From contig NIVC01000366.1 of NCBI GenBank assembly GCA_002269645.1, positions 186,001 to 250,000 on the forward strand: a stretch of DNA of 64,000 nt, written 5' to 3'. This document shows positions 1-64,000 of the stretch, in pieces (positions within the stretch are counted from its first letter, which is position 1; each line of letters opens with the position of its first letter). The translations under genes and the position numbers were made by a program. The notes beneath the pieces are model-generated. The model ran no database searches. It had not been told where the DNA came from and saw nothing but the letters and a program-made list of their open reading frames with translations. This DNA is from Macrostomum lignano. Its lineage: Eukaryota.

Positions 1-85
1 TTGTCATATAGGGGGCCTACCTTATTATTTGGTTTTAGTTGTAATTTTATATGAACTAGTTTTAGCTTACAACTTTCCTTTGCAG

Positions 86-2914
86 CAATATTCAAATATG
101 ACCAATTGCAAAGAGAACCAAAATACTCTTCAAGCAGTAGATAATTCTATGTCAGCAACAATGGAATCTGAGCATGATCTCTGGCTTGATACATTAGCCA
201 ATGTTGGTCTATTATGTGATCAGCCTCAACTAGCTAATCCTATTAGCTGTCCAAGGCCAAAAGTTATTGATGGTCATCTCTGTCTAACTGTAGATGAATC
301 AGTACAATTAAGGTTGGCTGTTAATGCTCTGGCTGAACAGGTAAATCAGCCAATAGTGCTTTGTTATTGTGTGCAGCAATCAATTTATTCCATTCGCTAA
401 TCATTCGGCCTAAGTCCTATTCAAGATTCTGATTAAGTCAAGTATTAATAATTCAAATATATTCAAAACACTTAAAAGGCCAATCTGATTTAAAAGCTAA
501 TAAAGCCAATAAGTTTTTGGTCATTCCATCACAATGTCATTCCTTTTTAAGTTCATACCCTCTCAAGGTCATTCCCTTCCGAGGTAATTCCTTCTCAAGG
601 TCGTGTCATTTAAGATCGTTTCCTTTCAATGTCATTCCCTCTTAAGGTCATCATTCCCTCTCATGATCATTCCCATTCAAGATTGTTTACTTTCAAGGTC
701 ATTCCCTCAGGGTCGCGCCATTTAGGATCGTTTCCTTTCAAGGTCATTCCCTCAGGGTCGCGCCATTTAGGATCGTTTCCTTTCAAGGTCATTCCCTCAG
801 GGTCGCGCCATTTAGGATCGTTTCCTTTCAAGGTCATTCCCTCAAGGTAATTCCCTCTCAATATAATTGCCATTCAAGATCGTTTCTTTTCAAAGTCATT
901 CTCAAGTCAAGGCCATTCCTTTTCAAGGTCGCAACATAACCGCTGTCAAACCCACCCAACCCAACCCAGGCGGCCGAGCGCTGTCGCCAATTGACTCGCC
1001 TCCTAGCCGATCTCGAACTGCATCGCGATCGTTCTGCCGCTCTCGATCGGGCTTTAAAAATTCTTGGACTTCGTCGGCCAGTGGAACTGGACGGCGCCCT
1101 GTCCGATCTCCTGTCCATCTCGGACGCGTACGCAGCCGCGTTGCCAGTGTTGGACGCCGCTAAGGCTGTCGTGTTTGACGACTATGCAGATAATTTAATC
1201 GCTGACAATCTTGGGCAAGCCGGACAGGTCGGCAGCGGCGATGTCCAGTCGCCTCGGCATAGCAACGCGGAGCTGCTGGCCGAGCTAGAGCAACGACGAC
1301 GACAACATCGGCGACACCAGCATCATCGTCGGGATCAACACCGATCGCGGCGACGATGCAACAGCGAAGGCGGCCGAGGAAAACAGCGTGCCAGTGTTGG
1401 CTCAGAATTTGGTAGTTGATTGTATTTGTTGGTTTATTGTGTATAAAGTTGGTGAAAATTTTAAGCACCTGTAGTTAATAATATTTGTCTCTCCTTTTTG
1501 AGGTCAATCTTTTAAGGTAGGTCAATTTTTTTCATGTTATTTCCTTTTAAAGTGAACCTTATTCAAGGTCATTCCATTTCAAGGTCATTTCCATTCAATG
1601 TCATATTCCATTTCAAGGTTAACCGTATTCAAGGTCAATCTTATTCAAGGTCATTTCATTCAAGGTCAACCTTATTCAAAGTAATTCCATTTCAAGGTCA
1701 TTTCCATGCAAGCTCATTCCATTTCAAGGTCATTTCTATTCAAGGTCCTTTCGATTCAAGTTCAAGGTCAACCTTATTTAAGATCATTCCATTTCATGGC
1801 CATTTCCATTCAAGGCCAACCTTTTTCAAGGTCATTTTAGTTTAATTTTGTTCTTAAATAAGGCTTTGAGAGTTTTTAAGGTTCAATCCTAGCGTAGTTG
1901 AATTCTCGCTGGCTGTTATTGTACTGATATAATGAATGCTTATTAATTATTAACTTCATTATTACTCCATAACCAACAGAAGAAAGTCAACTAAGAGACA
2001 AGAATATTGGGTCAAGTTTGGTTATGACCCCAACAGAGGCTGATCAGTTTGTTCAACATTTTGCTCGTCTATTCGACACGCCAACGGCACTGCCAGCCTG
2101 CGAGGCGAGGCTCAGCCTGCTGCACAGGCGGGTGAACGAGTGCGACTCATTGATGAGTGAGTGCCGTAATAGTAAATGTAGTCTTTTCCTTTTTCAATGT
2201 ACATCTTTTTCAAGGCCATGTCTTATTCAAGGTCATGTCTTATTCAAGGTCGTCTTATTCAAGGTCATGTCTTATTCAAGGTCTTCTTATTCAAGGTCAT
2301 GTCTTTTCGGGGTCAAATCTTATTCAAGGTCAAGTCTTATTCAAGAGCATGTCTTATTCAAGGTCAATCTTATTTAATTAAGGTCATGTTTTATTCAAGG
2401 TCATGCCTTATTCAAGGTCAAGTCTTATTCAAGGTGAATCTTATCCAAGGTCGTGTCTTTTTCAATTTCAAGTCCTTTTCAAGGTCATGTCTCATTCAAT
2501 GTCATCTGTTTCTGTTGGCAATCTTAATTTTTCGTTTTCCCTTACCCCCTGTGCCTAGACAACCTGCGCGATACTCTTCGCCTTCCTAGCAACACTTCGT
2601 CCCGAGCCGTGGCCGCCGCTGTAGAGCGCCTGGCAACGACGCGCGAATCCGAAGCGCGCGACTGTCTGGCGCGTCTGCTCGGCCCGGACGAAATTTCTGG
2701 TTTAGCCAGCCGGCTGGCCGAGTACGACCGGTTTTTCGGTCAGTTTACCGGTCTGGTTAGCGAGTTGCGCGAGGAACTGGGCGTCAGTCGGATGTCGCAT
2801 ATTCTGCCAGCTGTGCGCGCCTGCGCCAGGGTGGCCCGCGCGGCCGGCTGGGACGGCGGCGGCACTGGGGGCAGTCGTCGAGGCAGCAGACAGCAGATTA
2901 CCGGAATCGACTAA
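86..2914 (+). CDS. CEP70: Centrosomal protein of 70 kDa, 3' part (exons 86-340, 970-1411, 1980-2156, 2559-2914; 5' exons outside window)
   Basis: GT-AG introns with consistent phases (0,1,1). The spliced C-terminus FVQHFARLFDTPTAL..RVNECDSLMNNLRDTLRL..LGPDEISGLASRLAEYDRFFGQFTGLVSELREELGVSRMSHILPAVR aligns with the CEP70 C-terminus as I recall it ([38 protein letters not shown]). Confidence 0.8.
530..930 (+). repeat. Intronic degenerate minisatellite with TTCAAGGTCA core (intron 341-969)
   Basis: Repeated TCAAGGTCATTCCCTC units, including a 42-bp unit repeated about 3 times. Confidence 0.9.
1500..1840 (+). repeat. Intronic degenerate minisatellite with TTCAAGGTCA core (intron 1412-1979)
   Basis: Repeated TTCAAGGTCA followed by TTTCCAT or ACCTTAT. 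Confidence 0.9.
2200..2500 (+). repeat. Intronic ~17-bp minisatellite TCTTATTCAAGGTCATG (intron 2157-2558)
   Basis: Direct tandem units visible. Confidence 0.9.
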
Positions 2915-3059
2915 TTGTGTGCATTGAAATTTGTATGTGCATATTATTTAACTGAGGATTATGGTTATTCTTTGTTTTTGTTAGAGTTGTTATTCAAGGA
3001 AAATTTTTGTTAGTTAATTCAAATCATGCTATGATAGCAATTTTTAGGAAAGTATTGAT

Positions 3060-3415
3060 CACTGATCGACTTCTAATAAAGTGTTGAGGAGCGATCGATT
3101 CCTAGGAAAATATTGGAGTGATCGATTTTTTTTAAAAAGTATTAATTGGCGATCGATTTTTTTGAAAAAGTATTGATGGGCGATCGATTTCTAGGAAAGT
3201 ATTGATGAGCAATCGATTTCTAGGAAAGTATTGATGAGCAATCCATTTCTAGGACAATATTGAGGAGTGATCCATTTCTAGGACAATATTGAGGAGTGAT
3301 CCATTTCTAATAGGACAATATTGAGGAGTGATCCATTTCTAAGAAAGTATTGACAAATAATCTATTTCTACTTCTAGGAAAGTATTGCTGAGCGATCGAT
3401 TTCTAGGAAAGTTTT
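3060..3415. repeat. Degenerate ~29-31-bp tandem repeat (GATCGATTTCTAGGAAAGTATTGA...)
   Basis: About 11 imperfect tandem units. Confidence 0.85.
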
Positions 3416-4211
3416 TGCTTTAGACTCAAATTCTAAGCATTTGAGTGATTTGTCCACAGTGCAGATGATTCTAGTTTTTTAGCAAAGATATTTGTAGTTA
3501 GGTCTCGCACCTAGACAAGTTGAATAGTTTTCGGTACTTTGTTGAGGCTGGTTCCAGAACACGAATTTTATTATGTTGTAATTAATATGTATCGCATTTA
3601 CCTTAATGTGCTGTAAAATATAACACTATAAAAAGTTAATAATAACAATACACATGCGTAATATACAAGTTTTATTATTACAGTTGGTTTTATTTATTTC
3701 AACTAATAGCTTTATATTTAAAAAGTTAAATCAAGTCCCGGTACATGGATTTGAGTTCACGAGATCAAGCCCACAACAGTATGTTATTGCACTTATAAAT
3801 TGTAGTAGCTGAAACTACATGTAACAGCGAACGTGCCATATTGAACGGGAGTTTAAATGATTGAAAGAAATATCTTTACAAAACATGAAAATATGTTTAA
3901 TACATCTAGTACTGTACTGTAATGACAGTATTGTCAAGCTGGTTGAGATAAAAAACAGCGATATGCTCCTTGTGTGACTTGGTCATTCCCGACTGCACTG
4001 GCTGCCGCACCGAGTTGACAAAGTAGTATGTGTCGAGTGTAATCGTGTGAATAATTATGATATATCGAACAGGCACATTTTATAATTCATGACGGGCGAT
4101 AGCATAACACAAAGGTGGCGAGTAATTAGTTTTATGCATAATAATAATAGTTTCTAAATTCAAGCTTTCATATTTTGCGTTATTACGCTGCACAATTCAT
4201 CATCGATCTTA

Positions 4212-5170
4212 CAGATCTAGAGCTATAGGACGATTCTCATCATGGGATCTAGAGCTATAGGACGAATCTCATCATGAGATCTAGAGCTATAGGACGATTC
4301 TCATCATGAGATCTAGAGCTATATGACGATTCTCATCATGAGATCTAGAGCTATAGGACGATTCTCATCATGGGATCTAGAGCTATAGGACGATTCTCAT
4401 CATGGGATCTAGAGCTATGGGACGATTCTCATCATGAGATCTAGAGCTATATGACGATTCTCATCATGAGATCTAGAGCTATATGACGATTCTCATCATG
4501 AGATCTAGAGCTATATGACGATTCTCATCATGAGATCTAGAGCTATAGGACGATTCTCATCATGGGATCTAGAGCTATAGGACGATTCTCATCATGAGAT
4601 CTAGAGCTATATGACGATTCTCATCATGAGATCTAGAGCTATATGACGATTCTCATCATGAGATCTAGAGCTATAGGACGATTCTCATCATGGGATCTAG
4701 AGCTATAGGACGATTCTCATCATGAGATCTAGAGCTATAGGACGATTCTCATCATGAGATCTAGAGCTATAGGACGATTCTCATCATGAGATCTAGAGCC
4801 ATAGGACGATTCTCATCATGAGATCTAGAGCTATATGACGATTCTCATCATGAGATCTAGAGCTATAGGACGATTCTCATCATGAGATCTAGAGCTATAG
4901 GACTATTCTCATCATGAGATCTAGAGCTATAGGACGATTCTCATCATGAGATCTAGACCCATAGGACGATTCTCATCATGAGATCTAGAGCTATATGACG
5001 ATTCTCATCATGAGATCTAGAGCTATAGGACGATTCTCATCATGAGATCTAGAGCCATAGGACTATTCTCATCATGAGATCTAGAGCTATATGACGATTC
5101 TCATCATGAGATCTAGAGCTATAGGACGATTCTCATCATGAGATCTAGAGCTATAGGACTATTCTCATTA
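4212..5170. repeat. 32-bp minisatellite, about 30 copies (GAGATCTAGAGCTATAGGACGATTCTCATCAT)
   Basis: Period 32 (GATCTAG at 4214, 4246, ...); highly homogeneous; no spacers. Confidence 0.95.
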
Positions 5171-5317
5171 TAGACATAGATCAGTTCTCATAAAAGCTAG
5201 ATTTAAATTTGACAAACAGTATTACGAGACATAATATGACATCAAAGACACAGACTTCCAATAAAGCTTGCACAAAATACAAGGAACGCATCTGCTGAAT
5301 CAAATACAGTCTGTTGG

Positions 5318-5490
5318 AGGGCGAATCTCACTAGATTAACGGACGGCGAATCTCATTGGATTAACTGAGGGCGAATCTCAGTGGATTAAGAGAGGCCAAT
5401 TCTCATTGGATTAACTGAGGGCGAATCTCTTTGGATTAACTGAGGGCGAATCTCAGTGGATTAAGACAGGCCAATTCTCATTGGATTACT
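5318..5490. repeat. ~25-bp tandem repeat (GGCGAATCTCATTGGATTAACTGAG)
   Basis: About 6 imperfect units. Confidence 0.85.
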
Positions 5491-6008
5491 TACTGATTCC
5501 CACCTACGGTTGAATGACAAAGAAATGAGATGCAATTACTGAATAAATATGATTATGAATTATGAATAAATACGAGTAATGAACACCGAGCAAAATAAAA
5601 AACACCACATGGTAACAGCCATCGGCAAACTTTTACAATATTATAAACTTTCAGACCGGACGAGCGCTGAAGTAGAATAAGTCAAGTCTTATTACAAAAA
5701 CACGAGAACAATTTTCAGGTTTGAACAAATTTTTTCAACTGCAAGTCGGATTTCTTCCCAGCTATATTTCTAATAAACACCAGCTTTAAAATTCGAATTC
5801 GAACACAACAAAACGTTTAGCAAATCTGGGCACAGGGACAGGAACAAGTGAGAAAAAGCAGAGACAAATGCGCAGCCTATCCTACTCACTCTAATTAGTA
5901 CTAAGTAGGCTGATTAGCAAATTAAGTCGAAAACTAGGTTTTTGAAATAAAAATAATTAAAATCAGCTATGCATTTTCTTGAATTTTTAGCTAGCAAATA
6001 ACAGCATC

Positions 6009-6762
6009 TCAGCCCAGAGCGTCGTCGAACATCGCGAACGGATCCAGCAGGCGGTCGCAGTCGGCGAAATTCAACGACGCCAGCACCGTTGTGGCTGACG
6101 ACGGCGAAGTAGACGACGTTTCGGTGGTGCCCGGTGGCGAAGTTGATAACATAGCGCCGCCAATGTCGACGTGATTGGCCATGGGCGGGGCCGCTACCGA
6201 CGATGTCTGTGCGGCGGCGAATGTCGTTGGGCCGCCGACGCCGCCAGGAAAAGTTGCCGCAGCCGCCGCGGCCGCCGCAGCAGCCGCCGAGCCGCCGTTG
6301 ATGCCCATACGGACAAAGTTAACGTGCCTAATCCGGCGCATGTGATCGGACACCTGCGTTGGTGTGGAAAGGGTTGAGATGGTGGTTGCTAGGGGGCTTT
6401 AAATTTAATTTTTCAGTGCAGAGAATACCGCGAATCTTGGAGGTAGATAAAGTGAAATTTTCAGATAAAAAATGAGATTATCAGGTAAGACAAGTGAGAT
6501 TATCGGGTTAGACAAGTGAGATTATCAGGTAAGACAAGTGAGAGTATCGGGTAAGACAAGTGAGATATGCCTACCTGTCGCTGATTAACCATTCTCATGT
6601 GACACTCCAGGCATTTATAATAAGCCGCGGCGGCGGCAGACACGGGCTGATAGGTCACGTGACCAGTGGCCTGCTTATGCGCCGACTGGCATTCAACCCA
6701 ATCAGCGCACTGGAGACAGACTGAGAGCGGCTGCTGAAGCTGCTGCTGCTCCTGGTAATCCA

Positions 6763-6794
<32 letters not shown>

Positions 6795-7138
6795 AGGAAC
6801 TGCTGCCGTCTGCCTAACACTGACGAAGCTTGCAGAGGAGACGCCGCTCGCTGGCGTTGCTGAAACCGTTCGCCTGACGTTTTGCCGTAAACATTGCCAG
6901 CTTTGATAGTCAGGGTCAGGACTTGATGGCTCTTCTGCTGCTGCTGCAGACGCTTCTTAACAACTCCACTACTGATGGTTCGTTTAACAGGCTTGGATCC
7001 CAGAGCCACCAGAGCTTGAGGCTTGGCCGCTGATTTCGGTTGAGGACTGCGACTGTGAGGCCAGGTGTAGGACCACCAGCAGGTTTGCTGCAGCTGCTGT
7101 TGCTGTTGCATCTCTTGCTGCTGCTGCGCTGTTGCCAT
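6009..7138 (-). CDS. PolyQ/polyA low-complexity protein with two C2H2-like zinc fingers (exons 7138-6575, 6353-6009; about 302 aa)
   Basis: The phase-0 GT-AG intron 6574-6354 joins YKCLECHMRMVNQRQ to VSDHMRRIRH, completing C-x2-C-x12-H-x5-H. An upstream CLQC-x9-H-KQATG-H finger is also present. Confidence 0.7.
6470..6570. repeat. 22-bp intronic tandem repeat x4 (GTAAGACAAGTGAGATTATCAG)
   Basis: Direct inspection. Confidence 0.85.
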
Positions 7139-7222
7139 TATAAAGACGCTTGAGAAGCTGACTGCAAAAATTTATGGCATGGATTTAACTCTTAATTATA
7201 TGTTTGCGAATGAATACCGCTG

Positions 7223-7553
<331 letters not shown>

Positions 7554-8374
7554 ACGTATCTCTCAGTGAAAGAAAAGTTTGCTGCTACTAGAAAAAAACA
7601 ATTAATCAAGTTCAAAACAAAGGAACAAAAGCCTAGAGTCACAGCAGGATTCAAGCAGTGTACGTATTTAACAACAAATAAAAACAAACAGTTTAACAAA
7701 GTCCATATGAGATCAGTGAAACTGTACACAGTGGCATAATAGTATTGCAGATTTATCTATTTTCTGAACAGTTAAGAAAACCGTACTGTTTACAGGATTA
7801 ATTAACCTGTCTTTAACTAACGATATTACACAGGGTGCGCAGTCAACAATAGTTATAGTAACCATATATTTATTAATAAAATAATACTAACGCATTGACT
7901 AAAAGTATACATCCTACCCTCGTACATAGGTCTGCAAGGAAATAAGCAGAAAAGGCTTGACTTTATTATGGTATTAAATTCTGGTAATCCCACAAGCGAT
8001 ATGCAGCGTAAATCGCTCTTATTAATCATTAATTATCCCCATACAATCAATAAATTTAGTAGTAGAATATAATCAACCATTTGGTATACTGACCGATATG
8101 TAGCATAAAACGTTTCATACACTGCTTTTTTAATGGATTAATATGACATTTTATCTACCGATATGTTGCGTATAACGTTTCATACAGTGCCATTTTTCTC
8201 AAAGGCTTAATGTGAAAGTCTATCGACCGATATATAGCGTATTTAGTTCTTTGAGTCGAGAATTTTTCTTATAGAAAACTTTTATAGAAATAATCAAATT
8301 TTAATGATCAGCCAATCTTCCGATATGTAGTGAATAATGCTTTACAAGGCGAAAATGTGACAATCTTGAACTAA

Positions 8375-10401
8375 TCAATCTGCGTGCTCATGCGCCGCGC
8401 CAGCCAATCGCGTCAATTTTACTAACAATCGCGCCAGACACAATCGAACGCGTGGAAATTTCGAAGCCAACCAAGGCAAAAGAAAGACAATAAAATATAA
8501 GCTGGACAATAGTAGCCAATAGTCGAATTGTTGAGTCAAAACTGTTGGCACGGGACCGGCGAAGTCTGATTCAGTCAGGCTGACATTTGGCAGCGGTTTG
8601 TGGCCAGTGAGATTGGCTAGCTCCGGTATCAGAGAGTCCAGCTTGCGCAAGCTGATATTCACGCAAGCGTATTCTCGATCCCCGTAAATTCGAATATGTG
8701 GCGCCATGCTGGTGGTGTAGTTGGCATAGAACGGGCTCACCTTGTCCGCCTCGGCCGCGAAAAAGTGCAGACCGGGGAACACTCTGTACAGATTGTATGC
8801 GGTATAAGGCAATGCGTCAGTTCTGGTGCTCTCTTTTAATGAGAGTGCCCTTTCCCTTCATTCTCCCCTCTCCCTTCATTCTCCCCTCTCCCTTCATTCT
8901 CCCCTCTCCCTTCATTCTCCCCTCTCCCTTCATTCTCCCCTCTCCCTTCATTCTCCCCTCTCCCTTCATTTCTCCCCTCTTCCTTCACTTCTCCCTTCTT
9001 CCTTCATTTCTCCCCTCTCCCTTCATTTCTCCCCTCTCCCTTCATTTCTCCCCTCTCCCTTCATTTCTCCCCTCTCCCTTCATTTCTCCCCTCTCCCTTC
9101 ATTTCTCCCCTCTCCCTTCATTTCTCCCCTCTTCCTTCATTTCTCCCCTCTCCCTTCATTTCTCCCCTCTCCCTTCATTTCTCCCCTCTCCCTTCATTTC
9201 TCCCCTCTCCCTTCATTTCTTCCCTCTCCCTTCATTTCTCCCCTCTCCCTTCATTTCTCCCCTCTTCCTTCACTTCTCCCCTCTTCCTTCACTTCTCCCC
9301 TCTTCCTTCACTTCTCCCCTCTTCCTTCATTTCTCCCCTCTTCCTTCATTTCTCTCCTCTCCCTTCACTTCTCCCCTCTCCCTTCATTTCTCCCCTCTCC
9401 CTTCATTTCTCCCTTCTTCTTTCCTTTCTCCCCTCTCCTTTCATTTTTCCCCTCTCCTTTCATTTTTTCCTCTTCCTTAATCTCCTTTCACTTTTCCTCT
9501 CTCCATTCATTCCTACCTGTCCCCTCTGCCTTTATTTCTCCCGGCTCTCTTCACTTCTCCCCTTCTCATCACATTTTTTCGCTGTCATTCTTTTATAACT
9601 CTACGTAGTTTCACTATGAGAGCCTTTTTCCATAGAATATTAATCAATCTAGATACTTATCATATCGCATCCTCACCTAGTCAGCGCATTGAAGTGTGGC
9701 GCCAGAGCGACAGAATATGGACAATAAGGCAGATAGTACAACAGCACGGCGCACTGTGTTGACTGATTGGTACTAATCTGTCCGCTGCCGTTGTCGCATT
9801 CGCTTCCGAGGCCGTCAACTGGCGCCGGCGCTGGTTTTGCAGTTAGCGCGGCGCGCAATTCAGCAAAATCTGATGAACTAATCAACGTAACAGAATTCTG
9901 CACAGTCGATTCGTTTGCTAATCGGGCTCGATTAGAACAATTAAAACGGCGCTTTGATCTGGCCGACAAATTTGGCGGCGGTTGAAACTGGCTAGCATTT
10001 GATGCTGATTGGATGCCGTTTGATAGCTGTCTAGAATTGCTTATATTTGATTGGTTGACTTCTGAGGACGATTCTGATTTACTCAATTCTGATTGGCTGG
10101 CATCTAATGGTGATTCTGAATCACTCGATTCTGATTGGCTGGCATCAGATGACGATTCTGACTTACTTGATTCTGATTGGCTAGCATCTAATGGCGATTC
10201 TGAAACACTCGACTCTGATTGGCTGACTACATCTGGGTACAGAGAAGCCTTATCATGTTCTTCTGATTCATATTTAGACTGTTCAACCGTGCTTGACAAT
10301 TTGCTGATTGCTTCTGCTTCTGCTTGACTTGAATGCAAAATTGAACCAAATTGGCATATTGCCAACAGCAATATAACACATACTGCTGTGTGGTCAAACA
10401 T
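8375..10401 (-). CDS. TXNDC15: Thioredoxin domain-containing protein 15 (exons 10401-9677, 8783-8375)
   Basis: Signal-peptide-like start MFDHTAVCVILLLAIC. The phase-2 splice gives LYYLPYCPYSVALAPHFNALTR/VFPGLHFFA..GPVPTVL..DYWLLLSSLYFIVF, matching TXNDC15 as I recall it ([48 protein letters not shown]). C-terminal TM helix. Confidence 0.88.
8850..9480. repeat. Polypyrimidine ~18-bp minisatellite (TTCTCCCCTCTCCCTTCA) in the TXNDC15 intron
   Basis: Direct inspection. Confidence 0.95.
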
Positions 10402-11521
10402 CAGAAAGCTCACTATGGTATGTCAGAAAAGCATTAAGGTTTATTTTGATATTTTTAAACTAAAACTATTTTGTGAATAGGCAAGGACTATCCTAGTATA
10501 TAGGTTCAAATGCATAATTTTGTATAGTAGATTCTAACATATTTATTGCTTAAAGCAAGCAAATTATAGCAAACTAATAAAACCAAAACAAACAATGTCT
10601 ATAATTTTTTTCTATCCTTTGATTGATTTTTTACATCTGTAGAAAAAAACAAAAAATCATTAGCTACTAAATCAGTCTTAAAACTAAAAGACTTGTTAGT
10701 CTATGCAATACTATGCCAATTTACAAAATATATTCTAAATGATTAAAGTTCTAACAAAAATAATAAATAACCAATAGCATAAACATTTCAATTTGAACAT
10801 GCACTTTTGTACATTACTTATGTAAAATATAAACTGACAAAGTTCTGACAAACTAGCATATATAATTATGTTACTATTAAATTAGTTTCCATAATATCAA
10901 ATATTTGTCTATTAAGTATTATTATTGATTTATTGATTTCACTATACATTACATTACACATGTTTATACATGCAAAATATAGATAATTAAAACTTATCTA
11001 CATATAACTAGCTAGTAAATCCACTAACTTTTTTGTACTAGGCCAATTGAACTTGTTTTTATCATGCATTAAATAATTGAATGTTTTAGATAAAATATTG
11101 AAAAGCATGTTTAAAATAGATGACTTTTTAGACCAAACTGGAAATCATACCATATACTATTGATAAATAGAATACTAAAGGAGATTGAAGTGAAACCAAT
11201 AAGTCTCAGATTAATAAACAGTATTGAGAAAGTCATGACCATTTAATCTCAATGATATCTCAGTCATAAAGACTAGATAGTTGGATAATTAGATAATTAC
11301 TGAGATACTAAAAATATATATTTTTTAAGAAACATAAATCCTATTTACAAAAAAATAAGCTATTCTAAGGCCATTAACAGACCACTTAGTATATATTATT
11401 TATTTTGTTGTCTACATATAGTCATTATTATTGGGCCTAAGGCTAGACCTATGTATTATAATATTATAACTATAAGGATAATATTGTTATAAGGAATTTT
11501 CTTATACAAATATATTTTTTA

Positions 11522-12829
11522 TGAGGGGCGTTCAATAAGTTTCTGGACCATAAGAGCCAGTGCACTCTAGGCTGCTCAAAATGTACTCACATGAAAAATG
11601 TACATCTCCTGAGATTTGACATAAAATATAAAGGTTATACAATAAACCTGAATCTCACAACTTCACTTCAAAGTCACCTATCACCTCCAACTTCAAGTAT
11701 CTATTATGGAACTGTCACACATCCACTGGAGAGCAATGATTTTTTACGACTACAAATGTGGTCTGAACCAGTTGCAAAGCTTAGAATGGCTTCGCCTAGC
11801 CTTCGGGGATACTGCACCCTTGAGAACAACCGTCTTTGACTAGTTCGCGGAATTTTGTCAGGGCCGAGTGTCGCTCAAAGATGAGGCTTGCAAAGGACGA
11901 CCCCCAAGTTTGACCACTCAGGAAACAGTGGCTGCAGTGCAGGCCCTGGTTGAGGAAGACCTGCGGTTGACAGTGCAACAGCTAGCCACTGCTGTGGGAA
12001 TATCATCGGGAAGCACCTCAACCATCCTACATGAAAGGCTTGGCCTCAGCAAGGTGTCCGCACGCTGGATGCCTCATCACCTGACCCAGGAGCAGAAACA
12101 GGCCTGGATCGATTGGTGCCATTCAATGCTTGAAAGATTCAACGGTGGAAGATCAACTAGCTCCTGGGACATTGTCAGTGGTGATGAGACCTGGGTATAC
12201 TGTTTTGACCCAGAGAGCAAGCAGCAGTCGCCCAGTGGACCCCCATTGGCAGCCCGCCACCTTCAAAGCTGGTGCAGTCACGAAGCGTCGCCAAGCAGAT
12301 GGTGGCTGTTTTTGTGGCTCGCAGCAGTCCCGTAGCCATGATTCTGCTAGTAACACAGCGGACAGTGACTGCGGGCTGGTATGTAACCGACTGTATGCCC
12401 CAGGTGCTGCAATCCATTTGCTAAGAAGCGCCCAAGGACTCGCCATCGCGGGTTGCTGCTCCACCAGGACAACACCCCGGCCCACATTGCGCGACTAACT
12501 GTGGAGTTCATAGAGCAGAATCACGTCCAACTGCTTCAGCACCCACCCTACAGCCCCAACTTGGCACCATGTGACTTCTTTGTGTTCCCACAAGTCAAGC
12601 GCCTGCTCAAGGGAGTCCGATTTACATCGCCGGAACAGGTCATTGAGGCCTTCCAAAGTCACCTGTTGACATCCTTCAGTCGGAGTGGGCTGGCTGCTTT
12701 GCTACTTGGTTTGAAAGGATGAGAAAGTGCATCGAAGCTGCTGGAGAGTACTTCAAAAAGGCCTGACATTTATCTACCCTCTGACACTTTTCATTTCTAT
12801 GCATCCGGAAACTTATTGAATGCCCCTTG
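11522..12829 (+). mobile_element. Decayed mariner transposon (irritans/Hsmar2-like TIRs), 1308 bp
   Basis: 26-bp imperfect TIRs TGAGGGGCGTTCAATAAGTTTCTGGA / TCCGGAAACTTATTGAATGCCCCTTG. TA duplications at 11520-11521 and 12830-12831. Transposase motifs SARWMPH, SGDETW and QDNTPAH..PYSPNLAPCD (D34D) are split by stops and frameshifts. Confidence 0.93.
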
Positions 12830-12851
12830 TACTTACTCTAGCACATACATG

Positions 12852-13003
12852 CACAACCTTAAGAATCACTTAGCCATTTCTATTGGCAACACACATGTAA
12901 GTTGCTATTGGCTGAGAATAGTCATGTGACTACTATTCCCTCCAATAGCAACTTACATGTGTGTGTTGCCAATAGAAATGGCTAGGTGAATCCCTAGGTT
13001 GTG
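12852..13003. repeat. ~150-bp near-perfect inverted repeat (foldback/MITE-like)
   Basis: Arm TAGCCATTTCTATTGGCAACACACATGTAAGTTGCTATTGG pairs with CCAATAGCAACTTACATGTGTGTGTTGCCAATAGAAATGGCTA with a 2-nt bulge. Confidence 0.85.
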
Positions 13004-13228
13004 ACCAAGCATGTTCTAACATAAATGATATAAAGTACAGGATATAAGGTTTGTGAAAACTAGAGATATCTAAATGACTGATATCTGCAGACAATATAGA
13101 TAGCAAGTTTTATCTAAATAAATAACAATATTATGCTAGTTACATAAGTTTACATAATTTTACATAAGTAAAATGAGCAAGCATAAAAAACAGCATTTCT
13201 ATATTGGTTGCCACTGGAACCCCTGACC

Positions 13229-13600
13229 TTTTAAACTTTGTCCAACTTGGAATATTCTAACTCGTAATGTGGTTAAATTACAACTACAAGTCAGAATAAT
13301 GATTGGAATATTCGGACTGATTATGAAATACAATTGCAAGAGTCTAAATATCATTCAGACTCTTATTTTGACTGATAATTTAATATGTAGCAAGAGTTTA
13401 AACATCATTGTGACTCTTATTCAGACTGATAATTTAGTACATTATAAGAGTCTAAATATCATTCCAACTCTTAATCCAATCCATAATTTAATTTAATTTA
13501 ATTTATTTCAAAAATTAGGGCAAACATTATTATTTTTAAGTTTTCTTCATTCTATGCATATTTTGTCAAAGTAAATGTAAAAAATTTTGTATTCAACACA
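13229..13600 (+). repeat. AT-rich dispersed repeat, copy 1 (copy 2 at 63707-64000)
   Basis: Shared blocks TTTTAAACTTTGTCCAACTTGGAA, AAATACAATTGCAAGAGTCTAAATATCATTC and CAAAGTAAATGTAAAAAA occur in the same order. Confidence 0.8.
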
Positions 13601-13814
13601 AGATCATATAAATTGAATCATAGGGGGGGGCTATATATTTTAAATCAACATCAAGTCAACAATTAGTTTATGATAAATTGCATTTTCATTAAATTGGTGG
13701 AAGCATAAGACAATAATCTATACACTTGTAGCCTCAGATTTTTTACCGTGACTGGCTAATACAACATTATAGTAAATATTTTCAACTCTATATAGCATTT
13801 TTAAAATGCCACAC

Positions 13815-13965
13815 TTAGAGACACGGCGACCGTGTTTATAATGCAAAAACTTATAGACACGGCGGCTGTGTCTCTAATAGTAATAGTGACTAGGTCCATA
13901 CTAATAGACACGGCCGCCATGTCTCTAAGTTTCTGCATTATAGACATGGCTGCCATGCCTATAAG
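13815..13965. repeat. Four spaced 27-bp palindromes (TTAKAGACACGGC-N-GCCGTGTCTMTAA)
   Basis: Units at about 13815, 13851, 13900 and 13938, separated by unrelated 9-22-bp spacers. Confidence 0.8.
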
Positions 13966-16169
13966 TACTTCATTTTTAAAAAGCCAGAAATGGTAGAAAG
14001 ACTGTCATATTAATTGATTTTCTGACCATTATTCCAACTTATATTTTAACTGCATTTATGGACAGAATATTCCAAGTCAGACAAAGTTTAAAAGATACCC
14101 CTGATAAAAAAAGGTGTAAAAATCTTAAGTTAAGGGCCTATTCTATTTGACCTTTGGCTCTATAATAATCAAAATACTAGTAACTAGGTAAAGCATAATC
14201 AAAAAAGTGTAAGATACTAATGAAAATATCAAAATAACTTTGTTTTGGCCAAATGGTTTTTATTGATAATAAAACCAATTTTAAAATGCATAGGCCTATA
14301 CTATATAGACATATGCATGATTCCACATGACTCACTCACCCCTTAGGCCTATCCTATAACTTGGTTAGCTATACCATAATTTTGTTGTCCAATATATAGC
14401 CACCCCACTCCCACTAGGCCCTATGTACATTTTAACATTGGTTTTAACATTGGTAAAAACTGATCAGCCAAATATATAGGCTACATAAATACTAGGGGCC
14501 TAGGTTTTTGGTTTTTTTTTTGTTAGGGGCCAAGGCCCTACCTCGCACTAGTTAGGCCTAGGCCTATATGGCTATAGGCTCCTAATTTATATCAATAAGA
14601 GTGCTGGCCTTTGTACTCTAATATAGGCCTAGTAACAACTAGACACTAGCATTAAATTCAAAGTTTATTTTAAAGCTCATAGTTTTCTCAAACCTGTTAA
14701 AATATGTATGATTTAGGCTTAGACTAGAGATATCATGTGTCACATGTGTGCACAGTAAGGCCGATAGCTTGTGCAACAAATTGGAAAACTTGCACCACCT
14801 TCCTCTAAACCCCAGCCCAGTCATTCTCCTCAGAATATTTCAGTTGATTGCAGTGTGAATGCTTGCAATCACTCATAAAAATTCAGTTGATGCCTTGATG
14901 GCGAGAAAAACTGAGATGATTAGGCCTATCCAAGATTTGTCATTTGTTTTGTCTGTTAGTTAGGCCTAATGGCTAATCATCAACTCAAATTTTGTTTGAT
15001 CACTCGAAAATTGGCCTTGTGAACGAGCCCTTATGGGTCCTATGCTGGGCCATAGCCATCATGATTTGAAGCATTGACTTCTTGCCGAATGCCGATCCAA
15101 TACTAGGCCTACTGCTACAGGCTGAACTTGAAACGACATTAAGTAATTTAGGCCTAGTCACTGATTGTGATCTAAAATTTTATTTTGTATGGTAGGGCCT
15201 AGGCTAGGCCTACGTACTATCTAGTAATCGGTAGCATTGCAAAGATATTAAGTGAATGATTAGAAGAACGATTAGCCGACAAGCGTGACGCATGACAATA
15301 ATAATCCCATTTCATTTCATTTGATAGCCTAAGTTGGGCCGAAAATATTTACCCTGCGCTTCAGCCCTGGCGAGGGCTCTTACGCAAATAGTTTATTTTA
15401 GGTTCCGTTTTCGTAGTGCCCTATTATAATTGCAATATTAATATTCACACGCAGAGTTAGTTGTCGGTACTCAATCAGAAATATAGTTTTTCTATTCGAG
15501 CTGCAAAAAACGTGAATAACGATTGCTCGATTAAAACAATTAAAGCATACAGTAAACTAATAAATAGTGATATAAAAAAGTAAAAGTCAATGTGAACTCA
15601 ACACTTTGTTATTGATTCGTCAAGGATAAAAATTTTATTATTTTCGTCCTAACTGTTTTGAAGTTTTTACCGACTCTAGTGGTTCCGGCTGAGTTATGTT
15701 ACATGCCACAAATCATTTATTTCATTCTAAACAGTTAGTAAAATAAGGCAGAACTCTCTGTTTTTACACATTTTGAGTTAAGCTTGAAATTAGAAATTAC
15801 TTTGTTTGTATTATTTTACTGGAAGACTACTTCGTCTCTGCATGCACGAAATGCACGCCTGCATGCAGGAATCAAGTATAGTACGAGCTACGTCCTTGCA
15901 CGAACCATGTACACTACGAGCGTACATATAGGTAGCCATCCCGGGCTTGTCCAATTAGAAAATTCTGTGCCAAGTATAACAAATTGGTATAGCTGAAAGG
16001 TGACTTTTAGGAAGATGACCATATGCAGCGAACAGTCAGAGAGCTAGAGAGGCCATGCACTGCAGTGTGCTAAGAAATTTTTTCTGCACTCATAGGCCCG
16101 AGAATTGCTTCAGAACAAAGGCTACGTAGAAAGGCCAACCCACCATTTTGGTAAATCAATGATTATAAT

Positions 16170-16705
16170 CTCGTGTTTCACCTCTCTGAGGGACCTCACC
16201 GCACTTTCACTTATTTCGGCCGGCTCAAAGGGTGTCGGTTTGAAGAATCGCCTCAAGATCACAAAGGTGGTCATATGGAGCGACACTATACTGCTCTCTG
16301 TATGGAGAGACTCAGAGCGTTTGAAATGAAATGTGATACAAGAATGCTATAAGGATTAATTTCATGGAAAGAGAAAAAGACAATTCGCTTGGGTTTGGAG
16401 AAGAGTAAAAGAGGTAGTGGGAAAAGGACCAGATCTAAAGATCATCAAGTGACAATTAGGAAGGGAGCCATGGCAATAAATGTCTGTATATTCAAAGAGA
16501 AATAGAAGGTGAAAGAATTAGAGGAATACCGAAAAGGCAGTGGCAAGATGACCTAAAGAAGGAATAATGGACCGGATGGACACAATGGAGAGGTTAACAA
16601 GATCGAGCAGCGGGAGGACAGGCAGTGGGTGGCGGAACCTGCAGGTGCATGATGGGTGCGCCTACTGTCAAGACGGCCACGGAAAAGAATTAAGAAAAAG
16701 AATGA
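16170..16705 (+). mobile_element. Degenerate 3' fragment of an RTE-like LINE
   Basis: Broken frames give AFEMKCDTRML..ISWKEKKT and WQDDLK..QDR, typical of RTE ORF2 C-termini. Ends in an AAGAA-rich tail. Confidence 0.55.
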
Positions 16706-17347
16706 TCGACTTGAATCATAAATATTATTGAAATTTTTTAATTGTTTCAGTCACAAATGAAGCTGGATCGAAATTATGACGAGAAATCAAAACGCTAAAT
16801 GTGATGAAATATAGGAACAAAGAAAAGCACATGATTTTCCCAGACGTTCCCATGCACATGGACAATTATCCCTGACCCGCAGGCTTTTTAAAGCTAGCAA
16901 ATACAGTATGTGTGTGAAGTTTATAGTGTTTTTGCTGCTTATCATTTTAATATAAATATAATTAATTATATTATAATTAATATAATTGGGTACGCTCGAA
17001 TACACTGAACTTTTTGTACAATCCTTCCCAAATGTATCCCAAAAATGGTACATGTAATTGCATAGCTTATAATGGGATACTATACTATACAGGATTACTA
17101 GAGGATAAAAAGTCTATCCCCTATGAAAACGCCTTCTATAAAACTTTTTAGTTCCATGTTCGGCAGCATAGCTCTCATAGCATGATAATACAATGATATC
17201 ATCAGGTGAATTCTATTTAGCTAGCTATAGAGAAGAATTTATAATTGTGCATATGCGGTGAGCACTATGGAACAGATCTTGTTCAGCAGTGAGCAACAAG
17301 GTACTATAAGAGATTTACAATTTGCGTTGAGGGGGCGTGTGTGCATT

Positions 17348-18057
<710 letters not shown>

Positions 18058-18100
18058 GGCATGGATTTGAATTCTTCATACATATACGTCAGCTAACTGA

Positions 18101-18415
18101 GAGGCTTTTTGTAGCCTACTGGTTAGAGCGTCGGACTCACGACTGAAAGGTCGGGGATTCGATTCCCGATCCCACTCAGAACAATTTGTGTTCTTGAGCA
18201 GGACACTTAACTTGATCTGCATTGCTTCATTTCACCCAGCTGTAAAAATTGGTGCCAGCAGTAGCTGGGGTAATTGAGGCTGTGTGGCGACCCCTCAGGT
18301 CTAGAGTCCTTGGACTGAGCAGCCGTACGCAGCCTTCAGATGCGCCGCGCAATAGTTGCGGCTGAGCTGTCGGTTGCACATCTGGCCATTGGGCAGGTGT
18401 AATCAATTATTATTA
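18101..18415 (+). mobile_element. tRNA-derived SINE, apparently full length
   Basis: A box TAGCCTACTGGTTAGAGCG, B box GGATTCGATTCC, central GTGTTCTTGAGCAGGACACTTAAC..CACCCAGCTGTAAA domain and (ATT)n tail. A second copy lies at 27775-28003. Confidence 0.85.
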
Positions 18416-18956
18416 ATATTAATGATTAATGAACAAAATTTAAATTTACTGTCAATGTTTCCGTCTATTCAGATATTTTATAAATATAAAGGAAATATAG
18501 AGGAAACTCTCTGCAAGAATCAAATTTATTAATTTAAATCATTTATGTCCTTTTGTTTAATTTTTACGTGAAACGTTTGACATGATATGCATTTCCTCTA
18601 GACTGTGTGTATTTGCTTTTGTGCATGATGCTAGACTTTCATTTTGGTGGCATGGGCAAAGTGACATGTCCCTGATAATCAAATCTTCTTTCTAACGTGT
18701 TACTCCAAGTATCTGAGATGAAATTATAAATTTACTCTGTGTTAATTTTTCAATTTTCCAATAGATTTTCAAAGGTAATAAATAAAATAATATCTGACTA
18801 TATATGGTTTATTAGCATTTCATCGATTGCATTGAATATCTTAACGAACTTCCAACTGCAAGGGTATCCTTTTTTGCATCATTTAGAACGAAAAATTGAA
18901 GTTTTGAAACGTTTTGCAAGCAATTTTTTTTTCCAAATTTCTTCTCTTAATTTCAG

Positions 18957-19386
18957 AAAGTACGCCCAAGACTGCCCTAAACTCGACGAAGTCAAGACGA
19001 ATCAACTTTCGACTAATGATATTGAAAAGCTACCGGAGCAAACGACTGCCGTTCCTGCTAATCGAGCGGGCGATTACGTCACCAAGAACGTCTCTGTCGA
19101 ACTGCAACCAGGTGGCAACTTAACTCTTTCCACGGTCCCAATCTGGTTTTGGATTGTCATTACCATCGCAATTGCTGCCGGGATTATAACGATAGCGTTG
19201 ATTGTTTTAGTTTGCCTCAAAAAGAGACGCCCAACGAATTTGTATTTGAAAAGGGGTCAAACGGCACCTCTAGTTCGGCAATTAGAGGAAGGCTGCATTG
19301 GTAATTCTGTGCCCTCGATTGTTTTAGCGGCGGATGAAATTAGAGAGCGCAGTCGGATATCGAATGTCAACATATCGAATGAGTAG
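18957..19386 (+). CDS. TNFR-like receptor paralog 1, last exon only (end of CRD, stalk, TM, tail); first exon not located
   Basis: Acceptor TTTCAG at 18956. The exon starts (R)KYAQDCPKL, homologous in sequence and phase to (R)RYEFDCPQL of paralog 3. TM IWFWIVITIAIAAGIITIALIVLVC is followed by KKRR. Confidence 0.65.
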
Positions 19387-20854
19387 ATTAATCTAATCAC
19401 TTTACTCAATATAATATTTTCAACTTCTCTTCTAGGACGGTCTAGGACTGCGCGGTGTAGTTTTAATCCGTTACTACATTTATGCATTAGCGAAAAGTAT
19501 GTCTAGATATTATCTGACTGGCATAATTAAGTATACCCTTACCCCACGCTCTTACCCCATAGCTTTATATCACATGTACTAACATGCTGCACTTTTTATT
19601 ATTCAACCGAAATAAGATTGATTTTTTATTAATATACTTAACGAGATGTATTTAATGTTGTTTTGAACTCCGTACAATTTGATTAATTGATGTTTAACCA
19701 AGGAATCAGAAGCGTGATGATCAATTTTCGCTATGCTCGTACATATAAATAGTCATTCGCCAAAACTTTACCCAACTGCTAACACATACATGAGCAGAAT
19801 TTTCGTAACATTTTTCCAAATTTAACTTGCATTATGCTATTGAAATTCCGTACTCTAAACTTTGTTACTTTTTCTGGTGACTATATATTATTTTCCCAAC
19901 TACATCAGGGTACCATGCATGCCATGTGTGCTAAATTAGAAGAATGGCAATCTTTCCTGCCCAGATCAAATGCAATCTTGGATCTTGTGATGAAAAAAAT
20001 GATAATTTTCCTGTCTCTGCAGTACAGTTTTTTCAGGAAATAGGCCTACAAAAAACTATACAGGACCTATGAATTTTACGTTCTGTGTTATATTACAGTA
20101 GTAGCTACTTGAATTCGAAATCTGATGGATGCAACATTATGGTGGCCTATAAACTGTTTGGTGAAGGTCTCTATATACGTATTAGTGCTGTAATGTTTGC
20201 GCTTTGACTATAAGTCACACTACTATGTAGCTGAATGATGTACATGCCTGTACTGGTACGCAATTGGTAACTGTGCACATAGATTGATGGCTACATGTAC
20301 GAGTACAATCACTACCAGCTTAGAGTAGTTTATATTTCGAGTAATACGAGAGTAAATATGAGTGCACTGTGAAAAATGGGTGTGACTAGGCAGACACAGT
20401 CATATTTTAGCTTAGCTAGTACCGACAAATATGGAAACCGCAAGCACGTACAGTTATAGCATATATAGCCTATAATAATTAAAACTCGACGTACAGCTGC
20501 AAGCATACGTACTAGCAACGTTAAAGAAATTCTGGGTAAAGTACAATAATGAATATGAATGTGCAGTCACTGAATGTACACTGAATAGCCAAAAATAGCT
20601 CTTGAATCAGAGAAATATATTTTTAGCAAGGTGAGAAAAACCTATATAATTAGCTCTAAGCTAAGGATTGTCACACAGTACACGCAAAGGATTACCTGCC
20701 AGTCATATCAAACTTTACTAATTAAAAGCTCTAATAGCTAATTATTATTGAGCCTCGGTGAACCTTTATTAGACTTTGTTGATGCCTGACACACCTGTGG
20801 CCAACTCAGTCAACCAACCACCTTAGCTTAATTATCGTCTGAATATCGTCGACA

Positions 20855-21538
20855 ATGTCCGTACACACTGTGACAGCCGTCATATCGCTGACGCTTGCCA
20901 CAGTTGCTGCTGTGTCAGTCGAAAAACTTCAAATCCACTACTGTCCACCTGACGAGTTCGCCGACTCTATGGGCCACTGTCAGAGCTGCGACTGGTGCCG
21001 AAGAATTCAACCGGTGGATGGCGATGCCGAGCAAGTTTCGCTTGAACATCTGCACAGACAGGACATCTGCGATCGGTTTGGCGCGCTCTGCTTCACCTCG
21101 CAGATGAGCACCGCTGTTCAGAAGCTGGACGCGAAGCTTGAAGCATTTCAAACGACGCCAAACAGCATCAAATCGTCGGACCTAATTGCAACACGAGATG
21201 CGCAGAAGAAGATCGCGGAATCTGTTTTCACTGAATCAAATTCATCATCAATAGACTCCACAAAACATAGTGAGGCTCGTCCTTGGTCCAAGCTTGCTTC
21301 AATCATTGCAGGAGCCGCTTCAGCGGTAGGTCTGGCCACAATCGTGTTGATTCTAATCCTTTTGCTCCGGAGACGAAGGTCAGCCCAAAAACGACGTCAG
21401 AAAGCGTTGCTACATGATTCACTGGACACCGCTAAGAGTACAGAGGAAGGACTCGGTGGTTCGAGGAACTCAATTGAGCGGACACGGGAGTGCATACAGG
21501 ACAGAAATAGGGATACAGGGCGAGTCATTGCAGTTTAA
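20855..21538 (+). CDS. TNFR-like single-CRD type I membrane protein, paralog 2 (intronless, 227 aa)
   Basis: Signal peptide; CPPDEFADSMGHCQSCDWC..LHRQDICDRFGALC (6 Cys); Ser/Thr stalk; TM followed by RRRR; tail contains STEE; no death domain. Confidence 0.75.
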   Translation: MSVHTVTAVISLTLATVAAVSVEKLQIHYCPPDEFADSMGHCQSCDWCRRIQPVDGDAEQVSLEHLHRQDICDRFGALCFTSQMSTAVQKLDAKLEAFQTTPNSIKSSDLIATRDAQKKIAESVFTESNSSSIDSTKHSEARPWSKLASIIAGAASAVGLATIVLILILLLRRRRSAQKRRQKALLHDSLDTAKSTEEGLGGSRNSIERTRECIQDRNRDTGRVIAV

Positions 21539-21555
21539 TGTGTGGTTATGAGGGG

Positions 21556-21815
21556 CAGGGGTGTCGCTACCGGGGGGACATTGGGACATGTCCCCCACCA
21601 AAAGTTATGGGGGGACATACAAATGCTTTTTCCCACCGCCACACCGTGATGGAAATCAATAGTTTTTGCTTCAGGGCGCCAAAATATAGCGCCTGTGGCG
21701 CCAAAAAGGAGTTGCTATACAAAATTACCACGATTCCAAAAATTATGTAGGAATTTAGTCATGTAAAATTCTTAACTTAGTCCCGCTCACCATAGAATCC
21801 ATGGCGACGCACCTG
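21556..21815. mobile_element. Possible hAT-type MITE just after the paralog 2 stop codon
   Basis: Imperfect TIRs CAGGGGTGTCGCTA / TGGCGACGCACCTG; no 8-bp TSD found. Confidence 0.4.
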
Positions 21816-23247
21816 CATGCTATCAAATCAGTTGTTTATTTGATTAATCATTAAGTGCTCCATTCCTCATCCCTCTTATCTATTTTTAGTGGCTTGAAAT
21901 TTCCATCATTGGTAAATCTTGAATTATGTAGCTGTAGGGACTTCTTATAGTTAAAATTGAATCCATTACCCATACACCAAGTGAATTATTATCGTTCAAT
22001 TTATATATATTTTTTGTATTCATTGCACAATAATTTTTTTGTTTTGCTGTGTTTCTGTTTGCTAAACAAGAATTACTTGCAGATAGCTACTATAGAGGCC
22101 CTAATCCGTCGCTAATTTTCATTTAGTAAAAATTGAATATCGAATCAGAATCATTAACTGTACATATGCATGTATATCCGTTGATTCTATTACATGTGCA
22201 TGTAACATGTACATGGCTCCTATAATGATCGAACTTTCATTTGTCATGCAAGCAATCAAAAGCTGTGTCAAAGAAAAATTATTTTGTTTAACAAAAATCG
22301 AGTTTGAGGTTGCTTTTTCTAACAGTAGCTAGCTAAGAACATTTTTCCTTGTACATTAATTAGATTGCTTATCATATTATCAATAATCGACTCTCATATG
22401 TAAGCTATAAGTTCAGTTTGAAATTTTCGCGTTGTACCATTTTAGCGGAGGAAATATGTCGATTGAAATAAACTTTTTATTAGCAGGCTGCTTTTATAGC
22501 TTGTATTTCGGTAAATTTTCTTCAAAATTCTACAACCTTGACTTCCAAGGAAAATTTATTCATGAACTTAATTAATTATATTAACCGAAATGAAACCGAA
22601 ATGTGGTGCTAAAATGACTGCTATCAATATCTTTCCCAAAAATATATAGGAATTTGCTATTTGCCATTTATTTGTGGAATTATTGGCTTTGTCCCCCCCC
22701 CTCACCATAAAATACACGGTGGCCTGGTGACCATTGTTAAAGCCATTATCAACGAAATTTTCCATCTGTTTTTTTTAACTTTAACGTTCTCTTACTACTA
22801 ACTGCCTACTTGAAGGTTAAGCCAAATACGGAGAATCTCCAGTTGACATGGACAATTTAAATTTTGGTTCAGTTCCATGTTGCTTGACAAAAATGCGCGA
22901 GCAACTTTTTTATCCAACCCCCCCCCCCCGAATGCAAGATCCACGTACACGGTAGGTTACTCGTGTAAATGTACACTATATTTTCAAATGTACAGAAGTG
23001 AAGGTATGTCTTTTGACTACATTCAAACTGTGCTCATCCAGCTCCAGTTCTATATTTAGAAGCTATATATGTAACGAGCGTACATGTATATGACGTCTTA
23101 AGCCACGTACAGCAAATATAGCATATAAAAATAGGCATTAAGGCTTTATTTGAAAAGCCAACCGGCCTTTTGACTAGCCAAACTTTATTTGAAGTGCTAT
23201 ACTGCAGCCTTGAATCTGGTTCCAAATCAGCTACATACAATAGAATA

Positions 23248-24957
23248 ATGAGACCAATGGTTTCGCATCTAATTTTTGGAGTGACAATTGTAATTTCAAT
23301 TAACTATTATGTCGCAATAGCAACTACAATGACAAAAAATCAAACGGTTCGGTGCAAGGAGGGAGATTTTGCTAACTTTCACGGAGAGTGCATAAACTGC
23401 TCCTGGTGCAACAGCGAGTCCCTGGAGGGTCAAGAGCGTCTTCATCGACAGTCTATTTGCAGGTAAACACTAATTATTTATTCTAAATTTAGTAAGCCAA
23501 CAGGGACTATACTTTTAAGTCACTAAAATACGAGCTATATGTGCATGCAAAGCGTGCCGTTAGTCAACTGTTTAAACATTAAATTTTGCTTTATAAATGC
23601 AAGTTTCAAACCGAAGAAGTCTGAAAATTATATATTATTAAAGAGCGGCAATGTAAGCATGTTTGTCAGCAAGATTCAGATGATTATTATTGTTATTTTT
23701 TATATCTATGACCACTGGTTATGTGTTTAGAGCTCTTACGTCTATGGCCAAGATAAATGACTGTTGCCGACTAGCTACTGGTCTGTCTATGTCTATGGCC
23801 AAGACATATAATCGTGCGTGTAAAATGACTGCCGACTGCTGGTCTGTCTATGTCTATGGCCAAGACATAAAATCGTGCGTGTAAAATGACTGCCGACTGC
23901 TGGTCTGTCTATGTCTATGGCCAAGTAGCTGTGGGCAAAAATAGTAGTGAGCTAAACACGTTTTGACAAAACACATACTTTCTTCATTTGCTAATCCGGA
24001 TGTCCAAAAAGGTGATATACATGTATTTGAGCTAGAATTTTGTGCTAGAGAAACAGCATGATTGAATTGTACTTGAATTTTTTGTGGCGACCCCTTTTGA
24101 ATTACGAGCTAGTTGTGTAATTTGAAGACTCCTTTTATCGAATGCATTATCAAGGCATCGGTCTATAAACACGTGTTACAGAAGAAAACTTTAGCAGTTC
24201 AGCTATACTAAATTTTCACCTACCCAAGACACTGACATTAGCTATATATGACGTTGCCCATAAGTTATTTCTTAATTTCGAATAACAAACAAACCAGAAA
24301 AACTTAGTTAAGCTACACTACAGTAAAATTTTATCTAAACGGAATTTAGATAACAAGCAAGCGTTTCTGACTCATGCACTTAGTATAATCTAAAGCTACG
24401 AACTATAAAGAAAAACAGTAACAATTTGAGCATGTTGCGTACTAATTTTGTATAGAGATCCAGGACTTAAATTTTTTAAATAAAACGTGCTTATATTTAC
24501 GTAATTCCTAACTTTCTTTAGACGGTACGAATTTGACTGTCCTCAGCTGCAGCGAGAGCTGAGTACGAAGCAGACTGAATCGGTGAGAACTACTACAAGC
24601 CCGTCAACTGCACAAACTGACTACCAATATTCACATGTCACAACAAGCCCATCACCGTCACCATCCGACGTGACTGACAATGGCCCAGCCGTCCACTCAG
24701 TTCCCAATGCTTCGCCTCCGGTGTGGGCTTGGGCTGTCGGCTTCAGCGTACTTGTTGTTGTCGGTTTAGCAGCGGCTTTGATCTTCGGTTGTACTCGGCG
24801 AAAAAAAAATTTCAAACGCCGGGATTCAAGAAGAAACGAGGAACAGACACAGCAGACTGAGCCGTTTGTTGGCAACCGCATGCAACCGGCGAACTCATCG
24901 ATTTCGATTGAAATGACGGCCAGAGAGCAGACATGCAGAAATAATCGGTCTTTGTAA
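23248..24957 (+). CDS. TNFR-like single-CRD type I membrane protein, paralog 3 (exons 23248-23462, 24522-24957; 216 aa)
   Basis: Signal peptide; CKEGDFANFHGECINCSWC..LHRQSIC/RRYEFDC across a phase-2 GT-AG intron; Thr/Ser/Pro stalk; TM VWAWAVGFSVLVVVGLAAALIFGC followed by RRKK. Confidence 0.78.
23740..23925. repeat. 61-bp tandem repeat, about 3 copies, in the paralog 3 intron
   Basis: GTCTATGGCCAAG recurs at 23791, 23852 and 23913. Confidence 0.9.
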
Positions 24958-26039
24958 ATTTTATTTGCTTAAAATTCTCTCTGTTATTGATTAATTAATA
25001 TTACTGTATTTTTGTTTAAAATCATTTTTGTTATTCATTCAATCGTTTTCGTGATGGTTATCAATCATCATTTTATACTGTGTACTCCTAACGTATGATT
25101 AAATACGAGCGTGTCTCTTTAACAGAATGCATGTAATTATAAATATTGATTCTCATATTTCCATGCAATTACCTCGATTATAGAGAACAACGAGTCTATT
25201 GCACTCATGCGCCTATTTTTTATTATATACATGTAATCGTATATTTCTTGTATCCATAAGCTGTCATAACTAGCAGCAGTAGTCATTTTTGAGCAAACTT
25301 CCGCTAAATGTGTCAGATGCGATAATAAAGAGTCCCCTACTTTTGAATCAATCTATAATACATAAATTTGTTCAACTGCTCTCAAAACGATTAAGCGCCA
25401 GACATACATGATTATTTGACAATTTCGGCTTTGTAGTACATCTCGTGCAGAATAATTTGGTCTTTTTTGCTCGCTCTCATCATTTTGAAATGGCAGAAAT
25501 TGAGAAACGTCTCAATTTGCAACGGTATACGAACTATATACATGTAAGTTTGCATGAAAAATCATGTACCTAACTAATAGTACAATGCCTGGCTGGCATT
25601 CAGTAGCTTGTGAAAGCTAAGCTACACCTGTGACTGTGCAAATATCTAATTGCATACTATATAGTACAGGTACATACGTTTTAAAACACGTTCATACAGA
25701 CGCCAGAAAATGTTTTATGGCTTATCATCAGTCCGTTTCAATAGTACAAAATCAGTTTATTTCGTAGAAAGGAATTAATATTTGTCTACAATTTTATTTA
25801 GACAACAAATTAATTATGAATAGATATACTTTAATAAAAGGTGAAACTTTTTGGGACAAATATGAAAAAATGAATAACACGCAGTTTACTGCGTCGCGTA
25901 CTCAAATCGCATCGAATCAGACTGATATTAAAAAATCATGAATCAAAATGAAAGGTACAAAATGAGGAAAGTGAGAAAACAAAAATCCTCAGGTGAGGAG
26001 AGAAGATAAATTAGCCTTAGAGAAAAGCGAGCGAAGTAA

Positions 26040-27110
26040 TGAGAAAGAGGACAGAGAGATGGAGATAGAGTCTAGATGGAGAATAGGGCTGTGAGAGAAT
26101 CTAGAGATGAAAAAGGATCAAGAAACGAAAAAGGAAAGGCAGAGGGAAGGGCAAGGTGAATAGAGGAAAGGAACAAGGTGGGCAGAAGAAAGGCAGAGGG
26201 TACGTAGAGGTAGAGAGAATGTGGGGGATCGGAGAGAGAGGGAGAGATGGGGAGAGGGAGAAATGGGTTAGAGAGAAGGAGAGATGGGGTGTGAGGGAGA
26301 GGTGCTAAGAGAGATGGGAAGAGAGGGAGAGATGGGGGACAGAGAAGAAGAGATGGGGAGGGAGGGAGAGAGAAGGAGGAAGAGACAGAGAGAGAGGGAG
26401 AGAAAGAGAAAAACGGGGGAAGACAGAGAGAGAAATGGGGGGAGAGGGAGAGATAGGGAGAGAGAGGGGGAGGGATGGGGAGGGAGGGAGAGATGGGGAG
26501 GGAGGGAGAGATGGGGAGAGACAGAGAGGGGGAGGGAGAGATGGGAAGAGAGGGATGGATGGGAAGAGATGGGGAGGGAGGGAGAGATGGGGAGGGAGGG
26601 AGAGATGGGGAGGGAGGGAGAGATGGGGAGGGAGGGAGAGATGGGGAGGGAGGGAGAGATGGGGAGAGACGGAGAGATGGGGAGGGAGGGAGAGATGGGG
26701 AGAGACAGAGAGAGGGAGGGAGGGAGAGATGGGGAGAGGGGGGAACGGGGGAGACAGGGGGAGAAATGAGGAAGAGGAAGAAATGGGAAGAGAGGCAGGG
26801 ATGGGGAGAGAGATTGGGAAGGAGGGAGGAAGGGATGGGAACTGAGGGAGGGATGGGGAGAGAGATTGGGAAGGAGGGAGGAAGGGATGGGAACTGAGGG
26901 AGGGATGGGAAGAGAGAAGGGAAAATCGGGGGGGCAGAGGGAAAAATGGGATAGAGGGGGGATGAGAGAGATGGGGAGGGAGGGAGAAATGAGGAGAGAG
27001 AGAGGGAGAGATGGGAAGAGACGGAGAGGTGGGGAGAGAGGGAACGGGTGGGTAGAGAGACAGGAGGATATGGATTGGGGAGATGGTGGGGCAGATGGGG
27101 AGAGGAGTGC
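26040..27110. repeat. Polypurine low-complexity tract (GGGAGAGATGGGGA-like units)
   Basis: Almost purely G/A on the + strand. Confidence 0.95.
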
Positions 27111-27774
27111 ATGGGGTGCTACAAGGGAAGAGAGGCTTGTAAGAATGGTGAGGTGTGATAGGAAGGTTGTGATGCGGAAAGAGAAAGTTAGCTAGGCCCC
27201 TTTTATACATCATGCGATCTCGAGAATTTATATCAAATTTCTGTTCTCTGGATGATTAGCAAAAATTAATCTCAGGGTACAGGAAATCTTATCCTCTGAT
27301 TAATGCAGAATGCAGGTAGTAATAGCTCACGGTATATATTCCCAAAAATGTTCCATTTTACAAGGTTTTGGAGTTGAAAATGTATATTCTAAATTAAAAA
27401 ATCTTTTTTTCTACCAGTACCAGTATATGTTTAAGCGCTTCAATTTTGATAAATCTAATAAATCTACGAGCGTAGATGAAAGACTTTCTATGAGCTATAT
27501 GTATTAGCTAAATGATGACAAGTTGATTCTGCAGTTAGACTCCATTGTCACGCACGTACAATGCCTAAAACGCTAACAATTATCACTGATTCTGAAGTCA
27601 CCAATTAATAAAAGAAACTTAAATTTCGGTTTTTACCTTGATTTAGGTTTATCTCAGCTATTATATATCCATATTTCGTTGAGGACTAAATCTTTGAACT
27701 CAAACAGGTAAAGTGCAACTCTTGCTTGCGGGTGACAGATGTTCGAAGCTTTACTAGATTGCTGTAAAAAAAAA

Positions 27775-28003
27775 ATAATTGATTACACCTGCCCCAATTC
27801 GGCCAGTAGTGCAACCGAAAGCTCAGCCGCAGCTATTGCGCGGCGCATCTGAAGGCTGCGTACGGCTGTTCAGTCCAAGGACTGGGGGGTCGCCACACGC
27901 ACCCTCAATTACGAGCACCCCAGCTAATTCTGGCACCCATTTTACAGCAGGGTGAACTGAATCAATGCAGAGTTAAAGTGTCTTGCTCAAGGACACAAAA
28001 GAT
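27775..28003 (-). mobile_element. 5'-truncated copy of the same SINE
   Basis: Reverse complement of about 18185-18410; lacks the tRNA head. Flanked by an imperfect TSD AGATTGCTGTAA / AGATTACTGCAA. Confidence 0.85.
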
Positions 28004-28029
28004 TACTGCAATGCAATAATTTGAAGATG

Positions 28030-29480
28030 GCTGCTTCGTCAATGCGATCAACGAGTTTGGGAACACTGACTGCATTTACCACAATGGAGAAATGAAAGAC
28101 GAAAATGCGTCAACTAGCTACTGTGCCTTGCCAGCTCTATAGATCGAATTTGCGTCAGGTGATTTTAGACTCGACTGACATTGACTGTGTGACACCAGGC
28201 GGAACGTTCTGTGCATGTGAATCTCCAAACCTGCACGAGTTTGGAGACTGTTGTCAAAAGATCATGCGTCTGTCTACGTCTCATTTCGCTGGGCATGATC
28301 GCCCATTTTGCTAACCCTTGAACAGCCGACGTGTCACCCTGGACGAAGGGTTGACGTAGAGCGCATGAGCTGATTGAAGCTTTTTTCGAAATCACACTCT
28401 TCAGTCAACGATGAGTGTTGGTCATAGGTAGTCCGTGAAGTGAGTCCGACTGAAGCATTAAGCGGTTTCGTCACGTGAGTGGCAAAAACTGCAGTTGGTT
28501 GCATTGCCCTGAAGATTTGGTTCATGGAGAACCATGCAGCCGTGACCTGAGAGCCTGAGATGGGCATTGTTGCAGTCTGGATGCCTCTTCGCGAAAGGTG
28601 CAAGAAAAGCTTCCAGAGCTGGTGAGATGACTGCCTTTAAGTTAGCTTCAGGTGGTGCAGTTTGCCTAAAATCTTGATCCAAATCGAGAGGCCAGTCTGG
28701 GGAGTTCAGATGAGCTGGGAACGTTTTCCGAAGTTGAGACTAAGAAGTATTTGTAGTATTAAAATACATGTAAATGCAATTAATTTTTTTGCTGTCAGAA
28801 GATAAACACGCCCGACAAATGCTTGGAATGCTAGGATTTTCTTTTTAATCTTATCCAGTAAGGAGACGTCGAACTTCCTAAGCCCCTATTGTAGGGTTGG
28901 ACAACGACGTCCGGAATCGGTGGCATTCTGTACCAAAGACGTGCGAGCCTATATTGTTCTTTGAAAAGATCATGTTCTCGTAGGAGTATGCCTAGCGATT
29001 CATCAGTCATTCTGATATCCGTCCCGTTTTGCATGGAACAAAAAAACGGTGGCTAATACCTTCGCCATATCAAAGCTGCAGGTCAGACGTCTGTAGGTAA
29101 CCCACATGAAACTCCAAGTGCTTTATCGGCTTGATGCAAAACGGATGATAGCCACTACTTGACATTCCTGCTTCAAACAGCTTCAAATTGCTGAAGTTGA
29201 TGTCAATTTTGTTAGAGCGATCCAAGAAAGACGCGATTCATGATGATGGACTCGTGACTTTTACGAGTATAAGGATACAATTCTCCATCAAGTCAGCCAA
29301 GGCGTTTTTAAAGGAGTATAGGAGGAGTAAGGAAATGAGACTGAATCACCTAGGCTGCTTAAATGCAGTTAGGATTTTCCATCCAAATACGAGCGCAGAA
29401 GAAAAATGACCTTGAAGGCTTGAAAAATAAGCAAGCGATTCATGGCTTCTGGATAGAACAACAGACGTTTAGACGTTTTC
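28030..29480 (-). pseudogene. Unidentified coding-like relic with many stops
   Basis: GC higher than the flanks, overlapping short ORFs and splice-like sites; no family motif recognised. Confidence 0.25.
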
Positions 29481-29737
29481 AGACACACTTCAAAGTCAAC
29501 TGTCTTTAACTGTCAACGGAAAAAATAAGCCTTGAGGAGAAAGGTTTTGGTAGCTAGTATTTTTTGTCATTAGCTCGTAAAAGGTCGGGCGTTCACCTTA
29601 CGGTAGAGTACTTGTTGCGATCTACCAGCGATTTTTGTTTTTGAGTCAGACCTCTGATGGAGTCAACTGCCGTGCAGTTTTGCCGAATCGAGACTTTTCG
29701 AAGGGCTCGTCAAGCATTTTCTCCGAATAATTACCGA

Positions 29738-31960
29738 GAGAGGGGTGGAGAGGAAGGGAGAGGGGTGGAGAGGAAGGGAGAGGGGTGGAGAGGAAAGAAG
29801 GGGGTGGAGAGGAAGGAAAGGGTGGAGAGGAAGGGAGAGGAAGGGAGAGGAAGGGAGAGGAAGGAAGAGGGGTGGAGAGGAAGGGAGAGGGGTTGAGAGG
29901 AAGGGAGAGGAAGGAAGAGGGGTGGAGAGGAAGGGAGAGGGATTGAGAGGAAGGGAGAGGAAGGGAGAGGGGTGGAGAGGAAGGGAAAAAAAGGGAGAGG
30001 GGTGGAGAGGAAAGAAGAAGGGTGAAGAAGAAGGGAGAGGAAGGGAGAGAGGGGTGGAGAGGAAGGGAGAGAGAGTGGAGAGGAAGGGAGAGAGGGGTGG
30101 AGAGGAAGGGAGAGGAAGTAAGAGGAAGGGAGAGGGGTGGAGAGGAAGGAAGAGGAAGGGAGAGGAAGGGAGAATAAGGGAGAGGGGTGAAGAGGAAAGA
30201 AGAGGGGTGGAGAGGAAGGGAGAGGGCTGGAGAGGAAGGGAGAGGGGTGGAGAGGAAGGGAGAGGGGTGGAGAGGAAAGAAGGGGGTGGAGAGGAAGGAA
30301 TGGGTGGAGAGGAAGGGAGAGGAGTGGAGAGGAAGGGAGAGGGGTGGAGAGGAAGGGAGAGGAAGGGAGAGGAAGGGAGAGGAAGGAAGAGGGGTGGAGA
30401 GGAAGGCAGAGGGGTTGAGAGGAAGGGAGAGGAAGGAAGAGGGGTGGAGAGGAAGGGAGAGGGATTGAGAGGAAGGGAGAGGAAGGGAGAGGGGTGGAGA
30501 GGAAGGGAGAGAGGGGTGGAGAGGAAGGGAGAGAGGGTGGAGAGGAAGGGAGAGAGGGGTGGAGAGGAAGGGAGAGGAAGTAAGAGGAAGGGAGAGGGGT
30601 GGAGAGGAAGGGAGAGGAAGGGAGAGGAAGGGAGAGGAAGGAAGAGGGGTGGAGAGGAAGGGAGAGGGGTTGAGAGGAAGGGAGAGGAAGGAAGAGGGGT
30701 GGAGAGGAAGGGGTGGAGGAAGGGAGAGGGAGAGGGTGGAGAGGAAGGGAGAGGGAGAGAGGAAGAGAGAGGAAGGGAGAGGAGAGGAAGAGAATAAGGG
30801 AGAGGGGTGGAGAGGAAAGAAGAAGGGTGAAGAAGAAGGGAGAGGAAGGGAGAGAGGGGTGGAGAGGAAGGGAGAGAGGGTGGAGAGGAAGGGAGAGAGG
30901 GGTGGAGAGGAAGGGAGAGGAAGGGAGAGGAAGGGAGAGGGGGTGGAGAGGAAGGGAGAGGGGGAGAGGAAGGGAGAGGAAGGAAGAGGGGTGGAGAGGA
31001 AGGGAGAGAGGAAGGGAGAGGAAGGTTGAGAGGAAGGGAGAGGAAGGAAGAGGGGTGAGAGAGGAAGGGAAGAAGAGGAAGGGACAGAAGGAAGGGAGAA
31101 GTAAGGAGAAAGGTAAGAAAATGAAAAGAGAGAGGAAAGAAGAAGGGTGGAGAAGAAGAGGAAGAGAGGGGTGGAGAGGAAGGGAGAGGGGTGGAGAGGA
31201 AGGGAGAGAGGGGTGGAGAGGAAGGGAGAGGAAGGGAGAGGGGTTGAGAGGAAGGGAGAGGGGTGGAGAGGAAGGGAGAGAGGGGTGGAGAGGAAGGGAG
31301 AGGAAGGGAGAGGGGTTGAGAGGAAGGGAGAGGAAGGAAGAGGGGTGGAGAGGAAGGGACAGAAGGAAGGGAGAAGTAAGGAGAAAGGTAAGAAAATGAA
31401 AAGAGAGAGGAAAGAAGAAGGGTGGAGAAGAAGGGAGAGGAAGGAAGAGGGGTTGAGAGGAAGGGAGAGGGGTGGAGAGGAAGGGAGAGGAAGGAAGAGG
31501 GGTGGAGAGGAAGGGACAGAAGGAAGGGAGAAGTAAGGAGAAAGGTAAGAAAATGAAAAGAGAGAGGAAGAAGAGGAAGGGAGAGAAGGGGGCGGAGAGG
31601 AAGGGAGAATGGGTAGAAAAAAGGGAGAGAAGAGAAGGAGAGAGGGTGGAGAGGAAGGGATAGGAAAAAGGGAGATTAGAAATTGAAGTGAGAGGGAGAA
31701 GAGGAAGGGAGAGAGGGGAGAAAAGGGCAGAAGAGACGCAAAGAGAGGGAGGACGAGAAAAGCAATATGGCCGGAGGGGAGCAGGTTGATTGAAAGATGA
31801 AGATTGGGTAAGAGAGAGAGAAGAAATTATAATGTAATGAGAGACTGAGAGAGAGAGACCAGGGGAGGAGAAAAAGAGAAAAGGAGAAGAGAGGGATGAG
31901 ACGGTTGAAAGGGAAGGAGAGATGGGAGCGGAGAGAGGGAAGATGAGAGAGGGGATCTGA
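29738..31960. repeat. 2.2-kb polypurine minisatellite (GAGAGGAAGG / GGGGTGGAGAGGAAGGGA units)
   Basis: Direct inspection; contains internal higher-order duplications. Confidence 0.97.
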
Positions 31961-32237
31961 GAAGATACAGAAATGAAAATAAGAGAGGAGTGAGAAATAA
32001 GGGTAGTGAGAGGCACTGGAGCAGTGATCTGTTAGAGCAGGAACAGTGTTAATTTCTCAATGTCTAATTGTCTTGCTGTTTTACAACTTCCAACATCAGT
32101 AGCTTTAAGGGGTCAATTTACGTCACCTGTGTCCTATCTACTTATCTAAACTCCTCTAACCCAGCTAATTAATTAAAGCATACAAACAACAGCAAACCCT
32201 GCACCTAAGCATGAAAAAGACGCAGTGAGTCTGCATG

Positions 32238-34110
32238 CTACTCGAACCTCACGGGCGCCTCGGCTCGAATCACCTTCCGACAGATGGGGCATGTCTGCAG
32301 GTTGGCAGAGCAGCGGCTGCAGCAGCACAGGTGACCGCAGTCCAGCAGAATTACGTTAATCCGATGGACCATGCACACCTTGCAGGTGCGCCAGTCCGTC
32401 TCGGGCGACTCCTCCGGCTCTCCAAACGCTGACGAGCTTCGCAGACGGTGCAGCTCGGCCTCTCTGAATGTTTCGATGTCCATGGAACGCACAGTCAGAG
32501 CGTCGTGTTGGCTGACAACGGCCGCCAGCAGCTGTTCAGAAGTCGCGAAGTCGTCACCCTCAAACATCAGCCGCATCTCCATTGCTGTGCGAACCTCGGT
32601 AGCTGAGAATCCCAGACGGATGGCCATTCGAGCTGACGGAACGTCGGATCGTGCTCGGATCTCTCTCGACTCGATTCGGTACCTGACTCCCAGGTTTCCA
32701 GAGTACGACATTTTCACCTGTGATTGTTGCTCATCCTGCCGTCCATGATTACGGCTCGAGCTCAGGATCTCTGAAAAGCGGGCCACAACGTCAGGCGCCA
32801 CGAACTGTCGAACCCGTCTCACGAACGCGGCGCCTCGACTGCTCAGCAGGTGGCCGCACCTCGGAGACCACGCGGCGTGGGCGATCGACGCGTTGCCGAG
32901 CAGCTGGGAGCCTGCAACGGACAGCCGCAGGTTACACGCGAAGCAGATCAGCAAGTTGAACGTCCCGGCCGTCTGCAGGAAGAACCCCGCTGACGCGAAC
33001 TGATCTGCCGGCTCAAACAGCTCGATGTTCTCGAGAGTCCTCAGTCGGTCGCTCTGACGGACGAAGCTCGGATGCTCGATCGGCAACCGAGACGCCTCGA
33101 GCTCGAGCATCTCGAGTGCCTGCACCGCTCGAGGCTCCGCGGCTGACCGCAGCGTCTGCGGCGGAGGCAGCGGCGTCTGGGAAGCTGCAGCGAGAATTTC
33201 CGGTTCCGACGGTCTCTGCTGACGTCCCGCGCTTCCGTCCGACATCGCCAGCGACCGCCACTCGTCCTCCGTCCGGGGCTCCGTCACAACCTCCTCCGAC
33301 GTCTCAGAGGCCTCGCTGCACTGCTCTGACTGCGACACGCCGTCCATCTCGAGGTCCGGCTTGTTGCCGACGTCCATCCCCAGCACGAACGGACACGTGG
33401 GGAACTGCCTGGCGTGCAGCCGCATCGGCGACTCTCCTTCAGCGAGGCTGCCGGACTCCAGCGCTCCCTGGCAGAAGGCGCACCGAACTCGGCCATCTGT
33501 GGCCGATTGGAACAGCCCCGCCGATGCCATCCACCTCGCCGTGTCAGCAGTCACCGATGGGCCGAAGCTGAGAGCTCTGGCCGACTCCGACATCATCTCC
33601 CTGACTGCCCCGCTGCCCTCGGCGAAGCTGAGCTGCTGGGGCACGCGGCTGTCGCTGCTGGCTCCAGTGTAGTAGCGGAGCAGCTTGCAGATCGCTGAGC
33701 TGACCGCATGACCTGCTGACCCGCTTGCTTGAGGAGTTTTCAGAAACTTTGTTGAAAAATATTGTAGTGCCATGCCAAGCATTGCGAGGTACGGAATGTT
33801 TAAGGCTGACTGAAACCCTGAAATCCCTAGATTTTGGATATGATTGATTATCTGAGTGTAACAAAGCGTCATTGCGTTATTTCCTCCCTCCAGTTTCTTG
33901 GCAACTTTTTGTTTTCCTTCTGTTTCCAATGAAATCATGTTTTCGAACAGAGCTCGGGTTTTATTGGTAAACCATTTAAAAGCATTCCACGCCGTTCTTC
34001 TGAAGCTGACCTTCTTGTCCTCCTGATCTGGCGTTTCCGACGACCTTGATCCAGAAATCGAGTTTTGAGCTGCCTGTTCTGCAAGTGGTTGTGGAGATTG
34101 TTGAATAAAC
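32238..34110 (-). CDS. Inhibitor of apoptosis protein, copy 1 (2 BIR + UBA + RING). The frame is open from a putative acceptor at 34110; first ATG at 33938 gives 566 aa
   Basis: BIR CAFC-x18-H-ARQFPT-C; BIR RLRTL..ASAGF..CFAC-x18-H-AAWSPR-C; UBA-like AIRLGFS..; IAP-type RING CKVCMVHRINVILLDCGHLCCCSRCSANLQTCPICR. Confidence 0.9.
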
Positions 34111-35113
34111 CTTGAGTAATTTCTTATATGCTAAAAATTTTGCCTTAATTTAAGCTTTAAAATTCCTGTATGCACTACTATTACAAACCTTTAATAGCGA
34201 TCTTTTATTGTTCTTTTCTGTTGTGCTGTTAAATTTGTGTGTCATGTAAAAATTATGACGGTAAACTGACATATGGAAGTATAGAACCCAAATTTATCTA
34301 CATCTACTTCGGTTTTTCAAACCCTCACCGAAGCCCAAACCGAAGTTCATTTTCTAAGTAAGCATATGTCGTTAAAAATTAAGCATATGCCAATCTTAAG
34401 AAAGTTCATTCCGACTCCGACGCGAAATTGTGTAGTCCTGAACTTACTGTTAGCCAGCCAAACAGGCAAAACAGTAAGGGATTTCCACACTACCGATGAC
34501 ATTGCCACTCTATTGTCTCTTATAAAACACGATGAGAGCAGAAAGCTTAAGAGACCTTTCCATTTTGTCCTCTTCTACTTAAAAAATGCGGTTGACATGG
34601 GTGAATCATTCTACGAGCTATACAATTCAAAAAAACTTAAAGTCCTCAATATTAGCCCAGAATTTATCCACGCAATTGAGACTATCTACCCATGGAGGCA
34701 AAAGTTCAAGTAAAAGTGTCTGACGGTACAGATTTCTAAGTTGAAAGGCCACAGCAAAACTTTCATCATGATTAAGGAGGTACTTCATAAACAAACTGCT
34801 ATACTGATGAGTGGGATTTGATCTAAACACGGAGGGGACCATATAGCTCGTAGATACCCACGCAGTGAAACGCGGCGAAAACTGCGGTTATCCCATAATG
34901 CTTCATATAAAAAAAGTTGGCCTTGGAGCAGCAAAGCACCGACAACTCAGTCTCTTTTTTGCGCAGTCATGGTTAAATGCAGTGTTCTTTACGCCTCTGA
35001 GGCCTGGGGAGTTTTCATTTCCTGGAACCAAAGTCTAATCCAGAGGATCAATTTAAGCTCTTGAAAGGCGATTCTACAAGTTAGAAAAAATACTGACAGT
35101 AATGGGGGGTTGT

Positions 35114-35205
35114 CTGGAGGTGAGAATTCATGGTAATGGCCAAATTGACACTCGCGGCGATAACCGCTCGTGTCTATGGCCATTACCATGAATTCTCACT
35201 TCCAG
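35114..35205. other. 92-nt stem-loop (pre-miRNA-like or micro-MITE)
   Basis: 29-bp arms CTGGAGGTGAGAATTCATGGTAATGGCCA / TGGCCATTACCATGAATTCTCACTTCCAG, plus inner GACAC/GTGTC and GCGG/CCGC stems. Confidence 0.6.
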
Positions 35206-36204
35206 CAAACTTCATTGGTCAATTTGTCCATCAGGATCCGAGTGGGAAGGGGGAATGGGAGTGAATGAACAACCATAGACTATTTTATTTTACGCTCATA
35301 GACTCGTTTGTTTTCTAAAATGATATCACCGGTAAATTGCTTTATTGTCAATTTCAAACTATGACGGGTCATTGCTTGAATTCAATTGCCTTAGCGTAAA
35401 TTACCATAGACATTTTGAACAATGGAGCCCGCTCAGAGCTAGGTAGACTGTCTTTATTATACAATATCCAGAAGAGAACTATATACGAGGTGCCGGGTCT
35501 CACTAGTAAATCGCCCAGACACCATCATCTCGAGACTAGCCAACATGGCTGAGTAGCAAATATCAATCAGAACCCACAAAGATAGTTTTGAACTAAAAAG
35601 AGTCGAGACCTCTACAAAGATACTTGTCACTTCTACTACAACTTCATATGGTACTAATCAACCGAAAAGAATGTCCTAGACATTTTCAATCCAGAATTTA
35701 AGCGCACCCTGTCACAGTTTAGATTAGCCAAACAATTAACTGGCCTGCGAAACAATGAGGACTGTGAGACCAAAGACCCCTTACGAGAATTGGACCTACC
35801 CAAAGTGCCATGTGCTGGGGGGGGGGGGGGGTAGAATGTGAAGTTCACTTCCCATACAAGTGCAGATGGAACTTTTAGTGCCTCCTTCGGCTTCAGGGAT
35901 CAATTAGAACAGGAAATCTCAGTCAAAGTTTCTAATACTAAACCTTACTGCAAATGTTTAAGTATTTTACGCACTTAGTTTTAATAAAAATAATCGTTGT
36001 CTCAAGATAGCTAAAGTTTATGTGATTTTCATAAGCTGCTAAGGTCAGAGTTTTTTATAAAGGGAAAAATGCGTACATGTGTTCAAAGACTTGTCTTGAT
36101 GAGCTTTCCTAAATTTATATACTTCGCAATTTAAGCAAGGACCACTGGGTCTTTCGCTTTTTGGTTCTTGGATTTAGGACTGAGATTTTAACACTGGCGC
36201 CACC

Positions 36205-36910
36205 TGTCTCTTCAGGTGGGCGCCCCTGTCTCTTCGGTGGACGCCCCTGTCTCTTCGGCGGACGCCCCTGTCTCTTCGGTGGACGCCCCTGTCTCTTAGG
36301 TGGACGCTCCTGTTTCTTAGGTGGACATCCCTGTTTCTTAGGTGGACGCTCCTGTTTCTTAGGTGGACGCTCCTGTTTCTTAGGTGGACGCCCCTGTTTC
36401 TTAGGTGGACGCCCCTGTCTCTTAGGTGGACGCCCCTGTCTCTTAGGTGGACGCTCCTGTTTCTTAGGTGGACGCCCCTGTTTCTTAGGTGGACGCTCCT
36501 GTTTCTTAGGTGGACGCTCCTGTTTCTTAGGTGGACGCCCCTGTTTCTTAGGTGGACGCCCCTGTTTCTTAGGTGGACGCCCCTGTTTCTTCGGTGGACG
36601 CCCCTGTCTCTTCGGTGGACGCCCCTGTTTCTTAGGTGGACGCCCCTGTCTCTTAGGTGGACGCTCCTGTTTCTTAGGTGGACGCCCCTGTTTCTTAGGT
36701 GGACGCTCCTGTTTCTTAGGTGGACGCCCCTGTTTCTTAGGTGGACGCCCCTGTTTCTTAGGTGGACGCCCCTGTTTCTTAGGTGGACGCCCCTGTTTCT
36801 TAGGTGGACGCCCCTGTTTCTTAGGTGGACGCCCCTGTTTCTTAGGTGGACGCTCCTGTCTCTTAGGTGGACGCCCCTGTCTCTTAGGTGGACGCCCCTC
36901 TCTCTTAGCT
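36205..36910. repeat. 21-bp minisatellite, about 33 copies (GGTGGACGCCCCTGTTTCTTA)
   Basis: Direct inspection. Confidence 0.97.
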
Positions 36911-38315
36911 GGGCAAAAAGGCGGCACTGTATACTGATGTAAATTTTGCTTAAATTAGATAAAATGTGCTGGCTCACCTGTATAACCATTGTTGCTCATT
37001 TTTCATGTTTTTCTTTCTATGGGTAACGTTTCTAGTAATATAGAGGAAGTGGATTCAAAAATGTAACATAAGACTTTTTAATAGTTAACTATGAAAGCAG
37101 CTAGCGAAATGCGCTCGTACCTTGTAAACTGCTGCCCCCAAAAATGCGTACACTGGTAGGAATGTACAAGTTGCGTACATTTTGCCTCGAGAATTGTTTG
37201 TAGGTCAGTTGTTTGGAATTATTGCAATAGTTTCTACAGCTAATACACATGGAATATATGGAAAGGGAACTCGCTAGAGTCTAGACGTACACTCTTAATG
37301 AGTAATGACCTTAGATGTCATTACAACGGCTAATATACTCGTATAAAAAGCCCTGGCTTGTTTAAAAAACCTTTACATCAAGCCGAGTGTTTTGAAAAAG
37401 TAACAAAATCTTGTTTTAAGTGTCTGACTTGTTATTGAAAAGATCAGCTTGCGAATTCTTCACTGCTGTTGAAAGCCTTGTTTGCTAAAGTAGAAATAAT
37501 GAAACTTTGACCTCAGTCTGCTCGAAGAAGACGCGAAGACGAGAAGACTCGAACGATTTGTGTCTGCTGACAGATATGATGTCAGAGTGCTAAGTGTCTA
37601 CCAGTACAATGACTGCTACAATCGTAGCTTTGATTTTCTACAGATGGGAGCCAATAATCAATTTGACCATGAACTGCAGTGTACTCATATCTAATTTCAT
37701 TTTATTAGCTAAATTTAATGCTTCTATTTACAATACAAACTAACCAGATTAACTAGATATATTTACAAGCTGACTTGGAAAGGAGTATAGAGCTTATTTA
37801 CTGAACAATTTCAATGAAATTGAAATAATCAAGTAAAGATAAAAATCCTCTCAAACAAGAACAACTAAAGTGAAGTAAAGTCGCTTCTTCCTCGTGTAAA
37901 GTAGATCCAGAATTGTAGTCCTTTAAGCATAGCTTTCAGCTACAAGAGCCTAGAGCCTTTCTTTTGCTGCGTACAAAAAATGTACATTTAGCCTGTGTAA
38001 AATTCTATTTATAGCTTGCTAAAAATTTAGTATCTGCGTTAGTTCCATGTTCATGTTCCAATGATAATCAGAGATAGCATAGATCTCCTTACCAGTAACT
38101 TAACTTAAGTTATATGCTACTGCATAGATATGCATAGTAGCTTAAGCCAAAAGCCAAAAGCCAAAATCCTGAATCTTCGGCTAAGCGTACTACTTTTTAG
38201 TACAAATACAAAGTACAAGTACAAATCACTGAATCAAGGAGTTCTATAACTAGCATCTGGAGTGCAAACGAGCTTTCGGAAAAGGTCAAACTATAAGTGA
38301 AAGTGACCAACAAAT

Positions 38316-38520
38316 TTAGAGCTGATGCGCACACACGTGCTCGATGAAATTTGGAAATTTGAAGGCTACACTGAGGCGCAGTGCTGATTGGCGCACAGGG
38401 GTGTACTGAATACACTGGCGCTTATAGGAAAAATCCGACCTTCTGGCAGAATCGTTGAATATCTCGACCGGAGGGCTGAGGACTTGATTCCTGTTTGAGA
38501 AGGTACGCAACAACTAAATT
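38316..38520 (-). pseudogene. Diverged inverted copy of 54250-54468 (possible small ORF/exon, disrupted here)
   Basis: RSRYSTILPEGRIF..TPLCANQHCASV* versus RSRYSTILPRGRFF..TPLCTNQKCASVQ; both copies end CAT CAG CTC stop. Confidence 0.5.
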
Positions 38521-39009
38521 TGATAGGTAGTTCAACGGTCCGAAACATGGCTCGGTATTTGTACTGTTAATAAATCTTATAATTAAATAATCCCAACTAT
38601 GTGTCGACTAAAAATACGCGATTTATATTTGTCAAATTTTGTTCACTATTTTGCTGACACTTTATGCCGCCATATATCTACTGGGCAGTATTATTAACTG
38701 CAAATATATTTTTTGCAAAAGAGAACCGGCTTGAATGTAAAGATAGGTACTTGCTTTTCTTCGAAAAGCCTGTGTTAATAGAAAACTTTCATGAGCAGGC
38801 TCATTCTGCAGGAAATGAATTCTAGAGGTGACTTAGCAAACAAAGAGTTTGGAAGTTTAGAAAAGTTTATTAAGCATTCAGTCTAAAGCTAGCTATTTAT
38901 CTATAACAGAGCTATTCAACTTTTAAGTGCAGGATTATGTGCATGTAATACTTATTTCTAAGTGCAATTGCATCAAAGTTTTCGTTTATTTTTATTACGA
39001 GCGTATTTT

Positions 39010-40990
39010 AGTTTTCGCTTTGTAAGCCCCTTTGGGACCCTTCAGTGCAGCAGTGGATTTCACGGAATTTCTAGTTGTTCCTTGTTTTGTGGATATTGGT
39101 TTTGAATTTAAGCGGAGGACAGAGCGTGGACGGGATTCCGTCCGAGAGGGTCAGCAGGTCTCCCGCTGCTTCCAGGTCTCACAGGCTGAGGTCGACGTGC
39201 GGCAAGGAGGTTCCACTTTCTGAAGGCAAACTGCTTCTGATGGGGACTCCCGCGTCCAGGAAGGTCTAGGACGGATTTCATGCCAGTAAAGGGTGTGGAA
39301 GGACTAGCTCTCATGATGGCTCGACAAGCGTGGCCTTGCGTCACGTAGAGAGCTTCAAGAACCCCTTTCACTTCCAAGGGCACTGTTCCAAATGAAACTG
39401 AAAAAAGATAGCCGGTCTAACAATGGCAGTGTAAATCCACCAGGGGCGGCGCTGGTGGGGGGGGGTGAGGCCCCAGCTGGTAGCACCAAAAGCTATGCGT
39501 ATCTGGGCGAGGGTCACGAGGGGCTTTGGTTTTACGGTCACACATGATCAAAGATGACGCCCAGACAGCAGGTTTGATTCTCCATGGTGACGGGTTTCCA
39601 TAGAGGGAAAGCGATTCGATCCTCTACGCTCGTAGTTTCGGCGTCCGGTAAGCATGATAGCCACGTTTTTTTACTCAGAGAGCGTGAGACCACAGCTGTG
39701 CGGTGCAGGTTAAGCTGCAGGATGTCCACTCCCGGAATTCCACAGATGGTCTGCGCAGCTTTTTGCTGGGTCAGAGCGATTTGTGCAGGAGAGCTGCCTC
39801 TTTCGCCTCGCTGATGGGATCCAGTTCCATGGGCTCCTCCTGGATGGTTTCCATGGTCGAGGGTGGGGTCGCCACATGGGCACCGTTTGCACTTCCGGCC
39901 CAGTTTTTCGAGGCAGACGCAGCGATGACACTGGGCTGAGGGTTGCTGCCGTTGAGAAACTCAGGCGGTATCCAGCAGCTGTTTCGCTCGCTGAGTCAGA
40001 CCAGAGCGGATAGTGTTTCAGGCGGATTTCCGGCCCTTCACACCTCCACCTTTTGCTGCAGCTTTTGCCGCTTTTCTCCTGACGGGGTCCACGTCCTCGA
40101 AAGGGTCGTGACGCACAGGACCTCTTTTCCTGAGCGTTTCCGCCCGGCAGAGCTCCCGCTCGCCCGCTTACTTTTCCCCGGAGGCGGTGGACGGGTGGTG
40201 TCGGATTCGAAACTGAAAATCTTAATCAGCCCGGCATAGATGAGGGACATGTCCAGGTAGCGGAGCATCCAGCTATCAGACACTCCGAGGATGGCCGTGA
40301 ATCCTCGGAGTGTCTCCACCCGGCTTGGAGATGGTCTTATGGGCACAACGCCATATGCCAGTCAGTAGGCGGCACAGCTCGTCAGCTTTGATTGCGCTGA
40401 GCCGGAATCCAGCCACGGTGCTACCGGTATGTCTGAAGTCGCTCGTCATCCGCAACTCAGTCGAAGGCTTTCAGCATCTCGAGGAGCTGCTGCCCAAACT
40501 GGCTGTCGGCGGGTAGGATGCGGAGATCGTGGTCCTCGACGCTCGTATTCAGGATTTGAAGCACGGTACCGCTCAGTGTCATCTTGACCAGGTGAGAGTC
40601 CAACCTACGCGAGATTTGGTCGAGCTGTTCGGTCGAAAAGGACGCTTTCCTAGTCTGACGCTCGTAATGATCAGAGCCGGCTGCCTCTTGGCCATAGCCG
40701 CATAGGTGCGCTTCGGCTTATAGGTTCAGCCAGTGCCCCCCCCCCCCCAACTTTGGATCCCTCCACAGCCGGGGGAGTTTCCTCACGAGCGGAGGTCTCG
40801 CGGCGGGAGGAGCCAGCCGCAACAGAAGCCACTCGACGCTTCCGGCGGACGCACGAAGTCAACTCCTTTGTCAGATGTGGGGTCTTCCGCCGGATTTGCA
40901 GAGCTGCCGGCCTAGCATCCTCCTTAGGGGCGGCAGATGAGGCGGCTTTCGCTCTTATCTGTTCTTTCGCTCTGTGCCGGTGGTATTCGT
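39010..40990 (-). mobile_element. Internally deleted non-LTR retrotransposon (LOA/R1-like): ORF1, start of APE endonuclease, post-RT/RNase H fragment
   Basis: KRTYAAMAK ORF1 motif; ILQLNLHR APE start; HACRAIMRASPSTPFTGMKSVLDLP resembles the LACLAITGA..TP..A.EVLL.LP motif. Confidence 0.6.
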
Positions 40991-42482
40991 GGACAGATCG
41001 CAGGCCTAGTCTGTCTCATATTTCACAGGCCATGCGAAAAGCAATTGTGGGACTTTATTGGTTCCTACTGAACCCTCAAAGCAGGGATTGACTCTTTGTG
41101 GCTGGGCTAAGACAGGAAAGTTTGCAGGGATGCCAGATAGTTGAATAATTCTAGTGCACAATAGTGTGTATTCTAGCGCGATCGTTTTCCAAATCTTGGT
41201 ATACATGTATTGACTATATACAACAGTTTTGTTAATCTTATATCTTATGTTGCATAACTTCTCGTATAATACAAGCTTTCACTTCTTGCTTCAATGTTTC
41301 CCATAGACTTCTACAACAGATGCACTTGGCTTATCAAGCATCGAGTTTGTGTATTAAAGGGGTACTGTATAAAATGTCTCCTAGCATTTATCCGAAATTA
41401 TTTGAGTAGAAACAGGCTACAGGAAGTTGAAGAGGGATAAATTTTGTGTACATAGTGAAAAGCTGAAGCTCTTGCGATAAAACATAAGATCAGCAGAGAA
41501 AAGAGAAAATCGGCCTCCATCTTTTTTCTGCATGATTTGGCCGTTTCCCGTCCCGAGAATTGAGTAGTCCCTGCGCGAGGGCAATGGCCACTAGCTACGT
41601 TTCACTGCCCCCACCAGAGACGTTCTCAATTATCAGCGACCCTCACAATGCTGGCAAACGCTGGAGCGAGTGTTCAGCACGCTTTCAAGATTTCTTGACG
41701 CTTCTGGCATCACCAATGAAAACCAACGATGCAAGCTGCTAAGCTACACAGCAGGGAAAGAAATTGCAGACATAATCCGAGCTCTGCCGCCAGCTGAAGG
41801 GAATCAGGCCACACTCGACAACACGCTAAATGCTTTAAAGCAGCAGTTTGACGAGAGAAAGAAAATCGTCTTCGCTCGATGCCAATTTCAAGGAACTGCA
41901 TCCAGCAACAAGGAGAGAAAATCGAAGCCTGGTATTCACGAATGCGTGCTTCAGCCGAGGCTTGTGAGTTCGAAAATCTCCTCATCAGAGACCAGCTTGT
42001 AGCGACCTGTACATCAGACAAGTTGCGACTGCGGCTACTCCAAGAGACCAAAATTTCCTTGGACGAAGCCCTGTGCAAAGCGAGAGAGTTTGAAGCAGCG
42101 TAGGAGCAGGCATCGGAGATGGAGAAGACAAATTCGCAGGTGGCAAGCGTTACAAGATCCAACAAACCCCGGATGAACGGCCGTGAAGCATCCAGCACCG
42201 CCAGAAGCAGCAGCAGGCAATCTCAACAGCAGACATGCTACCGCTGCGGAGAAAAAGGTCACTCTACATGCGAATTGGCGAGAGGAAAAATCTGCCTCAA
42301 CTGCGGAAAAACCAATCACCTAGCCAAAGCATGCCGCAAAGCACGCTCGAGCAACAGCACGATTCGATCGCAAGTCAGCGCTAACCTAGTGAGCACCTCA
42401 CCGGAGCCAAACCTCGACACTAGCATCGGCGAAGACGTTTTTTGCCTGTGCAAAGACAGCACAGCTACCCAGTAGACGTCTC

Positions 42483-42675
42483 TGTAGTGACTGACGCGAG
42501 AGACAGAAGTTTAGATGAATCATAAGCTTACGGCCCCGACTTGGGCGTGGGGTGCAATTATATATTTGAGCTCAAAGCTCTGTAATCGATTGCTTTAGAA
42601 TAAGTGTACATCTATGATACAATGTACACGGGAGTTAAAATCAACGTGCCAAGAAGTGGTGTGCAGAGTACAACA
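42483..42675 (-). repeat. 3' LTR of the inner Gypsy
   Basis: Four differences from the 5' LTR over 193 bp by manual count. Confidence 0.95.
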
Positions 42676-45600
42676 TCTTTCCCCTTCGCGGAGATTAACG
42701 GAGTAAAATCGGATTAAAAAAATGAATGTCATGTGCAAAAAAAACAAAAGGAGGTTTATAAGTTTGTCAGTTTTGCGCGAAAAAAATGCTGGTCCTATAA
42801 TTGGGTTGCGGTAGTTTGCAGCTTCTTGGATGCGGACGGTTCGCGATTGGCAGCTCCCCCGCACCGGCTGCGGCCGGCGGCTCCGCGGGTGCTGGAGCGG
42901 CCGTCGGGTCGCCTTCTGGACCGCCGGTCTCGTCTGGTCCGTCTCCTGTTGGCCGCTCTGGCAGTCGCTTGACGTCGCTGGCGTGGCGCATGCAGTTGCT
43001 GCCGCCCGTGCTCTCCAGGATGACAGAATCGCCTTTGACTTCGGTGACTGTCCAGGGCTGAATTTCAAATGGCGTGTCCGTTTTCGATGGCTGGATTTTT
43101 CTGCAGAGGACTTTATCGCCAGCTTGGATGCGATGCTCTGCGGCTGAGTGCTTCGCGTCGGTGTAGTGCTTCATGGCGGCCTTGTACTGACGGTCTCTGT
43201 TCCTGATCGCCTTTGCTGGAGCCTGCGGCTTGACTCCTGGAATGCAGTCTTGGACTGGTCTCCCGAACATCAGGTCGGCTTGGGCGACTCCTGTGGCCGT
43301 GTGCGGAGTGCTGCGGTACGCGACAAGCCACTCCTGCAATGCCGTCCTCCAGTCGGTTCCTTGGCCGTTGGAGATGCGGAGCAGCTTATTAAGGGACCTG
43401 TTGATTCGCTCGGTAATGCCATTGTCCTCGGGATGGTACGGTGTGATGCGCCGGTGGCTGATTCCGTGGCTTGTGACGAAACTCCTGAAGGCTTCTGATG
43501 TGAATGTCGGACCGTTGTCCGTCACGATTCGCTGGGGAATCCCGAAGGTCGCGAAGACCTGCTGTAACTGTCTGGTGGTGCGGTCGGCTGTGATCGACTT
43601 CATCGCCACGACGATGGGGTAGCGTGAGTAGTGGTCTATTATCACCAGGAAATGTCGACCGTTGGCAGGTCCAAGAAAGTCGATGCCGATGGTGGACCAG
43701 GCAGACTCTGGCAGCTCAGTCGGTTGCAGTGGGGCTGCCGAAACTTCCGCTTGATGGTTGGTGGCCGCACATTCCAGGCACTGTGCCACCAGTTGCTTGG
43801 CCTCAGCTGACATTCCGGGCCACCAGACCTTGGAGTTGAGTCGGCGCAGTGTTTTGGTCTCGCCTTGATGTCCTTGATGAGCCAGCTGCAGGACAACGGG
43901 CCGCTGGGCTCTTGGGATTACCAATCTTTGGTCTCGCAGCAGAACGCCAGAGGCCTCTGTCAACTCGTGTCTAGCGGCGTGCAGTCGTCGGATGCTGTCG
44001 TCCCGCAGATCCCAACTGCCTGTTCTCAATGATGACAGCACAGTCGATAGAATGGCATCACGGGCCGTGGCTTCCCGCGCGACTTGCTGCAGGGACAGGC
44101 CTCTCGGCGTCGCCGCTTGCGCGATGCTGCCGATGAAGTTTGTGTCCAGGATCTCGCCGATGTTGATCGATGTCGGAGCGGGCTGTGGCTGCCGGCTGAG
44201 GATGTCGCTCGGGTTGAACGGGCCTGGCCGATAGATGACGCTGAACTGCATGTCCTGGATACTGAGCGCCATGCGTTCGATGCGTGGAGGTGGGCGCGAG
44301 CCGGGCTTGAGCATGAAGGTCAGCGGCTTGTGGTCGGTGACGACAGTAAAGTTGGCGGCGCCGCTGAGATAGTGTCGAAATTTCAGGCAGCCTCGGACTT
44401 GGCTGCGATGCGATCTCGGACTTCTTGGAAAGCTTTGGCCTGCTGCTCGCCCCACTGCCAGCTTGCACTCTTCTTGGTCAGGTCCCGCAGCGGCTTCGTC
44501 ATGTCCGCCAGGCCTGGCATGAAGCGACTGACAAACGTAACCAGACCGAGGAAGGAGCGGACTTCCGAGGCGTTCGTTGGCTCTTTGAAGCTTTTGATCG
44601 CCGACACCTTGGCTTCAGCTGGCTGGATCCCTTTTGCCGACAGTCGCATGGCCAGGAAGTTGACCTCCGGCACCGCGAATTTGCACTTGGACGGGTTGAG
44701 AGTCAGGCCGTGTCCCTGAAGACGCTGAAGGCAGCTGGCTAGGCGACTGTTGTGCTCCTGGATGTCGCGGGCATACACGATAATGTCGTCGTGCACCCAT
44801 CTCACTCCTGGCAGGCCGCTGAGTACTGTAGACATCACACGCTGTAGAATTTCTGAAGCCGACATGAAGCCCATACAGAGTCGCGTGAGCCTCATTAAGC
44901 CCAGTGGTGTCGAGAAGGTCAGAAACTTGCGTGACTCCTGATCGACCTTGATTTGATGAAAGGCTTTGTTGATGTCTAGCTCCGAGAAGAAGTGTGAACC
45001 GGCCATTTCGTCTGTGACTTCTTCAAAGGTTGGAATCGGCTGCTTCTCCAGCACTACGTATTGATTGAGGTCTCGAAGGTCTTGGGTGATTCGCTCCTGG
45101 TTCGGACTGCTTTTTGGTACCACTACCATTCTAGCGACCCATTCGGAAGGCTCAGATACTCGCTCGATGATGCCTTCGCTGAGCTGGGCGTCGAGCTCTT
45201 TGATGGCTGCGTCTCGTAGGTGGATTGGCACTCGGCTAGGCGGGTGGCACACTGGAATAGCGCTGTCCTTGAGTCGGATGCTCACTTCGACATCCTTGAC
45301 GCAGCCAACTCCTTGGAAGAGCGCCCGGTGCTTTTTAAGGATGTTGTCAAGCTGGAGGTTTGCTGGAAGGTTGGCTGAATTGGCCTCCGGACTCGATGAC
45401 TCCATTGCCTTTGCCTTGTCGGCACTCCCGATGCTATTGATGTGGGTTTCCGGTGCCGGACCCACCCGTAGTACTCCGAACTTCTCGCTCGTTGCCCTTC
45501 CGAGGATGGTGACGCCCGGGTCTTGCACTACTGTGAAGTCCACTACTTCCTCGAGACCGCTGATTTTGACAAGGAGCTCAGCTCTGCCGGCGGTCGCCAG

Positions 45601-46670
45601 TGGTGTCTTCGAGCCGAACGGGTACAGCTGCCGTGCTGATCAAAGCAGTGGCGTTTTGGCCGTTTTGAGATCTTGCAAAGTTGCCTGGTCCATAACGTTG
45701 CAGCTGGCGCCACTATCGATAAGCGCCTCGACCCGCTTACCGTTGATAGATATGCTCATCAGCGGCAGCTTGTTCGCAGTCAGGCAGAAGACCTCCCCTT
45801 CGTCGCTTGGTGACTTGCTGGATTCTTCCGGGTGTTGATGCTGACCACCAATGGTGTGCACGCGGTTTCTGGAGTTGCCCTTAGACATACAGGCCTTGGC
45901 CAGGTGGCCCACCTTTTTACAGATGTTACATGTTTTGTCTTTGGCCGCGTCGCAGCTACGGTGTCCGGTTTCACCGCATCAGTAGCACTTGGACTTGCTG
46001 CCAGGCTTGTAGGATGGTCTGTCTTGTTGCTCACCTCTGGTGCGCCTCATTGAGTTGACTGTCTCGTCGCGGCGTGGCTCCATGGCCGCTGACTAGTAGC
46101 TAGCGGCTTCGAAGGCTCGGCACAGCTGCAGTGCATCCTGCAAGTTGATGTTGGCGGTCTGCAGTAGCCGTCGTCTGAGTTGCTCGGAGTTGCATCTGGC
46201 GAAAATCTGGTCGCGGATGAGGGAGTCGCGCAAATTGTCGAAGTCGCAGCTTTCTGCGGCCTTGTACAGCTGGCTGACCCATGCATCGATGCTCTGGCCT
46301 GGTTGCTGCGTGCAGTTTCGGAACTCGTATCTTGAGAACACCACGCACCTGCGGCCTGTGAAGTGGTCCTTGAAAGCCTTGATGAGTTCTTCGACAGTGT
46401 TTCCGCTATTGGTCAGCTGTTTGTATAGCTCGGCCAGCTCCCTCCCGCCTGTGTACAGCAGGACTTGTCTCTGCGTGGCCGGATCCTTGACTCCGGAGGC
46501 GTGGATGAAGCACAGAAAGCGCGACGATCAATCTTCCCAACGTGATGACAGTGCGTGTGCTTCTTGGTTGACGTTGAATGACTCCGGTGGAGGCAGTTGC
46601 AGTTGGACAACGTTGCGTGTCTGGCCACTGTTTTCAGTAGACATACTCGTAGCTTAGCTTGCGACGACAG

Positions 46671-46863
46671 TGTAGTGACTGACGCGAGAGACAGAAGTTT
46701 AGATGAACCATAAGCTTACGGCCCCGACTTGGGCGTGGGGTGCAATTATATATTTGAGCTCAAAGCTCTGTAATCGATTGCTTTAAAATACGTGTACATC
46801 TATGATACAATGTACACGGGAGTTAAAATCAACGTGCCAAGAAGTGGTATGCAGAGTACAACA
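46671..46863 (-). repeat. 5' LTR of the inner Gypsy
   Basis: Matches 42483-42675. Confidence 0.95.
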
Positions 46864-47410
46864 GTCTCGTTAACTGTCGAAATCGGGCACTGTAAGCTAC
46901 CGATGATGGTGGAGAGCGGAGCCAGCTGCAGTATCATGAGCATCAAAACATTCCGACAGCTGGGCGATCAGCGAATTCGCGCCACCAAGGTAAAAGTTCA
47001 TGCAAATGGAACGCCCGAACCTCTCAAAATCATAGGTACTGCGAGCTTAGGCATTAGGTACCGCTAGTGCAACTGTGCCCTTTCCCTTTCTGCAACTGCG
47101 ACGGTCTAACGATACTCGGACGCCAAGCTGCCTTTGAGCTAGGAATCCTGCATATCCAGCGGCGCCAATTCTCAGCCAGACAGAAGATGTTAACTCCAAC
47201 GTCAAGGCAGCCGAGGGGTATGAAAGCCAGAACATTTAGGACATCTTGCATCAGCACAAAAAAGTATTTGACGGAATTGGATGTATCAAAGACGTGCAGG
47301 TCGAAGTTCAGCTTTCGGACAACATGGCCCCAGTGTGTCAATCCGCCAGCCCGAGTTGCGGCGCATCTCCGAGAATCTGTCATCAAGGAGCTGAAAGACT
47401 TAGAAAGGCA

Positions 47411-48238
47411 AGTCTGGGAAGCCGCAGCGAGAATTTCCGGTTCCGACAGTGTGACAGTCGGACGTCCCGCGCTTCCGTCCGACATCGCAGGCGACCGCCA
47501 CTCGTCCTCCGTTTGGGGCTCCGTCACGACCTCCGTTGACATCTCAGAGGCCTCGCTGCACTGCTCTGACTGCGACACGCCGTCCATCTCGAGGTCCGGC
47601 TTGTTGCCGACGTCCATCCCCAGCACGAACGGACACGTGGGGAACTCCTTGGCGTGGAGCTGCATCGGCGACTCTCCTTCAGCGAGACTGCCGGGCTCCA
47701 GCGCTCCCTGGCAGAAGGCGCACCGAACTCGGCCATCGGTGGCCGATTGGAACAGCCCCGCCGATGCCATCGACCTTGCCGTGTCAGCAGTCACGGATGA
47801 GCCGAAACTGCGAGCTCTGGCCGACTCCGACATCATCTCCCTGACTGCTCCGCTGCCCTCCGCGAAGCTGAGCTGCTGGGGCACGCGGCTGTCGCTGCTG
47901 GCTCCAGTGTAGTAGCGGAGCAGCTTGCAGATCGCTGAGCTGACGGCATGACCCGCTGACCCGCTTGCTTGAGGAGTTTTCAGAAACTTTGTTGAAAAAT
48001 ATTGCAGTGCTTTGCCCAGCATAGCGACGTACGGGATGTTCAAGGCTGACTGATAAGTAAAAAATCCCAGCTTTGACATCCTGTCAAATAGCTTAAGACA
48101 ACACAAAGCAATATTATTGCTCTCTGCGTCAATTTTCTCGCTCGCTGTTTGTTTCCTTTCGGTCTCCAGAGAACGCATATATTTTCCAAGTTCCTTTAGT
48201 TGAATATAAAACGAAAGCACAGTTTTTTTTAGTAGCAA
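47411..48238 (-). pseudogene. IAP copy 2, truncated after BIR1 and fused to antisense Gypsy sequence (chimeric ORF continues to 47054)
   Basis: 47411-48055 is nearly identical to the reverse complement of 51905-52550. Homology stops at AAASQT, at the Gypsy junction. Confidence 0.85.
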
Positions 48239-48829
48239 ACAGATTTGACGTATTAAGGTTTTCCATGCTGTCTTGGAGTATCTGACGACATTGATTCAGG
48301 AAACAGGATCGCTCAATCTCTTCCGAGTCTTCTGAATCTTCTTTTTAAAAGAAAAGAAAATTATTGTAATTTTCTCGGAGAGCTAAAAATTATCTGAGGA
48401 TTGATTAAATTTTGGACGTTGCTACCAAGCTAATTGTTTAATTTGGATTATGCAAGTTGTGGTACGAGTATTATACGATCAGAGCTGCAATTGTGACATT
48501 ACATTATGAATATTTCTGAATCGTCAAATGCAGAAAGCTAGATTTTCTATCGTGTAGGAAGATATATAAGCTACTATAGGAAACCTACTCACCTGAAAAC
48601 CTGTCTTCGCTCAGTGTTGAATAAGTATACTGGCTTGCTTGGTAGACTTCTGATATCTACATGTACATGTACATCAGTACATGTATAGCTACAGTAGGCC
48701 TTTAAAAGTAAGTAGTATAGAGCTTTTTAGTGCATGTTTTACTACGCAAATTGTATTTGCTCCTAACCGTATCTTAGGCATGCTCTCGGTTAGTCCACCA
48801 ATTTTCAATCTCTATTACGAGTTAACTAG

Positions 48830-49290
48830 CTAAATTCGGTCCCTCTTACTAAGAACAAGCATTATGTAGCTGTCAGGAAGGAACTGTCCAATGATAGCCG
48901 AGATTCCATTCTCGATGTCCCCTGGCACTATGAAGTTTGGATGTAAGCCAGATGTTCTGAAAAATTCGGGAACTGGGTTTGGCCGAATATCAGTTTCCGT
49001 CAGCTTCTGCTTGCTGAGCTTCGGCAGGACCTTCTTCAGAACCGCTGGCCTCGCTATCGTTTGATTCATCATCATTTTCAAGTGCGGTCGCAAATGAGTC
49101 ATCATCTGAATCACTGTCCAAGATGAAGTTCTGTAGATCTGAGCCGGCGGCTTGCATTGTCTCATGCGCAGCTGGCCAAGGCGATTTGTATATATGATCT
49201 GCTGTCTCTGTTACTGGTCTAATTGATTCATAGACTGTATGCTCTAAACTAAATTCGATGCTATGTACAAATAGGCATGGCAGTCGCAAA
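48830..49290 (-). mobile_element. Possible piggyBac-like transposase N-terminal relic
   Basis: Acidic DSDSDDD stretch followed by PEFFRTSGL..IIGQFLPD; weak resemblance only. Confidence 0.25.
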
Positions 49291-49537
49291 CCTGATATCT
49301 ATGGTAATTACTGCTCTCTTTTCAATTGCATATATTTCATGGTTGAACAGAGAAAGGAAAATCAATATTACAGAGTGTCTGGGTTATTGGCCATAGACTA
49401 TCTGAGTTTGAGTCAACAAAAATATAGGATTTTTCGTTTGATTTCATAAAATTGTCATTTGATTTCGTCCATAGAAGTTGGCAGCGCGGCCATAGAGTCT
49501 ATGGCAATAAAGTGCGCTGTTTTCCGATTGAATTCAT

Positions 49538-50230
49538 AACTTTGCCACTTCATTTCGACATACCCAGTAGAAAGGCAACAGAAAAGTCGATGCGCTTGTC
49601 CAGTACAGAAAGATCTGTTAAAAACAGAAAGCTGTGTATTTAAGTCACATGAGGAAGTAGGTAGTTGCAACAGTGAAATCAGTTATGTCCGCCAAAGTTA
49701 ATGCTCGTTCGCTGCAACAAGCTACAAATTTCACATTATCTGCTGCTCATTGATGCACAGGGGCAGAAACCGCATCACATGTCGTTCCCAGGCAAGGCAC
49801 TTCGCGGCGGAAATTTCCTCTAGTGCAACGTAGCCGCAGCGGAAAAGCACCATGAGTCTCCACTGCGTTAGGTTGATGCCATCAGGCGGATAGCTAAGTT
49901 CCTGTTGAAGCTCAGGTGTTGCTAGCTGGCGTTTAAGCGAAGCCTTGAGGCAACTGTGTGCCTGCTCCGCGGCGTTAAGAAATGGAGAGTACGGTGGCAG
50001 AGTTCGCAGTTGAATACGATTGGCCGCGTTTATACGTTTCCAATGGACGCGTATGCAGCCATTTTTAGGCACACAAGGAAGGTGACTGTTGCCCAAGAAG
50101 AGGACACGTTCATATAGGCTTTTCATTTCTATGAGAGGTTTGGCCATAGATATTCACCCACTGATATCCCAGCCCCCTCTGGCAGTGTTGAGTCACTCCG
50201 CGCGTCAAGTCGAAATGAAGTGGCAAAGTT
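49538..50230 (-). mobile_element. Tc1/IS630-family deletion derivative
   Basis: Perfect 22-bp inverted repeats AACTTTGCCACTTCATTTCGAC flank the transposase C-terminal fragment LRTLPPYSPFLNAAEQ. Confidence 0.7.
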
Positions 50231-51650
50231 TTGGCTCTAAAAACTGTGGGAGGGTAAGCGAGTGAGACGTGCCTCAAGCTTTTTTAGCTTCTGCTTGAAC
50301 ACTATGGCAGCAGAGCTGCTGTGGGAGGTAATGGGTGTGAGCAAAAATAGGCGCGGGAGGCTAGTGGTTAGATCCGTAAGTAGCTCTTTAATATATGCGA
50401 ATTTCACAGTACTTATATATAGGCTATCTTCATTGTACACTCTCGTGTGCAATGGCATTGGTCGAACGACCAGCGTACGTTTTTTTATAAATGAGCGCAG
50501 TTATAAAGCAGTCACAAGTTCAATTTCAACGAGAATTTACTGCCACTGCCTGCACTGTACAATGAGTAAATGACTGACTGTACACTAGCTATAAGATTGT
50601 TCCTAGTAGCTAGGAACGAAGAAAGTATATTTTTTTACTTGGAAACACCACACTGATCAAACTGAAAATCATTTTAGCTATTAAGGATCTTAACTCAATC
50701 ACAAACGTACCCTGCACCTTACGTAGCACTATGATTTCAGGTGAGTTCTCACTGCTTAGTTCTCACATATTCTACAAGTTTTTTACTTCCTACATACTCG
50801 TACCTTGAGTACATCACAGAATTGACACAGAATTCCGAATTCAACTATTTTCACACAATCGCACTACTTTTGTTATGAAACTATGGCCAGTAGTATCAAC
50901 AAACTAACACTAACACTAACGTACGAGTAAAGATTTTCCGGACATTATTTGCGTTCTCCGGGATTTTATTTGGTTGCTAACATTCAATAATATCCCGTAA
51001 AATCTTTAATTATGTCTGTTTTATATGAGATTAAGCATGCCTTTTGCGGGAGCTATTTTGCTCGTATCTTATACAGAAACATCACAAAGCCACTGGTAAA
51101 AAGCGATTCTTGAGGGTGCTGAATAAATTCAAAAGTCCGAGGGAGAGGCCGATAGTAATTAACTCCTCTTCCATCCACCTCTATTATTAGTGCTTTGCCT
51201 GAGCGCAGCGTACACATGTATATACACGTACATGTACTTACATATGTACGCTTTTGTGACTGCGCGCTTACGCCAATTGGGCTCTCGTGACTGTGAGGTC
51301 TTCTGAATTGCGCGCTTATTCAGCCCACCCGTTAGGCTCAGCGCCAGAACGAAGTTCAGTTTACGAATCTTAGAACACATGCAAGTATTTCAAGTGTAAA
51401 AGGTCTAACCAGTGAAATCAAAACATTTTCGTTTTCGTCCAAATTTTCGGTTTCGTTTGATTTTGCTTCCTAATATTAAACAGTTTTTAGTTTCATTTTA
51501 CACTGCACACTACTTAATTGACATGAAACAGTAATACAACAAAGACATCAACAATCGTCTATTTGTTCTCCTGAGATCAGTCAACAAAATTAAAAATGAA
51601 TACGAGCGTAGAGGGGCTTATGACTATAAAATCCTAACAAATCCTTGCAG

Positions 51651-53488
51651 GAGAGGATAAACGCAACGTCATTTCTGAATCAACATCATCAAAGACTCCA
51701 GAGCAGGACAAGGAGACCAGCTATAAAATAATATTTATTTCTCTCGAATGGGTAATAGCTAGTATCATAACTCAGTTCAAAGATATAGATTCATTAAAAA
51801 ATGAAGGCAAAAAGAAAGTTACCGAGAAAATGGAGGAAGGACACAACATAATGATAATTTGCCACACTCTGTTAATCGATCGTATCCAAAATCTAGGAAT
51901 TTTAGTGACTCAATCAGCCTTGAACATCCCGTACGTCGCTATGCTGGGCAAAGCACTGCAATATTTTGCAACAAAGTTTCTGAAAACTCCTCAAGCGAGC
52001 GGGTCAGTGGGTCATGCCGTCAGCTCAGCGATCTGCAAGCTGCTCCGCTACTACACTGGAGCCAGCAGCGACAGCCGCGTGCCCCAGCAGCTCAGCTTCG
52101 CGGAGGGCAGCGGAGCAGTCAGGGAGATGATGTCGGAGTCGGCCAGAGCTCGCAGTTTCGGCTCATCCGTGACTGCTGACACGGCAAGGTCGATGGCATC
52201 GGCGGGGCTGTTCCAATCGGCCACCGATGGCCGAGTTCGGTGCGCCTTCTGCCAGGGAGCGCTGGAGCCCGGCAGTCTCGCTGAAGGAGAGTCGCCGATG
52301 CAGCTCCACGCCAAGGAGTTCCCCACGTGTCCGTTCGTGCTGGGGATGGACGTCGGCAACAAGCCGGACCTCGAGATGGACGGCGTGTCGCAGTCAGAGC
52401 AGTGCAGCGAGGCCTCTGAGATGTCAACGGAGGTCGTGACGGAGCCCCAGACTGAGGACGAGTGGCGGTCACTGGCGATGTCGGACGGAAGCGCGGGACG
52501 TCCGACTGTCACACTGTCGGAACCGGAAATTCTCGCTGCGGTTTCCCAGACGTCGCTGCCTCCACCACAGACGCTGCGGTCAGCCGCGGAGCCTCGAGCG
52601 GTGCAGGCACTCGAGATGCTCGAGCTGGAGGCGTCTCTGCTGCCGATCGAGCATCCGGGCTTCGTCCGTCAGAGCGACCGGCTGAGGACTTTCGAGAATA
52701 TCGAGCTGTTTGAACCGGCAGATCAGGTCGCGTCAGCGGGGTTCTTCCTGCAGACAGCCGGGACGTTAAACTTGCTGATCTGCTTCGCGTGCAACCTGCG
52801 GTTGTCCGTTGCGGGCTCCCAGCTGCTCGGCAACGCGTGGATCGCCCACGCCGTGTGGTCTCCGAGGTGCGGCCACCTGCTGAGCCGTCGAGGCGCCGCG
52901 TTTGTGCGACGGGTTCGACATTTCGTGGCGCCTGACGTTGTGGCCCGCTTTTCAGAGGTCCTGAGCTCGAGCCGTAATCACGGACAGCAGGATGAGCAAC
53001 AATCACAGGTGAAAATATCATACTCTGGAAACCTGGGAGTCAGGTATCGAATCGAGGCGAGAGAGATCCGAGCTCGATCCGACGTTCCGTCAGCTCGAAT
53101 GGCCATCCGTCTGGGATTCTCAGCTGCCGAGGTTCGCACAGCAATGGAGATGCGGCTGATGTTTGTGGGTGACGACTTCGCGACTTCTGATCAGCTGCTG
53201 GCGGCCGTTGTCAGCCAACACGACGTTCTGACTGTGCGTTCCATGGACATCGAAACATTCAGAGAGTCCGAGCTGCACCGTCTGCGAAGCTCGTCAGCGT
53301 TCGGAGAGCCGGAGGAGTCGCCCGAGACGGACTGGCGCACCTGCAAGGTGTGCATGGTGCACCGGATTAACGTAATTTTGCTGGACTGCGGTCACCTGTG
53401 CTGCTGCAGCCGCTGCTCTGCCAACCTGCAGACATGCCCCATCTGTCGGAAGGTGATCCGAGCCGAGGCGCCCGTGAGGTTCGAGTAG
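51651..53488 (+). CDS. Inhibitor of apoptosis protein, copy 3 (2 BIR + UBA + RING). The frame is open from a putative acceptor at 51650; first ATG at 51830 gives 552 aa
   Basis: Same domains as copy 1 with very high identity from QSALNIPY to the stop. Confidence 0.9.
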
Positions 53489-54174
53489 CATGCAGACTCA
53501 TTAATATGAGACCTTGAGCAGTCACAATAAAATTGTTGTTGTTCGGTTTTTTGCCCTGAAAGTTCCCACCCAGTTCGAATGTATTGCCGATCATATTAAG
53601 CAAAAGCTGTGGACACGACCCTAACGTGAGCCAATGTAGGAAATAGCAACAATGTACCATCCAATTATTTCTTAATGCGATAGGCTGCAAAATGCTGTAT
53701 AAACCAAGCAAGGTCGCTCGCCTTCGCCTTGCTTTTGTCCTTCGCTTCTACCTGCCAACTACCTACTTACTATACTACCTTCCTGTACCTACCTATACCT
53801 ACTACTTCTCGCTAATCTTTGACTCGAATAGACGGTCTATAAAAGTACATGTAGCAATAAAAAACTACTTGGATTTAACAATTGATCTATTGAACCTCCT
53901 AAGAATAACCGATCCTCTCCATAATTACAACAAATCAAAGTTTTTAGTTCGCCTGAAGAAGAAATCCTCTTATAACGAACTTGAACTAGTTGCCAAGTTT
54001 CTACCTTAGAAGTTCTCTCTTAATTTTATATTCTCTGTAAGTTAATATCACCGCGATTTTGAACATCAAACACAACCGGTTCGTACGTGAATATCTTGTG
54101 TTTGCATCATCAGGAAAAGATAGCCAAATTTGCTGCCTTAGTTTTTTAGCTCTTACTGAAATTTTTTTTTACAG

Positions 54175-54468
54175 AGCCCTAGCAGTGGAGTCAAGAAGAC
54201 CAAGGACACCCTTGGATTGCAACGCGCAGGCACACGAAATTCCATAACACTGGACTCACTTTTTGTCCTTCTCAAAAAAGAACTAAGTTGCATGCCTTCC
54301 GGACGGTCCAGATATTCGACGATTCTTCCAAGAGGTCGATTTTTTTCCATAAGCTTTTGTGAGTTCAATACACCCCTGTGCACCAATCAGAAGTGCGCTT
54401 CAGTGCAGACTTGTCAAGCCTACAAATTTCATCAGCACATCGACCTCATGTGTCTGCATCAGCTCTGA
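54175..54468 (+). other. Putative small terminal exon/ORF of unknown function
   Basis: Strong acceptor TTTTTTTTTACAG, then an open frame of about 97 codons; paralogous to 38316-38520. Confidence 0.35.
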
Positions 54469-55558
54469 CTTCCTTAGTCACTGGCATTCACCCTGGCGGA
54501 GCTTCTGGACCTTTGAATTATCGCAAAATGAAAAATATTTGAAGTTACATTGAAGGACTCGCATAAGATGCAAGGCCATATGATAGGGCATGACCCTGAC
54601 AAGAGAGTTGCTGAGATGCCAATTGGCTCAAACTGGGAGAGTTGCTGAGATTTTTTTCGCTATTTACTAAATTGTGACAAAAAACAAAGTGAAAAGTACG
54701 TTGAACTAACAGATATTTTAGTTAGAAAACAAACAAACAAATCTGCAAGCAGTTTAGACAAAAGAAATATTTTATTTGCATAGCCTTCGTAATTATTTGC
54801 TTTAAAATAAAATCGTTATGATGTTTGTCTTTTTCAAGTTCTAACAATTATGAATAACTTGAAAGCATTGATAATTTTACCAATCATAGATAGCTCTACT
54901 CCTAAACTTGAATAACATTACTTGAAAGTTATTAATAAGGAGAAATTAGATAATAATATCCATAATTAATTATCAATGACCCTTGCACGTCTTGCAGCCG
55001 AGATATGTCACACTATAACAATTATAAACTATCGAAAATAAGATTAAAAAAACGATACAATTATGTGATAATTGCTGCAGTTATGTTCATTTCAATAAGG
55101 GAAGATCAACGGATTTCAAGGTATGCCAGGCATAAACTAAGATCATAAACTAAGCTAAGGTAATAAACCGCAATTAAACCCCACTAAGGCAACTGGTCGA
55201 TTTTTTATAGAAGCACATTTTATTTGCTCAGCGCTACACTAAGCTTATATTCTTACTTTATCATGGGTGAGAGTCTTGATATAAAACATGCCTATAATAA
55301 ACACATTAAGCAAAAAGTCAACAGCATGAACAGGTAGAAACCAGAAAATCTGCTGCTAAAAAATATGAGACACGCTTCTAATTTCACCTTTGTTTCAAAA
55401 AAGCATGACAAAAATCCACTAAGTTTACTACTTAAGCAAATAAGTAGGTTAGAAAGCATTGTTTCATAAATAAATAAATGTGTGTAGGGTACTCTGCTAC
55501 TGTAGATCCAGCCTGACACTGGCTAAATTAAAGTCTTCTTTCAGTCAATCAATTGCTG

Positions 55559-58492
55559 TCAAGTCTGGGCAGTTTGGCTATTGACGTGCTCAACAAACTC
55601 GTCTATGAGGGAGGGCCAGGCACCTGAAAATAGAGTGATTGATTATCAGCTCTTGACATCAGCTTCATTTAAGAAGAAAACAAATTTTATTAGCAACAGA
55701 AATTAGAAACACTTGGATATGATCCAAGTGACTGAATTAACAGGTGTTAGTGACTCAGACATGATTATCAGCAGGTGATGGAGTGACTCAGACATGATTA
55801 TCAACATGATGGAGTGACTCAGATAGGTTTATCCACATGTGATGGAGTGACTCAGATATGATTATCAACAGGTGATGGAGTGACTCAGATATGATTATCA
55901 ACAGGTGTCAGAGTGACTCAGACATGATTATCAGCAGGTGATGGAGTGACTCAGATATGATTATCAGCAGGTGATGGAGTGATTCAGATATGATTATCAA
56001 CAGGTGTCAGAGTGACTCAGACATGATTATCAGCAGGTGATGGAGTGACTCAGATATGATTATCAGCAGGTGATGGAGTGACTCAGATATGATTATCAAC
56101 ATGTGATGGAGTGACTCAGATATGATTATCAACATGTGATGGAGTGACTCAGATATGATTATCAGCAGGTGATGGAGTGACTCAGATATGATTATCAGCA
56201 GGTGATGGAGTGACTCAGATATGATTATCAACAGGTGTTAGAGTGACTTAGAAATGCTTATCAACAGGTGTTAGAGTGACTTAGAAATGCTTATCAACAG
56301 GTGTTAGAGTGACTTAGAAATGCTTATCAACAGGTGTTAGAGTGACTTAGAAATGCTTATCAACAGGTGTTAGAGTGACTTAGAAATGCTTATCAACAGG
56401 TGTTAGAGTGACTTAGAAATGCTTATCAACAGGTGTTAGAGTGACTTAGAAATGCTTATCAACAGGTGTTAGAGTGACTTAGAAATGCTTATCAACAGGT
56501 GTTAGAGTGACTTAGAAATGCTTATCAACAGGTGTTAGAGTGACTCAGATATGATTATCAATAGGTGGTAAAGTGACCCTGGGAGCTGCTGTTGGTCGCT
56601 GGAAACTCACCATTGGGATCGTATTCAGCCAAATTGTCCGGATTGCTAATAAAATCGAAGAACAAATTCCAGGTGTCCCTCGAGATGCCGCGCACCTTGT
56701 TCTCCTGAAGGAACTGGCACCATTGCTTCAGTAGCTTAGCGAATGGACGGCCCTCCAGCAGAAGCTGCCAGTACGGGATGGCTGTGTCTATGGCTGAAAA
56801 GGTTGTGCGTCATTGAGACAGTGCACTGCCTTTAGTTGGCGGCTCTGGGGTCTGGGAGGCTGGTGGCTCAGCAACTGGGGATCTGGGAGGCTGGCCAAGC
56901 AACTGGGGATCTGGGAGGCTGGTGGCTCAGCAACTGGGGATCTGGGAGGCTGGTGGCTCAGCAACTGGGGATCTGGGAGGCTGGCCAAGCAACTGGGGAT
57001 CTGGGAGGCTGGTGGCCCAGCAACTGAGGATCTGGGAGGCTGGTGGCCCAGCAACTGAGGATCTGGGAGGCTGGTGGCCCAGCAACTGAGGATTTAGGAG
57101 GCTGGCCTATCTGGGGATCTGAAGGGGCGGCAGACGACTCACCGAGCACCTTAGCATCGCGAGACTCCCTGGCAAAGTTGAAGGTGAAGGCGTACAGATC
57201 CCTGAGCTGGTCCCTATTCTGGCCGAGTCCCCGCTCCACCTGGTTCAGCCTCGGTTTCAGTTTGTCCAGCGAGTCGACGCCCAGTCTGGCCATGCCCCGC
57301 ACAAATTCTGTCCGGGTGAACTCGCCCTGTACGCTGGCGTCCAGTTGCCAGGCAAGCACTAGGGCAGTGAGAGACACCGGATCGATTGAGGTGTCCTCCA
57401 ATAGTCTGAAGATACCGCTGGCTGACATTTTGTCCGGATCTTCGATGGACCTGAGTTCGCATTTTATAATTAAAGCAGAGGATTAAGAGATTAACAGAAC
57501 GATAGCGTTCTAAGGCAGTTTTGGAGAAAGCGATTTTCTTGTAGGGTTGAGGGGCGATTTTTTTGTAGGGTCGAGGGGCGATTTTTTTGTAGGGTCGAGG
57601 GGCGATTTTTTGTGGGGTTGAGGGGCGATTTTTTGTGGGGTTGAGGGGCGATTTTTTCTGGGGTTTTCGATTTTCGATTTTCGAAAGCGATTTTCTTGTA
57701 GGGTTGAGGGGCGATTTTTTTGTAGGGTCGAGGGGCGATTTTTTGTGGGGTTGAGGGGCGATTTTTTGTGGGGTTGAGGGGCGATTTTTTGTGGGGTTGA
57801 GGGGCGATTTTTTCTGGGGTTGAGGGGCGATTTTTTGAGGCTTAGGGGCGATTTTCTTGTGAGACTGAGGGGCGATTTTATTGTAGGGTTGAGGGGCGAT
57901 TTTCTTGTGAGGCTGAAGGGCGATTTTCTTGTGAGGCTGGCTGAGGGGCGATTTTATTGTGGGGCTGAGGGGCGATTTTCTTGTGATATTGAGGGCGATT
58001 TTCTAGTAGGGTTGAGGGGCTTTTTTGCTTGTAGGGCTGAGGGGCGATTTTCTTGTGATGTTGAGGGGCGATTTTCTTGTGATGTTGAGGGGCGATTTTC
58101 TTGTGATGCTTTATTATGTTTTTATTAGATGTTTTGCATTTGACTAGAGAATCTGGAGGAAATGTTGAAAACAAAATTTTAGATATTTTATGGACTTTAA
58201 AACGTTGTGACTCAAGAGCTTACTGGGAACATTGATCGCGCAAGTAGGGTTTATGGCAGGCTGTTTAGACAGCAAGTCAGACTCACTTATAGGAGTTAAA
58301 CAGAGCTGTAATTTTTCTAGTGTCAGCACTTGGCTTCTCTTCATACTTTGCGGGGCTGCTATAAAAATCGTCAACTGCAGCGTCTAACTTCCAGGAATTC
58401 TGGCTTAGACAGAAAATGGCAACAGACTCAGAGGCCTCTGTGCATTGGATGAACCTCTGCACCACCTCCCTCTGGTCGCGGCGTAATTGATG
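55559..58492 (-). CDS. DCUN1D1: DCN1-like neddylation co-E3 (exons 58492-58287, 57450-57143, 56793-56611, 55623-55559; ATG micro-exon upstream not located)
   Basis: All introns are GT-AG with consistent phases. UBA VQRFIQCTEASESVAIFCLSQNSWKLDAAVDDFY; PONY domain LAWQL..GEFTR.EF..FTFNFA..YWQLLL..ISRDTWNLFFDF..GAWPSLIDEFVE. Confidence 0.93.
55735..56570. repeat. 33-bp minisatellite with two subtypes in a DCN1 intron
   Basis: A GAGTGACTCAGATATGATTATCAGCAGGTGATG block, then a GAGTGACTTAGAAATGCTTATCAACAGGTGTTA block. Confidence 0.95.
56845..57115. repeat. 28/31-bp GC-rich minisatellite in a DCN1 intron
   Basis: CAACTGGGGATCTGGGAGGCTGG units. Confidence 0.93.
57530..58110. repeat. ~23-bp minisatellite (GTTGAGGGGCGATTTTTTGT..) in a DCN1 intron
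   Basis: Direct inspection. Confidence 0.93.
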
Positions 58493-59289
58493 CTGAAATA
58501 ATATTATTTTTACTGTTAAATTTTACAATATTCTTATTTAAATCTTAGTTGTCTGCAGTTAGGGATACAACAAAATATGCATGGAATCAGAGATACAGCA
58601 GGTGTTCAACCAAATAAGTTACTTTAGAAGTAAAAAGTGAGAATGAAATTAAGAAAGAATTCTGAGGCATTATATAAGATTTAAATATTCAAACAGCATT
58701 TACCAAAACCTTCTAATCTCAATACTGGCTAGGATTTTATATGCAATTACATAGAATCAAAACCAAATATCAACCAAAAAGAAAAATTGTTTTAAAATAT
58801 AGATTTGAGTTTCATTAAGATATTAACAAACTATCACATTCTTGATAAAGAACAAGTTAAAAATTATAACATTAATAAAAAATTAGGGCTTTAGCATTTA
58901 CACAATTGAATAAAAATGGTCAGTTGAGTTCTCTCTAGCATAAAAATTTATTAGAAAATGCTAAGCCAATATAATAAACTAGATCTGTTTTACAATTTTG
59001 AACCAATACAATATATCAAATATCTCGTAACTGATATTAGATATTGTTAGACTTATGCAATTCACAATAATTGTAACCTTTCTAGTATTAGCATCTTTCT
59101 AGTGTCTTTTTCTTTCTTCTGTTTCTATTTTTGTCTTTATGCAATTTTTTAATATGATAGCCCCCAATTGGGCCATTTTATCCTTTGTGCATATGTATTT
59201 AGAACTATTTTGCAAATAGTTGAGCAATCAAAAATTTAGCTGTCTCTATGTATATGGTGCCTAAAGAAATCAAGTTAAGAGTATTTTTA

Positions 59290-60040
59290 AATATAGCCTG
59301 GTTTTTGCCTTTTTGTGCTAGGTCTGCTAAGCATTAAGCAGCAACAGTATGTCAAGCAACATTTGTAGCTCAATAGAGTTGGCAAGCCAGTCTTGGTTCT
59401 AACAATAAAAAGAGAAAATTGCATCCTTAAGATGACAAAGGGGAGGACAGTTAAACACAAGTAGTGACATGGATGCCAGGGTTGAAGACAGTCAATAACG
59501 AATTGCTTGGCATGAAGCATGGAGTTTTGTTTTAAGTTAAGAAGCCGGGACTCATGATAAAGGTCATTGAGTGATGAAGGTGAGAACTAAGAAGCAGTGT
59601 CTCCTTATTATAGCCCCAGGTAGAGCCAGCAAGAGTTCTGTGCACCAAGTTGTGCTTAGCATGCTTTGTCTCTTGAAGGTGATCTTAGGATCAAAAGTGA
59701 ATCCAAGGATTTTAAGGTGCATAATGGCTAGTAGGCCTAGCTAAATGCAATTGATTTTCACATCTAGTTGGTAGTTATATTGCCACTGGTTGAGCAAAAA
59801 CAGAGTAGTAAATCACTTGTTGATTGAGACAAAGTTGCTTGCTTTCCTCAATTTGGGGAATAGATGTTGATATGGCGGCCACAAAGAGGTTGTTTGTATA
59901 ACCAAGAATCATGATAGACAGGTCTAGAGTTGGCAGATTCTTGAGATAGAATGCAAATAATAGTGGGCTGATGCAGCTACCCTGTGGGAACCCTATCCAT
60001 ATGATGCAACATTTTGAGGCCACCTCTTTGAACATTTTCA
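59290..60040 (-). mobile_element. Degenerate non-LTR reverse transcriptase relic
   Basis: GFPQGSCISPLLFAFY..GYTNN (decayed YADD) and LKILGFTFDPKITFK. Confidence 0.6.
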
Positions 60041-60169
60041 AAGCTTACTAGTCACAGATATACATATATGCCCTACACCCATCCAACCCATCCAAACCAG
60101 ATAGGTGAAATAGCCACTGGCCAAGGAAAGTTGCAAGATCAAAAATGAAAAAAACAAAAAATTAAGGGA

Positions 60170-60213
60170 ATAAAGAGAAGAGAAGAGAAAAGGAAAAGAA
60201 AGGAAAAGAGAGG

Positions 60214-60272
<59 letters not shown>

Positions 60273-60290
60273 GAAGAGAGTGAAAAGGAC
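60170..60290. repeat. (GA)n and purine-rich microsatellite
   Basis: Direct inspection. Confidence 0.95.
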
Positions 60291-62086
60291 AAGAAAAGTC
60301 ATATACAAAGTGAAAATTAAGTTGCAATTACAATCGGAGGAACTAAGTTGCAATTGGGAGGAACTAAGTTGCAATTGGAAGAAACTAAGTCACAAATCTG
60401 GACAAAACAAAGTTGCACCGGATGGGTGAAATTTTGAGGTTGGGCATGTATGCAGATATAGTTGGTAACCTATAATCAAGCAAAAAATCTTATAATCAAG
60501 CATATGACCCTGTCTAAGAACCTACAAAGGATAATCAGCAGTCTTTTGGAAGAAGCCAAGCAATATCATGGGGCTAGACAATTTGCAGCCTCTTTAATAG
60601 CAACCACTGATGCCAGAAGCAGCCTTGCAACTTTGTGCATATCTGCCGCATCTGTGAGGCTTTGCACTTAGCCTATTAGCACAACATTGGGTCCAAAAAA
60701 AACTAATAAATGTCACCTAAACGTCTACCTTGTCTGCTATCATTCCTGCTCCATCTTTAACTTTGCCTCTCACCATGCCTATAGCTTCATTCTTATCTAT
60801 TTTGGCTCATCTATCAATGGCTTTAGTCATACCTGGTGGTGCCATAGCTGCCACCAAATTGCCTAACCTGCAATTGATATGCCGGCATATGGAAGCTAGC
60901 ATTGATATAACTCAGTTCAACTCAGGGGATGTCAATTTCATTATAGATAAGGCCATTATCTATAGGTAATTTTATGCTGACCCATTGGTTTATAATCTGG
61001 CAGTTAAGCCTATGTGTATACTACTTGATTTTGCACTGCATTGCAGTGGAACAGGTGCAATAGCATTTACAAAACTAATACTTGTAGTTTTTTGCTATGC
61101 TCTAAAGTCAAAATTTGTATTTAAGTTTATTGTCAATGAGGAAATTGCATTTTGATTGTTAGATTAGCCACTTAGTAGACGTCTGGGCATTTAAAATGTG
61201 TGCTTACTTTATGGAGAACATTTTTGAGTCATTCTATTCAACAATGCAGTCTTAATAGCAGAATGTTGACCAAAGCAATAAAATGTTCTAGCTTTGTCAA
61301 AGTTGCATTAGATGCTTCTACTGCTTGGTAGCAGTGACAAAGAGCAGTTTCTTCTGAGCACAGTGGGAACTGCTCTTTAAGGATGATAGCCAGGCAGCTA
61401 AGTACAAAATCAACAAATTGGTCAACCAGCAAAAAGACCAGCATTTGCATTGCTTATTCATTGGCTCAATAGAACGTTACCATTGCGAAGATTATACTGA
61501 TGCCAATGACCATTATGACATAGCAGCTACACTGCTTTTGTAGCTGATCATTGACTAGCTTAAAACTATTTTTTGTAGTTCTTGCAAGCTGTAATACAAA
61601 AAGTTTCTATGCTACCAATAGACTGGGTTAGAATGCTTGACAATTAAGGGTTTAGACAAAAATGGAACACAATGCACATATCCCATTTTTTCTTTTTTTC
61701 TATGCAATGTATAGCTACATACCTCTAATAAAGTTTAGTTTACATAGGGGTAAGGTGTCTATACATTTTTAAAACTTGCTACAATAGGGCTGATACATGT
61801 ATAGTATAGCATGATCCTAACTATGGGTATTTTTTTGTAACTTTATTTACTTGACAATGTGGACATTGTCCTTCTAAAAAGGAGGAAAATATAATGCATT
61901 TGCCTATATATTTTAAAAATAATCAAATTTTGTATTTATTTCCCATTTTTTTGCTAGTTATATTTATACTCTATTTAGATTTTTTAATTTTTATTATACT
62001 TTTACTGTTTGTATTAATATATAATTTTATACAAGTTTTATAATATGATTTGTTTTATTGCTTAGCCTAATATTGACAAATATGTA

Positions 62087-63338
62087 TTCGGTTAGGGAGA
62101 AAGTTCCCGCGGTTTCTAGAACTTTCTGTCTAAGAACTTTCTGGAACATTCCAGAGCCCGGCTGTGTGGGTATATATTGAGGGTGGGTGTGTGTGATTCT
62201 AACATGCTATTTAAACCAAAGAGATTACTCACTAGTCACCAGCATTATGGATCTCTCTCGGGCCTATATTCGTGGTCTCCTGCTCTACGACTTCAAATCT
62301 GGACTGTCAGCCGCAGAATCCAGCCGTCGCATCAACGCTGCATTTGGTGCGGGTACCGTGTCTGAACGCACTGCCCAGAACTGGTTTGCGCGGTTTCGCC
62401 AGGGAAATTTTAACCTCGAAGATTTGCCCCGGTCAGGTCGTCCCTCCGAGGTTGATGACGACTGGCTGCGCACACTCGTAGAGGCTGACCCTTGGCAAAC
62501 CACGCGTGAGTTAGCGCAAGTCCTTGATGTAGACCATAAAACGGTCACCAGTCATTTGCATCAGCTGGGCAAGGTGTACAAGCTGGCACAATGGGTACCC
62601 CACCAATTGTCAGATTGGGACAAGGAGCGCAGGGCAGAGGTGGCCACTTCTCTCCTCTCCTACAGGCGCACGCACAACTGGCTAAAGTCCATCGTTACGG
62701 GCGATGAAAAGTGGTGCCTGTACGTCAACATCAAACGTCGACGATTATGGGTTGATGCTGACGCGACGCCTGAGCTGCAGCCAAAGGCCGGACTCCACCC
62801 ACGCAAGGTCATGCTGTGCGTGTGGTGGGACTGCAAGGGCGTCATCTACTACGAACTGCTACCACCCAACACATCAATTACGGCTGACCTATACTGCCAA
62901 CAGCTGGACCGATTGGCCGCCGCCATCGCACAGAAGCGTCCGAACCATGGCCCAGTACGATTCCTCCATGATAACGCTCGTCCACACACTGCTAGGGTGA
63001 CTCGCCAAAAGCTACTGGACCTTGGCTGGGAATTGGTGCCCCATCCACCGTATTCACCAGACTTGGCACCAAGCGACTATCACCTGTTTTTGTCTCTGGC
63101 CAACGCCTTGAACAACAAAACCTTCGCTGATGATGAAGAGCTTGATAACTGGCTGAACAACTTTTTCACTTCAAAGCCAGAGAAATTTTACAGTGACGGT
63201 ATTATGAGTCTGCCCGAAAAATGGCAGAAGGTGATCGATTGTGATGGTGATTATTTTATTTCTTAATTGGCTTTTTGTTTAAAAAACTCAGTTTAACAGA
63301 AAGTTCTAGAAACCGCGGGAACTTTCTCCCCAACCGAA
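62087..63338 (+). mobile_element. Apparently intact mariner transposon, 1252 bp (TIRs resemble the cecropia/Hsmar1 type)
   Basis: ~43-bp TIRs with one mismatch (TTCGGTTRGGGAGAAAGTTCCCGCGGTTTCTAGAACTTTCTGT); TA TSD at 62085-62086 and 63339-63340. Confidence 0.97.
62247..63266 (+). CDS. Mariner transposase, 339 aa, uninterrupted
   Basis: Two HTH regions, WVPHQL, TGDEKW, LHDNARPH and YSPDLAPSD; D,D34D spacing counted by hand. Confidence 0.97.
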   Translation: MDLSRAYIRGLLLYDFKSGLSAAESSRRINAAFGAGTVSERTAQNWFARFRQGNFNLEDLPRSGRPSEVDDDWLRTLVEADPWQTTRELAQVLDVDHKTVTSHLHQLGKVYKLAQWVPHQLSDWDKERRAEVATSLLSYRRTHNWLKSIVTGDEKWCLYVNIKRRRLWVDADATPELQPKAGLHPRKVMLCVWWDCKGVIYYELLPPNTSITADLYCQQLDRLAAAIAQKRPNHGPVRFLHDNARPHTARVTRQKLLDLGWELVPHPPYSPDLAPSDYHLFLSLANALNNKTFADDEELDNWLNNFFTSKPEKFYSDGIMSLPEKWQKVIDCDGDYFIS

Positions 63339-63706
63339 TAATAAATTGTCAAATTGCTTGTAAGAGTGCATGATTTGATTTAGCACTCTCAAAAAAATTC
63401 AAATGAGTTTTGGCTTTTATTACATTATAATATATTTAAAATTTTGAAAAATTCTAACTTACTTTTTTTAAAAAGTTAGGCCTAGCTTTGTTATTGTTAA
63501 ACAAGGGTAGGAAGCCAAGGGCAACTTGTAGATCAGCCTTGAGAAGGGCTCTATTACAATAGTTAAGGGACTTATCTAGCAAGGACATAAAGCCTAAGTA
63601 GCCTAGGTTGGGACTAGGACTTAAGGCCCAGTGAGAGTGCCTTATTGGTGCTACTAACCTAGCCTTTGGATTAAGATACCAACAACCCAATAATAGAAAT
63701 GGAAAC

Positions 63707-64000
63707 TTTTAAACTTTGTCCAACTTGGAACATTATGAGCATTATTCCAACTTATAATGTAAATGATTATTAAATACAATTGCAAGAGTCTAAATATCAT
63801 TCTGACTCTTATTTTGACTGATTATTTAATGCACTGCAATTATCATTATAGTCAAAATATTATTCCAACTTTTAATCTGATTCTGACCCATAATTTCAAT
63901 TAAATTTATTTTATTTTAAAATTTAAGGCAAAAATTATTATTTTAAAGTTTGCTTCATTCTGTGCATATTTTGACAAAGTAAATGTAAAAAAATTGTGCA
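63707..64000 (+). repeat. AT-rich dispersed repeat, copy 2 (runs off the window end)
   Basis: Homologous to 13229-13600. Confidence 0.8.

Follow-up and report, generated by a model that had tools for sequence, protein, structure and literature searches.

A tandem cluster of small single-domain receptor-like proteins in Macrostomum lignano with partial similarity to the TNF-receptor cysteine-rich domain

A 64 kb window of Macrostomum lignano contig NIVC01000366.1 (the whole stretch of DNA that was analyzed) was compared with the sister (homeologous) locus on contig NIVC01000059.1 (L001). The window holds sequences of three related receptor-like genes, referred to here as paralogs 1 to 3, and the features of the locus are as follows.

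16971-17347, + strand: upstream flank of paralog 1, collinear with positions 5649-6026 of the sister locus (BLASTN, 91% identity)
17348-18057, no strand: (TCTG)n microsatellite, intronic in the intact sister gene and adjoining a deletion in the window
18957-19386, + strand: paralog 1 remnant, equivalent to exon 2, with KYAQDC (Cys6), stalk, W-x-W, transmembrane segment, KKRR, tail and TAG stop
20855-21538, + strand: paralog 2, intronless CDS in a single exon, 227 aa
23248-23462, + strand: paralog 3 exon 1, signal peptide and Cys1-Cys5 (ending in LHRQSIC), phase-2 donor AG/GTAAAC
23463-24521, + strand: paralog 3 intron, donor AG/GTAAAC, acceptor TTTAG/A, phase 2
24522-24957, + strand: paralog 3 exon 2, with RYEFDC (Cys6), stalk, VWAW, transmembrane segment, RRKK and a 51-aa tail with NSSISIE

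Paralog 2 was found to comprise a signal peptide, a Cys-rich domain (CRD) from C30 to C79, a 66-aa stalk, a transmembrane segment at residues 146-174, an RRRR cluster and a 53-aa tail, with Cys residues at 30/42/45/48/72/79 (spacings of 11, 2, 2, 23 and 6). The protein showed 85% identity to its sister-locus counterpart P0001 (A0A267H1Q3); the window copy had no gene model in the GenBank annotation of NIVC01000366.1 and no record in the databases searched. The spliced product of paralog 3 was 216 aa long, with Cys residues at 36/48/51/54/71/78 (spacings of 11, 2, 2, 16 and 6) and a stalk with an S/T/P content of 47%. This product was 100% identical to UniRef100_A0A1I8HSU8 and matched the GenBank CDS of BOX15_Mlig023886g1 at the same locus, a gene that spans positions 23173-24957 of the window. 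The paralog 3 intron, which holds a tandem repeat of ~58 bp at ~23760-23925, matched the intron of the sister-locus paralog 1 gene in position and phase. A six-frame regex search and tblastn placed the six-Cys domain at only two sites in the 64 kb window, paralogs 2 and 3, which argues that the Cys pattern did not arise by chance.

Paralog 1 has a different status. The remnant starts past the fifth Cys, behind a splice acceptor (tttcag/A at 18955-18956), and shared 63% identity with P0004 over residues 85-231 of the latter; P0004 is the complete paralog 1 protein of the sister locus (231 aa; C-x11-C-x2-C-x2-C-x18-C-x6-C; FHRVKIC). Its exon 1 was not found anywhere in the window by six-frame regex or tblastn. 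Collinear BLASTN revealed that the upstream flank runs directly into the microsatellite at a deletion junction at 17347/17348, and that the window has no counterpart of the 464 bp at sister-locus positions 6027-6490, which comprise the promoter and exon 1 of paralog 1. Of the three genes, two are thus intact in the window, and the third is a remnant truncated at its 5' end. A sequence-only reading of this DNA had described a tandem family of three single-CRD proteins; this description applies to the sister locus, where all three genes are intact and in the same order, but not to the window. The exon-2 equivalent of paralog 1 with its W-x-W motif was present as that reading stated, but in the window it has neither a Met nor an exon 1. 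We also observed a cluster of BIR-RING (IAP-like) genes ~7 kb from the receptor-like gene cluster.

Pairwise BLASTP comparisons gave E-values of 9e-13 (paralogs 2 and 3), 3e-15 (paralogs 3 and 1) and 9e-7 (paralogs 2 and 1); on these alignments the three genes are true paralogs, with an overall identity of ~25%. As had been read from the sequence, paralogs 2 and 3 share a signal peptide, the pattern C-x11-C-x2-C-x2-C-x16/23-C-x6-C, an S/T/P-rich stalk, a transmembrane segment, basic stop-transfer residues, a short tail and the motif LHRQxIC; the Kyte-Doolittle peak of the transmembrane segment was 2.6, and the tails were 51-53 aa long. All full-length copies had an N-terminal hydrophobic segment and one transmembrane segment followed by an R/K cluster, and across the family the six-Cys domain was ~50-57 aa and the cytoplasmic tail 41-55 aa long. 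The predicted topology is that of a single-pass membrane receptor with an extracellular CRD, and the stalk is probably O-glycosylated. The proteins were rightly called death-domain-less, as neither a death domain nor any other Pfam domain was found in the tails. No TRAF6 motif was found there, and only paralog 2 carried a TRAF2-type [PSAT]x[QE]E motif (STEE), which is kept in both homeologs and could be a chance occurrence.

When 1.84 billion representative proteins were searched exhaustively with HMMER, only three M. lignano clusters belonged to the family, the other matches covering the stalk and transmembrane segment only; within the scope of this search, the family is restricted to M. lignano. 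The family had been called possibly undescribed, which is correct for the literature, where the gene IDs gave no matches, but the proteins already carry an automatic TNFR label. GenBank gene models for M. lignano are derived purely from transcripts (PMC5730564), and the models of four copies (the three sister-locus genes and paralog 3 of the window) thus provide RNA support for them. We conclude that the family consists of real, at least partly transcribed, taxon-restricted, single-domain receptor-like proteins.

In a canonical TNFR CRD of ~40 aa, six Cys residues form three disulfides, one (C1-C2) in an A1 hairpin and two (C3-C5, C4-C6) in the module behind it. Among the six invariant Cys residues of the family, both an A1-like C-x11-C and the CxxCxxC signature can be recognized, and TNFR was the only recurring database signal, appearing as Pfam TNFR_c6 (PF00020), Pfam TNFR_ELAPOR1_6th and the UniRef/PROSITE label. 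In particular, P0001-P0004, which comprise every database copy found (paralog 3 of the window and all three sister-locus genes), carry the automatic UniRef name "TNFR-Cys domain-containing protein", which implies a rule match (PROSITE TNFR_NGFR PS50050 / PS00652). Neither the C4-C5 spacing (16-23) nor the C5-C6 spacing (6) fits the canonical TNFR pattern or, as far as direct reading shows, PS00652. TNFR_c6 was the top or joint-top Pfam match for the isolated domains of paralog 2 (16.1 bits, E=0.015) and paralog 3 (15.9 bits, E=0.018), but these scores were below the gathering score of 29.4 bits, the alignment spanned profile positions 1-25 of 39 (Cys1-Cys4 only), and paralog 1 (P0004) gave no match; the full-length proteins gave E-values of 0.086-2.9. 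A search of PDB sequences with the family profile returned no TNFR at E<=10. The first-half likeness to TROY/XEDAR CRD1, which had been noted earlier, withstood a shuffle test: the family HMM scored 7.9 bits on TROY CRD1 and 5.8 bits on XEDAR CRD1, with 0/300 and 1/300 Cys-fixed shuffles as good, although these 6-8 bits are low and refer to provisional TROY and XEDAR sequences, and PDB-verified BCMA (4zfo_F) and EDAR (7x9g_C) scored no better than their shuffles. By this measure, the similarity to TROY/XEDAR CRD1 is weak but non-random, beyond Cys spacing alone.

The AlphaFold model of the domain (pLDDT 70) contained a hairpin (13-15/21-23) and two helices (24-28 and 35-46), so that the second half is predicted to be helical, unlike the canonical B2 module. 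A hairpin followed by helices is also found in BCMA, but the best E-value from a Foldseek search of the PDB with this model was 1.2, and the ranking was led by LDL-A repeats, with BCMA at 7th and 26th (1xu2_T, E=1.7, TMt 0.47; 1oqd_K, E=3.5; none significant). A fold-similarity search of a viral library gave no match.

Among known receptors, the layout of signal peptide, one CRD, stalk, transmembrane segment and short tail is shared with BCMA, Fn14 and Wengen. The vertebrate BCMA (TNFRSF17)/TACI CRD2/BAFF-R group likewise has a small single CRD, type I or III topology and a short tail (TRAF-binding in this group) without a death domain, and in BCMA/TACI an A1 hairpin precedes a helical second (D2) module, an arrangement also predicted for the family. 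The BCMA motif C-x3-E-Y-F-D-S-L-L-H-x-C-x2-C (verified against 4zfo_F) resembles C-PPD-E-F-A-D-S-M-G-H-C-QS-C of paralog 2. However, the BCMA spacing is C-x12-C-x2-C-x3-C-x8-C-x3-C, compared with x11, x2, x2, x16-23 and x6 in the family; the DxL ligand-contact motif is not kept in paralogs 1 and 3; and in the family the signal peptide looks cleavable and the stalk is long and mucin-like. The first half of TROY/XEDAR/EDAR CRD1, C-x3-E-[FY]-x-[DN]-x2-G-x-C-x2-C-x2-C, is as in paralog 2, but these receptors have three CRDs with canonical B2 second halves, and EDAR (7x9g_C) has x12 in place of x11. The Drosophila Eiger receptors Wengen and Grindelwald have a single CRD and lack a death domain, and their short tail acts via TRAF and JNK (10.1101/2024.07.27.603686); they resemble the family in their single CRD and lack of a death domain, a comparison of architecture alone, while HMMER found no family relative outside M. 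lignano. The platyhelminth SmTNFR/NGFR-like TNFR belongs to the same phylum and presumably to the same pathway, but differs in its four CRDs and in the death domain that it carries in M. lignano (PMC7519573).

The cluster encodes small type I membrane proteins restricted to Macrostomum, and we slightly favor the reading that they belong to the TNF-receptor superfamily as strongly diverged members with one CRD, probably a variant of the BCMA/Fn14/Wengen style. The label, the top or joint-top rank of TNFR_c6 and the architecture agree with the earlier proposal of an invertebrate TNFR subfamily, while the below-threshold scores and the lack of a significant PDB or Foldseek match do not. A less probable, but still serious, explanation is that these are orphan mucin-stalked single-pass proteins whose disulfide-rich head merely converges on CxxCxxC and whose partner is not TNF (e.g., adhesion, microbial or mating). 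The three-cluster HMMER result, the lack of any significant Pfam, PDB sequence or Foldseek match, the helical second half and fast evolution outside the CRD are all consistent with such orphans, which would nevertheless have to coincide with an exclusively TNFR database signal, a TROY/XEDAR similarity above the level of Cys spacing and an architecture exactly as in known single-CRD TNFRs.

Decay of presently functionless duplicates left by polyploidy is unlikely. The loss of exon 1 from paralog 1, the missing transcript-based model for paralog 2 of the window and a homeolog dN/dS of 0.98 for paralog 3 would fit such decay, but the full-length ORFs were intact in 5/5 cases across both loci, with no change at any Cys or at seven further domain positions, and four copies have transcript-derived models. 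The dN/dS ratio was 0.11 in the paralog 2 CRD vs 0.6-1.0 in the rest of the protein and 0.32 in exon 2 of paralog 1 against its homeolog (dS=0.52), whereas the paralog 3 CRD was not informative because it held only ~4 substitutions. As judged from this ratio, the paralog 2 CRD is under purifying selection, and "rapidly diverging" is a fair description of paralogs ~25% identical with dN/dS about 1 outside the CRD. A degenerate LDL-receptor class A (complement-type) repeat is a very improbable identity for the head, since the matches in its favor were all non-significant (LA modules of VLDLR, LRP2 and LDLR at the top of Foldseek, E 1.2-2, probability <=0.25; an LRP1 CR module as sole PDB profile match, E=4.5; LDLR LA5 at 4.4 bits on the family HMM, with 9/300 shuffles as good), Pfam Ldl_recept_a (PF00057) was absent at E<=10, and the family alignment has neither the D-x-S-D-E calcium cage nor the LA Cys2 position.

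If the proteins are divergent TNF receptors, the first half, C-x3-[EDQ]-F-A-x4-G-x-C-x2-C-x2-C, would form an A1-type beta-hairpin module with the CxxCxxC signature, and the second half, [LF]HRxxIC-x6-C, predicted to be helical, would take the place of the canonical B2 module, as does the helical D2 of BCMA/TACI. The hairpin may dock between protomers of a trimeric M. lignano TNF/Eiger-like ligand, which would cluster three receptors, and the short tail may recruit a TRAF-type adaptor via STEE of paralog 2, the NSxxSI motif found across the family, or both. The cluster was probably born by local tandem duplication; paralog 2 would then have lost its intron, the whole cluster would later have been copied along with the genome, and paralog 1 of the window, having lost its promoter and exon 1, would be a dead remnant.

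Because the TNFR likeness is weak and confined to the first half, we regard this as a modestly interesting lineage-specific family, and a new TNFR class is not proven. Several TNF ligands are known from M. lignano (PMC7519573; 10.1101/2024.07.27.603686), and 16 Wgn-like and 1 Grnd-like receptors and 6 Eiger-like ligands have been counted, the receptors not being described (10.1101/2024.07.27.603686). Bertevello et al. 2020 (PMC7519573) reported one TNFR per flatworm species with no diversification, using a BLAST/HMMER strategy that missed the present family. We raise as a tentative and rather doubtful possibility that the A1 hairpin and the helical LHRQxIC-x6-C module constitute a new CRD type in the TNFR superfamily, co-evolved with a private Macrostomum TNF/Eiger expansion. 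In this regenerating flatworm, the region, with the BIR-RING genes so close by, would form a TNF-receptor/IAP neighborhood related to cell death or to immunity. If true, the new CRD type would contradict the published view of flatworms as having one undiversified TNFR.

The GenBank record overlapping the window (NIVC01000366.1:199173-220957, assembly Mlig_3_7) was found to be the same at every base as window positions 13173-34957. The three tandem receptor-like genes are modeled as follows.

18957..19386 (+), paralog 1 exon 2, which begins at a splice acceptor with KYAQDC
20855..21538 (+), paralog 2, a single ORF without an intron, 227 aa
23248..23462 (+), paralog 3 exon 1
24522..24957 (+), paralog 3 exon 2, joined to exon 1 across a phase-2 GT-AG intron, 216 aa in total

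These coordinates move the start implied by the sequence-only reading by a base or two. The six cysteines lie at positions 30/42/45/48/72/79 in paralog 2 (spacings of 11, 2, 2, 23 and 6) and 36/48/51/54/71/78 in paralog 3 (11, 2, 2, 16 and 6); the proposed pattern C-x11-C-x2-C-x2-C-x16/23-C-x6-C could thus be read from both ORFs, as could the shared LHRQxIC motif. Both proteins have a hydrophobic N-terminal segment, a stalk of 57-66 residues composed of 33-47% Ser/Thr/Pro, a single strongly hydrophobic transmembrane (TM) segment, an Arg/Lys cluster and a tail of 51-53 residues. A W-x-W motif precedes the TM segment in paralogs 1 and 3. The paralog 2 protein was 85% identical to M. lignano PAA92231.1, and the spliced paralog 3 model was 100% identical to UniRef100_A0A1I8HSU8; with the identical GenBank record, these matches mark the window as genomic DNA of M. 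lignano, a free-living flatworm. By eye, the paralog 3 intron contains about three copies of a ~58 bp tandem repeat (23760..23925).

The KYAQDC of paralog 1 is the counterpart of RYEFDC after Cys5 in paralog 3, and the position and phase of the intron match between the two genes, as had been proposed. This intron is missing from paralog 2 at both duplicated loci, indicating that its loss, or retroposition of the gene, predates the genome duplication. An alternative exon 1 for paralog 1 in the window was rejected, because its exon 2 lacks a Met, the open frame 5' of the acceptor lacks an ATG, and a six-frame regular-expression search and tblastn found no third cysteine-rich domain (CRD) in the 64 kb window. 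At the sister locus (NIVC01000059.1:675152-695841), three genes are annotated, with the order and strand that they have in the window. The first encodes P0004, a protein of 231 aa; its complete exon 1 codes for a signal peptide plus C-x11-C-x2-C-x2-C-x18-(FHRVKI)C, and the intron that follows holds a (TCTG)n microsatellite. BLASTN aligned window 16971-17347 with positions 5649-6026 of the sister locus at 91%, and the (TCTG)n tract of the window (17348-18057) directly abuts this flank. Sister positions 6027-6490, where the promoter region, the first exon and the start of the intron lie, had no BLASTN counterpart in the window, which indicates that paralog 1 has lost its 5' end there. The loss could be either a true microsatellite-associated deletion or an assembly collapse. 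The description of three single-CRD proteins therefore holds for the sister locus, where all three genes are intact, but in the window it reduces to two intact genes and a truncated remnant. A SINE-like dispersed repeat with a tRNA-like 5' part was seen in the paralog 1 intron remnant (~18090..18420), at ~27780..27955 and at 17753..17913 of the sister locus; ARAGORN called no tRNA in the intronic element.

Pairwise BLASTP related paralog 3 to paralogs 1 (E=3e-15) and 2 (E=9e-13), and paralog 2 to paralog 1 over the cysteine-rich domain alone (E=9e-7). The six cysteines and F, A, G, W, H, R and I were invariant in the five-sequence domain alignment, and all three paralogs have the tail motif N-S-x-x-S-I. 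Nei-Gojobori dN/dS between the window and sister loci was 0.57 overall for paralog 2, with 0.11 in the cysteine-rich domain and about 1 in the TM segment and tail; it was 0.98 overall for paralog 3, which has only ~39 differences (4 in the domain), and 0.32 for paralog 1 exon 2. The divergence between the loci was very uneven. Paralog 1 exon 2 (18957..19386 against 7429..7874 of the sister locus) was 78% identical with a dS of 0.52; among neighboring segments, the flank and paralog 2 were 91-92% identical (dS 0.12) and paralog 3 exon 1 was 96% identical. Since a dead gene is expected to raise dN and not dS, this unevenness points to gene conversion or to a different history of the copies. As the GenBank annotation of Mlig_3_7 consists of transcript-derived models only (PMC5730564), the three sister-locus genes (BOX15_Mlig028822g1, Mlig005414g1 and Mlig025889g1) and window paralog 3 (Mlig023886g1) have RNA support. 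This annotation lacks a model for window paralog 2, which also has no exact protein on record, and exact-sequence look-ups in assembly collections returned neither it nor P0002, a database protein of the family, and so gave no independent transcript contigs for either.

In UniRef, the products of window paralog 3 and the three sister genes (P0001-P0004) are all named 'TNFR-Cys domain-containing protein'. When the paralog 2 and 3 domains were searched in isolation, Pfam TNFR_c6 ranked top or joint top (E=0.015 and 0.018, respectively), with scores of about half of the gathering threshold and a match ending at Cys4; no TNFR_c6 match was obtained for paralog 1, and the related TNFR_ELAPOR1_6th was also reported for the paralog 2 domain. 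The spacing C-x3-E-[FY]-x-D-x2-G-x-C-x2-C-x2-C, ascribed to TROY/XEDAR CRD1 in the sequence-only reading, proved exact for the first half of paralog 2. Against the family HMM, unverified sequences of TROY (7.9 bits) and XEDAR (5.8 bits) exceeded 300 of 300 and 299 of 300 Cys-fixed shuffles, respectively, both scores being small; PDB-verified BCMA and EDAR scored no better than such shuffles. The family profile retrieved no TNFR among PDB sequences at E<=10. An LDL-A identity was rejected, since Pfam listed no LDL-A match at E<=10 and the domain alignment lacks the acidic calcium-binding cluster of that repeat class.

The AlphaFold model of full-length paralog 2 had a pLDDT of 52 and was left out of the fold search. 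The paralog 3 domain alone reached 70 (76-79 in the core), and its model revealed a β-hairpin followed by helices 24-28 and 35-46. BCMA and TACI contain a hairpin and helices in an A1-D2 arrangement, while the canonical CRD is A1-B2; the predicted layout of paralog 3 thus resembles the former and differs from the latter. A Foldseek search of the PDB with this model gave a best E of 1.2, with LDL-A repeats first and BCMA at ranks 7 and 26, and a viral library yielded nothing significant. A BCMA-type DxL was rejected as a family feature, appearing only as D-S-M in paralog 2. The proposed TNFR subfamily is supported in part. We lean slightly towards a TNFR assignment as the most plausible reading at present; the domain departs from a typical TNFR CRD in its second half.

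A HMMER search of 1.84 billion representative proteins with the family profile recovered the clusters P0002, P0001 and P0004, each of which belongs to M. lignano, and detected no relatives in other flatworms or animals; the other five matches (E 2e-7 to 5e-4) were limited to the profile's stalk and TM portion.

If the proteins work like BCMA, Fn14, Wengen and Grindelwald, each protomer interface of a trimeric TNF-type ligand would take up one ectodomain, and the receptors, once clustered, would draw adaptors to their short tails. Such ligands number 4-10 in M. lignano according to one study (PMC7519573) and 6 in the table of a 2026 preprint (10.1101/2024.07.27.603686). No death domain was found. 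The S-T-E-E of the paralog 2 tail, which is kept in both homeologs, agrees with the TRAF2 core motif; paralogs 1 and 3 lack this putative motif, which may be a chance occurrence.

The neighborhood contains the following features.

11868..12335, shorter fragment with HTH_32
32238..33938 (-), 47054..48238 (-) and 51830..53488 (+), three IAP-like genes just downstream of the receptor cluster
42767..45543 (-), LTR-retrotransposon pol inserted next to the truncated IAP copy (reverse transcriptase 44383..45543; RNase H and integrase 42767..44455)
62187..63266 (+), apparently intact 359-aa ORF for a mariner/Mos1-type transposase (HTH_48 and Transposase_1 domains)
8700..9600, 26000..27200, 29700..32000 and 36100..36950, long, coding-looking, low-complexity tandem repeats

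Two of the IAP-like genes are full BIR and C3HC4 RING ORFs (566 and 552 aa), and the third, adjoining the retroelement, has a BIR only and seems truncated. IAPs take part in TNFR signaling complexes of other animals, and the linkage seen here may or may not be meaningful. The low-complexity repeats, whose translations are rich in GEGW/RERK, SPSL or PPKKQGR, show extreme strand asymmetry (GC skew up to 0.96) and are probably satellites, not genes.

Bertevello et al. (2020, PMC7519573) reported one NGFR-like, four-CRD TNFR per flatworm, without diversification. Custom HMMs of the 2026 preprint listed, without description, 16 Wengen-like receptors and one Grindelwald-like receptor in M. lignano. 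None of the four gene IDs is named in the searchable literature; given the automatic UniRef label, the family is thus labeled yet undescribed, and it may or may not be among those 17. Should the TNFR link hold, it would be a new TNFR variant. Its practical value is limited: current databases place the family in a single species, its identity as a TNFR is unproven, and TNFR expansions specific to particular lineages are common in invertebrates, with examples known from corals, molluscs and annelids. Single-CRD receptors represent the smallest unit that binds ligand, and a new combination of modules would shed light on the evolution of TNFR CRDs. M. lignano is a transgenic and RNAi-tractable regeneration model that retains its own TNF ligands. 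If these proteins are true TNFRs, its ligand/receptor repertoire would have diversified, in contrast to the single NGFR-like flatworm receptor reported in 2020.

Follow-up and report, generated by a model that had tools for sequence, protein, structure and literature searches.

Organisation of the locus

The window analysed here is a stretch of 64,000 nucleotides from Macrostomum lignano contig NIVC01000366.1, and L003 is 100% identical to it over 21,785 bp. It contains three paralogous small type-I membrane-protein genes on the + strand (g1 to g3; 18957-24957), followed by three IAP-related sequences (IAP-A, IAP-B and IAP-C; 32238-53488). Between the stop codons of g3 (24957) and IAP-A (32238) lie 7.3 kb, in agreement with the ~7 kb given in an earlier, sequence-only reading of the locus. 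Transcription of the two families converges from opposite strands across these 7.3 kb of satellite DNA, and therefore no promoter or transcript is common to both. Two purine-rich minisatellite arrays (26231-27043 and 29747-31673, unstranded; 10/18/157-bp periods by TRF), with an extreme GC/AT skew, take up most of this spacer.

The same reading described two adjacent trios in a TE-rich block bounded by housekeeping genes. Transposable elements and satellites were indeed abundant, comprising two gypsy-like elements, two mariner copies, a DDE_3 fragment and large micro- and minisatellites, but the inter-family gap is purine-rich minisatellite rather than TEs. The right border was confirmed by an exon of a DCN1-like (cullin neddylation) gene (56958-57428, - strand; PDB match to DCN1-like protein 1, E=3e-18), the counterpart of which in the duplicate copy L004 is annotated UBA_4 + Cullin_binding. 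The left border is probably a thioredoxin-like gene, with a match (E=0.0011) below the cut-off. Both groups exist, but each consists of two intact genes and one remnant (g1 and IAP-B).

The membrane-protein paralogues share one architecture at ~25% amino-acid identity (alignment A2). A single 6-Cys ectodomain, the first half of which has the TNFR-type spacing C-x4-F-x7-C-x2-C-x2-C, is followed in each by a mucin-like stalk, a TM helix and a tail of 45-55 aa with the conserved motif [GN]S-x2-SI[EV]. The tails are short and, in the Pfam domain annotation, lack a death domain. The g2 gene (20855-21538, + strand) is an intact single-exon ORF of 227 aa, laid out as a signal peptide, the 6-Cys module C-x12-C-x2-C-x2-C-x23-C-x6-C, stalk, TM and a 50-aa tail; the M. 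lignano protein P0008 is 85% identical to it. The g3 gene is also intact. Its exon 1 (23248-23462, + strand; GT donor at 23463) encodes the signal peptide and the first five module cysteines, and its exon 2 (24522-24957, + strand), placed by splicing and the match to P0009, encodes the sixth cysteine, a Ser/Thr/Pro stalk, TM and tail. Once spliced, g3 matches the deposited M. lignano protein P0009 (A0A1I8HSU8) residue for residue. Compared with its duplicate copy, g3 gave a dN/dS of 1.15, and g2 and g3 together ranged from 0.54 to 1.15.

The g1 remnant consists of exon 2 alone (18957-19386, + strand), which begins at 18957 after the acceptor TTTCAG with AAAGTACGCC and encodes KYAQDC..., the stalk, TM and a 55-aa tail. 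Its amino-acid identity to exon 2 of P0010 is 71%, with a dN/dS of 0.32. Exon 1, which in the duplicate copy L001 encodes the signal peptide and Cys module, was not found in the window by tblastn or regex searches. A (TCTG)n microsatellite of 178 copies and 710 bp (17348-18057, unstranded; TRF) lies at the place expected for this exon. Positions 3899-6026 of L001 align to 15191-17347 of the window, and the L001 exon 1 that comes next (from 6177) has no counterpart there. In the present copy g1 has lost its Cys-module exon; L001 keeps it.

IAP sequences and nested retroelements

IAP-A and IAP-C are genuine two-BIR + RING proteins by Pfam. Exon 2 of IAP-A (32238-34078, - strand) encodes an N-terminal region, BIR1, BIR2, a UBA-like segment and a C-terminal RING (Pfam BIR in two stretches, E=7e-11; zf-C3HC4_3, E=1.7e-11). 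A mini exon 1 (36978-36999, - strand) supplies the ATG and MSNNGYT + 1 nt, and is conserved with exon 1 of the annotated model P0001 in L002; the intron harbours a 21-bp minisatellite (36198-36912), and the spliced product has 620 aa. IAP-C is an intact long exon (51651-53488, + strand; Pfam BIR, E=1.5e-13, and RING) with a reading frame that stays open from its acceptor (51651) onwards and a 552-aa ORF from the ATG at 51830. An A-type exon 1 was not found upstream of IAP-C. The annotation of the contig includes a C-terminal gene model of 129 aa (P0015).

The best PDB match of IAP-A was cIAP1 BIR3-UBA-CARD-RING (3t6p), in which the UBA alignment was weak, and BIR2 most closely resembled cIAP BIR3. 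The nearest IAPs outside Macrostomum showed just ~24% identity. The zinc-site spacer of the BIRs, C-x2-C-x18-H-x6-C, contains a 2-residue insertion. When aligned to cIAP BIR3, the LxxW tryptophan of the IBM groove is replaced in both BIRs and the HxxW tryptophan in BIR1. Because both BIRs are devoid of canonical IBM-groove residues, the earlier remark that they are non-type-II BIRs is reasonable, and the degenerate grooves may recognise partners that are not classical IBM peptides. IAP-A and IAP-C are putative RING-dependent E3 ubiquitin ligases.

The IAP bodies, from BIR1 to RING, are 94-100% identical both within the contig and to duplicated copies on other contigs. Along the long exon, A and C are 62-77% identical over the first ~100 codons and 94-98% thereafter; the N-termini are thus far more diverged than the remainder. 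The IAP on contig 59 is a mosaic, A-like for ~300 nt and then 97-100% C-like, and the contig-2087 IAP occupies the C position, yet is 94.5% A-like. A dN/dS of 0.27-0.31 for the bodies indicates purifying selection on IAP-A and IAP-C, and the N-terminal value of 0.6-0.7 is below 1, with no positive selection. Ectopic gene conversion keeps the bodies homogeneous within the contig and between duplicated copies; the long exon's first ~100 codons lie outside the converted tract and have drifted apart. With few sequences, this process is formally inseparable from recombination between the duplicated copies. The family is a small IAP cluster with two intact members under purifying selection.

IAP-B is an inverted IAP 5′ fragment (47413-48238, - strand) of ~275 codons that retains the N-terminal region and BIR1 only; its 3′ half was not found anywhere in the window. 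Positions 47413-48062 are 98-100% identical to IAP-C, and the fragment has its own diverged 5′ 180 bp. It is joined with a 1-nt microhomology to the RT interior of TE1, and its ORF continues into TE antisense sequence. TE1 is a gypsy-like LTR element; its 5′ part carries gag with a CCHC zinc knuckle (41670-42482, + strand; Pfam zf-CCHC, E=3.9e-7), and its continuation holds the protease and the start of RT (46864-47412, + strand), cut off at 47412 by comparison with the intact TE1 of L004. The two copies are collinear at 98.6%, the L004 element being complete, uninterrupted and without IAP-B. Nested in TE1 is TE2 (42483-46858, - strand), a complete gypsy-like LTR retrotransposon with RVT_1, rve, Integrase_H2C2, RNase H and protease, 201-bp LTRs of 96.5% identity, TG...CA ends and the 5-bp target-site duplication GTCTC. 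TE2 is missing from the duplicate copy, where L004 has an empty site. A DDE_3 transposase fragment (49731-50147, - strand; Pfam DDE_3, E=3e-4) lies between IAP-B and IAP-C. IAP-B arose recently as a partial, inverted duplicate of IAP-C that illegitimate recombination fused to the gypsy-like interior, and in all likelihood it is a pseudogene.

Both the absence of g1 exon 1 and the junction at IAP-B are known from a single assembly of this neopolyploid, repeat-rich genome, and either may reflect misassembly. The Mlig_3_7 assembly holds 180-312 Mb of duplicated sequence and >50% repeats, and its GenBank gene models are RNA-seq based (PMC5730564); these models cover the trio in the duplicate copy, and g3 and the 3′ end of IAP-C on the window contig. 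One junction falls inside a retroelement and the other at the 710-bp microsatellite, and IAP-B and TE2 are both missing from L004, all of which could point to an artefact of a redundant assembly, extending even to the presence of two IAPs on one contig. We nevertheless consider such an artefact improbable: IAP-B is an imperfect copy of IAP-C (98% identity) with a diverged 5′ end, its junction is clean, TE2 is flanked by a proper target-site duplication, and the flanks and N-termini of IAP-A and IAP-C are diverged and unique to each. Furthermore, in the model P0002 from the older ML2 assembly, TE1-antisense ORFs and an IAP-A-type body are fused in the order found in the window.

Affinity of the membrane proteins and their relation to the IAPs

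The TNFR-like identity assigned to the trio on first reading was not substantiated; it depends on a sub-threshold Pfam match and an automatic UniProt name. TNFR_c6 was the top Pfam match of g2 and g3 at E=0.012-0.014 and ~16 bits, against a cut-off of 29.4 bits, spanning profile positions 1-25 of 39, and the Cys module of P0010 had zero match to this profile. An exhaustive HMM profile search of 1.84 billion representatives returned only three M. lignano clusters and no relatives outside the species. Sequence searches against solved structures found no TNFR, and two structure models searched against solved structures gave no significant fold match and no TNFR. The PDB sequence and fold matches, all non-significant, were LDL-receptor class A repeats. 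All three proteins are named 'TNFR-Cys domain-containing' by an automatic, profile-based (PROSITE) rule of UniProt.

There is a substantial chance, somewhat short of even, that the trio lies outside the TNFR superfamily and represents orphan, fast-evolving, Cys-knotted, mucin-stalked small membrane proteins, such as adhesion or secretory-cell proteins, in which the Cys spacing resembles TNFR or LDL-A by chance. The lack of homologues beyond M. lignano in the profile search, the short and low-scoring TNFR_c6 match, the LDL-A matches, the weak constraint on g2 and g3 and the helix predicted for the second half of the module all argue for this. The PROSITE TNFR pattern has 7-11 residues between C4 and C5 and 7-9 between C5 and C6, compared with 16-23 and 6 in the trio. 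Against an orphan origin, TNFR-type models are the best in Pfam for two paralogues with just 34% module identity, the UniProt rule names all three, the sequences lack the acidic calcium cage of LDL-A, and the Grindelwald ectodomain is listed among the weak fold matches. The trio may function as cell-surface receptors and possibly belongs, as a set of highly diverged single-CRD proteins, to the TNFR superfamily. This possible assignment is favoured by the several TNF ligands of M. lignano, by the CXXCXXC signature and by the name given under the PROSITE rule.

If the assignment is true, a TNFR-TRAF-IAP link would be biologically natural. The trio would then be death-domain-less TNFRs that use TRAF adaptors to signal to the IAP RING ligases beside them, in a co-expanding locus whose receptor tails and IAP N-termini co-diversify. 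Several observations fit: the CXXCXXC-type module with its TNFR_c6 match and UniProt names, the short tails, the missing groove tryptophans, as in type I BIRs, and the diverged IAP N-termini. The canonical TRAF2 motif follows the consensus [PSAT]x[QE]E, which S-T-E-E in the g2 tail fits. M. lignano is reported to have several TNF ligands and one canonical TNFR (PMC7519573), and a preprint counts 16 Wengen-like receptors. However, we regard this scheme as unlikely. TNFR identity was non-significant in every test run, and the TRAF2 motif occurs in 1/3 tails, is not conserved (alignment A2) and is absent from g1, g3 and their duplicates. The claim of co-diversification found no support either, as the receptor paralogues are old and the IAP copies homogenised, so the expansions are not synchronous, and N-terminal dN/dS stays below 1. 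The convergent arrangement across satellite DNA and the remnant in each trio likewise argue against it. The order of trio and IAPs is preserved in a duplicate copy of the same genome, with the linkage seen nowhere else; this is expected from whole-genome duplication and is therefore not independent evidence.

Searches for expression, interaction or phenotype data found none for genes of either family, and the functions of both are therefore inferred only. Functional coupling of the trio and the IAPs is unsupported on current evidence, proximity being the sole hint. The membrane-protein family comprises three ancient tandem copies of a type-I protein restricted to Macrostomum. As position alone ties the trio to the IAPs, we consider it likely that the locus is an ordinary, species-lineage-specific neighbourhood of two unrelated small families adjacent by descent, without a demonstrated signalling module.

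Comparison with known systems

The pathway invoked corresponds to the TNFR2/CD40-TRAF2-cIAP1/2 complex, in which a death-domain-less receptor engages a TRAF adaptor and, via a type I BIR1, an IAP RING ligase. The vertebrate components are genomically unlinked, whereas the M. lignano case is known from genomic linkage alone. Single-CRD TNFRs (BCMA/TACI/BAFF-R/Fn14; Drosophila Grindelwald, Wengen) resemble the trio as small type-I proteins with one Cys-rich module, CXXCXXC, an aromatic residue after the first Cys, and a short tail without a death domain; a predicted beta-hairpin with a helix after it also recalls BCMA-type modules. The trio differs in its longer C4-C5 loop, shorter C5-C6 spacing and lack of a conserved TRAF motif, and shows no significant sequence or fold similarity to these receptors. 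The canonical platyhelminth TNFR (NGFR-like; PMC7519573) occurs in the same organism and possibly has a ligand set in common with the trio, but combines several CRDs with a death domain and was identified with a TNFR HMM; that survey recorded a single TNFR per flatworm and did not recover the trio.

The M. lignano IAPs share Cys2-His-Cys zinc-site BIRs, a UBA-like segment and a C-terminal zf-C3HC4_3-type RING with cIAP1/cIAP2 (BIRC2/3) and XIAP. They differ in having two BIRs rather than three, no CARD, an additional ~110-aa N-terminal region, the 2-residue zinc-spacer insertion and the loss of groove tryptophans. The IAP expansions of molluscs (oyster, clam), with 40-69 genes in oysters (PMC8917759), are similar in their tandem or local duplication, retroelement association, non-canonical BIR types and largely single-exon genes. 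In M. lignano, by contrast, there are just two intact genes per locus copy, and instead of diversifying in domain architecture the copies have been homogenised through gene conversion.

Duplicated copies and annotation of the locus

Close relatives of the IAP and membrane-protein ORFs of the window were found in Macrostomum lignano only. Locus L003, on contig NIVC01000366.1 of assembly GCA_002269645.1 (Mlig_3_7), is 100% identical to 13173–34957 of the window over 21,785 bp, which identifies the window as part of that contig. Contig NIVC01000059.1 (contig 59, loci L001 and L002) is collinear with the window over ∼11–37 kb at 75–91% nucleotide identity, and contig NIVC01002087.1 (contig 2087, locus L004) is collinear with 39.1–58.9 kb. 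For most genes, the window and contig 59 differ by a synonymous divergence of ∼0.05–0.15. Both contigs belong to the same redundant neopolyploid assembly, and each holds a diverged counterpart of part of the region. The collinearity with contig 59 breaks off abruptly at ∼37.2 kb of the window, and the next 9.7 kb of that contig (L002 1–9700) showed no similarity to the window, L004, the IAPs or TE proteins. Either the duplicated copies differ by a rearrangement at this point, or one of them has received a large insertion.

Several further features were observed in the flanks. To the left, a Gln-rich ORF with a Cys/His cluster and no assigned family (6500–7138, reverse strand) is accompanied by a thioredoxin-like membrane protein with a CPYS motif (8375–10413, reverse strand), whose match to Pfam Thioredoxin (E=0.0011) was below the cut-off. 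To the right, a 66-bp tandem repeat array (55736–56577) and a proline-rich repeat (56845–57121) are located within or beside a DCN1-like gene, where the repeat copy number of the window differs from that of the contig 2087 duplicate. A mariner/Mos1-type transposase ORF of 359 aa (62187–63266, forward strand; Transposase_1 and HTH_48) looks intact, and another, frameshifted copy precedes the trio (11868–12722, forward strand). The Rfam scan gave no matches.

Mlig_3_7 includes gene models of the duplicate trio, of g3 and of the 3′ end of IAP-C; as these models are derived from RNA-seq (PMC5730564), transcription as such is likely. The deposited annotation of this contig holds only g3 and a 129-aa C-terminus of IAP-C, with no model for g2, IAP-A or full-length IAP-C. 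The missing models were likely removed when repeat-overlapping or redundant-CDS transcripts were filtered out before submission (PMC5730564). The analysis yields corrected models of two IAP genes, which had been annotated partly or not at all on the contig, and of one membrane-protein gene. The five Mlig gene IDs of the locus were found neither in the searchable full texts nor in the searched supplements of three M. lignano papers.

Structure and affinity of the receptor-like trio

The membrane-protein genes g1, g2 and g3 are three paralogues arranged head-to-tail on the forward strand. An intact single-exon gene encoding 227 aa was identified for g2 (20855–21538), and the two exons of g3 (23248–23462 and 24522–24957) give a spliced product identical to the deposited protein A0A1I8HSU8 (P0009). 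Only exon 2 of g1 is present (18957–19386). In the duplicate copy, exon 1 of g1 encodes the signal peptide and the Cys module and lies just upstream of a microsatellite; on the window side, the homology to the duplicate ends at 17347 and is followed by a 710-bp (TCTG)n array. A third Cys module was not found in the window, either by tblastn or by a Cys-pattern scan of all six frames.

The paralogues are ∼25% identical and share a plan of leader peptide, Cys module, Ser/Thr/Pro stalk, TM helix and tail. The module follows the pattern C-x4-F-A-x3-G-x-C-x2-C-x-W-C ... H-R-x2-I-C-x6-C, and the tails, of 45–55 aa, carry a conserved [GN]S-x2-SI[EV] motif. An intron is located at the same position and phase in g1 and g3 (in g3, 23463–24521), between Cys 5 and Cys 6 of the module. 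It is missing from both genomic copies of g2, which therefore indicates an old intron loss inside the tandem array.

All three proteins are named "TNFR-Cys domain-containing" by a UniProt automatic rule. The Pfam profile TNFR_c6 (PF00020) was the best Pfam match of g2 and g3, though sub-threshold: at 16.5 bits for g3 (E=0.012) and 16.3 bits for g2 (E=0.014), both fell short of the gathering cut-off of 29.4 bits, and the matches spanned profile positions 1–25 of 39 only. The g1-type module (that of protein P0010) did not match this profile. The alignment showed that the CXXCXXC signature, C-x4-[F]-x7-C-x2-C-x2-C, is kept in all trio paralogues. The C4–C5 spacing is 16–23 residues and the C5–C6 spacing is 6; both fall outside the ranges of the PROSITE TNFR pattern. 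The topology is that of a type-I membrane protein, with an N-terminal hydrophobic leader and one TM helix, after which comes an R/K stop-transfer cluster; helices were predicted at residues 3–24 and 148–199 in the full-length AlphaFold2 model.

Distant relatives were sought by sequence and by structure. A profile search of 1.84 billion representative proteins retrieved three M. lignano clusters and three TM/low-complexity chance matches and nothing else, and a word-indexed search for distant homologues of the trio gave one match. The profile search of PDB sequences returned one LDL-A repeat only (E=3.7). The full-length AlphaFold2 model was of low confidence (mean pLDDT 50.8), and the ectodomain-only model, a beta-hairpin followed by a helix, was of moderate confidence (mean pLDDT 64.6). 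When both of these low- and moderate-confidence models were compared with the PDB by Foldseek, no match was obtained below E=1.6; LDL-A repeats ranked at the top and Grindelwald (6zsy) was listed at E=5.4, all of which are non-significant. An LDL-A identity of the module was dropped, as the acidic calcium-binding cluster is missing.

The trio tails lack a death domain. TRAF-binding motifs take the forms [PSAT]x[QE]E and PxExx[acidic/aromatic]. No such motif was found to be conserved across the aligned tails: g1 and g3 carry neither form, and the TRAF2-type S-T-E-E is confined to g2 and its duplicate. M. lignano possesses TNF/Eiger homologues, but only a single canonical, death-domain-bearing TNFR has been reported (PMC7519573); a preprint puts the number of Wengen-like receptors of M. 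lignano at 16. The "TNFR-like" label given to the trio from the sequence alone is favoured by the UniProt names, the CXXCXXC signature, the presence of TNF ligands beside one canonical TNFR and the count of Wengen-like receptors, and the type-I topology agrees with it; the Pfam scores fall short of the gathering cut-off, and no TRAF motif is conserved. Membership of the TNFR superfamily is possible and not established, with the balance tilting slightly against it. The UniProt names of this orphan family should be read with caution, since they rest on sub-threshold similarity.

IAP genes, gene conversion and nested retrotransposons

The assignment of the second family to the IAPs is solid. IAP-A, on the reverse strand, comprises a mini exon 1 (36978–36999) and a long exon (32238–34078) with a spliced product of 620 aa, and this exon structure agrees with the annotated model of the duplicate copy. 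A 21-bp minisatellite (36198–36912; 34 copies, 94% matches) is located in its intron, directly downstream of mini exon 1, and yields three spurious ORFs of 260–270 aa. IAP-C, on the forward strand, has an intact long exon (51651–53488), in which an ORF of 552 aa starts at the ATG at 51830. The products of both genes carry two BIRs and a C-terminal RING. Pfam BIR (PF00653) matched above the cut-off in two stretches each of IAP-A (42.9 bits) and IAP-C (51.5 bits) and in one of IAP-B, and the Cys-x2-Cys...His-x6-Cys zinc ligands are present in both BIRs, with a spacer two residues longer (18 vs. 16). The RING (zf-C3HC4_3, PF13920; E=1.7e-11) occupies residues 517–558 of 566, at the extreme C-terminus, and aligns with the RINGs of cIAP1, cIAP2, XIAP and ML-IAP. 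The best solved relative was the cIAP1 BIR3-UBA-CARD-RING structure (3t6p), to whose UBA residues 428–480 align weakly (6.8 bits, i-Evalue 21); Pfam UBA did not match between the last BIR and the RING.

The groove residues of type II BIRs (W310, E314 and W323 in XIAP-BIR3 numbering) were compared by alignment to the BIR3 of cIAP1/2. In BIR1, G/S at LxxW and Q at HxxW mean that both groove tryptophans are gone. BIR2, which is closest to cIAP BIR3, keeps HxxW (HAAW), has A/V at LxxW and carries N-A-S in place of D-D-P. As groove residues are missing in both, neither is a canonical IBM-binding type II BIR. By sequence, BIR1 is nearer to type II BIRs (ML-IAP, XIAP BIR2/3, NAIP BIR3) than to cIAP1 BIR1 (3m1d, E=5e-4). 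The sequence-only reading had pointed to type I BIRs, which lack the peptide-binding groove and mediate TRAF2/TAB1 binding; the canonical IBM groove is indeed absent here, and a TRAF-binding role of the type I kind would be conceivable.

The long exons of IAP-A and IAP-C are 62–77% identical over the first ∼300 nt and 94–98% identical beyond. The contig 59 IAP occupies the A position; its first ∼300 nt are A-like and the remainder is 97–100% C-like. The IAP that occupies the C position on contig 2087 is 94.5% A-like. The mosaic bears the signature of ectopic gene conversion across the BIR1-to-RING body, outside of which lie the N-terminal ∼100 codons. Retroposition, which would produce IAPs with a single long exon, was rejected: the mini exon 1 of IAP-A is conserved and is followed by an intron of 2.9 kb, neither a poly(A) signature nor one of target-site duplication was seen, and the mosaic in the duplicate copies makes a conversion tract the better explanation of the similarity edge at ∼nt 300. 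The locus offers a clear case of IAP paralogues that undergo ectopic gene conversion, both copies of a duplicated region in a neopolyploid genome being involved.

IAP-B (47413–48238, reverse strand) is a remnant that retains the N-terminal region and BIR1 only and lacks the RING. Over 650 bp it matches IAP-C, inverted, at 98–100% identity, and its 3′ half was not found anywhere in the window. At the 47412/47413 junction it meets the RT start of TE1, a forward-strand gypsy-like LTR element (41670–47412), with 1-nt microhomology; in L004, TE1 is complete and IAP-B is absent. A TE insertion was rejected as the simple cause of the truncation, as the junction falls within the RT of TE1 and not at an LTR end, which points to a deletion or inverted-duplication junction. 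Nested in TE1 is TE2 (42483–46858, reverse strand), a complete gypsy-like LTR element with 201-bp LTRs that are 96.5% identical, TG...CA ends and a 5-bp target-site duplication, GTCTC. The empty site of TE2 is preserved on contig 2087 (L004 3335–3385), marking TE2 as a recent insertion in one copy of the neopolyploid genome and providing a dated nested LTR-retrotransposon insertion. Heat-activated LTR elements have been reported in M. lignano (PMC12801592), to which TE2 is relevant. The ML2-assembly model P0002 (UniProt A0A1I8H139, 939 aa) is a chimera of antisense TE1-region ORFs and an IAP-A-type body, corresponding to 40038–42198 and 32238–34078 of the reverse strand; it is a wrong gene model, yet it independently confirms the order TE1 ... 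IAP-A.

Linkage of the two families and its significance

The trio and the IAP family are in convergent orientation, 7.3 kb apart, and the spacer is mostly purine-rich minisatellite. Its kilobase-scale, strand-asymmetric arrays (26231–27043 and 29747–31673) are of the GGAGAGGAAG type with a GC skew of up to 0.96, and a relative occurs on the opposite strand at 8848–9589; such minisatellites produce long spurious ORFs on both strands. There is no hint of a shared promoter or of a polycistronic unit. The order of trio and IAPs is kept on contig 59, a duplicate within the same genome. Of the two trios 7 kb apart that the sequence-only reading had described, the adjacency was confirmed, while each family consists of two intact genes and one remnant instead of three full genes.

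The same reading had proposed that receptor tails and IAP N-termini co-diversify. The dN/dS values were 0.27–0.31 for the IAP bodies, 0.6–0.7 for the IAP N-termini, 0.57 for g2, 0.54 for g3 exon 1 and 0.32 for g1 exon 2. No positive selection was seen, as dN/dS was below 1 for all tested regions except g3 exon 2, whose value of 1.15 (33 substitutions) is indistinguishable from neutrality; co-diversification by positive selection was rejected on these grounds. The divergence of the IAP N-termini was upheld, but neither positive selection nor covariation with the tails was. The duplications that gave rise to the receptor paralogues long predate the present similarity of the IAPs.

The locus is most likely an ordinary lineage-specific neighbourhood, in which an orphan receptor-like array lies beside a small IAP cluster that evolves in concert and is scarred by transposable elements. 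The proposed receptor-to-ligase module is unsupported, and proximity is the one observation that might speak for it. Under this proposal, the trio would be extremely divergent single-CRD TNF receptors signalling to the adjoining atypical IAP E3 ligases, a reading that we consider very improbable. The trio would then supply the missing partners of several Macrostomum TNF/Eiger ligands, the signal could be routed through the novel tail motif, and the groove-less BIRs together with the divergent IAP N-termini might set the specificity of each receptor–ligase pair. If real, the module would be a tractable entry point to TNF/cell-survival signalling in the regenerating, transgenesis-capable M. lignano. 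We know of no genomically linked receptor–ligase cassette in animals, and the locus would then be a rare example among animals of a receptor that evolves in linkage with its downstream E3 ligase.
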